Shown: in pieces, positions 1-64,000 of the stretch | Numbering within the stretch: the stretch's first letter is position 1 | Layout of the letters: each line of letters starts with the position of its first letter | Source: Octopus vulgaris | Lineage: Eukaryota | Length of the DNA: 64,000 nt | Reading direction: 5' to 3' | Assembly: GCA_951406725.2 (NCBI GenBank) | Contig: OX597838.1 | Span: 23,870,001-23,934,000 of the forward strand | Translations under genes and position numbers: made by a program | The notes under the pieces: model-generated | The model's database searches: none | What the model saw: the letters and a program-made list of their open reading frames with translations, nothing else | Told to the model about the DNA's origin: nothing

Positions 1-84
1 GGTGCTTTTTACGTGCCACCTGCACCTTCTATCCCTTAGATGGTTATTTTAACCTCTAACTCAGCTAACTTTATATATTGTCAG

Positions 85-150
85 AATGATGTAGACACCT
101 CTGATGAGAACCCAATAAGGTTTGAAAATTGATTAAGGTTGTTCATCATT
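85..150 (+). ncRNA. Minimal type-I hammerhead ribozyme motif
   Basis: ACCT-CTGATGA-GAACC(caataa)GGTTT-GAAA-ATTGAT-TA-AGGT. Helix I ACCT/AGGT with distal AATGATG/CATCATT; near-palindromic helix III. Confidence 0.75.
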
Positions 151-204
151 TTTTTCAGTCTGCGGAGAATTGGCTAAATTTTGCCCTGTTTATAATTTTA
201 CCTA

Positions 205-588
205 TGGCGCTCCGTTGGTCATGATGACGAGGGTTCCAGTTGATCCAATCAATGGAAAAACCTGCTCTTGAAATTAACGTGCAAGTGGCTGAGCATTCCA
301 CAGACTCACAGACGTGTACCCTTAACGTTGTTGTCAGGGAGATTCAGCGTGACACTGAGCGTGACAAGGCTGGCCCTTTGAAAATATAGGTACAACAGAT
401 ACAAGAAGAGTGAGAGAAAGTGTGGTGAAAGAGTACAGCAGGGTTTGCCATCGCCCCCCTTATGGAGCTTCGAGGAGCTTTAAGAGTTTTTGCTCAATAA
501 ACACTAACAATGTCCGGTCTGGGAATTGAAACTGCAATCCTATGACCGCGAGTCCACTGCCCTAACCACTGGGCCATTGTGCCTCCAC
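205..588 (-). mobile_element. tRNA-derived SINE (same family as 61317-61705)
   Basis: Minus strand begins GTGGAGGCACAATGGCCCAGTGGTTAG (A box) with B-box-like GTTTCAATTCC; body colinear with the 61317 copy. Confidence 0.85.
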
Positions 589-1548
589 ATAATTGTACCA
601 TATGTTACACACACACACAGACACACACATATGTATGTGTGTGTGTGTGTGTACAACAATAACAACAACATTCTAAAGAACACTCTTCATATGCTTATAT
701 ATTTGTAATGTAACAGTTGTCACAGTGTGTGTACCAGCCCTGCACATGTTCCTAAGGTTAGCTAATATCATGCCCCTTCATATCCTCCCTCCTACTTCTC
801 ATTCAACATATTCAACCCCTGCCAGAATTAGGTACTTCAGTTAATTTTTTTGGTTTGATTTTCCCCGTGTTTTTTATTTTTATTTTTCTGCTTGCTTGGT
901 TGATTTCACGATCACCTAAAACTAAGATATCTCAGAAATAACTGAAGCAAGAATGCATATTTTATTTTATTCTTTTGATAATTATTTAGTAAAATGAATA
1001 AAAAAAATATGCATTTATTGTTTTTTTTTATTTATTTATTATTATTATTTTTTTTTTTGCTTTCCTGAATGTTGCTTTTATGAAATATAATGTAGTCCTC
1101 CATCAAGCTCTATTCAACATTCAATATGTCTAACACTGAGCATGCTACTTATGTTGGGAATATGAAAAACGAAATCCAATAGAATTATAGGGTTTTTGTG
1201 AAACAAAACAAGAAAAAATTTTTAATGAAAATGAATACTGAAATAATATAGAAATATGTTCAGGCAAAAACACACACACACAAAAACATACTTGCATACA
1301 GAAGCATGTTGAGATAATAAAGTAAAAACAAAAACAAGAAAAGTCTGTTGTTTGCTGAACTCGCTATTATAGCAATGAAAGAGGGAGAAAGAAATAGAAA
1401 CAAATATATATGTGTATGTGTGTATATATGTGTGTGTGTGTATATATATATGCATGTATATGTGTCTGTATATATATATATATATATGTGTATACATATA
1501 TGTGTGTGTATATATGTGTGTATATATATATATATGTGTGTGTGTATG

Positions 1549-1591
<43 letters not shown>

Positions 1592-2398
1592 GTTAAGGGA
1601 AAAATCTATGTACTTCAGGAAAGAGAACTACTTTTTCTCTTTTTTCTCTCAGTGGAAGAAAAAAGAGAGCAGTATTCAAGGTAAGCTATTGATGTATTGA
1701 TTGGTCTACCAACTGATACATCTCGAGTTCAAATCCAGCAAACATGCAAACAGGCATGGGCTGGGTGTTTAAGAAGTTTGCTTTACAACCACGGGGTTCA
1801 GGGTCCAACCTCGCACTGTGATACCTTCTACTGCAACTCTAGGTTGACCAATACCCGGTGAGTGTAATTTGGTAAGCGGAACTGTGTAAAAGCAGTGATT
1901 GTTTGTGTGTCCCTCTCTTATATATATATATATATATATATACACACGCAAACACACATATATACACGCATACATATATATATCATCATCATCACCATTT
2001 AAATGTCTGTTTTCCATGCTGGCATAGGTTGGATGGTTTGACTTGGGACTGGCAAGCCAGTAGGTTGTGCCAGGCTCCAATCTGATCTGCCAAGGTTTCT
2101 ACAGTGGGATGCTCTTCCTAATGCCAACCACTCCAAGAGTGTAGTGGGTGCTTTTTACATGCCACCGACACAGGAGCTTGTTGGAGGAGAAACTGGCATT
2201 GACCACATTTGGATGGTACTTATTACGTGCCACCAACACGTGTGCCAGCCAGGTGGCACTGGCAACAGCCACAACTATATATATATATATATATATATTT
2301 GTTGAAATGGAAAGATGTGGCCTTTGAAACATGTGTAGAATGTAATAAAAGGAATTCTGTACAATCTTCGTTCAACTCCATTTCTTCCATTCACTAAT

Positions 2399-2434
<36 letters not shown>

Positions 2435-3729
2435 TGCAAACACACATATATATGCACACATACATATACGATTGTATGCCAGGTGAAATGCTTAGCAATA
2501 TTTTGCCTGCCCTTATGTTCAGAGTTCAAATTCTGCCGAGGTCGACTTTGCCTGTCATCCTTTTGGGGTCGATAACTTAAGTACCAATTGTGTACTGTTG
2601 TCGATCTAATCAACTGGCCCCCTCTCCCAAAATTTCAGGCCTCGTGCTTAGAGTAGAAAAGAATAGTCAACAGCCTCTGATTTTAACATTTATTTCCTTA
2701 TGACACCCATAAACTAATGTAATATAAAAAAAAAAATGTCGCCCTTTTCAAGCCTAGCTAGGCTCATGGGCTTGGTTTCCCAGTTTCCCGGTTTCTGTGG
2801 CATATGTGTTCTCCCCAGCTGGACGGGATGCCAGTCCATCGCAGCATTACTCAAGAAACCAGAAGAAAGAGTGAAAGAAAGTTGGGGTGAAAGAGTACAA
2901 CAGGGTTCACAACTACCCCCTGCCGGAGCTTCGTAGAGCTTTTTTAGGTGTTTTTGCTCAATAAACACACACAACTCCCAGTCTGGGAATCGAAACTGCA
3001 ATCCTCCAACCACGAGTCTGCTGCCCTAACCACTGGGCCATTGCGACTCCACAAACTAATGTAATATAGTTGGGATTAATGTTTATGCAATTGCTGTTGT
3101 TCATGTTCTTGTTGTTGTTGCCTATCCTCCCCTTCACCACCCTGCTACACACACACACAAACACCCTGGTCACCTTCTGATAGAACAAGTCTAATGAAAA
3201 CTGGTTTTAATTCTCATGCAGGTATAACAGAATTGCAGATACGTCTCACTTATCCCAAAGGCAATGATGATGACAATGACGATGATGCTAATGATGACAA
3301 TGACAATGATGATGATGATGCTAATGATGACAATGACGATGATGATTATGATGACAACAATGATAATGATGACAATGACAACGATGATGATGATAATTAC
3401 AAGAACAGTAAAGATGGGGATTATGATAATACTTAAATTGTACTTTATTCTATTGACCCCGAAAGGATGAAAGGCAATGTTGACTTCAGCAGTATTTGAA
3501 CTCAGAACATAAAGAGCTGGAAGAGACGCCACAAGGCATTTTATCTAGTACATCGACAGTTTTACTAGTTCACAACCTTATAATACTAATAATAGTAAAT
3601 GCCCTGATGCAGTAGCAGGCAGTGGCTCTCATGGCTTCTGATCTTAACTGACTGGAAGTGTTATTGTATATACTGTTTTGTCTTGGTATAAAAGATGGAC
3701 TACAGCAAATATTCTGCTCAATAATGCAG

Positions 3730-5075
3730 AATTTCACCAAGAACATCATCTTTCTTGCTCACCACTAATCTTCCATAGCTTGCTAGTTGTGGAACATTGA
3801 CTGATTCTGTTGTTCAACGAGAAGAAGGCACTGAGTGCCTAGTGACATTCCAGAATCCAGGCACCCTGTCTCAGTTTTTTGCTTCACTCAGACCTGCAGC
3901 TCCATCAAGGAGGCAAACTGTGGAAAGACATGCCTCAGGAACAGTGCTCGCAAAGGTTTACCATCAAGGAATCTCCGCAGGTGGCACCCACTGGCACTGG
4001 CTCTCCATTAGTTAAGAAGACAAGGGTTCCAGTTGATCCAATCAATGGAACAGCCCGCTCGTGAAATTAACGTGCGAGTAGCTGAGCACTCCACAGACAT
4101 GTGTACCCTTAATGTAGTTCCCAGGGAGATTCAGTGTGACACAGAGTGTGACAAGGCTGTCCCTTTGAATTACAGGTACAGTTCACTTTTGCCAACTGAG
4201 TGGACTGGAGCAATGTGAAATAAAGTGTCTTGGTCAAGGATACAATGTGCTGCTGGGAATTGAACTCATGATCTTATGACTGTGAGCTGAATACCCTAAC
4301 CACTAAGCCATGTATCTGCACACCAGCAGCCACGTGCCTGCAGGTAGTACAGCCTCAACATGTGGCTGCATGCCAGCAGCCATGGGTCTGCAGGTAGCAC
4401 AGTCTCAACATATGCATGCACACCACCAGCCATGGGTCTACAGGTAGCACAGCTTCAACATGTGGCTGCACACCAGCAGCCATGGGTCTGCAGCTAGCAC
4501 AGCCTCAACATGTGGCTGCATGCCAGAAGCCACAGGTCTGCAGGTAGCACAGCCTCAACATGTGCCTGCACACCAATAACCATGGGTCTGCAAGTAGCAT
4601 GGCCTCAGCATGTGCCTGCATACCAGCAGCCACGGCATATCTAAACTGCTGTGCAGAGGGTGCTGGCACAAGATGGACCACCTAACCAGTGGACCATATC
4701 CTTTCTGCAAGAAATTGAATAACAGAGACTCCAATTTCATCAGATGGTAACTAAGCTAAGGCATGAAGGTCAGGCAGTAAACTCTAACGGAAATGACATA
4801 GGCATCCGCCACTTCTATCTACCTTTGAGGGACAGCCTCCACTTGGTCCATTCCAGGGTGAGACTGGAATCCCTATTTGCACCTTGTCTCAGTTTCAGTC
4901 CACTTAGAGGTTGGAACTGACCAAGCTCCAAGCGGTTTAACTTGTTCATCAATCCAATGTCCCACAATGCCATTTGATGGCATGGACCTACTTCTACAGA
5001 TTCCCAGCTGCAAGCCCACCGACATGTCCATATTGATCTTCACCTCTGCCATCAGCTCATATTCCCTTACAATTA
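3730..5075 (-). pseudogene. Degraded Tx1/L1-clade LINE ORF2 fragment, interrupted by a SINE and a minisatellite
   Basis: Translations KINMDMSVGLQLGICRSRSMPSNGIVGHW and GAWILECH...GRLVVSKKDDVLGEI align by eye to KINREKSVGLQLSTWIGKSMPSDSVVGRW and SEWHKECR...GLVESECDDGLGAI of the LINE at 56-58 kb. Confidence 0.8.
4308..4633. repeat. 50-bp minisatellite, about 6.5 copies
   Basis: CAGCAGC-like start recurs at 4324, 4374, 4424, 4474, 4524, 4574 and 4624. Confidence 0.95.
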
Positions 5076-6289
5076 TTTTTACCAAAGGCGTGGCTGTATG
5101 GTTAAAGAGATTGCTTCCTAACCACATGGCTCTGGGTTCAGTTCCACTGCATGTCACTTTGAGCAAGTGTGTTCTATTATAACCCCAGGCCAACCAAAGC
5201 CTTATGAGTGGATGTGGTAGATTAGTAAGGTAAGGTAAAGGTAAACTGATATGACACTGCATTGACACACAACCGCAGAAATTGTATTCACCTCAATAGA
5301 CGTCATTGATTGGTTGAAATTGCTGAAATGCAAGAAATTTAACAAGAAATAGTTTACAAAGTACAGAATTTTCTCACGAAAGCCAAGAGAGAAAGATGTT
5401 TTATGTAACACACTACCAGTATACGAAGTTTAAAAGTATTTAGTTAGAAAGAAATTATTTTAAAAATTTGCCGGTCAAAGTGAAAAGATCCAAAAATTGT
5501 TCAAATATTCTTTGGACAAACAAGGACAGACAAACGAATTAAGTCGATTACATTGACCCCAGTGCATAACTGGTACTTAATTTATCGACCCCAAAAGGAT
5601 GAAAGGCAAAGTTGACCTCGGCGGAATTTGAACTCATAACGTAACGGCAAACGAAATACGGCTACGCATTTCGCCCGGCATGCTAACGGTTCTGCCAGCT
5701 CGTATTATAGAAATATAACCAGTTTATTGCAAATAAATTTTAACAACAAAATCTTATGTGGACTCCCCACTATCACCACCATCAAGGGCCATATAGACCC
5801 AAGATGAGAGCCACTGTGTTAGATGGAAACTAAAAGAAGCCTTTAGCATATGTATAAGTATGTGTATGTGTGTGGGGGTTGTGCCGTCTCCTTGTCTTGA
5901 CATCGTGGGATAGTTGTAAATGAACATCACCGTCATACAAGCGGGGTAGTTTGTTTCAAAACCTTCTGTGGAAACATGTCCAGCCGTGGGGAAATATTTA
6001 CCTTGCTTGAAAACCATGAATGTTGGTGACTAGAAGGGCGTCCAGCTGTAGACAATCTGCCTCAACAAATTTTGTCCAAAGCATGGAAAAGTGGACATTC
6101 AATGATGATGATGATGATGGACACAAAGACAGAAATTTTGGCAGTGATGGTGGAAGGTGTACAGTTGATTATATCGACTGTAGTGCTTGATTGATACTTA
6201 ATTCTATTGTGAAAGATGAAAGTGGATGCTAAATACCACAAGGTATTTTCGTCCGACACTAACGACTCTGTTGTAATAATCCTGGTAAT

Positions 6290-6810
6290 AATAAGAATGA
6301 CGATGAAAATGCTGCTGCTACTGATGATGATGGTGGTGGTGGTGATGATGGTAGTGATAATGGTGATGGTGATAATGAAGAAGAGAAGGAAGATGATAAT
6401 GATGATGGTGGTGATGATGGTGGTGGTGGTGGTGGTTGTGGTGGTAATGATGATGGTGCTGGTAGTGATAATGGTGATGGTGATAATGAAGAAGAGAAGG
6501 AAGATGATAATGATGATGGTGGTGGTGGTGGTGGTTGTGGTGGTAATGATGATGGTGATGGTGATGATGATGGTAGTGATAATGGTGATGGTAATAATGA
6601 AGAAGAGAAGGAAGATGATAATGATGATGGTGGTGGTGGTGGTTGTGGTGATAATGATGATGGTGGTGGTTGTAGTGGTAATGATGATGATGGTAGTGAT
6701 AATGGTGATGGTGATAATGAAAATGATAATGATGATGGTGGTGCTGATGATGATGATGATGGTGATAATAATGGTGGTGCTGATGAAGGTAACGGTGATG
6801 ATGATAAACA
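6290..6810. repeat. Compound (GAT/GGT)n microsatellite with a higher-order repeat
   Basis: Recurrent ATAATGAAGAAGAGAAGGAAGATGATAATG blocks within triplet repeats. Confidence 0.9.
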
Positions 6811-8284
6811 TGGCAAATGTGAAGTCGTGTGTTGATTAATTTTTCTCTTTCACCCTCTCCATCTTTCTTTAAACTGTTCAGTTGCAATGAGCAGTCGTTT
6901 AAAGAAAGACGGTGTGTGTGTGTGTGTGTGCATGAGTGTGTGTGTGTATGGACGGGGGGTAGCGTTTGGTGCTGGGAGTGAAAAAGGAGGGAGAAAGCGT
7001 GGAAACAACTTGTTTACGCATAACGAGATAATGATTTTTCTAGAGTAAAGAATTAAGAGAGAGAATTATTCCACTGATTTCCCAAGATACTCCAGACATT
7101 TGTTTCCTCCAGTAAAATTTACCGAACTTCAATCTAATTCCTCCAACCACCACCACCACCACAACCACTACCACCTGTGCATAAGTGTATGCATGCGTAT
7201 GCACGTGCGTGTGTGAATGATTCTGTTGTTTTTAAACAACACCTTCTTATCATTTGCACAGGTATTTGTGCTAATTACAATTTTATTTTCTTTCTTTAAA
7301 CAAACAAAAGCTGAAAATTAACAAAAAGAATGAAAAGACGAGATAAAATTGCAAAATAAATTAAAAATAAAAAAGAAAATCTCTATGAATTATTCAAAAT
7401 TTTCTTCTTTTTTTTTTTTGCTTTTTAATATTTTTACCTTTTAAAGTTCCCTCAGGTGAACCGAGTTAGGCAAGTGCAACAAAAACAACCAACAAAAAGA
7501 TCTGCATATCATCATAATTATCCAGTTGTTTTATTTTTATTCCATGCTTTCGCTGAACATAGCTCAGCGGGCCGTAGGTATACGCTGTGATGTTTTAGCA
7601 TTGTTATTTTTACTGTATTAAAATGGTGTTGAGATAACCATTATTATTATTATTATTATTATTAGCGCCGCCTCGACTGGCTTCCGTGCCGGTGGCACAT
7701 AAAATACACCAATCTGACCGTGGCCGTTGCCAGCCTCGCCTGGCACCTGTGCAGGTGGCACGTAAAAAGCACCCACTACACTCACGGAGTGGTTGGCGTT
7801 AGGAAGGGCATCCAGCTGTAGAAACATTGCCAGATAAGACTGGAGCCTGGTGCAGCCTTCTGGCTTCCCAGATCCCCGGTCGAACCGTCCAACCCATGCT
7901 AGCATGGAGAACGGACGTTAAACGATGATGATGATGATGATTGAGGAGGAGACCCCCATCAGTCATGAATGATCATGGGATTGTACCTAGAAAGTTACCC
8001 TCAGAGGCACAAGTCTGGGCAAGATTGTTTTTGTGGAAGGCTAGCAGTTGCCCATGCATACCAGCCTTTCCTCTCCACACCACTCCTGTTATCCAAGGGA
8101 AAGGCAGAGGCTGATACAGCTTGGCACCAGTGACGTCGCAACTCATTTCTACAGCTGAGCTAACTGGAGCAATGTGAAATAAAGTGTCTTGCTCAAGAAC
8201 ATAACACACAGCCTGGTCTAGGAATCGAACTCACAACCTCACGATTGTAAGCTCGATGCTCTGACCACTGAGCCATGCACCTTC

Positions 8285-8697
8285 ACTATTATTATTATTA
8301 TTGGCAGCAAGCTGGAAGAATTGTTAGCATGCTGAGCGAAATGCTTAGTGATATTTCGTCTGCCGTTACGTTCTGAGTTCAAATTCCACCAAGGCCGACT
8401 GTGCCTTTCATCCTTTCGGGGTCGATAAATTAAGTACCAGTTGAGGTTCTGGGGTCAATGTAATCGACTGTCCCCATCCCGCCAAATTTCAAGCCTTGTG
8501 CCTATAGTAGAAAGAAAGGATTATTATTGGTGGCGAGCTGGCAGAATCGTTAGCACACCAGGCAAAATGCTCAACAGCATTTCATCTGTCCTTACATTCT
8601 GAGTTCAAATTCTGTTGAGGTTAACTTTGCCTTTCATCCTCTCAGGGTCGATAAATTAAGGACCAGTCAAGTACTAGGGCTTGTGCCTATATTAGAA

Positions 8698-8729
<32 letters not shown>

Positions 8730-8970
8730 GGTGGCAAGCTGGCAGAATTGTTGGCATGCCAAGCAAAATACTTAGCCAAAATTGACTTTGCCTTTCATCC
8801 TTTCAGGGTCAATATATTAAGTACCAGTGGAACACTGGGGTTGATGTAGTTGACTATCACTCCCCCCCCAAATGTCAGGCCTTGTGCCTTTAGTAGAAAG
8901 GATTATTATTATTATTATTATTATCATTATTATTATTATCCGGCAAGCTGGCAGAATGGTCAGCATGCTG
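8285..8970 (+). mobile_element. Head-to-tail cluster of (ATT)n-tailed SINEs
   Basis: Three to four copies of GGC(A/G)AGCTGGCAGAA...GCCTTTCATCCTTTCGGGGTCGATAAA...CCTTGTGCC..TAGTAGAAAG separated by (ATT)n. Confidence 0.85.
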
Positions 8971-9303
8971 GATCAAACAGCAAGAGACAAACATAAATAT
9001 ACTCATACACAGATGTACACACATGCACATACATCATATGCATACACACTTATTAATAAAAGCATACATTGATTTCAAATTTGTGCACAGGGCCAGAAAT
9101 TTTGGGGAAGGGGTTAAATCAGTTATATTGAATCTGATGCTCAACTGGTGCTTATCTTATTGACCCTGAAGTTATGAAAAACAAAGTCCACCTTGGCAGA
9201 ATTTGAACTCAGAATGTAAAGAATGACAAAATACTACTAAGCATTTCATCCGGTATGCTGATATTTCTTCCATCTCACTGCCCTGCAAATATATATATAT
9301 ATA

Positions 9304-10838
9304 TTGGGTCATCCCATAAATAATGCAGTTTTTCTATACTTCTTTTATTTTTCAAAATTAATATAAACAAAGTTCTTTTTTAATCTAAAATATACTCTCC
9401 TCCATTTTCTACGATAGTCTTCCATCTATTCACTTGTCTGTGACAAAAAAATACTCCTCCAGTACTGTTCTGACCTCATCTACAGAATTCATATATTTTC
9501 TGTCCAAGTGATTTTGAAGACTGTGGAGAATAAATGATAATCTGATGTGGCAATGTCCAGTGAATATGGTTGGCAAGGCATCGTTTTATATTCTAACTAC
9601 TCCAGCCTTTGGAAAGTCATGCTCGCTGTATGTGGCCGAACATTATCCTGATAGAAGGATTATTTTTTGTTTGTTCCTTCTTGAGCCATGCCTGGCTCAT
9701 AAGGGCTGGTTTCCTGGTTTCAATGGCATATAGGTTCCCCACCTGGACGGGACGCCGGTCCGTTGCAGGTGAGCTGCAAGATGCAGGAGGAAAGAGTGAG
9801 AAAAAGTTGTGGCGAAAGAGTCAGCAGAAGTTTGCCATTACCTTCTGCCGGAAGGCCATGTGGAGCTTAGGTATTTTGCTCATAAACACACACATCGCCC
9901 GGTCTGAGATTCGAACCCGCGAGTCCGCTGCTCTAACCACTAGGCCATGTGCCTCCACACCTTTTATCTTGAAACCAAACATGGTAATCTTTCTTCTAGC
10001 ACTGACTTAAGGCACTTAAGCTGCTTGCAGTAGATCTTTGTTATTTTTGGTTTGGGTTTAAAAGTCCAAAGCGGACTAAACCTTTCTTATCTCATCAAAC
10101 AGATAACAACACTTTATGTGGGTGAAGATCTTTAGGCTGGGGTGCCAGTGTTTCTCCTTTTCCTACCCACTGTCTTTGGTGCTTGACTTTTTTATAGAGA
10201 ACCCATTTTCTATCACCAGTCACTATTTGGTCCGAAAAAGGTTCATTTACGAGACATGACAGCAAAGAAGAGCACACATTCACTTTTTGCACACAATTAG
10301 ACACAGAAAGTTTGTGAGAAACCCATTGACTCGATTTTCTGACTTTTCCGATGGCATGTAGGTGTCAATGAATGGTTGAATGATCAAATCCATGCTTCTC
10401 TGCTAGTTCCTCAATAGTTACAGTGGGATTTTGTTCCACCAGGGTTTGCAGGACGTCCTTGTTGAGCCCTACAGATCTTCCAGGACAAAGCTCATCTTCT
10501 AGGCTGTAGTTTCCGGCTCGAAATTTCTGGAACCACCTTTGACACTGGTTTACGCTTATTGTCTGATCCCGATATACTGCATTAATATTCCTTGCACTTT
10601 CCATTGCGTTGTTGCCTTTATTGAACTCATAAAGCTAAATATGCCAAATGTGCTTCTTTGTCACTTCCAAATGACTGTTAAAATCAAACTGCAATCTTCA
10701 AAATTTGCACTAAGAATAAGAAGAAGGTAAAATTACTACCTGCATGTATAGCAAGTTGATGCAGGTAGTTTATCCTGTCCCCCTCTAACTTTTAGTTCAT
10801 GCAACTGAAAAAACCGCATTATTCATAGGATGACCCAA
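9304..10838 (-). mobile_element. Mariner transposon, full extent, transposase pseudogenised
   Basis: TIRs TTGGGTCATCCCATAAATAATGCAGTTTTT / AAAAACCGCATTATTCATAGGATGACCCAA flanked by TA; fragments QRWFQKFRAGNYSLEDE..GR (HTH) and IVTGDRKWVLY...HPHKVLLSV (catalytic region); frameshifts and a SINE insertion. Confidence 0.93.
9662..9958 (-). mobile_element. tRNA-derived SINE nested in the mariner
   Basis: Minus strand GTGGAGGCACATGGCCTAGTGGTTAGAGC...GGTTCGAATCTC (A and B boxes). Confidence 0.85.
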
Positions 10839-11159
10839 TATATATATATATATATGGTCCTACCCATGCATGTATGGAAGACAGACGTTAAACAATTATT
10901 ACCTTTGAAACGCGGAGTAGATGAAACAGAGGCGGCTGAAGAAGGGGAATGTTCCTTGTGTTGTATGTCTTGTACTCTATTTTTTCGTTGTTTAAGAAAA
11001 ATGTCCATTTCCTTGGTTTTGTTTTTTATGTTTTCGTTTCTCATTGTGTTCGACGTTTTTTTGGTGTCCTGTACCCATATATGCATGTATATATACATGT
11101 AGATGTAGGTACGTACATATATGTATGTATATATGCATATGTTTTATTTGTTAATTTGT

Positions 11160-11209
<50 letters not shown>

Positions 11210-11228
11210 GTATATATATAGAGAGAGA

Positions 11229-11366
11229 GTCTGGTACATTTAACCCCCATGGACAATAACGCCCCCCCCACCCCAAGGATAATTACCCCCGAGGACAACA
11301 GATGATGATTTAAAGCTTAATATATTGGAGAGGAGGTTATTAACCAAGGTGGGTAATTGCGCTGAT

Positions 11367-11417
<51 letters not shown>

Positions 11418-11578
11418 GTATATATATAGAGAGAGAGTCTGGTACATTTAACCTCCATGGACAATAACCCCCCACCCCACCCCAAGGATAATTACCCCCG
11501 AGGACAACAGATGATGATTTAAAGCTTAATATATTGGAGAGGAGGTTATTAACCAAGGTGGATAATTGCCCTGATACA
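11229..11578. mobile_element. Tandemly duplicated ~140-bp MITE-like unit embedded in (TA)n
   Basis: Two near-identical copies (about 11229-11368 and 11438-11578) with imperfect terminal inverted repeats. Confidence 0.7.
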
Positions 11579-14236
11579 ATATATATATGTATATATAATG
11601 CAGCAAGTTGGCAGAATTGTTAGCATTCTGGGCAAAATGCTTAGCAGTATTCCGTCCATTATTATGTTCTGAGTTCAAATTCCACTGATGTTGACTATGC
11701 CTTTCATCCTTTTGGGGTTGATAAAATAAAGTACCATTTGAGCTCCAGGGTCATTGTAATCAACATACCCATTCTTCTGAAATTATTGACCCTGTATAAA
11801 AATTTGAAACCAATATATGTGTGTGTGTGTGTGTCAACATACATGCATGCACACTGCCGGCTTATACTCTGTTTCCACTTACCAAATTCTCTCAACAAGG
11901 CATTAATCATAATCAACTCAAGGCTATAGTAGAAGACACTTGTCCACTAGCCCAAGGTGCTGAGCAGAGGGACCGATCCCACAAAAACCATGTGGTTGCA
12001 TAGCATACCTGCTAACCAAACAGCCATGCTTGCATCTACAGACAATTTCCTTAAAATGGAAGCAAACACACGACATGGCCTTGTGTGTAATGGAAAAAGA
12101 AAAATCAATTTTTTTTACTCTTACAACTATTAACAATGACTTTTGGTAGTCTATTTCAATTAGTAGTAATTAAATTGGATTATTGGCAGTAATTGATAAT
12201 TAGTTTCAAGTAGCTTTAGTTAGTCGCTTGGTCAATTTTATAAAGACAGGCCATGTAGCTGAGTAGAGCTGATACTGCCCTACCCTCACCCCTATTCTAC
12301 AGCCTGACGCTTGTTCCACCCCATCTCCCGTCTCGTTTTATCAATCGACACTTCAAACGTCAAATTGCCTTTGCTGCAATTTGAAACCAGAAGGCTGAGA
12401 GGCCGAGAATTAGAAGATGCTGCTGCTGATGATGATAATGGTTTCTGATTTAGGTACCAGGCCAGCAATCTCGAGGGGAATGGCTTGGTCAATACCATTA
12501 ACCCCAGTACACAACTGGTACACCTATCTATTGTTATTTTTCTTTTCTTTTTACTTGTTTCAGTCATTGGATTTCGACCATGCTGGGGCACCGCCTTGAA
12601 GAATGTTAGTCAAACAAATCAACCTAGAACTATTTTTTCTAATTAAGCCTGGTACCTCTTCTATCAGTCTCTTTTTGCTGAACCACTAAGTTACAGGGAC
12701 ATAAACACACAAACACCGGTTGTCAAGCAGTGGGGGAGGGACAAGCACAAAGACACACACACATATATACATACATACACGATGAGCTTCTTTCAGTTTC
12801 TTTCTACCAAATCCATTCACAAGACTTTGGTTGACCTGAAGCTATGGTAGAAGACATTTGCCCAAGGTATTATGCCATGGGACTGAACCCAGTACCATGT
12901 GGTTAGGAAGCAATCTCCTTACCACAACTGGGTATTTATTTTGTCAAGCTTAAAGGATGAAGTGTAAAGTGGGGGTGGTAGGGCAAACATAGGCACAAAA
13001 ACACACACACACTGTAAGAGAATTTGGTAGTTAGAAACTCAAAGAAGCCTGCCATACATATGTATATAAGTATGTATATATGTGTGTTTGTGTGTGTGTG
13101 TGTTTGTCCCCTCCTTTACTACTGCTTGACAATAGGTGGTGTGTTTATGTCCCCGTAACTTAGTGGTTCAGCAAAAGACACCGCTAGAATAAGCACCAAA
13201 TTTACAAAAGAAAATGTACTGAGGTTTATTCATTTGACTAAAGAAAAACTTCTTCAAGGCGATGCCCCAGCATGGCCACAGTCCAAAGACTGAAGCAAGT
13301 AAAAGATAAAAGAGACACACACACATTCACTGGCCTGAAACTTGTTGAAGGTGCCCTGCAGTGGGACTGAACCCAGAACCATGTGGTTGGGAAACAAACT
13401 TCTTACCACACAGCCACTCCTGCATCTAGTTAACATACATTACACACACACACATTACAAATACACATTAAATACATTTACATACATACATACATAAATG
13501 TGTGTGTGTGAGAGAAAGAGAGATGGTCATGGTTGTGGTGTTGATCATCATCGTCATCATCATCATTTAACACCTAATGTCCATGCTGGCACAGGTTGGA
13601 CAATTTGACCAGGCTGTCATGTGGAAGACTTCTCCAGTCTGATTTGCCCTGGTTTTCTACAGTTGGATGCCCTTTCGTAATGCCAACCACTCTGAGAGTG
13701 TAATTAATGCTTTTTCATGCCACCGGCACTGGTGCCATTTGCATGACACCAGTATCTGCCATGACTGCGAGTTTGCTTGGCTTGGTGGTAGTATTTGTGG
13801 TTGTGGTTGTGGTGGCAATGAGGAGGGATTATGGTAGATTTGGTGGTGATTTTGATTGTTGTTATGATGATGTTGCTTTGTAAATGGCTGTGGTGGTAAA
13901 GTTTGTAAAGTGGTGGTGGTGGTGGTGATGGTGTAAGGAAGCAAACTTAAAGATTATATCCACAAACATCAAAAATGATGTTAGGAGTAGGTAGCTATGT
14001 GGTTGTTTGAACTGCTAGAAACAGCAGCCGGAAACATTTTGAACCACATCCTGAAGGCTGCATTGGGTAATGTAGTCTTAGGTACACTTATATTATAAAA
14101 AAAGTTCCTCATTGATCATAATCCGGTTCAGTCAGGGTTGACCTGGGATTAAACAACAACAACACCGACAATGGAATCCAGTGAGGCTTCTTGTAGTTGC
14201 TCAACCTGCAAGAAATAGTAACAAAATCTCACTTGA

Positions 14237-14757
14237 CCCTTTAGTGTTTAACCTGGCCATGTCCAGCTGAAATATTCTACAGGTTTTACATTCAAATTGG
14301 CTATATCTAGCCTCTTACACCTAACCTACATCGACATTTAAAAATAAACAATCACATCATTGAAACTTCAATGCTAATAAGATAATGCATGATTAATTCT
14401 AAACAATTTGAGTGAAAAAGCATTACATTTAACAGAGCCCACGGGCATATGGTGTAGTGGTTAAGAGCACAGGCTACTAACCCCAAGATTCCGAGTTTGA
14501 TTCCAAGCAGTGACCTTAATAATAATAATAATGATGATAATGATAATGATAGCATCAAAAATTACCTTTGGAATGAGAACCTAGGTTTGAAATTTCCCCA
14601 AGACACCTGATGAAGGCTAGAGGGTATATCAGCTGAAATGTGTTAACAACAAACACGATGAGGACAAATATCCGTCAGATGTAAATAATGTATATAATTC
14701 CTCATCTCTTAAATATAGAACTGTAGTATTTAACAGAGCGATCTGAACACTAAAGGG
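14237..14757. mobile_element. piggyBac-type MITE
   Basis: Perfect 12-bp TIR CCCTTTAGTGTT / AACACTAAAGGG, flanked by TTGA and TTAA. Confidence 0.85.
14439..14727 (+). mobile_element. tRNA-headed retroposon carrying a hammerhead motif
   Basis: A box TGGTGTAGTGG, B box GAGTTTGATTCC; GACAC-CTGATGA-A-GGCT..AGCT-GAAA-T-GTGTT at 14602-14644; 12-bp TSD ATTTAACAGAGC (14427-14438 / 14728-14739). Confidence 0.75.
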
Positions 14758-15647
14758 TTAAATCACACCCTATTGGTTAGAAACAAGGAGGAGCACATTG
14801 GACATTGTAGTCCTACATATACATTAAACCCCTTAGATGAGATGGTTATGTCTCAAATGCTCTTGGTCATAGGTCTGTTTGATTAAGGTTGACCTGGGGC
14901 TAAACAACACGACCACCACCAATAAGAACAACAACAACAGTGCCTACAACACCACCAACAACAACAACAGATTACTGTAGCTATCAATTGTCTGCCAGTC
15001 GACTTAATGCCATCCATTTATAGAAGTTATTAACTGAAGTAGTTCTATTAGCTACAACAGAAATGACTGTTACCATGGCGAAAGCTTGTTTTTTTTTTTT
15101 TTGTCTTTTTTCAAAAGACCTTAATGACGATGCCATCATCATCATCATCATCAACATCACTGTTTTAACAATCCACTTTCCACCTTCCTGGTGATCCTAC
15201 AAACATAATGCCAATAGGCTGTCCTTACTCTCCTACCCCGACATATATAACATCCCTGGTGATCCCGTATATGTAACAGTGTTGATATTTTTCAACTGTG
15301 ATAACAAACAACACTAACAAAATTATTAATTTCTTTGACTTTGGTCAATAAGTATTATTTCCTACGAGCTGACCACGTGCCATCAAAAATGACGGCTACT
15401 TGTAGTATTTTATATATAAATAAGGTTCATAATAATCACACATACAAACATTCACAAGCTTCCCTTGTACACGCACACACATATACTCACACAGAGTTGA
15501 AACACTGGCTTTTTCTTTTTCACCTCATCCTTCCTCTCATTGCTATTACTTTCTCTCACTTCCTCTCGGTCAGGGCTATTACTCTCACTACTTCTCCTTC
15601 ACTGAATTACTAATTACTCTCCTCCTCCGTGTCCGGCATGATTCTAG

Positions 15648-15714
<67 letters not shown>

Positions 15715-17056
15715 CACTACGCTCATTATTATATTAGGATAATATAATATTATATTAGGATATTATATTATTATATTATGCTTCTAGCTAGAAATCAAAG
15801 GAAATGACTGCTATTCCCTTCAAATTTTGCTTTTGTCACGTGAACATCAATGTCTTGAAACTGACCTATTCTCCATTACATTTCAGACAGATTCAGTGCT
15901 GAGTTGCTGAAGCAGAAATATCATTACCACAGATTTGCTTGTCAGTTGCTTGACCTTAACCACTTGAGCATGTCCCTTAGTGGCTGACAATATATACATC
16001 TCTGATGATGAGCAGGAGTAGTGGAGGAGCATCGTAGCCATGTGTTGAGAGGGATTCTTTGGGGGTTGAATAAATGTAACAAAAGCAAACTTTGAAGGAA
16101 ATATTAGCCATTTTTCATACTTTTTAGGGTTAAGTGAATAGGAAATAACAGCTGGCATCCAAGGACAAAAACTGTGTCACACTGTGTAATCCCTGATGGT
16201 GATCATATACACACGCAACGCCAAAGATGACCATTCTCTGGCCATACCATCTTATACCTTTTACTTGTTTCAGTCACTAGACCGTGGCCATGCTGGGGCA
16301 TCACCTTGATGACCTTTTAGTCAAATGAATTAACCCCAGTACTTATTTTTTGATGAGCGTGGTACATATTTTATCAACCTCTTTTGGCCAAACTGTTAAG
16401 TTATGGGGACGTAAATAAACCAACACCAGTAGTCAGGTGGTGGTGGTGGGGAGACAAGTACCTGTGCAAGCAGTGCAACCAAATGATGAAAACATGGTTA
16501 AGGTGTTGGACTCATAATTGTAAGATTGTGGTTTCGATTCCTGGATCAGGCAACACATTGTGTTCTTGAGCAAGACACTTCATTTCACGTTGCTCCAGTC
16601 CACTCAGCTGACAAAAATGAGTAACCCTGTGACAGACTGGTGTCCTGCCTGGGTGGGGAATATATACGCTGGAAAACTGAGAAACTGGGCCTTATGAGTC
16701 AGTATGAAAAGAGAAGGTAAATTTACCATTGCCTTACTCTATATACAGGCTCAAGACATTCATTTTGTAACCATGTGGTTTCAGGTTCAATCTCACATTA
16801 TAAAGGGGGCGGAATGCAGACACAAAGGACATATTGTATAACTCTTTACTCTTTTACTTGTTTCGGGCATTTGACTGTGGCCATGCTGGAGCACCGCCTT
16901 TAGTCGAGCAAATCGACCCCAGGACTTATTCTTTGGAAGCCTAGTACTTATTCTATCGGTCTCTTTTGCCGAACCGCTAAGTTACAGGGACATAAACACA
17001 CCAGCATCGGTTGTTAAGCGATGTTGGGGGGACAAACACAGACACACAAACATATA

Positions 17057-17114
<58 letters not shown>

Positions 17115-17677
17115 AGGCTTTCTGTCTACCAAATCCACTCACAAGGCTTTAGTAGAAGACACTTGTCCAAGGTACCACACAGTGGAACTGAACCCGGAAC
17201 CATGTGGTTGGAAAGCAAACTACTTATTACACAGCCATATATATGTGTAAGTATCACTGTTTGGTTAAGAAGCTCATTTTGCAACCATGTGGTTTTTGGT
17301 TCAGTTCTACTATGCAACACCTTGGGCAAGTGTTTTCTACTGTAGCCCCAGGCTGACCAATACTTTGTGAGTGAATTTGGTAGGCAGAAACTGTGTGGAA
17401 ACCTATTATATGTGAGTGTATACATACATACTCACACACACACACACACACTCTAATATGAGTATTCTCATCCTAAATGGAAACAAGTACCAGCACTTCC
17501 ACATGACACACTTAGATAATTGTGAAGATCTTTACACATAAAACCATTGGTTGGCATCTTAACACACAAATGAAGTGTATGCATATATGTGTGTGTGTCT
17601 GTGTATCAACATACATGCATTTGTGTGTGTATATATGTGTGTGTGTATGTATGTATACACACACACATATACATATA

Positions 17678-17708
<31 letters not shown>

Positions 17709-18306
17709 CTTTGTGTGTTTATATATATATATATATATCTTTGTGTGTGTCATTCTGTCTGTATTTGTCACATATACACATGCGCACTAACACATGATAA
17801 GTAGTGTTGGTCTGTTTAACTTAACAGTTCAAGGGAAGAAACCAACAGAATAAGTGTCAGACTTCAAGAAAAAAATATAAAAAACAAAAAACCCCAGAGA
17901 AAACACGGGATAGATTTGTTTCATTAAAACCCTTCAAGGCAGTACCCCAGCATGGCCGCAGTCCAATGACTGACAAAATATAAAAGTTGAAAATGTTAAA
18001 AATAAAAAAAAAACAAAAAACGAAATAAGAACAAAGGAAAGGAAAAAAATTTTTTTTTTTTTTTTTTTTTTAAATATAAGTCTGGCAATCTAAACAATGG
18101 CATTGAGATTTGGATGGAAATGGTAAACAGAGAACAGAAATAAGATTTCCGATGCTGAACAATGGAAATGTTTACCTAATTACAATCGAGATCAATATTG
18201 CTAAGCAAAGAAGAATATACGATGTAAACTATGTCAAACATGTTAAGGAATTTCTTTCTCGGACATTCTGAATGGCATAATCAATGTGAAAGAATAATAC
18301 GTGTGC

Positions 18307-18346
<40 letters not shown>

Positions 18347-18467
18347 GTGGATGTATGCATATGCAGGCAAACAGACAGGCACACACGTATAAACGTATGC
18401 ATATGCGAACATATGTATACATGTTTTTATGTATGCACACACACATATACATAATCATTATATACAA

Positions 18468-18502
<35 letters not shown>

Positions 18503-18629
18503 CACGCAAATACATATACACACATTGTATATATTTGTGTATATGTATATTTCTATGTATATAATGTGTAAGTATATGTATGTGTGCACATGAAATATAC
18601 ATATATATATATACATATGTGAGCGAACA

Positions 18630-18666
<37 letters not shown>

Positions 18667-20179
18667 GCACACATTATACAGACATATACATGGTTATATG
18701 CTTATATATACATATACCTGGTTATATACATACATTACACACATTATGAGTGTGTGTGTGTAAAAACAGCTAACATCCAACTTTTTATGGATGGATAGTT
18801 AGATTAAAAATTGCACAATTAACACAAGCAAAACATTACGAAGTTAAAAAGAGACAAGCAAACCAACAAAACCCATGTTCACAGAAAGCAGTTGCCTGGA
18901 AAAGCAGGGAAATACAAAGCAAAACTACAACAACCAAAGAAGTGTACAATGAAGATAAATATATCAAAGGAAGGAACAGAAAAGAATGTAATGTTTCAGG
19001 TGATATCTTTATCAAAGAGAAGAAAAAGGATTAAAAGAAGAAAGAGAAAAAGAAATAAAATACAATGCTTTTCTGAGCTAATACTGCTTCCAATACTAAT
19101 AAACTTTTAACTGGCCTGTTAGCTATTTTTAACACCAGTGATTTGTTAATCACTGTTTTTCTATATCAGTAGAGGCTAAATCTATCTAAGCATGCATTTG
19201 CTAATAGATACATGCTATTGACAATGCTCAAAGACACAGAAATGTATATTTAACAATTCTACTGCTATTGCTGATATACTTCTGTGCTTTTCAGCACTAT
19301 ATGTCTACGCATGATCTTTACTCAAAATGAATACTGCAATTGCTTGGCCTGGCCTTGCACAATACATCCACATTATCCCTTTAGTATTTCAATCGGCCAT
19401 ATCTGGTCAAAATATTCTCTGTTTTATGTTCAAACTGGCCAGGCCCTGGCTATCACACCTACCCTACAATGTCATACACACACATATATATATATACATA
19501 TATAAACATATATATACATACATATATACACACACATATATATATGTGTTCCTTTTTTACCCACAAGGGGCTAAACACAGAGGGGACAAACAAGGACAGA
19601 CAAACGAATTATGTCGATTAAATCGACCCCAGTGCGTAACTGGTACTTGATTTATCGACCCCGAAAGGATGAAAGGCAAAGTCGACCTCGGCGGAATTTG
19701 AACTCAGAACGTAGCGGCAGACGAAATACTGCTAAGCATTCCGCCCGGCGTGCTAACGTTTCTGCCAGCTCGCCGCATACATACATACACATATATGAAG
19801 ATACATATGTAGGCTACGATTGGTATTTCACCGGTGGTGCTTTGGCTGCTAGCGCACAACCTCTACATGATTTTACACAAATTTTCAATGTGACAGTCCA
19901 TTCTCAGCCAATGCACATAACTCCTCATTAAGGCTTTCATTCTCGACATTCCCATGTATCCACTGTGGAATCCCTGCAATACTCACTCTGTCATGCAGTT
20001 GGTACTACCACTCTGTGCATACATTAAAACACTGTTGCATCAGCAAAAATTATCCAAATTTGTGTTTTTTTTTATTTTGCTTATTTTGCAACATTTCTTT
20101 CATTCTTGTAATGTGATTATCCTCTGCAGATTTCAATTTTATATCATGCGCTGTCACTGGCAGTTTGTGAATAACATTA

Positions 20180-20575
20180 CGCAGGAGTGGCTGTGTGGTA
20201 AGTAGCTTGCTTACCAACCACATGGTTCCGGGTTCAGTCCCACTGCATGGCACCTTGGGCAAGTGTCTTCTACTATAGCCTCAGGCCGACCAAAGCCTTG
20301 TGAGTGGATTTGGTAGACGGAAACTGAAAGAAGCCCGTCGTGTATATGTGTGTGTGTGTATATGTTTGTGTGTGTGTTTGTCCCCCTAGCATTGCTTGAC
20401 AACCGATGCTGGTGTGTTTATGTCCCCGTCACTTAGCGGTTTGGCAAAAGAGACTGATAGAATAAGTACTGGGCTTACAAAGAATAAGTCCCGGGGTCGA
20501 GTTGCTCGATTAAAGGTGGTGCTCCAGCATGGCCGCAGTCAAACTGACTGAAACAAGTAAAAAGAGAAAGAGAAA
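20180..20575 (+). mobile_element. Full-length tRNA-derived CORE-like SINE nested in the Gypsy relic
   Basis: GCAGGAGTGGCTGTGTGGTAAG...GGTTCAGTCCC...ACCTTGGGCAAGTG; tail GGTGCTCCAGCATGGCCGCAGTC..TGAAACAAGTAAAA. Many other copies in the window (e.g. 12545-12930, 16845-17235). Confidence 0.85.
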
Positions 20576-22018
20576 GATAACGTTTTTAATTAATTTTTTT
20601 CTTCAATTCAGCTGCTGAGATCTCTTCACTGGTGGGGGAACCATTTAATTTTTTTACAGTACCAGCTTATTGGGAGATCCCAAAAATCAAATAACTCCAA
20701 CCAATCAGTAAACAAACAAATTGGTTGCTCTCTTTACAACAAAAAATTTCGCCTTGCAAGTTTTTCCTCAAACTGTGATATCATTCCACATTTTGCCTAC
20801 AAAGTGTAGTTTGTCACCTGTCATACCATGTGTAGTTTTCGCTGTTTTTCTTAACATAGGTCTCCCTATTTTCTTCCATGTGTTGGTGTTAATGATTGAA
20901 GTATCACTACCTGTATCCAGTTGTAATTTTATATTTACTCCATTTATTTTACAGGTACAAATTTCCTTATTTGGGAGTCAATTTTACTTTCTGCTGAGAG
21001 CACTTTGGAATTTTTAACATTTGACCCTTGTAGTTTTGTTCTGCAGTGTGAACTCTTGTGTCCAAATTTTTAACAGCTGTAACATTTTTGGTTTTTAAAA
21101 GGACAATCTTTTCTGAAATTCAGGCCTCCACATCCATAACATGGATTAGGACCTAGCAATCTTCTTTGGTTACACTTTCTTGGTCAACATATCAGTATTT
21201 TTGCAAAATCCGTTTTTTGAATTTTTTTTATATCATGTTTCAGGTTTACTATACTTTGATACTCTTCTGCAACAGTCTGCAAGTTTCAATCTTGGTCGTT
21301 GCTTCAAGTTTTGAAAGAATTCTTGCCCGTATTTCTGTATCTTCATTTGCTGTAAGGCCCTGTACAAAAACGAAGAGTTAAAACATCTCAGGGGTAAGTT
21401 CTTCAAGTTTAAAACTTTTACACATTCTGTTGACTGTTTCTGCATATATAATAAAGTCATCATCCTCTTTTTTATTAAATTCCAACACTCCATTCGAGTA
21501 TTAAAGAAAGAAGTTTTATCACCGAATATGTCAGATAGTAATTTGATTGTTTCCTGAAAAAAAATTTCACAAGACTTTTTGGGTAATATGAAACTACAGT
21601 GTTGTTCACACTCAGATGAAGCTAATTTATGTAATAATAACCTTACTTTTACTTCGTCTGACCATGTCTTACAATCTTCCTTAAAAATCTCCTTGTACCT
21701 TCTACATTGCAAAAGTTATACCCTCTTCTGGGGCATAACTGAATTCCATAATCGAGTTCAATATGCTGTCTGGTGAAAATGAACTTAACGCATTTACAGA
21801 CTTCCTTGCATAGAGTTCCAATAATTGTTGTTGTTTTAGTTGTTGCTGTTCTAGTTGCTTCTGCAAATCCTGTTGCTGTTCTTGTTGTTGTTTTTGCAAC
21901 TGTATTATAAAAGCTAATAGGTCTTCCATCATTTAACAAGTCGTATCACTAACAAATTGTTGAATAACCTACGTGAGCTTCAAAACCCTCATCGCCACAT
22001 GTATCCTCCGTCTCCAAA

Positions 22019-22285
22019 TGTCACGGTACTGCCACGATATTGTGATGGATGGTTTAGATACACTGTACCAGTGATGTAACAAGAAGCAAGATAATGAGGC
22101 AGCCATAATAACGATGTAATGATCCAACAACTAATATTCCCCAACGAACGAATCAGCCACAATCTTCCGACTTCACTGCGAACTCTGCTTGAACTAACAC
22201 ACATTTTCACTCTGACCACTACTATTTATAAACACTTAGTCCAGTCCAATTCTTGCAAGAGCGCATTGTGACTCACATCACAACA
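22019..22285 (-). repeat. 5' LTR of the Gypsy relic
   Basis: TG...CA termini on the minus strand, TATAAA inside, followed 2 nt later by a TGG-starting PBS-like motif. Confidence 0.7.
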
Positions 22286-22320
22286 ATATACATACATACA
22301 TATACATATATATATGTATG

Positions 22321-22351
<31 letters not shown>

Positions 22352-23150
22352 CATCATCATCATCATCATCATTTAACGTCCGCTTTCTATGCTAGCATGG
22401 GTTGGACGGTTCAACTGGGGTCTGGGGAGCCCGAAGGCTGCACCAGGCCAGTCAGATCTGGCAGTGTTTCTACAGCTGGATGCCCTTCCTAACGCCAACC
22501 ACTCCGAGAGTGTAGTGGGTGATTTTATGTGCCACCGACACAGGTGCCAGACGAGGCTGGCGAACGGCCACGCTCGGATGGTGTTTTTATGTGCCACCGA
22601 CACAGGTGCCAGACGAGGCTGGCGAACGGCTACGCTCGGATGGTGTTTTTATGTGCCACCGACACAGGTGCCAGACGAGGCTGACGAACGGCCACGATCG
22701 GATGGTGTTTCTTATGTGCCCACAGCACGGAGACCAGTCGATGCGGTACTGGCTACGGCCACGTTCGGATGGTTTTCTTGTGTGCCACCGGCACTGGTAC
22801 CACAAAGATACAAATTCCATTGATCTTCATCTATTTTGATTTGATTTGATTTGATTTTCACTTGCCTCAACAGGTCTTCACAAGTGTCACAAGAAGGAAG
22901 GAAGGTATGCACAGGTGAACTGACAACGTCCCAGGTAGGGGCCACGGGTTATGGCCTGACTAGTCTTGCCGGGTCTTCGGATGATGTTTTTATGTGTCTC
23001 CGACACAGGTGCCAGATGGATGGTGTTTGTTACGTGCCCACAGCACGGAGGCCAGTCGATGCGGTACTGGCTACGGCCACGTTCGGATGGTTTTCTTGTG
23101 TGCCACCGGCACTGGTACCACAAAGATACAAATTCCATTGATGTTCATCT
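22352..23150 (-). mobile_element. (GAT)n-tailed SINE family member with internal 62-bp tandem units
   Basis: GCCACC recurs at 22531, 22593, 22655; minus-strand tail TTGGCGTTAGGAAGGGCATCCAGCTGTAGAAAC...GGACGTTAAA(TGA)n shared with copies at 7665-7940, 24160-24325 and 37960-38275. Confidence 0.8.
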
Positions 23151-23253
23151 ATATATATATATAGAGTTAATCCAAACATGAAAACACAACAACGCGAGGA
23201 TGTGGAACAAATATAGTATTATTGGAGGCTCAGGAAGGAAGGGAAGAAGGAGG

Positions 23254-23288
23254 GTTTTACGTTTCGAGCAAAGCTCTTCATCAGAAAC
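23254..23288 (-). ncRNA. Ultra-minimal type-I hammerhead ribozyme motif
   Basis: Minus strand GTTT-CTGATGA-A-GAGC(ttt)GCTC-GAAA-CG-TA-AAAC: intact core, helix I GTTT/AAAC, palindromic ACGT helix III; lies in a ~190-bp island flanked by (TA)n. Confidence 0.85.
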
Positions 23289-23368
23289 ATAGGAAAAGGA
23301 AAGATTCAGAGAAGAGAAGACGGAGGAAAAAAGACTTGCCAACGGTACAGTCACATTATATATATATA

Positions 23369-23407
<39 letters not shown>

Positions 23408-23429
23408 GTGCATATATATATATATATAC

Positions 23430-23474
<45 letters not shown>

Positions 23475-23535
23475 TATATACGTGCATATATATATACATG
23501 CATACATATATATATATATATATATATACATGCAT

Positions 23536-23566
<31 letters not shown>

Positions 23567-23975
23567 CATACATATATATATATATATATATATACATGCA
23601 TACATATATATATATATATATATATATGTATGCACGTATATATATATATATATATATAAATATATATATGTATTTATACATATATATAAATATATATATG
23701 TATACATATATATATATATATAAATACAGTATTATGAAAATTGGCTACATTTTCATTAATTTCATTAGGCATTGAAAAAGTTTGGTGAGATGCCATCTGA
23801 GGAAAACTGCCCTGGTGAAAAACTTGAAGTAATGAAAAAGAATCCCATTTGAACAATAACACAATAAGATATATTTTCCTCTCCAAGCCATAAGTCATCT
23901 TCATTTTGTTTGTACAACTACTTGGAAAAATAATGTTTTCCTCCCTTTCTCTTTAAATACATATACATATACATA

Positions 23976-24006
<31 letters not shown>

Positions 24007-24547
24007 ATATATATATATATGTATATATATATGTATATATGTATATATATATGTACATATATGTACATATATGTATATATATATACATATATATATATAT
24101 ATACATATATATATACATATATATGTATACATATATATATGTATACATATATATGTCATCATCATCATCGTTTAACGTCCGTTTTCCGCGCTAGCACGGG
24201 TTGGACGGTTTGACCGGGGTCTGGGAAGCCAGAGGCCACTCCAGGCTCCAGTCTGATCTGGCAGAGTTTCTACGGCTGGATGCCCTTCCTAACGCCAACC
24301 ACTCCGCGAGTGGAGTGGGTGCTTTTTATATATATATATACATATATATATGTATATATATGTATACATATATATGTATACATATATATATGTATATATA
24401 TATATATGTATACATATATATGTATACATATATATGTATACATATATATATATACATATATATATGTATATATATGTATACATATATATGTATACATATA
24501 TATATATATATACATATGTATATATATGTATACATATATATGTATAC

Positions 24548-24579
<32 letters not shown>

Positions 24580-24888
24580 GTATATATATATGTATACATA
24601 TATATGTATACATATATATATATATACATATATATATGTATGTATATATATGTATACATATATATATATGTATATATATATATATACACACACATATGTA
24701 TACATATGTATAAAAACATGCATATATACGTATTCATGCATGTATAATTATATATATATATGTGTGTGTGTATGTGTGCATACATATACACACACACACA
24801 TATGCACTCATATATATATATATATATATATACCTACATATACACATGTACTTAAATATACCTACACACACATATATACACATATGTG

Positions 24889-24919
<31 letters not shown>

Positions 24920-24923
<4 letters not shown>

Positions 24924-25180
24924 AGTCTCTCAGGGTTTTTGAAAGGATATTGAAGAGCTGTGGTCACTTGAAACCCATGTTGTTGCAGTATCTGGTTCTG
25001 TATCCTGTTGGCAATGTTGGGATTTTTGGTACTATGCAGTGCCACCTCATTCTACTGTTTGTGTAACTTTGAATGCCAAAGTTTGGCATAAGATGTTCTA
25101 GGATTTTCCAGATATATATCACAGTATATCTTTGCTGCCTTCATTCTACGTATAGCAGCTTGACTTTATCTGACCTCTCG
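24920..25180 (-). pseudogene. CR1/L2-group LINE ORF2 C-terminal fragment
   Basis: RQQRYTVIYIWKILEHLMPNFGI...[22 protein letters not shown] resembles the RR.RY..IY.WKI...FN.LP..LR tail of CR1-group RTs. Confidence 0.7.
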
Positions 25181-27775
25181 GTAGCTGACATGTCGCATTG
25201 AAACAAAGAACTTGAAATAGTAATGGACGAAAGCCTCACCTTTGAACATCATTACCATTCTTATCATTTTAATGTTCGTCTTATCATGCTTTGATGGATC
25301 AGGCAGAATTCAGTGAAGCAGATTTCCTATAGCCAGATGTACATCCAGATGCCAACTGTGACCTGTTTCCAAGTGAGGTAATATCTTCTCACGTACAAGA
25401 GATTGAAAATGAATGCCTTTGCTTGTATCACCAACATCATCGTTGTCATCATAATCATTTAATGCCTGTGCCTTGTGCTGGCATTGTTTGAAAGGATTTG
25501 ATGTGTCAAAGGACTGCTTTATTTCTCCACTGTCCACATTTCATTGCTGGAGACCCTTCCTAATGACAAACTTTACAACATGGATTAGGTGCTTTTTATG
25601 TGCCACCTGTACTGTTGTGGTTGCCATAGTGGTCATCCCTCTCATATGTATATGATACAATTTATTGAACTTTCAGATTTTAATATACTAGATCACTGGT
25701 GTTAAATTGATATTAATTAAATTAATATCCAATTTCTCACCCTCATTTTAAATTTATGCATGTGTAGCCTCGTCTGGCACGTAAAAAGCACCCACTACAC
25801 TCACAGAGTGGTTGGCGTTAGGAAGGGCATCCAGCTGTAGAAACATTGCCAGATCAGACTGGGCCTGGTGCAGCCCCAGTTGAACCGTTGAACCCATGCT
25901 AGCATGGAAAGCGGATGCTAAACGATAGATAGATAGATATATATATTTTCATTCTAGCTGAGTAGCTCATTGCTGCCAGGCAATTTTCATGATTGAAAGC
26001 CTTTATTTCATTTTTTTTTTTTGTTTCATGTCAGACCATGTCTTCTCCAATGGATAGGTCTCTTGATCAGGACAGATTTCTACAGTATTTGAAACAATTT
26101 ATAGTGTCTTGATATACAAAGTTTCTGTCAGTCCATTCGGTGTAGAGATGTAAAGGATTTTTCTTTGCTCGCTGCTGATGCTTTGTGAGGGTCCTTCAGC
26201 TCTGTTGCCCTAATAAAATTCCTTACACACATGCATACACACAAAAACACACATACATTCACAGACAGACAGACAGATAGATAAAAATAGATAATGATAG
26301 ATAGATAGATAGATAGACAGATAGACAGACAGATAGATAGACAGACAGATAGATAGATTAAGATAGATAGATTAAGATAGATAGGTAGATAGATAGATGG
26401 ATAGATAGATAGATGGATAGATAGATAGATGGATAGATAGACAGATAGATGGATTAGATAGACAGACAAACACATACATACATAGACAGGTAGACAGATT
26501 TACCTCCTTAAAGGAAACTATATCTCCATTGCAACACTTTTCCATTTTCCCATAGTAGGTTTAAGAATGGGTTCAAAAACAGGAAAGACAGCGAAAACAT
26601 TCAAAATAGAAGCCAAAAGACAAGGTACCAGGTTTCACAAAGTGCAATGAAATGTCTCTTGAATCTTCTTGATATAACTTCTATAAATACCTGCTTCCAC
26701 ACTTAGTTGAAATTCCACAAACAGGTAGGTTTATAAATAGCTATTGAAAGATGATCAAGAACTTTTCCATTTAAGAATTCTAAGTAGTCGATAAACCCTG
26801 CCAAGCACCTATTAATAAAGTAAATGGAATCTGAACTGGATAAGTCTTTTCTATATGTGGTATCTACTGTCTTTGAATTGGATTTCATGAGTCAAAGATA
26901 GGTAGACAGATGGATATAAAGATAGAGAGAGATAGGTGGATGAACTGATAGATAGATAGATACATACATACATACATTCATACATACATGGACAGACAGA
27001 AATAGATAGACAGATAGATAGATACATACATACATACATACATACATACATACACGGACAGATAGAAATAGAAGAAATAGATAGACAGATAGATAGATGG
27101 ACAGACAGAAATAGATAGACAAACAGAAATAGACAGACAGACAGACAGATAGATAGATAGATGGATTGATAGATAGATAGATAGATTGACAGACAGACAG
27201 ATAGATAGATTGATAGACAGATAGATTGGTAGATGATAGGTAGATAGATATATAGAGAGGGAGAGAGACAGACAGACAGAAAGATAGATACAAAGAAAAA
27301 TAGATAGCTAGACAGGCAGATATACAGAGATATTGATATAGAGAGACAGAGATTGATATATAGAATTTTTTTCTTGTTTTTGTTAGCAAAGTTAGATTGA
27401 GTGGATCTCAGGTATCGACTGATGTGAGGGTGGAGGGAGGGAAAAAATTTTGCAGTTACGTATTCACAACATAATTTCTTTAATTCAGAGGACAGTTTAA
27501 CCTTCCACTTCACCATTTACTATGTTAAGTAGCGGCAACATCGAAGAAAAGATTAACTAACAGGATTAGCTATATATCTCCATAAATACACACACTAATA
27601 CATGCGTATCACTATATCTAACTGCAGTTAGTCTTGGTCATCTTACAATTTTAATCAAACTTCGCATCACATTTGTATGGCTGTGTGGTTAAGAAGCTTG
27701 ATTTGCATCTACGTGGTTTCAGATTCAGTCCCATTGTGCAGTACCTTCAACACGTTTTCTATTATAGGCCCAGGC

Positions 27776-28008
27776 AAGGCGGCGAGCTGGCAGAGACGTT
27801 AGTGCACCGGGCGAAATGCTTAGCAGTATTCCGTCTGCCGTTACATTCTGAGTTCAAATTCCACCGAGGTCGACTTTACCTTTCATCCTTTCGGGGTCGA
27901 TAAATAAAGTACCAGTTACGCACTGGGGTCGATGTAATCGACTTAATCCCTTTGTCTGTCTTTGTTTGTCCCCTCTATGTTTAGCCCCTTGTGGTCAATA
28001 AAGAAATA
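27776..28008 (+). mobile_element. SINE with Tx1-like tail and 16-bp TSD, nested in a CORE-like SINE
   Basis: TSD TATTATAGGCCCAGGC at 27760-27775 and 28009-28024. Confidence 0.9.
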
Positions 28009-28180
28009 TATTATAGGCCCAGGCTATGGTATTTTGTTAGTGAATTTGATATATGGAAACTGTGTGGAAGCCTGTTGCATGCATATCATATTAAAGGAAA
28101 AATCAAAACCAAGGCAAAATGAATATCTCAAGACATTTAGAATAGTTTAATGAGGGTAAGGTGAATTTGATAGATATATA

Positions 28181-28566
28181 CAGGGTGCGATGGGTAAATT
28201 GTTGCCATTTTATATTTTTAATTCCACCTAACATCTGGCCAGACTGCAATCTCCTTGATTATTATGTGTGGGGCGCAGTTGAGCGAGAGACCAACAAAAC
28301 TCCTTGTAACACCAAAGATGAACTGAAAGCAAGGATTATGGCAGCATTCACCAAATTATCAAGGAGATCGTCCAGAAGAGTTGCAGGAGATTCTGAAGTC
28401 GTTTGGAGGCCGTAGTTGAAGCCAATGGTGATTTTACTGAATAAATTTACTCTTTAGTATTTCAAGATATTTTTATGCAGTTTTGGTAAATATATCTGTT
28501 AAAATGAGATGTCAGTGTTATTTTCATTTTTGTGTAATTTAGACAGCAATTTATTCACTGCATCCC
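28181..28566 (+). mobile_element. Internally deleted Tc1/mariner-superfamily element
   Basis: TA|CAGGGTGCG..GGTAAATTGTTG left TIR, GACAGCAATTTATTCACTGCATCCC right TIR; PDCNLLDYYVWGAVERETNKTP..DELKARI transposase C-terminus. Confidence 0.85.
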
Positions 28567-28630
28567 CACCCCCAAAATTGCTACCCTTGTGGAAAAATTT
28601 GAAACCATTATTATTATTATCACCATTATC

Positions 28631-28708
<78 letters not shown>

Positions 28709-28931
28709 ATAATCATTAAGGTAGTGAGTTGGCAAAATCGTTAGCACACTGGATGAAATGTGTAGTGGTATTTCACCTGCCGCTATGTTCTGAGTTCAAA
28801 TTCCGCCAAGGTTGACTTTGCCTTTCATCCTTTCGGGGTCAATAAAGTAAGTACCAGTTGAACACTGGGGTCAATGTCATCGACTAGCCCCCTTCCCCAA
28901 AATTGCCGTCCTTGTGGAAAAATTCGAAACA

Positions 28932-28968
<37 letters not shown>

Positions 28969-29067
28969 GCATCATCATTATTGTTATTACTATTATTATT
29001 ATTATTATTATTATTAGCATCATCATTATTGTTATTATTATTATTATTATTATTAGCATCATCATTA

Positions 29068-29103
<36 letters not shown>

Positions 29104-29224
29104 GCATCATTATTATTATTATTATTATTATTAGCATCATCATTATTATTATTATTATTATTAGCATCATCATCATTATTATTATTATTATTAGCATCAT
29201 CATCATCATTATTATTATTATTAT

Positions 29225-29782
29225 TGAGTGAGAGAGCAGTGCATGCCATCAAAGTGGCACTGGGATAAAATATACGAAGCCCAGTATACCCATCATTACT
29301 ACTCGTCTGATAAGGGTACACCAGGCACATGCATCATAACCATATGTGCACGACATGGTGATCTGATATCAAGATTAAACAGTGCATGACCTTACAGGGA
29401 AGGCCTAGTTAGAATTTTCTTCAGGTTGCTTAGCCCATCCCGCACAAAAGGTCCCTGAATAAGGATTGTTTAAGGATGTTGAAGGAAGCACCCATGTTTC
29501 CAGAGGTGAATTATCCAAGCCTCACAGAATTCCTCTCAACACATGGTTATGATGCTCCCCAACTACTTCTGCTCGTGATCAGAGATGCACATATCGTCAG
29601 CCACTAAGGGACATGCTCAACTGGTTAAGGTCAAACAACTGACAAGCAAATCTGTGGTATTGAGCAGAATATTTGCTGTAGCCTGTCTTTCATACCAAGA
29701 CAAAACAATGTACATGATAACACTTCCAATCAGTTAAGATCAGAAGCCACGAGAGCCACTGCTTGGTACTGCATCAGGGCAT
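29225..29782 (-). mobile_element. ~560-bp non-coding interspersed element bounded by (TAA)n on both sides
   Basis: Partial copies at 3597-3730, 15900-16070 and 63925-64000. Confidence 0.75.
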
Positions 29783-30297
29783 TATTATTATTATTATTAT
29801 GGTAATGAATTGGTAGGATTGCTTTGAGGTTATTTGTCCTGAATTTTTATGCTCTATGTTCAAATCCCACTGGGGTCAACTTTGCCTTTCATCCATTCAT
29901 GATCAATAAAACAGAGAATCAGTCAAAGAGTGGAATCACTGAAATTGCTTAAGAATCTCCCCCATCAAAAGTGTTGGCCTCATGCCAAAATTGACATTAT
30001 TATCATTGATTCTTGCTTTGAAAGACATATTTTTTATTTACATTGTGATCCGTGGATTAAATTACGTTTGAGCTTTGCAAAAATTGTGTATTACTGTTTA
30101 TCTAATTACATAAAATCATTGTTCGAGAAGGTGAGGGTTGCAATGGCTCTGTGGTTAAGAAGTTTGTTTCGGAACCGTGTGGCTTCAGGTTCAGTTCCAC
30201 TCCAATGTGTGGCACTTTGGGCAAGTGTCCTTCTCTAAGTCAACCATTGCATTGAGTGTATTGACTGATGGGCAGAAACTATAAGAAGCCCATGAAA

Positions 30298-30695
30298 TCT
30301 TTATATATAAAAGAGAGGTTGTGTGCTGCCTGTCTCCTACGATTTAGATTCCTAACTACTCCCACATTTTGCGGTGCAGTTTAACCAAAACCGGGTATCT
30401 TATAGTCGTGATTCATATCGAGCCCTTCTGGGTATTAGCGCGTGTCTACAATAAGTCTCCGATTAAAAAAAAAATTTACCATCAATTTTCCCCATTTTTA
30501 ATGCATTTTTGGCATATATAAGGGAAGTAATTCTCTAAAAATTTATTATTAAATCTCAGAACGTAAAAAGCTACAGTAACACCCCCTCGCTTTGTGGTTA
30601 GCCATATTGAGATGGCTATTATACTTTACATCTCTAAAAATGCTTATATAGTTATTTCCCTTACAAACCCGAGCAACGCCGGGCGATACTGCTAG
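30298..30695 (+). mobile_element. Non-autonomous Helitron
   Basis: A|TC 5' end, subterminal hairpin CCCGAGCAACGCCGGG (30668-30683), CTAG|T 3' end, no TSD. Confidence 0.85.
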
Positions 30696-32141
30696 TATAT
30701 ATATATATTCTTTTACTTGTTTCAGTCATTTGACTGCAGCCATGCTGGAGCACCAGCTTGAGGAGTATTAATCGAACAAATTGACCCCAGGACTTATTCA
30801 CATTGGTGTTGGTACTGGTGTCGTGTAAAAAAAATACAATCGATGGTGCCACTGAAAAACACCTAGTACACTCTGTGGAGTGGCTGGCATTAGGAAGGGC
30901 ATCCAGCTGTAGAAATAAAGCCAAAGCAGACTATGGGACCTGGTGTGGCCCCCTGGCCTTACCAGTTCCTGTCAAGCCACCCAACCCATCTCAATTTAGA
31001 AAACGAACGTTAAATGGTGACAATGTGCATATGTGTGTGTCTGTCTTCCCCTTTTCTTGATAATTGCTCAGTGGTTACAAACAAAGTCACCAGTGAAAGA
31101 AATGGTGTCATTTGTTTCATATCTTGGGTAAAAACACGGTCAGCCATTGAGTTTAATCCTTCTTTGAAGAACTGGGGGAAATGTTACCTATTTGTATTAC
31201 CTCACCTTCAAAACAGGTTTAGGGTCGGTGACAGAAAGAGCATCCAGTTGTTGAAAACTGGTCCACAAAACTTTTCTCTAGTGTATGGAAGCCTTGACAA
31301 GTGGACATTCAAACAGTGTTTTGTTAAGGTTATTTCTACAGATATTCTATATAAATTATGGCCAGCTCTTGTTTTTGCTACAACACCGATTCAAACAGTG
31401 GTGGTGGTGATGATGATGTATGGAAGCAAAAAAAAAATAACATTTGGAAATTTATTTTGATATTCCACATTCATTTCAGAACGTCAACCAATTTCCACAG
31501 AAAACCAACAAACTGTAAACTTTGAATGACAGAAATGAATGTATGTGTGCGCGCATATACATACTTACATACTTATACACAAACACACACATATACATAC
31601 ATATATCAATTTAATACACAACCGAAAGAGCCACCAAGTTTCATGCTTCTATGATACCCTTAACTAGGCATATTTATAAATATGTATCTCCATGTATCTC
31701 CAAGTATCTCCAAGCAATCTTTCAGGCTTTGTTTACGCATTACATATTGTATAAATATGTCTATTTAAAGTATCACAAAAGTATGAAACTATCAGTAGTT
31801 CTTTTCAGTTTATTTTATTTTTTTTATCTAGTTTCAGCTCACAAGCTGTGGCCATGCTGGGGCACCGCCATTTGTTGTGTATTAAATTGATATTTATCTC
31901 TCATTGGATGGGGCACATTGTTTTTTTTTTTGTTGATTCTACTTATATTGGATTTATAAACTACACACACACACACACACACATTTAAACATACATCATC
32001 ATCATCATCATCGTTTTTACACAGAAACCAACAAACTATATACTCTGAATGATAAAAATGACTGTTTGTGTGCGCATATACATACATATATACTTATACA
32101 CAAACACACATATATACATACATATATCAATTTAATACACA

Positions 32142-32213
32142 ACATCGGTAGTATAGTGGTAAGGATCCCCGCCTGTCACGTGGGAGACTGGGGTTCGATT
32201 CCCCACTGAGGAG
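32142..32213 (+). pseudogene. tRNA-Asp(GTC) retrocopy fused to a SINE/LINE-type tail
   Basis: TAGTATAGTGGTAAGGATCCCCGCCTGTCACGTGGGAGACTGGGGTTCGATTCCCC is close to metazoan tRNA-Asp; anticodon GTC at 32175-32177; acceptor stem mismatched. Confidence 0.85.
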
Positions 32214-32670
32214 ACATTTTTACTTAACGGCGGTGCATCAGCATGGCCACAGCTCTGAGCTGAAACTAGAGAAAAAAAACAAACCGAAAGAACTACTATT
32301 AGTTTCATGCTCCTATGATACCTTAACTAGGCTTATTTATAAAATATGCCACATATCTCCAAGCAATCTTTCAGGCTCTGTTTATGCATTACACATTTTA
32401 CATACCATCATCAAGTGGAGGCGCGTGGCTTAGTGGTTAGGGTGTCAGCATCATGATCGTAAGATTGTGGTTTCGATTCCTGGACTGGGCAACGCGTTGT
32501 GTTCTTGAGCAAAGCACTTCATTTCATGTTACTCCAGTCCACTCAGCTGGCAAAAATGAGTAACGCTGTGATGGACTGGTGTCCTGTCCAGCTGGGGAAC
32601 ACATATGCCATTGAAACCGGGAAACCGGGCCCACGAGCCTGGCTAGGCTTTAAAAGAGGGCACATTTATT

Positions 32671-32836
32671 GTGGAGGCACATGGCCTAGTGGTTAGAGCA
32701 GCGAGTTCGCAGTTGAGGGATCGCGGGTTCGAATCTCAGACCGGGCGATGTGTGTGTTTATGAGCAAAACACCTAAGCTCAACGTGGCTCCAGCAGAAGG
32801 TAATGGCGAACTTCTGCTGACTCTTTCGCCACAACT
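32671..32836 (+). mobile_element. 5' half of a tRNA-derived SINE
   Basis: A/B boxes; colinear with the 9662-9958 copy up to CCACAACT, then ends. Confidence 0.85.
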
Positions 32837-33204
32837 GGTAACGGCTCAAAGAGCCATGGAAAGGTCAATGCTTGGTATCTCGTTGAGAGAACACATGAGT
32901 AGCGAGATCATCAGAAAGAAGTACGGCGTGAGAGATGTCATCGCAGAGTATACACGCAGCAAGTTTAGATGGGCTGCACACGTCGCCCGACTCACCGATA
33001 ATTGGTGGATCCGTGCAGTTGTCGAGTGGTACCCGCGCGAGCGGAAACGACCACCCGGAAGGCCTCCACGACGGTGAAGTTACGATTTCAGGAAGACGAT
33101 TGGGATCACATGGATGACAAAGGCGTGATCCAGAGAGGAGTGGATAGCGTGCTGTGACCAGCGGTGTCAAATGGACGCCCGACGGACTGGTCGGTCAAGG
33201 TGAT
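32832..33204 (+). pseudogene. RTE-clade LINE 3' fragment
   Basis: QRAMERSMLGISLREH...SKFRWAAHVARLTDNWW..VVEWYPRERKRPPGRPPRR, the typical RTE C-terminus. Confidence 0.9.
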
Positions 33205-33526
33205 ATATATATATAGATATATATTAAACTATGGTTGCAGAACAAACAAATATAAGGTCATCCACGTAACATTTCATATTTCGAACATTTAATCACATAA
33301 TGATTTTTCTTTCACATAGAATATACATGCATAAAATCACAGAAGATGAAACACAACCCATCAATACAAGCATATAAGAAAAATGTGTGAATACAGTCCA
33401 TCGCGATTAAAAGTTGATGGTTAATACTTTAGCGGTCCTATTAAACATTTAGCGATCTTATTAAACATTTTGTTCCTGATAAGAAACAATCACTTTATTA
33501 TTGATATTTATATATATATACATATG

Positions 33527-33577
<51 letters not shown>

Positions 33578-33590
33578 TATACATGTACAT

Positions 33591-33984
33591 CAGCAATGTG
33601 CCACCTAGGTAGGCTTGGTAGGCAGTGCCTACCTTGAATAAAATAGATGGAAAGCAACATTTTCCATTTACAGCAAAACATGGACCTAATTTAATAAAAT
33701 TATGAAGGTTACTCTGATTACTATGCATAAAATGCAAAATATTTTATTTTTTTTGTAGATTAGGTAGGCATAATGTACCCCTGTTTTTCAATGTCAGTAT
33801 TTAAGCTATACATAGTACTGCTGCATACACTCCTAAAACACCATTTTCTTTACGTGCTATAAAGGCTGAAATATATCTGCTTTCAACTCAGTCGTATGCC
33901 CATGTTTCACTTATTTTTTGTGCATTTTACTACATAAAGGTTACCAACTGCCAACCCTGAGTAATTACTGATGGCACGTGCCTG
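33591..33984. mobile_element. hAT-type MITE
   Basis: Imperfect TIRs CAGCAATGTGCCA / TGGCACGTGCCTG; 8-bp TSD ATGTACAT / ATGTATAT. Confidence 0.7.
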
Positions 33985-33991
33985 ATGTATA

Positions 33992-34024
<33 letters not shown>

Positions 34025-34050
34025 TTGTAATATGTGACAATTATTCAGTA

Positions 34051-34120
34051 GCCATAATAAAACTCTGAGTTCCGAATGTCAGGGTGGAAATCCACACCAC
34101 CATCTCTTCAGTTATACGGC
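34051..34120 (-). ncRNA. Type-I hammerhead motif, degenerate (GGAA for GAAA)
   Basis: Minus strand GCCGTATAA-CTGAAGA-GATG...CATTC-GGAA-CTCAGAG-TT-TTATTATGGC; helix I GCCGTATAA/TTATTATGGC. Confidence 0.6.
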
Positions 34121-34177
34121 CATCGGAAAAAATGCTATGAAAATATATATATAAATATTTAAATCATAAATATTTAA

Positions 34178-34245
34178 ATCACCTGAAGAATGACTGTAAC
34201 TCGAAATTTTAAGAATTGGACAGCCATGAAACGATCGTAGTGTTA
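34178..34245 (+). ncRNA. Minimal type-I hammerhead ribozyme motif
   Basis: CAC-CTGAAGA-ATGACTGT...ACAGCCAT-GAAA-CGATCG-TA-GTG; palindromic helix III. Confidence 0.8.
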
Positions 34246-34454
34246 TACTAATTATCTTTTTTTAATAATTTTGATATATATTTAAAATAATATAAATTAA
34301 TTAATCTTATGTATTGGCTTAAGTTTTTCATTGTATGATTTGCCTAATAGTGGTTTTATCTCTAATTTAATATAATATAATATTTTACTATAAAATTGGA
34401 TTCAATCCTAAATCTGATTTTTCCCTGTAAGTTTGGATTTATTCCCTAATATTT

Positions 34455-34489
<35 letters not shown>

Positions 34490-35041
34490 TGATTTATACA
34501 TTAAATTAATAATAATATACATATGTATAAATTATATATATATACATGTGTATATATATTTACATATATATACATATATACACACACATATATACACACA
34601 CATACATATATACACACACACATACATATATATATACACACACACAGATATATATATATATATATTTTAATTATATTCAAAAGAAGCAAGGGCTGAGAGC
34701 TTCATGCATTGGCAAATTCTATGTCAACAGGTGTCTCATTGTATATTTTTCTTTTTCTCCTGCCTCCTAGTTCTTTTTATTTCCTATCCTTTCATAAAGG
34801 GTTTCATCCTGAACATTAAATTCCCTTCTGTTTCCTCCTTTGTAGCATGAAGCTTCATTGTACACTTCTGTGTTTGATGAATTTCACTTTATATTTCTAC
34901 TCTTTTAAAGCATGTGCTTTTGCACCTTGCACTCTATTATTTGTTGGTTGCTTTCCTTCAAATTTTACAAATCGTATTTGTATAGCACACACACACTTAT
35001 TATCATCATCGTCATTTAACTTGTGTATGTTTGTGTGTGTG

Positions 35042-35080
<39 letters not shown>

Positions 35081-35104
35081 AAATAGATAACAGATGGATT
35101 GTAA

Positions 35105-35191
35105 TTCACTACAGCTGTTTCAGACACGGTTTTTATTGATGAACATATGTGTTATATCATGCAAAAAAACATAACCTTTTCATCAGGTGAA
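35105..35191 (-). ncRNA. Type-I hammerhead motif (inverted partner of 35309-35393; helix II eroded)
   Basis: Minus strand TTCAC-CTGATGA-...-GAAA-CAGCTG-TA-GTGAA. Confidence 0.7.
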
Positions 35192-35308
35192 TACAATTAA
35201 GAAATAAACATTTCATTTTCAACTCTCTGAATGAATTTGGGTTGGTAGAGTCAAATGGCACAATACACTTGTTCTTAAGATGTTCAAAATATTTAATTCT
35301 TATCTGTA

Positions 35309-35393
35309 TTCACCTGATGAAAACGTTTTTGTATTGCATGATGTAACACTTCTGATCATCAATAAAAGACACGTCTGAAACAGCTGTAGTGAA
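35309..35393 (+). ncRNA. Minimal type-I hammerhead ribozyme motif
   Basis: TTCAC-CTGATGA-AAACGT...ACGTCT-GAAA-CAGCTG-TA-GTGAA; perfect helix I, palindromic helix III. Confidence 0.85.
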
Positions 35394-35414
35394 CCATAAT
35401 CCATCTGTTGTTAT

Positions 35415-35597
35415 TTGTCTAACCTTCACAGTTCCAGTGATGGATTGGATCTGTAGTCTTCGAATTAGTTTTCTCCTTTCTTGTTTTGAGAAATCTAATT
35501 TCTCAAGATTGGTATTTAGGCAGTGTGTTACATACCCTAGTTCCACAATAATTACAGATATAAACCTGAACTTGTAATCTGGATAGAGTAACTGCAG
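35415..35597 (-). pseudogene. C-terminal fragment of a restriction-like-endonuclease non-LTR element (R4/Dong-like)
   Basis: [23 protein letters not shown]...LEKLDF...LIRRLQIQSITGTVKV resembles the P(V/I)IIGxLG...LQ...GT.KI end of RLE domains. Confidence 0.6.
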
Positions 35598-35649
35598 TAT
35601 ATATAGATATACACATAAATACACACACATGCACATATAAATATATATA

Positions 35650-35685
<36 letters not shown>

Positions 35686-36163
35686 TATACACACACACAC
35701 TCCTATACATATACATGTGTGTATATATATACATTTATACATATACACATATATAATACACACATATGCATACATATATATACACACACACATAGATAAA
35801 TATACATATATATATGCATATATATATATGTATATATGCATATATATATATGCATACATATATATATATATATATATACAGATATATATATACATATACA
35901 TAAATAGATACATTCGTATATATACATAAATAGATACATTCGTATATATACATACATATATAAATTCGTATATATACATATGTATATACGTTCTTATACA
36001 TATATATAAACATACATTTATATACATATTTACAAATACACACATATCTATACATATATATACATACCTACAGATACACACATATATATATAAATATATA
36101 TATACATACATATATACATACACATATACTTATATATATACACACACACATGTATATATATAG

Positions 36164-36210
<47 letters not shown>

Positions 36211-36631
36211 TATACATACATATATACACATACATACATATACATATGCATATATATATACATACATACCTATATATATATATATATATACACATACATA
36301 CGTATATATACACATACATATATAAACATAATACATATATATATATACACATACTTACATATATATACACACATACATATATAAACATAATACATATATA
36401 TACACACATACATATATAAACATAATACATATATATACACACATACATATATAAACATAATACATATATATACACACATATATATATATACACATACATA
36501 CATATATAAACATAATACATATATATATACACATACTTACATAGATAAACATAATACATATATATATACACATACTTACATTGATAAACATAATACATAT
36601 ATATACACACATACATATATAGACATAATAC

Positions 36632-36687
<56 letters not shown>

Positions 36688-36940
36688 TACACATACATAT
36701 ATACACACATACATATAATATATACACACACACACATATATATATACACACACACATATATATATACACACACACATATATATACACACACACCCACACA
36801 CACACATTTACAATGATTCCTACTTCTGATTCTACTACTACAGCTACTATCACTACCAATAATAGTAGTAGTTGTGCTGAGAGTCATACTAACTATTATT
36901 ATGATAATGTTATTTGCTACGACTTTAATAATACTACTAA

Positions 36941-37626
36941 TAGCTGCTGCTAGTACTATTGCCACTACCACTACTACAAATAATAATAATAATGATAATA
37001 ATATTTATAATAATAATTACCAAAATATATTGAAAATGGATCATATAACATTAATTTCAATAACAGCAACATCATACAAACAAATTCAAGTAATTTATGT
37101 TATTGTTGAATAAAAATGTCTTCGTCCTTTAAATAGTAACTGTCTTGTGTAAAACATGATTTAGAAATACTCCATCCATACTCACCAAAAAAACATATCA
37201 ATATATAGGTATTAAAATTCTGAAATTTAAATTAAGATACTATAACCATATTTCTTCTTTCAAATATAAAACTAAATCTAACAACACTAGCTGCTGCTAG
37301 TAGTACTGTAACTACCACTTCTACAAATAATAATAATAATGATAATAATAATAATTACCATAATAATATTGAAAATGGATCATATAACTTTAATTTCAAT
37401 AACAGCAACATCATACAAACAAATTCAAGTAAATTATGTTATTGTTGAATAAAAATGTCTTTGTCTTTTAAATAGTAACTGTCTTCTGTAAATCATGATT
37501 TAGAAATACTCCATCCATACTCACCAAAAAAACATATCAATATATAGGTATTAAAATTCTGAAATTTAAATTAAGATACTATAACCATATTTCTTCTTTC
37601 AAATATAAAACTAAATATAACAACAC
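36941..37626. repeat. Local tandem duplication, ~345-bp unit x2
   Basis: TAGCTGCTGCTAGTA at 36941 and 37288; bodies nearly identical. Confidence 0.92.
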
Positions 37627-38345
37627 ACCCATAGTCATTCTTATTTAGAAGTTAAAAGGTAAAAGTATAAAATGCACACTATCTTGGTCAATTATTAAAA
37701 ATGTCACTCCGTATAAATCAAGTCATAAATTTTGAAATTTATGTTTATTAGAAAGCAAACTGTAAAAACCATATTAACAAGCACAAAGTATCATTTGATG
37801 CTTACATGAAAAATATAACACATTTTAATACTTTCTCAATAAAATTATTACTATAAAATATAACTTACCTTACTAACTATGACAGATATTATCAATATTA
37901 ATATAACATCTATGTTGTGAGTATATTTGTCTGTGTAGGATGTGTGTATGTGCATATATGTCATCATCATCATTTAATATCTGCTGTCCATGCTGGCATG
38001 GGTTGGACAGTTTGACCAGAGCTGGCAAGCTGGAAGGCTGCACCAGACTCCAGTTTGATTTGGCATGGTTTGTATTGCTGGATGCTCTTCCTAATGCCAA
38101 CCACTCCGAAAGTGTAATGGGTGCTTTTACATGCCACTGGCACAGGTGCCATTTGCATGACACCAGTATCTGCCACAACTGTGATTTTGCTTGGCTTGAT
38201 GGGTCTTTTTCTAAAGCACCACATAATGCCAAAGGTCTTGGTCATTGCCTCCGTGAGGCCTAACACTCAAAAGGAGCTCTCTCTCTCTCTCTCCATGTAT
38301 ATATGTATGTGCATACATACGTATATATGTATGTGTATACATATA

Positions 38346-38575
38346 AGGCGGTGAGCCGGCAGAAACGTTAGCATGCCAGGCGAAATACGTAGCCGTATTT
38401 CGTCTGCCATTATATTCTGAGTTCAAATTCCGCCAAGGTAGACTTTGCCTTTTATCCTTTCGGGGTCGATAAATTAAGTACTAGTTACACACTGGGGTCA
38501 ATGGAATCGACTTAATCTGTTTGTCTGTCCTTGTTTGTCCCCTCTGTGTGTAGCCCCTCGTGGGTAGTAAAGAAA
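38346..38575 (+). mobile_element. SINE with Tx1-like tail and 24-bp TSD
   Basis: TATATATGTATGTGTATACATATA at 38322-38345 and 38576-38599. Confidence 0.85.
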
Positions 38576-38637
38576 TATATATGTATGTGTATACATATAT
38601 GTGTGTGTGTGTATATTTTAGCAAGTTCTAGCTATTT

Positions 38638-38740
38638 ATCACATGAAGAGACACATCTGCACTGTCGGATGCTCCTGAACCAGGTAAGTATCCCACCCAT
38701 GAGAGATCGATGCTAGATGTGTCGAAACAATTGCAGTGAT
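38638..38740 (+). ncRNA. Degenerate type-I hammerhead motif (two core substitutions)
   Basis: ATCAC-aTGAAGA-GACACATCT...AGATGTGTC-GAAA-CAATTG-cA-GTGAT; helices I and II perfect, helix III palindromic. Confidence 0.7.
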
Positions 38741-39077
38741 TAATAAAAATTCTCGTATCTTCCATCTTCTGTCTTTCATTTACCATATATATGTGTGTGT
38801 GTGTGTGTGTGTGTATGCAAGTGTACATGTGTATCTGAGTGTGTTTATCTGTGGGTACATGTATAAGTATATGCGTGTCCCTGTATGTATCACTGTATAC
38901 ATCTTCTTTTGTGTGTATATGCATGCACATCATCAAACCGTCTGTATGTTCATACTTGCACACAATTACAAGATATATCATTGCCTACCTTTGATATTGC
39001 ATGTGCTTAATACTATAAAATGAATGCATATGCAACTGTATATATTCTGTGTATATAAATATATGAGTATAATATAT

Positions 39078-39144
<67 letters not shown>

Positions 39145-39474
39145 TCCGTTTCCTTGTATGGTTTTTATGTTTTCGTTTCTCGTTGTGTAAGTATGTTCAT
39201 ATATGTATGTATGTATGTATGTATGTACGCATATGTTTTATTTATTAAATTGTTATATATATATATATATACTTTTTTTTGTCTGTAATTGCTTATGTGT
39301 CTTAGTTATCTATAATCAAACACACACATCATCATGAATTACACATTCTCTTACTAAGTACAATTTACTTCATCTTATTTCAAAAATATTTTTGATTATG
39401 AAAACAACAATTATAAACTTTGATTCTTTCTTGGTGTGTGTGCATGTGTGTGTGTGCACATCATCATCATCATC

Positions 39475-39513
<39 letters not shown>

Positions 39514-39956
39514 TATGTACACTAAATGTTGCAGTCATGTACAATAAAATGTATGCTTAAATGTATGCGTATATGTGTGTACGTGTTTGCACAAGTGTCT
39601 ACTCACAAAGATGCATAAATGCTATTATGGTTTTAAATATTTCTTGCTTTTTGTCATTTGTTGAAAAAGTGTACACACTTACATCTATCTATATTTCCTC
39701 CTTCCCCCAAGATAAAATTTTGGCTTATTGGTTATTTTTTATATATATATATATATTTCATTCCACATACATTTGTAATTTTTTTCTTGTCAAAATAGTC
39801 ATATGTAACAATTTGTAACCATCTTTCAAATTTAGTGTGTGATGTATGCATGTATGTCAAGGTGTATGAACTTATGTATGGGCGTGTGTGATTGTGTATA
39901 TGCATGTGTGTATGAATATATATGTGCATATATTTGCGTGTGTGTGTGAGTGTGTG

Positions 39957-39999
<43 letters not shown>

Positions 40000-40116
40000 T
40001 TGTATATATTAGTATGTTTGTAAAGATCTACATACATAAACTTGTTGATATCCATCTGAATCTGTACATGTATATCATTTTGTATATCATTATATGTATG
40101 ATAATGCATGCATGTG

Positions 40117-40155
<39 letters not shown>

Positions 40156-40633
40156 CTCTATTTTCTCTTTCTTTTCTATAATTTATCATTTGCTCTTCTT
40201 TCCTTCATCCCCAACTATCGCTTCACTTCATCCAAATTTTTCTTTCCTTTTCCTTTAATTTTTTCAACCATTTGACTGTGGCCATGCTGGAGCAGTGCCT
40301 TGAAGGGTTTTAGTCAAATAAGCTGACCCCAGGACTTATTTTTTAAAGTCTCTTTTTTTTTTCAATCTCTTTTGCCAAACCGCTAAGTTATGGGGAAATA
40401 AACACACCAAAACAGGTTGTCCAGTAGTGATAGGTGAAACAAACACAAAGGCACACATACACACACAGACATATATACACACACAGACATATACACACAC
40501 ACAGACATATACACACACAACAGGCTTCTTTCAGTTTCCATCTACCAAATCCATTCACAAGGCTTTGGTCGGCCAGAGGCTTTAGTAGAAGGCACTTGTC
40601 CAAGGTTCCATGCAGTAGGACTGAACCTAGTGG

Positions 40634-40750
40634 TTGCTTATTTAATTTCTCTGAAGAATTTCTAATAGGCAATTCCTCACATGCCTATCCTTCATGTAAA
40701 ACTCTGTAATTCCTATTAGCAAATGAAACATGTGTAATGGTGAATAGCAA
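40634..40750 (+). ncRNA. Type-I hammerhead motif with long helix II
   Basis: CTGAAGA-ATTTCTAATAGG...CCTATTAGCAAAT-GAAA-CATGTG-TA; helix I imperfect proximally, distal TTGC-TATTTA/TGAATA-GCAA. Confidence 0.65.
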
Positions 40751-40845
40751 TAAATTTTCCAGCTTCCTGTTTTGTTTTATATTTACTCACATACACATAA
40801 ATAAACACACATACACATATATACATAGATATACATATACACATG

Positions 40846-40899
<54 letters not shown>

Positions 40900-41204
40900 A
40901 ATATACATAGATATACATATATACATGCACATATATATATATATACACACACACACGCGCACATATATATATATATATACATATAGTCACACACATATAC
41001 ATACACACCCGCACATAAATATATATATATATACACACACAGACACATCCATATACATACACACACGCACATAAATATATATATATATACACACATCCAT
41101 ATACCTACACACTCAAATATATATATATTTAAACAGACACAGATACATATATATATATATTTAAATAGACACAGACATACATATATATATTTAAATAGAC
41201 ACAG

Positions 41205-41325
<121 letters not shown>

Positions 41326-41542
41326 CATGTTTGTGTCTATATGTGTATGAATATGTACATACGTATGTGTATATATATATATATTTGTATATTTGTGTGG
41401 ATACATACAACTTCTTTTTCCTACATGGGTGGGAGGAGAGAAGAGTCTGTTTTGAACACCTTCTGGAACATGTAGAACGTTAAGAAAATTGGACAAAAGC
41501 TGAATGAAAGATGCTAGACAACAACAGCCAGTTTAGATAAGG

Positions 41543-41582
<40 letters not shown>

Positions 41583-41681
41583 ATGCAAGAAGGGGTGATG
41601 ATCAGATGTGAAACGAACTAAACATGCCATTAAGTCAACGATTCACATTTTACGTCATTGGCTTCTAGCTTTTATACTCAC

Positions 41682-41757
41682 CATGAGTCTCCTACTGGAC
41701 ATAACTGGTTCATTTTCACTGGTGGTGGTCACTCGTTGCCGTTGCTTAAGATGAGCT
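41682..41757 (-). other. Candidate 76-nt exon of the minus-strand host gene
   Basis: Acceptor TTCTTCTGTTAG| and donor ATG|GTGAGT in a unique-sequence island between GA repeats. Confidence 0.4.
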
Positions 41758-42641
41758 CTAACAGAAGAATTACTGCACACGCCTCCACCTAATGGCTTTC
41801 TCTCCCTATCTCTCTCTTTCTCTTTGTATCTCCAAATATTTCTCTTTTTCTTTCTCTCTCTCTCAAGCCTGCCTTTCTTTCTTACATCCTTTCTTTCTGG
41901 TCGTCTTTCATTCTTTCCCTCTCTCACGTCTGCCTTTCCTTTTTACACCCTTTCTTTGTATCTTCCTTTCTTTCTCTCCCTCTCTCTCGCTCACTCTCTC
42001 TGAATATATTTCTCTGTTTCTTTCTCTCTCTTACATTTCCTTCTCTTTCTTTCTTTCTTTCTATCTTCCTTTCTCTGTCTATGTTTTTATTTTCTGTTAT
42101 CTTGTTTGTCTGTCTTTCTTCTTTTCTTTTTTTCTTCCTTCCATTTTTTCTTCCATCCTTTCATCATCTTCATCTCTCTCTCTCTCTTCCCCCCTTTATT
42201 TGTTTCTCTCCGTCTCCCTTTCTTTTTCCCCCCTCTGTTTTCTTTTCTGTCTATATTCATCTCTCTGTCCCTCTCACACACACATACACACGCACACACA
42301 GTCACATATATATGTCACACCTGCTAATAAACACAGGAGCCTGTAGGCAGTCACTGAACATCTAAGAAATAGCAGCCAATCAACCTCTCTATCAATTAAA
42401 TATCACAAACTCAAAAGAAAAGGAAAAGACACAGACAATATACAGTTAGAAGGACAAAAGAGAAAACTACAGATGAGATGGCCATGGCTGGACTACCACA
42501 ATCAGAGGATAGTTCTGCTCAGTTGAGGCTGAGGCTAAGCAACACACACACACACTATAGAAAAGACACTATAACCCACAAAGAGAAATACATACACAAG
42601 CTTAATAACACACACTCACACACAAGACCAATCACAAATGC

Positions 42642-42684
<43 letters not shown>

Positions 42685-42965
42685 GCTTCACAATGCATAA
42701 TAACACACACAAGCCCATATATACATTCATGTATATATACATCGATAATGTAACAAAGGCGACGTTTATAGGAATTGTTTGTATGGGCGTGTATAGAAAT
42801 GTGTGTATGGTGTGTATACATATATATATATAATATATATATGGTGTGTATAGGCATGTTAAACAATGAAGAATTGAATGCAAATTGTAAGGTATTCCAT
42901 TGACCTCGAGAGGTTCTTGTTGACAAATTCCATCACAATTTCGATAATAATAATAATAATAATAA

Positions 42966-42998
<33 letters not shown>

Positions 42999-43089
42999 TA
43001 ATAATAAATAATAATCAGCGGTGGTGCCCCAGCATGGCCGCGGCCTTCGGGCTAAAACATTTTTAAGGATTTTAAGGATTAATAATAAT

Positions 43090-43720
43090 AATAATAATCC
43101 TTTCTACTATAGGCACAAGGCCTGAAATTTGTGGGTAAGTCGATCACATCGATAACTCCCCCACCCCCTGAAGGGTTTCACTGGTGCTTTAATTTATCGA
43201 CCCCGAAAGGATGATGAAAGTCAAAGATGACCTCGGCAGAATTTGAACTGAGAATGAATAATAATCCTTTCTACTAAAGACACAAGGCGTGAAATTTTGG
43301 GGGCGGGGCTTAGTTGATTACATCAACTCCAGTGTTTCACTGGTACTTAATTTATTGACCCCGAAAAGATGAAAGGCAAAGTCGACCTCAGCGAAGTTTG
43401 AACTCAGAACATGAAGACAGATTAAATACTGCTAAGCATTTTGCTCAGCATGCAAACAATTCTGCCAGCTCACTGCATTAATAATAATAATAATAATATT
43501 AATAATAATAATAATAATATTTCTTTCTGCTAAAGGCACAAGGCCTGAAATTTGAGGGGAGGGGAACAGTTGATTACATTGACCCCAGTGTTTCACTGGT
43601 ATATAATTTATTGAACCCAAAAAGATGAAAAGCAAAATCAACCTCAGCGGAATTTGAACTCAGAAAATGCCATTAAGCATTTTGCCTGGCATGCTAACAA
43701 TTCTGCTAGCTCACCGCCTT

Positions 43721-43762
<42 letters not shown>

Positions 43763-45336
43763 CCTTCCTACTTTATTTCTTGATTGCCTACATGGGTCTA
43801 AACATGGAGACAGACAAGGATAGACAAAGGGATTAAGTTGGTTACATCAATCCCCAATGTGTAACTGGTACTCATTTAATCGACCCTGAAAGGATGAAAA
43901 GCAAAGTTGACCTTGGTGGAATTTGAACTCAGAACATAACAGCAGATGAAATACCACAAAGCATTTCGCCCGGTGTGCTAACGATTCTGCCAGCTCGCCG
44001 CCTTTCTACTATAGGCACAAGGCTTGCAATTTTCAGGGAGGGGCTAGTGAATTACATTGACCTCAATGCTTCTCTGGAATTTTATTTTATTGACCCTGGT
44101 GGGACAAAAGATACAGTTGACCTCAGCAGAATTTGATCTCAGAACATAGAGAGCCAGAAGAAATTAGCTAGTCAATTACATCAACCCCAGTGCTCTAACT
44201 GCTACCTATTTCATTAACCCTGATAAAAATGAAAGGTAAAGTCGACCTCAGCAGGATTTGAACTCGGGACATAAAGATAGATGAAATGTAGCTAAGTGTT
44301 TTGTTCTGTATGCTAATAATTCTGCCAGTTTGCCACCTTACTAATAATAATGACCCTTTCTACAAAAGGCACAAAGGGACCAGTTGGTTACACCAACCCC
44401 AGCGTTTCACTGGTATTTAATTTATTGACCCCAAAAGGATGAAAGGCTAAGTCAACCTCAGTGGAATTTGAACTCAGAACGTGAAGACATGAAATGCCGC
44501 TGAGCATTTCACTTGGCGAGCTAACGATTCTGTGAGCTCACTGCCTTAGTAATGATAATTATAATAATCCTTTCTGCTATTTGTAGAAGTCCTGTAGGAT
44601 GAAACAATAGCAACAATGATAATAATAATAATTATTATTTATACTCTAGGCACAAGGCCTTAAAAATTTTCAGGGAAGGGGACAAGTCGATTATAGCGAC
44701 CCTAGTGTGTAACTGGTACTTATTTCATCAACCCCAAAAAGATGAAAGGCAAAGTTGACCAGGGAGGAATTTGAACTCGGAATGTAGTGACTGGTGAATT
44801 ATTGCTAAGCATTTCGCCCGGCGTGCTAATGATTCTGCCACCTTGCTGTCTTATGATAACAGTAATAATGACAATGATGATGATGACGATGATAATAACC
44901 CTTTCTACTAAATGCAGAATGCTTAAAATTTTTGGTTATTTTATTAATCATGAAAGGCAAAGTCGACTTCAGTGGAATTTGAACTCAGAAACATAAAGGG
45001 CTACAAGAAACGCCGCTAAGCACTCTTTTTGACATACTAACGATTCTGCCATCCCTTAGCTTTCATAATAATAATATTAAAAACAACAACAACAACAACA
45101 ACAATAATAATAATAATAATCCTTTCTATAGGCACAAGGCCTGAAATATTGGGGGAGGGGGGATATTCGATTACATCGACCCCAGTGTTTCACTGGTACT
45201 TAATTTATCGACCCTGAAAGGATGAAAGGCAAAGTTGACCTCAGCGGAATTTGATCTCAGAATGTAAAGACAGACAAAATGCCACGAAACATTTTGCCCA
45301 GCATTCTAACAATTCTGCCAGCTCACCACCTTTTTC

Positions 45337-45386
<50 letters not shown>

Positions 45387-45943
45387 CCTTTCTACTAGCA
45401 GCACAAAGCCTGAAATTTGTGGGGAGGAGACTAGTTGATTACATCAACCTCAGTGTTTGCCTGATACTTAATTTATCAACCCTGAAAGGATGAAAGGCAA
45501 AGTCAACCTCGGCAGAATCAATAATAATAATTATTATCATTATTTCTACTCTAGGTACAAGGCCTTGAAAATTTTGGAGGGAAGAGGGGCTAGTCAATCA
45601 CATTGACCCAGTGAGTAACTGGAACTTATTTCATCAACCCCAAAAGGATGAACGACAAAGTCGATCTCGGTGGAATTTGAACTCAGAACGTAGCGGCAGA
45701 TGAAATACGTATTTCTTTACTACCCACAAGGGGCTAAACACAGAGAGGACAAACAAGGACAGACAAACGGATTAAGTTGATTATATCGACCCCAGTGTGT
45801 AACTGGTACTTATTTAATCGACCCCGAAAGGATGAAAGGCAAAGTCGACCTCGTCGGAATTTGAACTCAGAACATAGTGGCAGACGAAATACCGCTAAGC
45901 ATTTTGCCTGACATGCTAACGATTCTGCCAGCCCGCCACCTTC

Positions 45944-45976
<33 letters not shown>

Positions 45977-46640
45977 GTAATAATAATAATGATGATTTCA
46001 AATTTTTCCACAAGGGGAGCAATTTTGGGGGAGGGTACTAGTTGATTACATCGACCCCAGTGCATAACTGGAACATATTTCACCAACCCTGAAAGGATGA
46101 AAGGCAAAATAAATATTGGTGGAATTTGAACTCAGAACGTAATGACAGACGAAATACTGCTAAGCATTTCACCCGGTGTGCTAACGATTCTGCCAGCTTG
46201 CCACCTTCTTAATAATAATAATAATAATAATAATAATGATAATAATGGTTTCTAATTTTGGCATAAGACCAGTAATGTTTTAGGAGAGGAAGCAAGTTGA
46301 TTACCTTGACCTAGTGCTCAACTCATTCTTTACTTTCTCAATTCCAAAAGCATGAATGGCAAAGTTGACCTAGGCAGGGTTTGAACTCAGAATGTAAAGA
46401 GTTGGAAGAAATGTCACAAAGCATTTCGTTGAACGAGCTAACAATTCTGCCAGCAGCTCATCATCTTAGATTAATAGCATAATCAGAACAATGGTTCCTG
46501 ATTTCGGCACAAAGCCAGCAATTTTGAAGGGAGGCGCATAATCAATAACATCGACCTCAAAACTTCAAAGATATTTTATTACACTGATCTCGAAAAAATG
46601 AAAGGCAAAGTTGACCTCAGCAGGATTTGAACTCAGATAG
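43090..46640 (-). mobile_element. Array of about 15-16 co-oriented SINEs separated by (TAA)n
   Basis: GAATTTGAACTCAG-type B-box region recurs every ~130-300 bp, all on the same strand. Confidence 0.92.
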
Positions 46641-47759
46641 TTGGAACAAATACAAAGACAAAAACAAAACAAAAAAAAGAAAAACAGGCTACCCAATGCT
46701 CAAATGATTCTACCAATTTGCCAATATTGTTTTTCTTCGCAAAGCAGCAAGCCGGCAGAGTCATTAGCTCGGCGGATAAAATGCTTAGCGGCTTTTTATC
46801 TGTCTTTACGTTTTGAGTTCAAATTCTTCTGAGGTCAACTTTGCCTTTCTCCCTTTCGGGGTCGATAAAACAAGTACCAGTTGAGTACTGAAGTTACCCC
46901 CACCCCCAAGTTCCAAGATTGCTGGCCTTGTGCCAAAATATGGAATCAATATTTTCCTTCTTTGTGACAAGGGTGATTCAAAATAAAAACACATTGCTTG
47001 CATGTATGTGTGTATAGATAGATAGATGGATACATATATACATACATATACACTGACACAAGCATACACAATCACACACGCTTGCACACATATACACATA
47101 CATAAATGCATACATATACATAGACATTCGCATGTGTGTCTGTGTGTATATATATGTATGTATATATACATATATATTTCTATGTTTATATATATATATA
47201 TATATATATATTTCTATGTAAATATGCATATATATTTCTATGTATATATATATATATATATATATATTTCTATGTAAATATGCTTATATATTTCTAGGTA
47301 TATATACATATATATATTTCTGTGTGTGTATATATATATATATACATACATATATATATATATGCACATAGACACACATTTACACACGTGTATGTGTGCG
47401 TACAGAAGCATGCATATACAGGCACACACACATATATATATATATATGCATATACATATATATATATATATATATATAATCCACATGCACAGATGCGCGC
47501 ACGCGCGCAGTCAAAAGCATACGTAATAATTTTCCTATTATTATTATTATTATTATTATTATTATCATTATTATTATTATTATTGCCACTACTATTATGA
47601 TTGATCATCATCATTATTATTATATCATCTCAGATCGTATATATAAAAAAAAAATAATAAACAAACAAATAAAAAGACCATTTAATTGAAACCGTTTCAT
47701 TTTGATGAGAAGCCTTGAAAAATGCTGTCTTTGTTTCGACGTTCAACAGGAGAGATAAG

Positions 47760-49160
47760 AGGGGTGTGTGAGACAGTGTGAGAGGGAGGAATGGAAAGAG
47801 AGAGAGAATGAGAGAGAAAGATGAAGACGGGTTGAGCGAGAGAGAGGTAATGAGATTGAGAGAGTGGTGGAGAGAATGCGAGAGAGGTAGAGAGGTTGTA
47901 GGGGAGAGAGAGCGCAGTGTAGAGATTCAAAGAGAAAGAGAGAGAGAGAGGGGTTAGAGAAATTGTGAGAAAGAGAGAGAGGGTGTCAAGAGAGAAAGAG
48001 AGAGAGGGGTGTCAAGAGAGAAAGAGAGATTGTGGGGATGAAAGAGAGGTAAAGAGATTGAGAGAGTGGTGGAGAGAATGCGAGAGAGGTAGAGAGGTTG
48101 TAGGAGAGAGAGGGCAGTGTAGAGATTCAAAGAGAAAGAGAGAGAGGGGTTAGAGAAATTGTGAGAAAGAGAGAGAGGGGTGTCAAGAGAGAAAGAGAGA
48201 TTGTGAGAATGAAAGAGAGGTAAAGAGATTGAGAGACATGTAGAAGGATTGAGAGAGAGAGAGAGAGAGATTGAGAAAGGGGTAGAAAGAAAAATAGAGA
48301 GAAAGACTAAGATTATGAGAGAGATTGTAGGAGAAAGAGAGTAAAATGAGAAATATAGAGGGGGAGAAAAGATAGGGAGGGAGTGTGTGAGAGAGAAGAG
48401 TGTTAGAAGAGAGAAAAAGAAAGATATCTTCCCTCCCTCCCTCCCTCCTCTCTCTCTCTCTCTCTCTCTCTCTGTTTCTGTCTGTGTCAGTCTGTCTCTA
48501 TCGCTCGCCACCCTTCGTCGAAGCACATCTCGAAGATTTTGACCACAACTCCAGCGCACTGCCAGAATGAGTGTGCCATTATTGTAGAACGGGTTTCGAA
48601 TACATTAAATAGCATCGAAGAAAATAAATAAAAATATGGAAAATTAAAATATGATATAACATACAAGTAAGATGAAATAATAATAATAATAATAATAAAA
48701 AAAAGAAAACCATCAGACAGACAACAAAAAAAAAACAAAGGGAAAAAGAAAATAGATGCGATGGGGAGGGGTGGCGAGAGAAAGTGGGGGAAGAAGAAAG
48801 AGTGAGAGATAGAAAGGGAGAGGAAGAGAGGGGAAAAGAGAGAGAGAGAAGAGATAGAGAATTACAAAGAGAAAGATGGGAAGAAAGAAAAGGAAAGAGA
48901 AAGAGAAAGAGAGGGGAAGATAGGAAGAGAGAATGAAAGGGAGAGAGACAGAGAGAGAGAGAGAGGGCAAGATAGAAAGAAAGGATCAAAGGGAAACAGA
49001 GAGGGGGAAAGATAGAAAGCGAGAGAGGAAAAGAGAGAGAGAGAGAGAGAGAGAGCTAAGAAAGCAAGAAAGAAAAAAAAAATGATAGAAAGGCAGAGAA
49101 AGAGAAAGAAGCTAGAGAGAGAGAATGAAAGAAAGAGAGATAGAAAGAGAGACAAAGAGG
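47760..49160. repeat. Purine-rich (GA) low-complexity tracts including a ~200-bp duplicated unit
   Basis: GAGAGTGGTGGAGAGAATGCGAGAGAGGTAGAGAGGTTGTAGG occurs at about 47860 and 48062. Confidence 0.85.
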
Positions 49161-51515
49161 TGTGTGTGTGTGTGTGGCACATTTTTCCTTTCTTATAATT
49201 AAGTATTGGAATATTAAAGAAGCCACACTGATGAAGATGCATGGCAATGAAACATAATATCACAATAATAGCCACAACGTTTTGCTTTTCTGGTTTCTTC
49301 TTTTCTCTTATTTTTATTGGTGTTTTTTTTATTCATTTTAATATTTTGGAAGCAATTTTTTTTTTTGCTTTTGCTCTTTTGTTTATTTTTATCAATCATA
49401 TTCTTTTTTTTTTATTTATTTATTTTTGTCCCCCCCTCCCCTTCCCTACCGCCGCCGCCGCCACCAATGTCGTCTGCAAATGTTCCATTTGATTTTTCTT
49501 AGTTAAGTAAATTATATCAAAAATAAGAAAAGAATGAAAATATTTTTAAAAGAAACAATGAAAAAAACCTCATCAAAAATACGAGAGGCAATTAAAGTTA
49601 TTTGCTGTCTTTTCGTTGTGTGTGTGTGTGTGTGTGTGTCGAAGAGTTTGTATGTGTGTGTATGTGCATGTATGTGAGTTGCTTATCTGTGTGTAATTAT
49701 GTATGTGTACTTACGTATGGGTGTGCGTGTGCTTGTCTGTATGTGTATGTGTGATTATATATGTATAATTGTGTGTGTGAGTATGTGTGTCTGTGAACGT
49801 GTGATTAAATATGTGTTTGTGTGTGTACGTGTGCGTGCATGTGTGTGTGTGTGAGTATGTGTGTCTGTGAATGTGTGATTAAATATGTGTGTTTGTGTGT
49901 GTACGTGTGCGTGCATGTGTGTGTGTGCATGCTTTTTCTTATGTGTTTGTGTGTGATTATATATGTGTATGATATTGTGTGATTATGTATGGGTATTTGT
50001 GTGTGCGTGTGTATTTATATACATCTGTATTTCAGTGTCTGAAAATGTGTGGTTGTCTTAGTATGTATTAGTATGTATGAATGAATGCGTACGATTGTGA
50101 ATGTGTGCGCGTCTGCTTATATATGTGTGTGTGTGTGTTCATGCGTGTATGAGTATATGCTAATCGTTATGTATTTGTTAGTTGTGTTCCTTCGAAATTA
50201 TGTATGTATTGCAACGAATGTGTGTTTATGCGATTACACACACACCACACATACATCATACATACATACATACATACATACATACATGTGTGTGTGTAAT
50301 TATCTACTGTATTTCTGAGTGCGTGTGTTTTTATGATTATGTTCGTGAATGTGTGTGTGCGTGTGTGTGTGTGTAAACACGACACTGAGCCATTGTGCGT
50401 ATGTGAGTTTATTAGTGTTTACCATTAAAAAGAAAAATTACCCCCTTCTTCGCTTTTCATCTTTAGAAAATCAGTCGACGAATTTGCATCTCTGTATAAC
50501 ACACACACACACACACACGTATATATGTATGCAATTATGTATATTGTGTGTGTGTGTGTGTATGTATATGCATAAGCGGGTATATGTGTGTGTAATTTTA
50601 GCTTTTTTTTAAAGAGGGTTCTTGCCAAAATACATCAGAAAGGCATGTTATGTGTGTGCTTTTCGTTTGTTTGAAGCCCAACAACAGTGCGGACAAGAGG
50701 AGCAACAGAAAGGTTTACACAGAGAAATAATAATAAATAAATATATCATTATATGGGAATACATTAGAAGCACATAAGAATGCTTTTACTTATTGAATAA
50801 TTAAAAGAGAATAGAAAAATAGAAAGAGAGAGAGAGAGAATGAGAGAGGAAACACAACAACACCAAGCAATCAGAGGCAACAGGCAAATAGTTGTGGGAT
50901 AAGAAAGAGATAGAGAACAAAAATACTCGGACAGTGAAAGAAGGAAAAGCAAAAAAAAAATACCCCACAAATTATAAAAGATCTAAATGCGATTATCTCT
51001 AGCTACAAACAATTGGTCTCGACAAATAATAATAATAATAATAATGATAATAATAATAATAATGATAATAATAATGATAATAATAATAATGGTGATTAGA
51101 GATCATAAACAACACACAGCAGGCTTTTTTTTTTTTGTTGTCTAGATCGAAGCCATAAGATTTTTCAATTCATTCACTATCAACGTGAAATGCAAAGAGC
51201 GAGGAAATTTACATCATAATCCTCCTCGAACAAAGGAAATGTTTATTTTATTTTTATTATTATTTGTATTTATGTATTTGCTTATTTTATTTTATTTTAT
51301 TTTATTTATTTTTTTGTTGTTTTTTTCGTATGTGTGTGTGTGTGTGTGTTTCGGAAATGGGGTGGAAAACGAACCCTTTGAATACACAAAACCCTGCCAG
51401 TGCAATAATAAACCCGCACAGTGCAGTTGCCCGCGAAATGTCTGTATCTGACCCTACCTTATTTATATATACATAACACACACGTACAGATACATACACA
51501 AACACACATATGTAT

Positions 51516-51563
<48 letters not shown>

Positions 51564-51622
51564 TTACACACACACAGATACCTCTATACATTTATATATA
51601 AATGCACACATCTATATATATG

Positions 51623-51654
<32 letters not shown>

Positions 51655-51796
51655 CACTCATATATACATATGTACACACACACACACACATATATAGAGA
51701 GAGAAATACATACATGTATATGTACATGCATATATATATATATATACACACACACATAGATACACCTATATATATATACACACACACATAGATACA

Positions 51797-51840
<44 letters not shown>

Positions 51841-51854
51841 TAGATAGATACACC

Positions 51855-51902
<48 letters not shown>

Positions 51903-51959
51903 TAGATACACCTATATATTATATATATACACACACACATAGATACATGCATACATATA

Positions 51960-51997
<38 letters not shown>

Positions 51998-52021
51998 GAT
52001 ACATGCATACATATACCTATA

Positions 52022-52062
<41 letters not shown>

Positions 52063-52314
52063 CACACACACGCGGACGCACGCACTGACACACTCACACA
52101 CACACACACACGGTTTATTTGATAAAAATCAATGCACGAACGAGATTTGTAAACCAAACCACTATAGAAATGTATGCGTTCACAATTGCAGCCTCTCTGT
52201 TCAATACAAAGAAACACTGCAAAATCAATTTGGTTAGTAAGTAAATAATAATTAGCGAAAGGGCTATAATAAAACGGTTGGTGTAGTGTGGTTAGGGTGG
52301 GGCTTTGTCAAACG

Positions 52315-52420
52315 CGGTTGTAGGGAAATGAAGTTTCGCTTTAAAGTAAACTAAACCAAACCCCTCTTCCACCCGAGTCACTGTATCCGACGTGGAATGA
52401 GTCGGAGGATTAAATAAATA
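52315..52420 (+). repeat. ~105-bp direct repeat, second copy at 55568-55690
   Basis: GGTTGTAGGGAAATGA(A/T)GTTTCGCTTTAAAGTAAAC...TGAGTCGGAGG in both copies. Confidence 0.85.
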
Positions 52421-52985
52421 ATTCGATAGCAGCCGTTTCTCTTGTTTGTAGAAATGGTATCAATGCTACCATTCGCTTTTGCGTCCGTCCTACCCTTCCT
52501 TTTGCCGTTTCGTGCGCCCTAAAGACCCCATGCGGCCTCGCAAAGAAACGGGACCCCTAATGTTCAATTAAGGCTGATTGTAAAAACACGAATGTGTTTG
52601 TGTGTGTGAGGTGGGGGGAGGGTTTATAGTAGGAAAACATAGAAAATACAAAGGAAGTAATTATGTATATATATATATATATAAAACGTTCATATGAATT
52701 CTTCTCAATTCACACATCAGAAACCTAACAAAGCTTATTTATGTGTGTCGGTGGTTGAGAAGAACTACAATGTGTCTCCGAGAAAGAACAACACACAAGA
52801 CGTAACCACACGTAGTTGGTAGTCCTCAGTGGAGGCACAGCGGAATTTTTAAACTGGAAAGCTGTAGGAGGGTAAAAAGAAAAAGACGAAGAAGAAAAAT
52901 AGAGAGACAGAGAGAGAGAGAGGGAGAGGGGAAAAATATAAGAAAGAGGAGGGCGGGGTTTTTTACTCAATAAAGAAACACTTAC

Positions 52986-53127
52986 CTTTCAAAATTCGAA
53001 ATAATGTGAGGTCGGAGCAAGGCCCCAGTAGTAATAGTAAAACTAACACTACTGGACAGGACGGAGGTGTGAGACAAGGGACGAATAGTCTCCTTGTCTG
53101 GTCTCCAACTGACCACTCCAACATCAT
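52986..53127 (-). CDS. Probable first coding exon of a secreted or membrane protein (signal-peptide-like), phase-1 donor
   Basis: MMLEWSVGDQTRRLFVPCLTPPSCPVVLVLLLLLGPCSDLTLFRILK followed by consensus donor AAG|GTAAGT; CpG-rich unique context. Gene not identified. Confidence 0.55.
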
Positions 53128-54299
53128 CTGAAGCAACAACTTGACCGATCATTCGTCCTTAAGAAAGCTAAAAATCAGCCGAGTTTATTGAAATGGTAAG
53201 ATTATTCCTTGGGAAGCCTTTCCCCGTACTCTCCAGACCATGTCGTTTGTCTCCAACACATTGTCGTCGTCGTCGTGGTCGTCGTAGCGAGTAAAATCCG
53301 AATGTAGTTGGCCACCACTATTGGCGTGCACCTTGCAACCGAAAACAGTGAGTTGGAGGAGGGGACGGAGGAGGGAGGTAGCTCCCTTCCTCCTTCTCTC
53401 TTTCTTTTTACTGTTCTTTCTCTCTCTCTTTCTCCTTCCTTCCTCCTCTTCTTCTTCTTTCTGTCTCTCTTTCTTTCTTTCTTTCTCTCTCGTTCTCCCT
53501 CTGTTAAATTGTTATTGTGACTATATCATCATGGCATAGCTAAACACCAACATCATGCCACACACGTCGTCGTTACAGTAGCTGAAAAAAACGGCTCAAG
53601 TACGGCAGTGTCGTCATAAAATGTATTCGAAACAAACGGGTGGACTCGCGTACATCACATCACACCAGCGAGGCTGGGCGACGATAGAGAGAGAGAGAGA
53701 GAGAGAGTGAGAGAAAGGCAGACATACACGATACAGAGAGGCGGAGAGACAGACATAGAAAGATATATACCAGAGGTGGAGAGATAGATATAGACAAACA
53801 CAGACAGATAGGAAAACAGAGAGAGGTGGAGAGTGAAGGATATAGAGGTGGATATAAGGAGAGGTGGAGAGAGAAAGAGAGGGAGAGACGGGGGGAAGAG
53901 GGTGCTTTCGAGCGGGTTAGTTTCAATTCAGTTTCATAGTAGCACCATGTGGCAAAGGCAGTGTGTATTGTTATTATCGTTCATGACAAAAGCGTAGAGT
54001 TGGGGGAGAAAAAAATAACAATAATAACAACAACAACGAAAAAAACGGCTGATGAAATGGTGCCGCCGTCTCTGAAGAGGTAGACAAAGTGATTTGGCAT
54101 CAGTTCCTACTACAATTGTTGCTTTAAAAATGTAGTGGCGAGTGCTCAAACATAGTCGCCGTGAACCATCGTAGTAGTTGGCTTGACAACCCTTTCTCGG
54201 TTTACCAACTGAATTATCTCCCTTGCAATGTTACCATGGGTTGGTCGTGGGCTATTTTTTCTCTCTCTCTTTACGTTGTCTGTTTTATGTATATGTATA

Positions 54300-54396
<97 letters not shown>

Positions 54397-55378
54397 GCGT
54401 GTGTGTGTGTGTTTGCTGACGAGCGCATGAAGCTCTTTGTTTTCAGTTTTGAAGAGAACGGGTACTGTTTGTGATGTAGGTGCCTCTCCTAACGGCATTT
54501 GTGACGTACGTATAGCGAAGCAATTTCAGCTGACGGTCGAAAACGTCTTGTCAAAAGCCTTTATCTCCGCACTACGACAACCCGCAGTCTACGTCCAAAC
54601 ATTGATTTTTAGAGATACATGTATATATTTTTGTTTCTGGCGCAAGGACCTTTTATATTGTCTTTTTTTTTTCTTTGTTGTTGTTATTTTTCTTTCCATT
54701 TACAAAATGTGATATAGTTGATTTTAGTTGTTAACTCATTGACAACCTCAGGCTGAAATGAAAGGTGAACTTAACCAAAAACGGCCACATCTTACTATTA
54801 AGAATTTTTCGGGGACGATGAAGGAGCCGTTACGTGGACACCTGACAGGTTATAAATAGCAGCCAAATGCCAAATGATTCTCAAACCCCATCCTGCGAAC
54901 TTAAATGAGGAATACGTGAGATAATACAGTCTGGGACCGGGGTGCGCTGTTCCTGAAAATAAAAGATGGGATGGGATGGTCATGGTTGGATTGACTTTGA
55001 TCACGGGTCTGCTCGGTCAGGGCTGACCTGCGGATAAACGGCAATAGCAACAAAGACAACTTATTCCTTTCGACTAAGCACTGACCCCTATATGTTTTTA
55101 GTAGGGAGGAAAAATAAATGAATGTTGTTACAATAAGGCTTTTCCAAAGAACATTGAAAACGCAATAAAGTGACATGACTTCCTGCGGGAATTGAAACCG
55201 TGTTACAAGCTACTCCTACTGAAGCAGTCTTTCGGTATTAGTCGACAACATCATTCGCCCTCTTTTTTCAACCTAGACTCTTTATGTATGTCACGAGGGA
55301 AAGTTGTGTTAATAAATGCCGTTGTATACTAATACAGAAAGATATTTGATAATTAGAAGTTTATTCCTTGTTCTACAC

Positions 55379-55536
55379 CAGTGCGATCCCAGGAATTTTT
55401 AGAAGAGAGGACTCAAAATCAGAAGAGAATACAATTCCATGAGAAAAGGGCGTAATAACATTATTTAGAAGGGCGCACTTATTTTCTTGGGGGAAGCGCG
55501 TGCCCCTTAGGCCCCCTTCCTTGGCTCCGCCCCCTG
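55379..55536. mobile_element. Short degraded MITE (CAG-type TIR)
   Basis: CAGTGCGATCCCAGG ... CCTTGGCTCCGCCCCCTG. Confidence 0.5.
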
Positions 55537-56420
55537 CGTTGTCTAGTATGATGGGACTCCGTCAGATGTGGTTGTAGGGAAATGATGTTTCGCTTTAAAG
55601 TAAACCAAACCCAATCCCTTTCCCACCTGAGACTGGGTCTGACGTAGTGTGAGTCGGAGGGTTTTCATTAGATAATCCTCCGATTCACACCATGTCAGAT
55701 ATTGGTTTCAAATTTTGGCACAAGGCCAACAATTTTTGGGGAGGAGGTAAGCCGATTACATCGACTCTAGAGATCCACTGGTATTTATTTTATCGACTTC
55801 GGAAGGATGTAAGGCAATGTCAACCTCAGCGGAATTTGAACTCAGAACGTAAAGACGGGCTAAATGTTGCTATGCATTTTGCCTGGCGTGCAAACGATTC
55901 TGCCAGCTCGCTACCTTAAGATTATCACAGCATTTTTCAAAGTGAGTTTGGTGAAAAAGAGAAAAAAAAAACCCAACGAATTCTGGGTTTCCGTGATATG
56001 AGGCATTTTGTTACATAACGGTCTAAAACGTTGGTACAGGGCCTGTGATTCTTTAGGGGAGGGGTAAGTCGATTTCATTGATCCTAGTGCTCGACTTATA
56101 CATTATATTATTGATCCCCGAAAGGATGAAAGGCAAAGTCGACATCAGCAGAATTTGAACTCATGACATAAAGACAGACGAAATACCAATTTCTTTATTG
56201 CCCACCGGGGGTCAAACATAGAAATGGACAGAACAACTGATGGGATCAGTAAAGCGTTATGATTTTACATATAATGTGACTTCAAAAATTTAAATACAAT
56301 ATTTAAAAAATTTGAAAACAAAAACAATACAAATGAAGCGATGATCAGGCCACGCTCCGACCCCACAAGCCCCGATCTACCGCTGATACCTTTTTTTTTT
56401 CTTCTTCTTTTTTTTCCCGT

Positions 56421-59364
56421 CTATTCACACGGTTCTTGCACGCACAGCACTCGTACAACATGCTTCCATCTCTTTTGGAACGTACAGTCCGACAGACATC
56501 TCTTCTCCAGCCACAACTTACTTTTCAAATGAAAAGAAAAAAATGATCGTAAATTGTGGCCAGAGATAAAGTTGTCTGTCTTAATTCCTTTTATCCTAGT
56601 CTTCCATACTGCCTCTTTCGCTATTGCTACAACCGTGGGAAAATTCTTACCTTCGTTCGTTAAAACTCCCCGTGGGTCAATTTTTATAATTGACTCAGTG
56701 GACAGTTGTACTCTTCCTTCGCTGGACAACAGATGTTCAGCATAAGCCCACATTTCAGTTATCTCCGGACACTGAATAGTGTGGGGGACGGTTTCCCTGC
56801 CCCTTCCCCCCGCATCTTAGACAGGTCGATGACTGACGCTTACCGTGTCTTGCGAGCTTATCCCAAACGGGCAAGGCACCTCTGTAGCATTGCCAGGTTA
56901 AGGACTTTTGGAAGTTGTCCAACATTCTCAACCCGAATGTACGGCGAAACAGGCTGTCCAGTTGAATAAACCCGAGACCTAGAATCGCCCCCAGGCCATC
57001 GTCGCATTCAGACTCTACCAAACCACTATATAGAATCCGTGTGGAACCCCCACCGCTGGCGTTGCCCGAGCGCCGGAATAGCAAGAGGGCCTTACGGCAC
57101 TCTTTATGCCACTCACTCGACCTCGTTCTACGAGAACACCAGGCTTCCTGTTCGCAAAAACTTTTGAACTCGGAGAACATTTGTCTGTCCAGCGGAAACT
57201 ACACGCGTTCACGATCCAGGAGAATCCAGAGGTGCCTCAACCTCAACGCATGTCTGCGCATCATTAACCTCCCTTTAAAGGCTTTTGACAGCAAACAGAG
57301 CGTTTCACAAGTGGCGACCTGCCCTTCCACAAAAAACGAAAGAGCTGTCTCTCCAACCTGATCAACCACGAATCCGGACAGGGCACGACGGTCAGGCTGT
57401 AGGTAATGACCGATGCGATATACACATTGGCCACCTCCGCTCTCCCTTTCAGGGATAGCCACCGCCAAGACCAGGTCTTGACTACTTCAGCCACCCTGCT
57501 CAATATCTCTGTCCAGTTCTCTATCTGGAGGCCTGGTCCAAACCAAACTCTCAGCAACTTAACCGGTCCCTCTGTCCAGCGCCCAACAACGCTGTCTGAA
57601 GGCATCGACTTGCCAATCCAGGTGCTGAGTTGCAAGCCGACCGACTTTTCCCGGTTAATCTTTGCTCCTGTCACCTCCTTGTAAACCTCAATAGTCTTAG
57701 CCACTTCACGTAGGCGTGCTACTGAGGTTACGCTGATAGTGATATCATCCGCGTAAGCCGTAACAAACTCCTCTAGACCTGGTTCTCTCGGGATGCCACT
57801 CAACCTTCGCAGTAGGGGCTCGAGAGACATCACATACAAAAGTGGTGAGAGCGGACATCCTTGACGAACCGAGCGTCTGATGCAGAACGGCTTCGAAAGG
57901 AAACGGTTCACCCGAACTATCGAGTCAATGTTGTGGTATAAAACGATAAACCATCTGAGGAAGCCAAGGCCCAGGCCGAACCGCGCGAACACAGTCGCTA
58001 GGTATCGATGGTCAACCCTATCAAAAGCTTTAGACTGGTCTAAATGTACCAATACCCCACCTTTGCCAAATTTATTACCAACCCTCTCTATGGTATAGCG
58101 AATAAGATGGAGGGTATCCAGAATGGTTCTGCCTGAGATGGCACATGTCTGTGTCTCCCCGACTATACCATTCGCGACACGCGCCAACCTTTTTGCTAAG
58201 ACCTTGGCCAAAATCTTCACTTCTGCGTTTAACAGAGTGATGGGCTTGAAATTCTCTATAACGTCCCCTTGTCCGGGTCCTTTCTGACCAACGTCACTAC
58301 TCCCCGGCGCACAGATCTGGGAATAAATCCATTCTGTTGCCAGTTCGCAATACTTCCCATGTGTTGGGCTTCAAGATGCTGGTTTAACTCCAGTCTTTTC
58401 ACCCTCGCTTGGTCCGCATTACCAGTCCTCCAGGTTTCTTCTAGTTCCTTAACTAGACCATCTTCTATTCTACGCCCCTTCTTAGCTAAACATATGCTAA
58501 ACCTAATAAACTCATATTTGATGGCTCTTTTTATGGTGTACCATCATTTGTTATTAATGATGGTACCTGTTAATGCCCTCTGTATTAACATCTTGATCCG
58601 CTTTCTGTACTCCTCAATCGCCAAAAGGGACGTATTAAGTTTCCAGTAGCCAGATCCCTGACTATGTACCTTATCTACCGTCAGGTAACCATCTTGTAGT
58701 CACTGTAGCTGACTAGAAAAAAGTGTGGACACTCGGCTATGGACTTATCTGTTTCTCTAATTAAAATCCTATCTAGATATGTTCTGGAAGACCCGTCACT
58801 ATTTGACTACGTCCACTGTGGAGTGTTCGGGTGTTCCAATCTATATGGATCTGCTAGCTGAAATTGACTTAGCAGATCTCATAAGCCTGGGTTACATTTT
58901 CTGTTCATGATCGAGCCAACACAATCTGTGTGTGCTTCATATATTGTGTTAGAGTCTCCTAACAATACTAGCGAATGCGACGTGGCTAGGAACTTGCCCA
59001 TGTCACGAAAATATTCAGTTTGCGGACCCATAATGTTGGGTGCATAGATAGCAACCAGCCTGATTGTCTTGCCACAACTGAATGTCAGGTCAAGAACGAC
59101 CAACCTGCCTTCAGGGTCAGAAAAAAATCAACTTTTTCTCGGCTACCCGGTTTCTTTTTAGTAGGACCAACACCCCGCCCGACTCGGAGAAACGTATTTC
59201 TCGTAACCGTTCAGGAGAGGGAGCAGATCTCTTGGCCCCTTCACCCGGGTTTCCGTTGCAACAATTACATCCAAATTTCTCGACCTGATGTCATTTAGGA
59301 AGCGCTCTTGTTTCCAACTCGACATCAGGCCACGAACATTTATACAACCAATGTGAATAGACGT
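56421..59364 (-). pseudogene. LINE ORF2 (APE endonuclease + reverse transcriptase), disrupted
   Basis: IGCINVRGL, LVAIYAPN, LVLLGDSN, YLDRILI, SDYK (EN); LDQSKAFDRVDH, VRQGCPLSPLLY, YADDI (RT); start codon reads ACG; several stops and frameshifts. Confidence 0.93.
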
Positions 59365-59367
59365 GGC

Positions 59368-60300
59368 TTACTTTTTAGATCGGGGCGTCCTGTGGAGAGG
59401 GGCTCTCCACCTTTTCTTGACTTAGGGTCGGAGATGGCAAGCCTTCAAACATAGACTGGTGAAAATCAAGTCTCCATGTTGAGACCGATTTTCTATATGT
59501 GCTAGACAATATATTATACGTTTTTTCGTCCAATTCATAAAATTCATAGTTTTTATATTTCTCTGACAGTTCAATTAATCTAGTTGCTAATTTTTGGGTT
59601 TTTATTTCCCGTATTAAATCTTCGTTTTTGCTGTGTAGTGCAGCAATTCCTCTGTTCGTCAGTCCCTCCGCCTTCCTCGGTCTGTCTCTCTTGGCTGTTT
59701 TTTTCTTTTTTTTTTTTTTTTGGTCTCAGCTCGCTCTGCTTTTGCTGGTTCGAGCCTTCCATTTTCCTTTTGTTGTTTATTTTTCCTTCTGTTTCTCTCT
59801 CTCTCTCTCTCTTTCTTCCTCCTCGCCGTCTGATTCTTCTACACCTTCTTCACAGTATTTTTTAATGTGACCCAGTTGGCCACACTGGAAACATCGGGGC
59901 TTACGGCCCTCAACAAAAATATTTAGGACTTCCTCCCCTACTTCCAAGATTTCTGGGAGCTGTTGTAAAATTTTTTGGTCAGCCTGCAGTATGAGGTTAA
60001 GCATTTGACCAGCCCAATAGGTATTTTCTGTGACGGTAGCCTGCAGGAGGTTAATATTATCTTCGCTGTTTGCCAGGACTGCAGCCATCAAACACATAGG
60101 GTTCACTCCGGGCGGAATTCTTGGTATTCTCACTTTTGAAGTTCTCATTCCCATGTAAGTTGGGATTAACATTGTGTCTTCTGACTCAAAAGATTTTATG
60201 GAGTGTTTTTGTGCCGTTTCTGCATTCTTGAACCTCACCACGATGGTTCCAAACGTCTTCCCTCTGGCTATATATGTAATGTTCTGCCAGATGGGTTTTA
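59368..60300 (-). pseudogene. LINE ORF1 (gag-like, zinc knuckle)
   Basis: VEGRKPRCFQCGQLGHIKKYC; frameshifted in GA/A runs. Confidence 0.85.
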
Positions 60301-60348
60301 GACCTCGGCAGAATTTGAACTCAGAACGTAAAAACAGACGAAATACCT

Positions 60349-60580
60349 ATTTCTTTACTACCCACAAGGGGCTAAACACAGAGAGGACAAACAAGGACAG
60401 ACAAACGGATTAAGTCGATTACATCGACCCTAGTGCGTAACTGGTACTTAATTTATCGACCCCGAAAGGATGAAAGGCAAAGTCGACCTCGGCGGAATTT
60501 GAACTCAGAACGTAACGGCAGACGAAATACGGCTACGCATTTCACCCGGCGTGCTAACATTTCTGCCAAGCTCGCCGCCT
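60349..60580 (-). mobile_element. Young full-length SINE with Tx1-like tail
   Basis: CpG-intact GGCGGCGAGC..GGCAGAAATGTTAGCACGCCGGG...GTGGGTAGTAAAGAAAT. Confidence 0.9.
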
Positions 60581-60674
60581 TAAATATATATATATATATA
60601 TATCAATAGGAAAAAATACACCTTTAATATTTGTATTTCTCGTTCCTATACACATGCATGTAAAACGCGCCTGT

Positions 60675-60747
<73 letters not shown>

Positions 60748-61316
60748 ACATATACATATGTAAATGTAATATATAATCCCCAAAATAACCGTTTGCAAAA
60801 ATAATTGACTGATTCAGTCGTCGTCTGCCAACAGTCTAGATATTTAATGAAAAGTCACGTCTATGGAACAAAATTAGAATAAGTTCCTTCAAACAGTGTT
60901 TCCATTTCGAATTTGAACCCGTGATGACGAGTAAAATAGCTACAACATATTACTGACGTCAACTGCCGAATCTAAGGCATGTAGAGTTATCTACCTTGTT
61001 TGCTAACAGTCAGACGTGAAAAGTTGGAGGCTCATAATCGCTTGATTTCAGTCAATTTCTTTGTTAACCATGAGGTTGAGGAAAGGAGGGGACGATACGA
61101 GGACAGACAAAACAAACATTGGGGTCAGGGTATCGAATGAGACGAAACGTATGAATAAACAAACAATTAAAATATATACAATTAAATGAGAATGAGTGAT
61201 TTACAAGAAATGAAGTCAGTCATTAGCGTACTAATTGTGTCTGCTGCCCGAGGCAGCCTTTGAATTTTCACCGTCTTCTATTTCTGTTCGGCCTATATAG
61301 GTTTATACAACATAGT

Positions 61317-61705
61317 AGTGGAGGCGCAATGGCCCAGTGGTTAGAGCAGCGGACTCGCGGTCATAGGATCGCGGTTTCGATTCCCAGAACGGGCGTTGTG
61401 AGTGTTTATTGAGCGAAAACACCTAAAGCTCCACGAGGCTCCGGCAGGGGATGGTGGTGATTCCTGCTGTACTCTTTCACCACAACTTTCTCTCACTCTT
61501 ACTTCCTGTTTCTGTTGTACCTGTATTTCAAAAGGCCGGCCTTGTCACTCTCTGTGTCACGCTGAATATCCCCGAGAACTACGTTGAGGGTACACGTGGC
61601 TGTGGAGTGCTCAGCCACTTACACGTTAATTTCACGAGCAGGCTGTTCCGTTGATTCGGATCAACCGGAACCCTCATCGTCGTAACCGACGGAGTACTTC
61701 CATCC
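61317..61705 (+). mobile_element. Young tRNA-derived SINE with 12-bp TSD
   Basis: A box TGGCCCAGTGG, B box GTTTCGATTCC; TSD ATACAACATAGT at 61305-61316 and 61706-61717. Confidence 0.92.
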
Positions 61706-62077
61706 ATACAACATAGTGCTACCCCGTAAAAGCGTCGTCCGGAGAGGACCGACTCATGGTTACGCTTCTGGCTTTAGTCGAAGTCTATTGTCTTACACAC
61801 ACACACGTTTTCTTTTTCCTTTCTCTCTCTCTCTCTCTCCTTCTTTCTTCACTTCTTCCCTCTTTCCTTCATGGTCATCATCTTTTTCCTTCCTCCCTCT
61901 CTTCATCATATCCTTTTCCTCTCTTCTTCATCCTCCCCTCTTTTCATGATCATCATCTTTTTCCTCCTCCTCCTCCTGCAATTCTTCTTCCAGAAGAAAT
62001 TTTGCACCCCTCCACTACTCTTCTCCTCACACTTCCTATCTTGTTGCTTACGCCTCTACGATTGGATCACCTTTGAT

Positions 62078-62392
62078 CAGGGGTTCTTAACTGGGGTTTA
62101 TATAGACCCTGGGAGGGGGCCCATATAAGATTTGGTGGGATCCACAGGTGCGATATAGTAAATTGGGGTCTACAGTAAATTTTCAAGGACCACGAAAAAA
62201 TCTTAAAATTTATGTGCTGCAAATTTGCTATACGTCCACAATACACAAAATATTTAAAATTTTATACAATTCCTAATAATATTTGGTTATAAAACAACAA
62301 TAGGATTCCTTAAACATCAAATGGCTATGGGGGTCAACCTGAGTAGAATAGGAATCAAAGGGGGGGGGGCAAAAATGGCCGAGAAACCCCTG
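62078..62392. mobile_element. hAT/Charlie-like MITE
   Basis: TIRs CAGGGGTTCT / GAGAAACCCCTG; TSD not recognisable. Confidence 0.65.
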
Positions 62393-64000
62393 GTCTACAT
62401 AATCAGAACTGATTTCAGTTTAAACTACGATAGCAGCAGCACTTTACGATGTTCCTGTTTCTAACGGTCAATTAACCAGCCTCGTACCCCTTGTTTGCTT
62501 GAATCTACCACTTCTTTGTGACACCTTAACGCTACGTGTAACCGTTAGCTGCTATCTAGCATTCCCTCACTTTTCACACTGCATCCATTACCAACTCACA
62601 TTACATATCCATACCATCTCGCTCTCTCTCTCTCTCTCTCCCTTCCTCTCTCTCTCTTTCCCTCTCTCTCTCTCTCTCACCCTGCCTTCTTTCTTTCATA
62701 CATCAGTGAAGACCTGATTTATGTATGGGCCAATATGGGCGCATCGTTTAGTGGTTAGGGTGTTCGGTTCAAGATTGTAAAACCGCGAGTTCGATACTCG
62801 CATAGTGTCCTTGAGAAAAGACACTTTTTTCACGTTGCTCCAGTTCACTCAGCTGGCAAAAATGAATGGTACCTGTAATTCAAAAGGGGCCAGTCTTTCA
62901 CATCGTGTGTCACGCTGAATCTCCTCGGAAACTACGTTAAGGTACATGTGTTTGTGGGTAGTAAAGAAATAGGTACATGTGTCTGTGGAATTCTCAGCCA
63001 CTTACACATTGACTTCACGAGCGGGTTGACCATCGTCGTCCTAACCGACGGAATGCCAGTAATGATATGAGACATGACTCAAGGGCCCTTTTATCTCAGA
63101 GATGCCAAAAGCCCGAAGTTAAAATCTAAAAAATATATATTTACAGCAATCAAATGATTTGTAAATTTTTTTTTACTCCTTTAAGCTTTTCTATTCCAAT
63201 GGAATTCTTTCATAATTATTGAACCCTCCTTTGATTCATTGGGCCCTTTTAGATTTAAAGAGCCATTGAATTTAAATGGATTCCTTTGAATCTATCGATG
63301 CCCTTTGAAGTTTTGGGGGTCCTCTTTATAGTCTTATGCTTTGAATTAGCAGGTTTTTAAGTGATGCCTTTTTAAAAACACTGTTTTCTTCTTATATATT
63401 AAGAAAGCAGTCATGGCGGTGAGTTGGCAGAATCGTTAGCATGCCGGGCCAAATGCTTAGCGGCATTTCGTCCGTCTTTAGATTCTGAGTTCAAATTCTG
63501 CCGAGGTCGTCTTTGCTTTCATCCTTTGGAAGTCGATGAATCAAATACTAGATAAACACTGCGGTTGATGAAATCGATTAATCCGCTCCCCAGAAGTTGC
63601 TGGCCTTGTGCTAAAATTTAAAATCGATATATTAAGAGAGCAGTCACCATCAAGGCAGCGCCAACATGTCAGAAATTATCAAAGTGCTGGCAGGCATTAA
63701 AGTTATGGAATACGCAAAAATGTGTTTAGGAAAATACAAATCTGATATGAGATTATAAATGCTCTTTGTATTTGTACTTCGATTACACTGTGTAGCATGA
63801 TTTTTGTCTTTTGGGTAGCAACTGTTATTTCCTATTTGCTTAACCGTAGAAAGTCATGAAAAATGGCTAAAATTTCCTTCAAAATTTGCTTTTATTATAT
63901 TTATTCAACCCCCCACCACCACCAAAATCCTCTCAGCACATAGCTACGATACTCCGCCACTACTTCTGCACAACATTAGAGATACACATATTGTCAGCCA

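Follow-up and report, generated by a model that had tools for sequence, protein, structure and literature searches.

Nine hammerhead-like motifs in 64 kb of the Octopus vulgaris genome, probably remains of Penelope-like elements or of retrozyme derivatives

The presence of several hammerhead ribozyme motifs in a single 64-kb stretch of Octopus vulgaris DNA (the window, by which the whole stretch analysed is meant) raises the question of what carried them there, and whether they are likely to cleave any RNA today. A preliminary description had listed nine such motifs, which it called minimal, unrelated in sequence and derived from about eight families.

Detection of the motifs

Hammerhead-like sequence is present at all nine sites, the positions given earlier being those of the motif edges. 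Each motif is named here after its first core base, C3 (Table 1). An intact type-I core with three helices is found in five of them (101, 23284, 34183, 35186 and 35314), and the remaining four (34111, 38643, 40651 and 14607) are damaged. The consensus pattern that had been given for all nine describes five sites; it is broken by GGAA in 34111, by ATGAAGA and by CA in place of TH in 38643, by the lack of the insert and of H17 in 14607, and by helix I in 40651. The CUGANGA, GAAA and UH elements follow one another in the type-I order in six motifs, namely the five intact ones and 40651. This set is incomplete in 38643, 14607 and 34111, and is complete in the family majority of the last.

The excess over a shuffled control was upheld. 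Five intact motifs were found versus a mean of 0.067 per window in 60 local dinucleotide shuffles, with a descriptor that had been loosened after the motifs were inspected; a stricter descriptor gave 3 matches versus 0.15 in 20 shuffles. The strictest one, with 4-bp helices, is satisfied by 101 and 23284 and had no match in 20 shuffles. As the CTGAWGA word by itself shows no enrichment (20 occurrences versus a mean of 16.2 in shuffles), it is the helices that supply the signal. When one core change was permitted, 7 matches were obtained versus 2.96 in 25 shuffles, and 34111 scored above all of the shuffle matches. With two changes permitted the counts are equal (37 versus 37, 4 shuffles), so that the case for 38643 depends on its fold, the z-score of which (-3.58) was reached by none of 200 shuffles.

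The motifs 14607 and 40651 were not recovered by any descriptor. Together with the equal two-change counts, this agrees with the suggestion that part of the set consists of chance look-alikes in AT-rich repeat DNA, namely 14607, 40651 and perhaps 101 or 23284, whose families all lie outside the three with depth data. We regard this as most improbable. The strictest descriptor is satisfied by 101 and 23284, and 40651 possesses an intact core and a helix II of -9.4 kcal/mol, with the near-palindrome and TA following in the correct order.

All nine motifs escape Rfam: in the whole window tRNA alone reached the gathering score and no hammerhead family did, and hammerheads were absent from the 44 weak matches in 33900-35450. 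The five strand orders other than type I gave no matches versus two for type I, in a search that misses split-core designs because it requires an unbroken CTGANGA and unbulged helices. The best additional candidate in the window, at 63498 on the plus strand, is at chance level (0.28 expected).

The surroundings of three motifs may be described here. The 101 motif sits in an island of about 170 nt flanked by SINE-like repeats, the island of 23284 (about 23165-23346) is bounded by (TA)n tracts, and 38643 forms an island flanked by (TG/TA)n tracts.

Table 1. Hammerhead-like motifs and associated repeats in the window
Feature	Coordinates	Strand	C3	Remarks
Hammerhead, intact core	86..149	+	101	helix II insert 16 nt; near-palindrome ATTGAT; helix I long, bulged
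Damaged hammerhead-like motif	14601..14645	+	14607	core, extra A and helix II kept; helix III insert and H17 absent
Classic minimal hammerhead	23254..23288	-	23284	extra A after A9; G-C closing pair; CG insert
Decayed hammerhead	34051..34120	-	34111	GGAA; 7-nt palindrome with variable centre; upstream cut-off at about 34144
Hammerhead, intact core	34178..34244	+	34183	helix II insert 38 nt; A-U closing pair; palindrome CGATCG
Repeat element bearing the 34183 motif	34167..34453	+		AT-rich 3' part much deeper than motif; ends in ATT/TA repeats
Left-arm hammerhead, intact core	35101..35194	-	35186	helix II insert 58 nt; palindrome CAGCTG; arm stops about 30 nt past predicted cut, at (TA)n
Right-arm hammerhead, intact core	35306..35393	+	35314	helix II insert 56 nt; palindrome CAGCTG; arm stops near 35420
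LINE fragment (non-LTR retrotransposon protein end)	35428..35597	-		far more abundant than, and separate from, the hammerhead arms
Decayed hammerhead	38636..38743	+	38643	ATGAAGA; CA at cleavage site; helix II insert 74 nt, very stable; palindrome CAATTG
Hammerhead motif, core intact	40636..40750	+	40651	helix II insert 67 nt; near-palindrome CATGTG; helix I disrupted adjoining core

Structure of the motifs

The term minimal fits the set loosely, as seven of the nine motifs carry palindromic helix III inserts of 6-7 nt and six have helix II inserts of 31-74 nt. The palindromic helix III is compatible with dimers in eight of the nine. Of the seven distinct palindromes, five have calculated self-duplex energies of -5 to -11 kcal/mol, and the weakest belong to 101 (-1.2 kcal/mol) and 23284 (-1.7 kcal/mol). 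The sequences are in general unrelated, as had been claimed, except that 35186 and 35314 belong to one family and that CAC/GTG at the base of helix I is common to five motifs.

The resemblance to the hammerheads of metazoan Penelope-like elements, noted earlier, extends to the features described in PMC4209133: type-I order, palindromic helix III, short helix I and a U-rich 5' flank. The motif 23284 matches the minimal consensus given there, having both the extra base between A9 and 10.1 and the G10.1-C11.1 pair. Helix II is closed by G-U with the extra A in 14607, by G-C in 34111 and 38643, by G-U in 101, and by A-U, with the usual extra base after A9 missing, in 34183, 35186, 35314 and 40651. 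The published alignment likewise contains exceptions to the extra base and to G10.1-C11.1, and its rows include an A-U closing pair in shrimp, CAC/GUG in helix I in Lottia and sea urchin, and longer palindromes in Hydra, Aedes, D. willistoni and Saccoglossus (PMC4209133). The differences are that no helix II insert in the alignment rows compared is longer than about 23 nt, versus 31-74 nt here, that cephalopods are absent from the alignment as consulted, and that the octopus motifs have no linked ORF in the window.

In none of the five intact motifs is the hammerhead the lowest-energy fold of the monomer. That of 23284 is an inactive form in which the 5' strand of helix I pairs with GAAACGUA. 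It has to be considered that intact copies are retained by the host and cut read-through transcripts, either as monomers, with helix III limited to 2 bp, or by trans pairing with RNA from their own family. Five intact cores, the occurrence of the two-arm locus described below in three organisms, and six-base palindromes that could give two pairs and a tetraloop, or self-duplexes of -10 to -11 kcal/mol, are in keeping with such a role. However, damage in four of the nine copies and 15% divergence between the arms are what neutral decay would be expected to produce, no host exon was found among the 291 stop-free frames of the window, and the monomers prefer other folds. Furthermore, single minimal motifs are described as giving no cleavage in vitro (PMC4209133), and eight of nine published Xenopus dimers showed none. 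Retention by the host is therefore very unlikely. The earlier remark that minus-strand copies would be sense to a host pre-mRNA is without support because no host exon was found.

Families and copy number

With 35186 and 35314 as the sole pair from the same family, the nine motifs correspond to eight families, in agreement with the earlier estimate. Many dissimilar families per genome, mostly present as solo copies, were also reported by Cervera and de la Pena in 2014, who described 6-8 families per genome (6 in coelacanth and 8 in Xenopus), palindromic helix III and opposite-strand pairs 100-700 bp apart (PMC4209133).

Copy number was examined, from the depth of contigs in sequencing runs, for the families of 34111, 34183 and 35314 only. 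All three prove to be dispersed repeats, with copy numbers of roughly hundreds to thousands, and together they may amount to several thousand copies. In run X1 the summed contig depth, a quantity that differs from copy number, was 1.7e5-5e5 for 34111, 5e4-1.2e5 for 34183 and up to 3.4e4 for 35314, versus about 39 for the locus contig.

The family majority is better preserved than the window copy in the case of 34111. GAAA accounts for 98.5-98.7% of the depth in all four runs where the window copy has GGAA, and helix II is better paired in the majority, with G-C replacing the G-U of the window copy (97% at 34075). For 34183, no variant of at least 25% affects the core, the palindrome or the cleavage site among all 22 rows listed. 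In the variant tables, which are unphased and of which that for 35314 has 55 rows outside the rows examined, changes in helix II are one-sided, from G-U to G-C, and the core is invariant.

The independent mini-elements proposed earlier may instead be 5'-truncated ends of longer elements. Other copies of the 34111 family continue into further sequence, as indicated by loose ends at 34144. The 34183 element extends about 215 nt beyond the predicted cut, versus about 30 nt for the arms 35186 and 35314. The idea that 34111 and 34183 form a single element with ribozymes on both strands was rejected: between the two, depth drops by a factor of more than 20 and reaches about 1e3 at 34152-34166, there are loose ends at 34144 and 34453, and no bridging piece was present among those listed.

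The two-arm locus and the neighbouring LINE

The motifs 35186 and 35314 lie back to back at 35081-35420 and are identical at 111 of 130 aligned bases (85%). The two arms share their end point, some 30 nt beyond the predicted cut. A transcript spanning both is predicted to fold as one long hairpin of -148.5 kcal/mol. The locus was found in three organisms, in contigs with 1, 4 and 4 differences.

A LINE protein end adjoins the 35314 motif. It is conceivable that some families, above all those with a long helix II, are the ends of other retroelements (LINEs with restriction-like nucleases, or SINEs) copied by LINE enzymes; the 34183 element, with its ATT-repeat end and a depth rising toward its 3' end, would suit such an origin. 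In other copies, however, the LINE piece runs on into its own protein end without a hammerhead (loose ends at 35428 numbering 343, 311 and 237 in three runs), and it is 30-50 times as deep as the motif. Inverted arms are, moreover, a trait attributed to Penelope elements (PMC8557442). An origin from other retroelements is thus unlikely, and the depth and the loose ends refute the narrower proposal that the hammerhead is part of the LINE 3' end. The protein closest to the LINE piece is from O. vulgaris (87%); a word-based protein search with the 64-aa piece gave no match, and the Atlas returned unnamed clusters of low recognition.

Relation to Penelope-like elements and retrozymes

As stated in the preliminary description, the window contains no Penelope RT or GIY-YIG frame; none was found in its 291 stop-free frames of at least 48 aa, and the islands are short and truncated. 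The Penelope link is therefore drawn from architecture. Penelope-like elements are reported to leave inverted, 5'-truncated copies with tails of 30-40 bp at (TA)n targets (PMC8557442), and 31 of their families are described as recently active in O. vulgaris (PMC13282606). In the window, 34111 is 5'-truncated at 34144 and the arms at 35081-35420 constitute an inverted copy. (TA)n or (TG)n tracts adjoin 23284, 34111, 34183, 35186 and 38643; this is weak evidence, because microsatellites are dense across the whole window. A purified Penelope-like protein has been shown to nick AT-rich DNA on both strands and to extend each of them, and such activity of Poseidon PAc from Anolis, with internal priming, would readily account for two arms and short tails (PMC11167929). 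PAc is an autonomous element assayed in vitro, whereas the octopus copies are known from sequence alone.

Metazoan non-LTR retrozymes, for which a Penelope origin has been proposed, are likewise non-coding, low in GC and dispersed as monomers with a type-I hammerhead (PMC7229834; bioRxiv 10.64898/2026.07.22.740005). In these accounts, however, they are defined by tandem units that are 150-450 bp long and bear a single motif, and by circular RNAs. The motifs described here are known from DNA and lie in no tandem unit: none of the tandem arrays of the window contains a motif, no family has a second copy on the same strand, and a tandem retrozyme array was accordingly not found in the window.

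By combining these observations, the nine sites are best described as single aged copies of eight families. They are likely to be 5'-truncated terminal repeats of Penelope-like elements, or of their non-coding retrozyme derivatives, inserted by a Penelope-type reverse transcriptase-endonuclease. Points against this reading are that no Penelope frame was found in the window or in the metagenome loci described below, that the 34183 element extends so far beyond its predicted cut, and that four motifs combine an A-U closing pair with the lack of an extra base after A9. The motifs themselves, the damage in four of them, three dispersed high-copy families, the intact core in the family majority where examined and the back-to-back arms are direct observations.

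The process may be imagined as follows. Two copies in tandem on the parent RNA would anneal at their palindromes, giving a helix III of 8-9 bp. Cleavage of this dimer would release a unit-length, possibly circular, template. With AT-rich or microsatellite DNA as its site, copying would then begin shortly downstream of the motif and terminate early, and extension from both nicked strands might create two divergent arms like those at 35081-35420. Judged from their sequences, the window copies are probably inert, because they have no same-family partner on their own strand and the two-arm transcript would be a long hairpin. With no same-strand pair in the window, cutting as a cis-dimer is improbable.

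Significance and density

The motifs are a known kind of genomic debris, unusually dense here; only the local density and the length of the helix II inserts (31-74 nt) go beyond the literature compared. The hammerhead variants of Lunse et al. (2017) may already include long helix II forms. Since this kind of hammerhead has been known since 2014, the main value of the present set lies in annotation, and a literature search found no catalogue of octopus hammerheads.

Locally, with 5 in 64 kb, the intact motifs amount to about 80 per Mb, in a window that was selected for its motifs. If the window were typical, the genome would hold of the order of 1e5 intact motifs. Counts in the literature stand at about 9,000 minimal motifs for Xenopus tropicalis, over 6,000 for Acropora and 126,247 for axolotl, and 235 Rfam hits are given for the giant squid. 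The palindromes pair with themselves down to -11 kcal/mol and across families at best at -2.7 kcal/mol. The bolder proposal, that octopus genomes contain the densest hammerhead population known, with an undescribed subclass (helix II of 40-75 nt, 6-nt palindromes), and that the palindrome serves as a family address by which abundant retrozyme RNAs could recognise and cleave in trans the solo copies of their own family within host transcripts, is decidedly unlikely.

Should the density hold genome-wide, the octopus would offer many families for testing the role of the ribozyme in Penelope-like elements. Cleavage was dispensable for insertion in vitro, and cutting by the PAc hammerhead required the protein (PMC11167929).

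A scan of metagenomes with a degenerate motif gave 12 loci, in which no Penelope frame was recognised by eye. Eight of them, in gene-dense microbial or phage-like DNA, are read as chance. Among the other four, L001, L007 and L010 are related but weak, and L004 is a convincing hammerhead.

Identification of the motifs

All nine hammerhead sites claimed in the preliminary description are present in the window, and the cluster is real and of an already known kind. Five motifs (101, 23284, 34183, 35186 and 35314, each named by the position of its first core base) match a descriptor that requires an intact CTGANGA, GAAA, a palindrome in helix III, a TH cleavage site and paired helices, and that was loosened once the motifs had been seen. 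The mean over 60 local dinucleotide shuffles was 0.067. A strict version of the descriptor gave 3 matches versus 0.15 (20 shuffles). By itself, the core word shows no enrichment in the window (20 versus 16.2 in shuffles). When one core change is permitted, 34111 outscores all matches from 25 shuffles; when two are permitted, 37 matches equal the chance level (37, four shuffles), and 38643 therefore rests on its fold (z = -3.58). The remaining two pass no descriptor: 14607 lacks both a helix III insert and the cleavage base H17, and helix I of 40651 is broken. An Rfam search of the window recovered none of the nine, its weak matches (best 150 of 516) being microsatellite hairpins and one tRNA, and no hammerhead with another strand order was found across the window among arrangements with an unbroken CTGANGA and unbulged helices.

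Just 5' of 14607, positions 14570-14595 (+) resemble 101 from the end of its core through helix II to GAAA, and may be a tenth motif in a more decayed state; similarity between islands is not significant (z 1.7-2.6).

Comparison with known hammerheads

Heterogeneous families, mostly solo copies and opposite-strand pairs, as in the window, are described by Cervera and de la Pena 2014 (PMC4209133), who count 6 families in coelacanth and 8 in Xenopus and whose alignment includes molluscs as well as sequences with long palindromes or with an A-U closing pair. Helix II is at most ~23 nt in the alignment rows compared, whereas it is 31-74 nt in six window motifs. Its length, and possibly the density of motifs, go beyond that work, and Lunse et al. 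2017 may cover such variants. No catalogue of octopus hammerheads was found in the literature, and the word 'ribozyme' is absent from the portion of the O. vulgaris repeat annotation considered. The retrozyme class requires tandem units, none of which is present at the window loci, so that these loci themselves do not qualify for it. Judging from their architecture, the motifs likely belong to the hammerheads of Penelope-like elements; no linked reading frame was found in the window.

Families and copy number

Pairwise comparison separates eight families, as had been proposed, but not all nine sequences are unrelated: 35186 and 35314 are kin (z 25-29, identical at 111/130 bases), with z <= 4.1 for the remaining pairs. 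Public contigs were aligned to four motifs of three of the eight families (34111, 34183 and 35186/35314). Summed depth in sequencing run X1, which does not equal copy number, is 1.7e5-5e5 over 34111 and 5e4-1.2e5 over 34183, and it reaches 3.4e4 over 35314; the contig that represents this locus has ~39. We read these depths as hundreds to thousands of dispersed copies.

GAAA accounts for 98.5-98.7% of depth in the 34111 family in 4/4 runs, and the GGAA of the window copy is its private decay. Where helix II of 34111 has G-U, most of the family carries G-C (97% at 34075, 64% at 34081, 49-79% at 34099), and its palindrome varies at the central base, which is unpaired. For 34183, none of the 22 variant rows shows a variant of at least 25% in its core, its palindrome or its cut site. 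All these changes are one-sided and unphased, hence not covariation.

Paired arms and proposed mechanism

The kin motifs 35186 (-) and 35314 (+) are divergent arms at 35081-35420, each ending ~30 nt past its predicted cut; (TA)n adjoins the left arm. Contigs from three organisms cover most of the locus (1-4 differences) and the arms are 15% apart, which marks the insertion as old. RNA transcribed through both arms is predicted to fold into one hairpin (-148.5 kcal/mol). Every motif in the window lacks a second family member on the same strand, and no cross-pairing is computed between unlike palindromes (best -2.7 kcal/mol). Cis dimers probably do not form at these loci.

From the literature, we infer the following mechanism for the window copies. 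Tandem copies in a parent RNA would pair through the palindrome and release a unit-length, possibly circular template, such pairing and excision being described in PMC4209133 and PMC6765202. A Penelope-type protein would nick both strands of AT-rich DNA and prime inside the RNA, as described in PMC11167929. Together, these events would produce truncated islands, short tails and inverted arms, which appear as Penelope traits in PMC8557442. Cleavage in published tests is low: single minimal motifs did not cleave and dimers cleaved weakly, according to PMC4209133. Cleavage was seen in 1/9 published Xenopus dimers. The copies in the window are most likely relics.

Neighbouring elements

The window has 37% GC and is dense in microsatellites and SINE-like repeats. 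Pfam, run on 291 stop-free, non-repetitive frames of at least 48 aa, found remnants of mariner, LTR-element protease and LINE reverse transcriptase; among these frames there was neither a convincing host gene nor a GIY-YIG domain. Remnants that are shorter or more broken would escape this search.

Other features of the window
Feature	Position	Strand	Remarks
mariner transposase remnant	10100-10640	-	
LTR element remnant	20770-21950	-	DUF7083, aspartyl protease
LINE end remnant	32840-33200	+	presumably RTE-like
Protein end of very abundant non-LTR retrotransposon	35428-35597	-	summed depth ~1e6 in two runs
Two-ORF LINE remnant	56400-60350	-	RVT_1, zf-RVT, zinc knuckle
tRNA-Asp(GTC)-like sequence	32142-32213	+	37.5 bits, alone amid repeats
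Tandem duplication	36941-37626		339-bp, AT-rich, 93% identical, no hammerhead core
SINE-like family, ~250 bp	43200-46650		13-20 copies in all, with a cluster here and others at ~10 places
GC-richer tandem array	4309-4635		50-bp unit x 6.5
GC-richer tandem array	22518-22802		62-bp unit x 4.5

The minus-strand frame adjoining 35314 encodes the C-terminal end of a reverse transcriptase protein (P0045, RVT_1). We take this protein to finish with a restriction-like nuclease, either of the Dong/R4 or of the Hero type; the closest protein to this LINE fragment is an Octopus vulgaris record (87% identity), which makes an octopus the likely source of the window. A hammerhead lying in the LINE 3' end was rejected, since depth over 35428-35597 exceeds that of the motif 30-50 times and this piece continues elsewhere into its own protein end. 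Relatives carry RVT_1 and a zinc finger, and no Pfam model covers this end. The divergent 34111 and 34183 were likewise rejected as one two-polarity element: depth drops to ~1e3 in the interval that separates them, and 34111 family members extend into other sequence.

Hammerhead motifs in metagenome contigs

A degenerate-motif scan of metagenome contigs gave a clean type-I hammerhead in L004 (1251-1297, +), whose helix I contains CAC/GTG and whose palindrome is 6 nt long, ~120 nt 3' of a 325-codon frame. Three related AT-rich contigs (L001, L007 and L010) have in common a motif with the core, a 6-nt insert, CAC/GTG and a long, weakly closed helix II, beside a presumably transposase-like fragment.

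Follow-up and report, generated by a model that had tools for sequence, protein, structure and literature searches.

What kind of retroposon carries a tRNA-type promoter and a hammerhead ribozyme in one short unit, and which enzymes move it? The question is raised by a 289-nt insert in the window analysed here, a 64,000-nt stretch of Octopus vulgaris DNA. Our preferred reading (probability about 0.6) is that the insert, though decayed, represents a full-length member of a high-copy octopus retroposon family, putatively transcribed by Pol III and inserted by the RT and endonuclease of an autonomous Penelope-type element (PLE).

The insert lies inside a MITE, which we take to be piggyBac-like from its TTAA/CCC termini, and is flanked by a 12-bp target-site duplication (TSD) with the sequence ATTTAACAGAGC:

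14233..14761, no strand assigned: host MITE of about 220 bp with TTAA/TTGA ends and CCC..GGG TIRs, split by the retroposon (inverted arms and read depth)
14427..14438, plus strand: left TSD, its last 2 nt being the first 2 nt of the family (12-mer repeat; 5′ loose ends)
14728..14739, plus strand: right TSD, beginning with ATT (12-mer repeat)

The arms of the host MITE (14233–14248 and 14746–14761) are 94% complementary. A 12-mer repeat at the spacing of the TSD occurs at one other site among 34,085 window positions, tandem repeats excluded. Loose 5′ ends of the family cluster at 14437 in runs X24, X1 and X11; with the family 5′ end at this position, the 12-bp TSD described in the original prediction is present but should be refined to 10–12 bp, 2 nt of its left copy overlapping the element start. 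The main family 3′ end lies at about 14725 in placed reads and contigs and, as predicted, lacks poly(A). Joints leading from 14435 directly to 14741 omit the whole insert in all three DNA runs (X1, X11 and X2; 3, 2 and 2 contigs, respectively) and represent further copies of the host MITE without it; both MITE flanks stand at high depth in the four runs placed on 14330–14830. Since a single TSD surrounds head and body and the empty host MITE lacks both, the two parts were inserted here together. No second copy of the head or the body is found within the 64-kb window. A second, partial copy of a piggyBac-like MITE (70% identity) is located at 19377–19468.

Words of the body, whole or in part, are present in 22 of the 24 runs listed (13 studies, six organism labels), and 17,383–34,984 contigs are placed per DNA run, host-MITE reads included. 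The element is short, TSD-flanked and dispersed, with heterogeneous flanks at both ends and a known empty site. The retroposon family of the original prediction is supported. The A and B boxes, the (AAT)n linker and two hammerhead scaffolds of the original prediction all lie where it had placed them. The 5′ part consists of two features:

14437..14517, plus strand: tRNA-derived head, with A box at 14450–14460 and B box at 14494–14504 (pattern scan, family reads)
14518..14550, plus strand: (AAT/GAT)n linker (sequence)

The two boxes are 33 nt apart and the A box begins 13 nt from the family 5′ end, within the 30–35 nt and 10–15 nt, respectively, expected of tRNA-derived SINEs; the A/B consensus follows PMC8969392. 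The combined pattern occurs twice in the window (in this element and at 8275, minus strand) and in none of 200 shuffles. The invariant C of the B box is T at 14498 in this copy, and C in 1354 of 1541 X24 reads. Rfam yields no match of the head to tRNA at the gathering threshold or at E-values up to 10, and ARAGORN detects no tRNA in the head of this copy or in the family-majority head at four thresholds, including relaxed ones. The head is a tRNA relic: it bears the promoter, and its acceptor stem is broken. The linker may once have been the 3′ tail in a simple SINE; alternatively, it may have served as landing site for a PLE. The lack of TTTT on the sense strand was rejected as evidence and is not significant, as 32% of shuffles and 24% of window stretches equally lack it.

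Another SINE-like family in the window likewise terminates in CTT(AAT)n. This repeat of about 250–280 bp is abundant (43080–46640, 5514–5702, 8287–8970, 19539–19796, 27776–28011, 38323–38577 and 60301–60603), and at 43–46.6 kb it forms a nested or tandem cluster whose copies are apparently inserted into one another's tails. At 32142–32213 (plus strand) lies a gene or pseudogene resembling tRNA-Asp(GTC), with mismatches in its acceptor stem.

Downstream of the linker lie the two hammerhead scaffolds:

14570..14597, plus strand: first scaffold, with helix II and GAAA and no CUGA box or cut site; a non-catalytic hammerhead relic that includes the ATG at 14573 (family reads)
14602..14644, plus strand: second scaffold, a minimal type I hammerhead of the PLE kind, dead in this copy (family reads)

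The second scaffold comprises helix I (14602–14606/14640–14644), the core (14607–14613) and GAAA (14635–14638). In this copy 3 nt are missing after 14638, and changes at 14619 and 14634 damage helix II. It is not recognized by a type I hammerhead descriptor, which matches two other motifs in the window (0.03 in shuffles), and Rfam finds no ribozyme on the element at the gathering threshold or at E-values up to 10. The copy is dead and lacks the helix III and cleavage nucleotides, just as suggested from its sequence. Its head, scaffolds and body do not fold better than shuffles.

The family reads restore what this copy has lost. Behind 14638, at a depth of 3242, X24 reads insert CGT in 669 cases and TGT in 531; 37% of reads are thus gapped with 3 nt at this point (21% CGT, 16% TGT), the remainder being clipped or without them. 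The CG form is the consensus of clipped reads and contigs in all four runs. At the closing pair of helix II, X24 has G at 14619 in 3248 of 3302 reads and C at 14634 in 2307 of 3178. The resulting family core consists of a 5-bp helix I, CUGAUGA, an extra A, a helix II of 5–6 bp closed by G-C, GAAA, a CG palindrome and a U-U site. It was proposed that a consensus might restore GAAA-CG-TH; the family reads give GAAA-CG-U-H (H = U), and helix II as well. The family hammerhead would be cut after 14639, and GUU is a weak cleavage triplet. The accessible text of PMC4209133 names four marks of PLE minimal hammerheads, namely an extra base between 9 and 10.1, G10.1-C11.1, palindromic 15.2–16.2 and a 5-bp helix I, and describes these ribozymes as cleaving weakly and acting as dimers. 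All four marks are found in the family reads and not in this copy. Among the best 40 of 148 change rows, this copy diverges from the family by at least about 5%, and 6 of the 13 majority differences listed are of the CpG type. The copy has been inactivated by ordinary CpG decay together with the 3-nt deletion.

The first scaffold does not amount to a ribozyme. The best 40 of 148 rows contain no family change at 14570–14572 or beyond 14592; there it has G-A-A where C3-U4-G5 is expected, and it contains no N-U-H site. Lacking both CUGA box and cut site even in these family rows, it cannot partner the second scaffold, and the dimer in cis envisaged in the original prediction is not supported. The first scaffold and the intact hammerhead at 97–139 share a two-block motif (two matches in the window, none in 100 shuffles), hinting that the first scaffold may be a relic of a second pseudo-LTR (pLTR) hammerhead.

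Several other hammerheads are scattered over the window. The one at 97–139 (plus strand), of type I, is near-intact, with one CpG-type change, and its helix III contains a palindromic insert of 6 nt. At 23288–23254 (minus strand) lies a perfect PLE-type minimal hammerhead with an extra A, a CG palindrome and a UA site, within what resembles a solo pLTR of another family. The inverted hammerhead pair at 35081–35208 (minus) and 35291–35416 (plus) is 83% alike; helix II is very long, helix III is an 8-nt palindrome, and the layout is that of the inverted pLTRs typical of PLEs. A decayed CUGAUGA..GAAA motif at 49228–49252 (plus) is perhaps another pLTR relic.

The 3′ module carries the following further features:

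14573..14725, plus strand: frame beginning with an ATG that, in the family majority, has no stop over 52 codons and reaches the 3′ end (reads, P0001)
14657..14706, plus strand: 3′ stem-loop across the proximal end, a candidate RT start or recognition signal (arms 14657–14671 and 14692–14706)
14692..14725, plus strand: optional 3′ extension of 27–33 nt, similar to the PLE "tail" (loose ends)

The family's loose 3′ ends, with mixed flanks, fall into two classes, 33 nt apart in reads and 27 nt in contigs. The distal class at 14725 (1283 X24 reads; 317, 313 and 238 contigs) is the larger and stops with neither poly(A) nor a repeat. The proximal class is found at 14691/14692 (700 and 610 X24 reads, the 700-read pile behind 14691 being possibly dominated by one locus) and at 14698 (170 contigs in X1, 200 in X11), where the contig consensus continues in the 9-nt repeat unit GTAAATAAT. 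Two such classes are also compatible with subfamilies or a tandem tail. An optional tail of 30–40 bp, ascribed to two internal RT starts, is called unique to PLEs in the available part of PMC11167929. The family 3′ ends lie 53 and 86 nt beyond the predicted cut site; in the PAc PLE, the one RT start given in the same part of that source is at +111–118 and the cut is at +26, a distance of 85–92 nt that matches the 86 nt of the distal end. The stem-loop at 14657–14706 is weak alone (z = −1.66; 13 of 200 shuffles fold equally well).

The ATG-led frame contains three stops in this copy, all removed by family letters, and matches P0001 at 46 of 51 residues. A frame of this kind is open by chance with a probability of 0.024 in one frame and 0.072 in any of three, and its openness is therefore support, not proof. 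It probably represents the truncated beginning of a PLE ORF. A natural open frame of this copy has three protein matches among 1.84 billion representatives. The closest, P0001 (UniRef A0A0L8FV75, Octopus bimaculoides; 85% identical), most likely represents a copy of a repeat that has received a gene annotation. P0002 contains three tandem 43-aa units resembling the element body, that is, a translated 129-nt tandem repeat, and is a probable retrozyme or pLTR array in another genome. Pfam gives nothing above its cut-off on P0001–P0003, an atlas comparison of P0001 and P0002 yields scores of 0.82 or less and no lead, and P0001 is not found in viral contigs. Two natural open frames used as queries in word-index protein searches match nothing, and pattern scans of metagenome, genome and viral contig collections give 0 matches.

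Penelope-type mobilisation, raised in the original prediction, is the best reading and is favoured by the two end classes and the PLE-type core. We consider it somewhat more probable than otherwise that the family is a tRNA-headed SINE with a PLE pLTR-ORF junction as its 3′ module, moved by PLE enzymes, and it is likely that these rather than the usual LINE enzymes copy it. The target begins with ATT and the ATG frame crosses the hammerhead and leaves through the 3′ end; the accessible part of PMC11167929 likewise describes nicking with a preference for ATT, an ORF that starts at the hammerhead and uncleaved RNA as the template of PLE RT. PLEs occupy 6.83% of the O. vulgaris genome, according to the available portion of the supplement to PMC13282606. 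An autonomous PLE with the same 3′ end did not emerge from protein searches (three short spurious frames) or from microbial and viral collections.

The family could also be a tRNA SINE mobilised by a LINE, its mid-body an old PLE pLTR fragment with the hammerhead as cargo and its 3′ end read by a LINE RT (RTE, CR1/L2 or other); we regard this as unlikely. The short end class runs into a 9-nt repeat, a continuation that resembles the tandem tails of LINEs, and a 3′ stem-loop is a LINE recognition feature too. The clean 10–12 bp TSD and the full-length head are, moreover, ordinary marks of SINEs (PMC8969392), and LINEs account for 12.9% of O. vulgaris. However, the larger end class at 14725 has neither poly(A) nor a repeat, the classes are spaced by 27–33 nt, the stretch from the ATG through the hammerhead to the end looks like one PLE module, and the 3′ tail matches neither the LINE of the window nor any other window sequence. 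That decayed LINE (56421–60346, minus strand) has an RT frame (Pfam RVT_1, 57264–58370) and a zinc-knuckle ORF1 piece upstream. A frame with Pfam DUF7083 at 21233–21715 (minus strand) is probably a gag-like retrotransposon fragment.

The tRNA head and the ribozyme part are linked in other copies as well, as several joints show. Among the 15 joints listed (151 more exist), four connect head and body on the same strand: 14468→14602, 14468→14688, 14470→14598 and 14497→14584. The last is seen in two runs from two organisms, and a further head-body joint, 14494→14590, appears in a separate table of the same read placement. Three of the 15 listed joints connect the 5′ end to an inverted body (1–2 contigs each), and the only tail-to-head joint listed, 14692→14437, reaches a depth of 248 in X1 (1–2 contigs). 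By analogy, the opposite-strand and tail-to-head joints recall the inversions and partial tandems of PLEs described in the available part of PMC8557442. In the four runs, head depth amounts to about 0.3–0.6 of body depth; truncation at the 5′ end or edge effects could explain this, and so could free PLE ends.

The last option would suit repeated nesting, in which a separate tRNA SINE received 5′-truncated PLE ends in its (AAT)n tails, making the locus a composite or a rare co-mobilised chimera. PLE endonuclease cuts ATT (PMC11167929) and some PLEs favour microsatellites (PMC8557442), as stated in the accessible parts of these sources; body depth exceeds head depth, and linker-crossing sequences are few (33–38 reads per strand in X24, 0 contigs). 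Yet the read placement omits the linker (14508–14558), and the low depth there arises because it skips the repeat. A single TSD surrounds head and body, the empty host lacks both, several distinct head-body joints and the tail-to-head joint exist, and the outer ends of head and body are sharp and common to runs of three organisms. We find nesting improbable as an account of the family.

Very improbable is an Sm-alpha or retrozyme cycle, in which Pol III would transcribe tandem arrays and a dimeric, essential hammerhead would cut the product to unit RNAs or circles for RT: it accords with the tail-to-head joint 14692→14437 (depth 248 in X1), the conserved family core, the tandem relative P0002 and the Sm-alpha model (available text of PMC6765202), but cleaved units would begin at 14640 with the promoter downstream, whereas the family ends at the tRNA head and at 14692–14725 and the order of parts in this copy is that of an uncleaved transcript. 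Retrozymes are recognized by tandem units each with a complete hammerhead; here a single copy is present in the window and the first scaffold is non-catalytic. The term retrozyme hybrid, applied to the locus at first, was accordingly an overstatement, as it is a TSD-flanked monomer with no tandem array.

Transcript data do not bear on cleavage. In RNA run X24, 11,594 reads were placed from 12.9 million records, host MITE included; the strands are equally represented, 83% of reads run into unlike sequence and no pile-up of starts or ends is listed. This is the pattern expected of copies embedded in longer transcripts; it gives no hint of a discrete Pol III RNA or of cleavage, nor does it argue against them.

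Returning to mobilisation by PLE enzymes, we envisage the following course. A tRNA SINE would have acquired a PLE pLTR-ORF junction, fused downstream of its (AAT)n tail, and Pol III would transcribe through the element, whose sense strand has no TTTT, into the flank. The PLE protein would then bind the 3′ module, nick AT-rich DNA and prime cDNA inside the RNA at either of two sites. The two RT starts may account for the short (14692–14698) and long (14725) copies, of which only the long ones would contain the whole 3′ stem-loop. As the predicted cut site is downstream of the promoter and upstream of the RT start, cleavage would destroy the full-length template, and full-length copies would derive from uncleaved RNA. 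Activity of the hammerhead would require a dimer formed in trans or the assistance of a protein. As a component of the PLE recognition module it is probably carried along as a passenger; alternatively, it could serve as a brake. More tentatively, we speculate on a SINE class partnered by PLEs, defined by a Pol III promoter, a captured pLTR-ORF junction, internal RT starts that would divide the copies into short ones that are dead and long ones that are competent, and a hammerhead acting as a dimer- or protein-gated switch that would destroy the template when its RNA is abundant.

The closest architectural parallels are the Schistosoma elements Sm-alpha and Sj-alpha (PMC6765202, PMC2770079), which, in the accessible text, likewise combine a tRNA-derived Pol III promoter with a downstream type I hammerhead and reach very high copy numbers. 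As described there, Sm-alpha is tandem and cutting of its multimers yields monomers whose 3′ end carries the promoter, whereas the octopus element is a dispersed monomer with TSD; in contrast to Sm-alpha in those accounts, it has a core of the minimal PLE type, a probable ORF stub and two kinds of 3′ end reminiscent of the PLE tail. The likeness noted here is one of architecture. With PLE pLTRs, as presented in the available parts of PMC4209133 and PMC11167929, it shares the four hammerhead marks, a putative ORF start at the ribozyme, possibly the optional 30–40 nt tail, and the AT-rich target. It differs from the PLEs of these texts in having no RT/EN ORF and in its sharp 5′ end, set by the fixed tRNA head; copies of PLEs are truncated there to varying extents. 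Metazoan non-LTR retrozymes are likewise non-coding, have a type I hammerhead and are proposed to be non-autonomous PLE derivatives (PMC7761336; bioRxiv 10.64898/2026.07.22.740005, accessible portions). Those portions present retrozymes as tandem units and name no internal promoter, in contrast to the TSD-flanked monomer with its own predicted Pol III promoter. Non-autonomous PLEs of Chlamys such as MRC1 (available part of PMC8557442) are also non-coding, have 3′ ends in common with PLEs and are likely PLE-moved; in that part no tRNA head is mentioned for them, and they form pLTRs and head-to-tail arrays.

Like tRNA-derived SINEs, the element has A and B boxes 33 nt apart near its 5′ end, a length of 289 nt, a TSD and a dispersed distribution, and is abundant in Octopus. 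It departs from them in having no poly(A) or identified LINE tail and in bearing a hammerhead in its 3′ module. Three octopus SINEs, OR1, OR2 and OK, were reportedly described by Ohshima and Okada in 1994, and the family may equal one of them. OR2 is classed as a CORE SINE in the accessible text of PMC4758252. A family so abundant is very likely present in Dfam or Repbase under some label. A hammerhead SINE is not mentioned in the available text of PMC13282606 (with supplement), PMC8967140 or PMC4758252, and in the literature open without subscription we found neither an octopus hammerhead SINE nor a tRNA-headed PLE-dependent SINE described.

SINEs are defined as passengers of LINEs (PMC8969392). 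If our reading is true, the telomerase-like RTs of PLEs would also drive promoter-bearing SINEs, which would suggest a partner for Sm-alpha-type elements. The 290-nt predicted Pol III template would offer a compact substrate for PLE insertion assays, and thousands of natural copies would map PLE RT starts, TSD lengths and selection on the hammerhead. For the octopus genome, in which 893 of 900 recently active SINE families are unclassified according to the accessible part of PMC13282606, it would reclassify part of this large unclassified SINE fraction.
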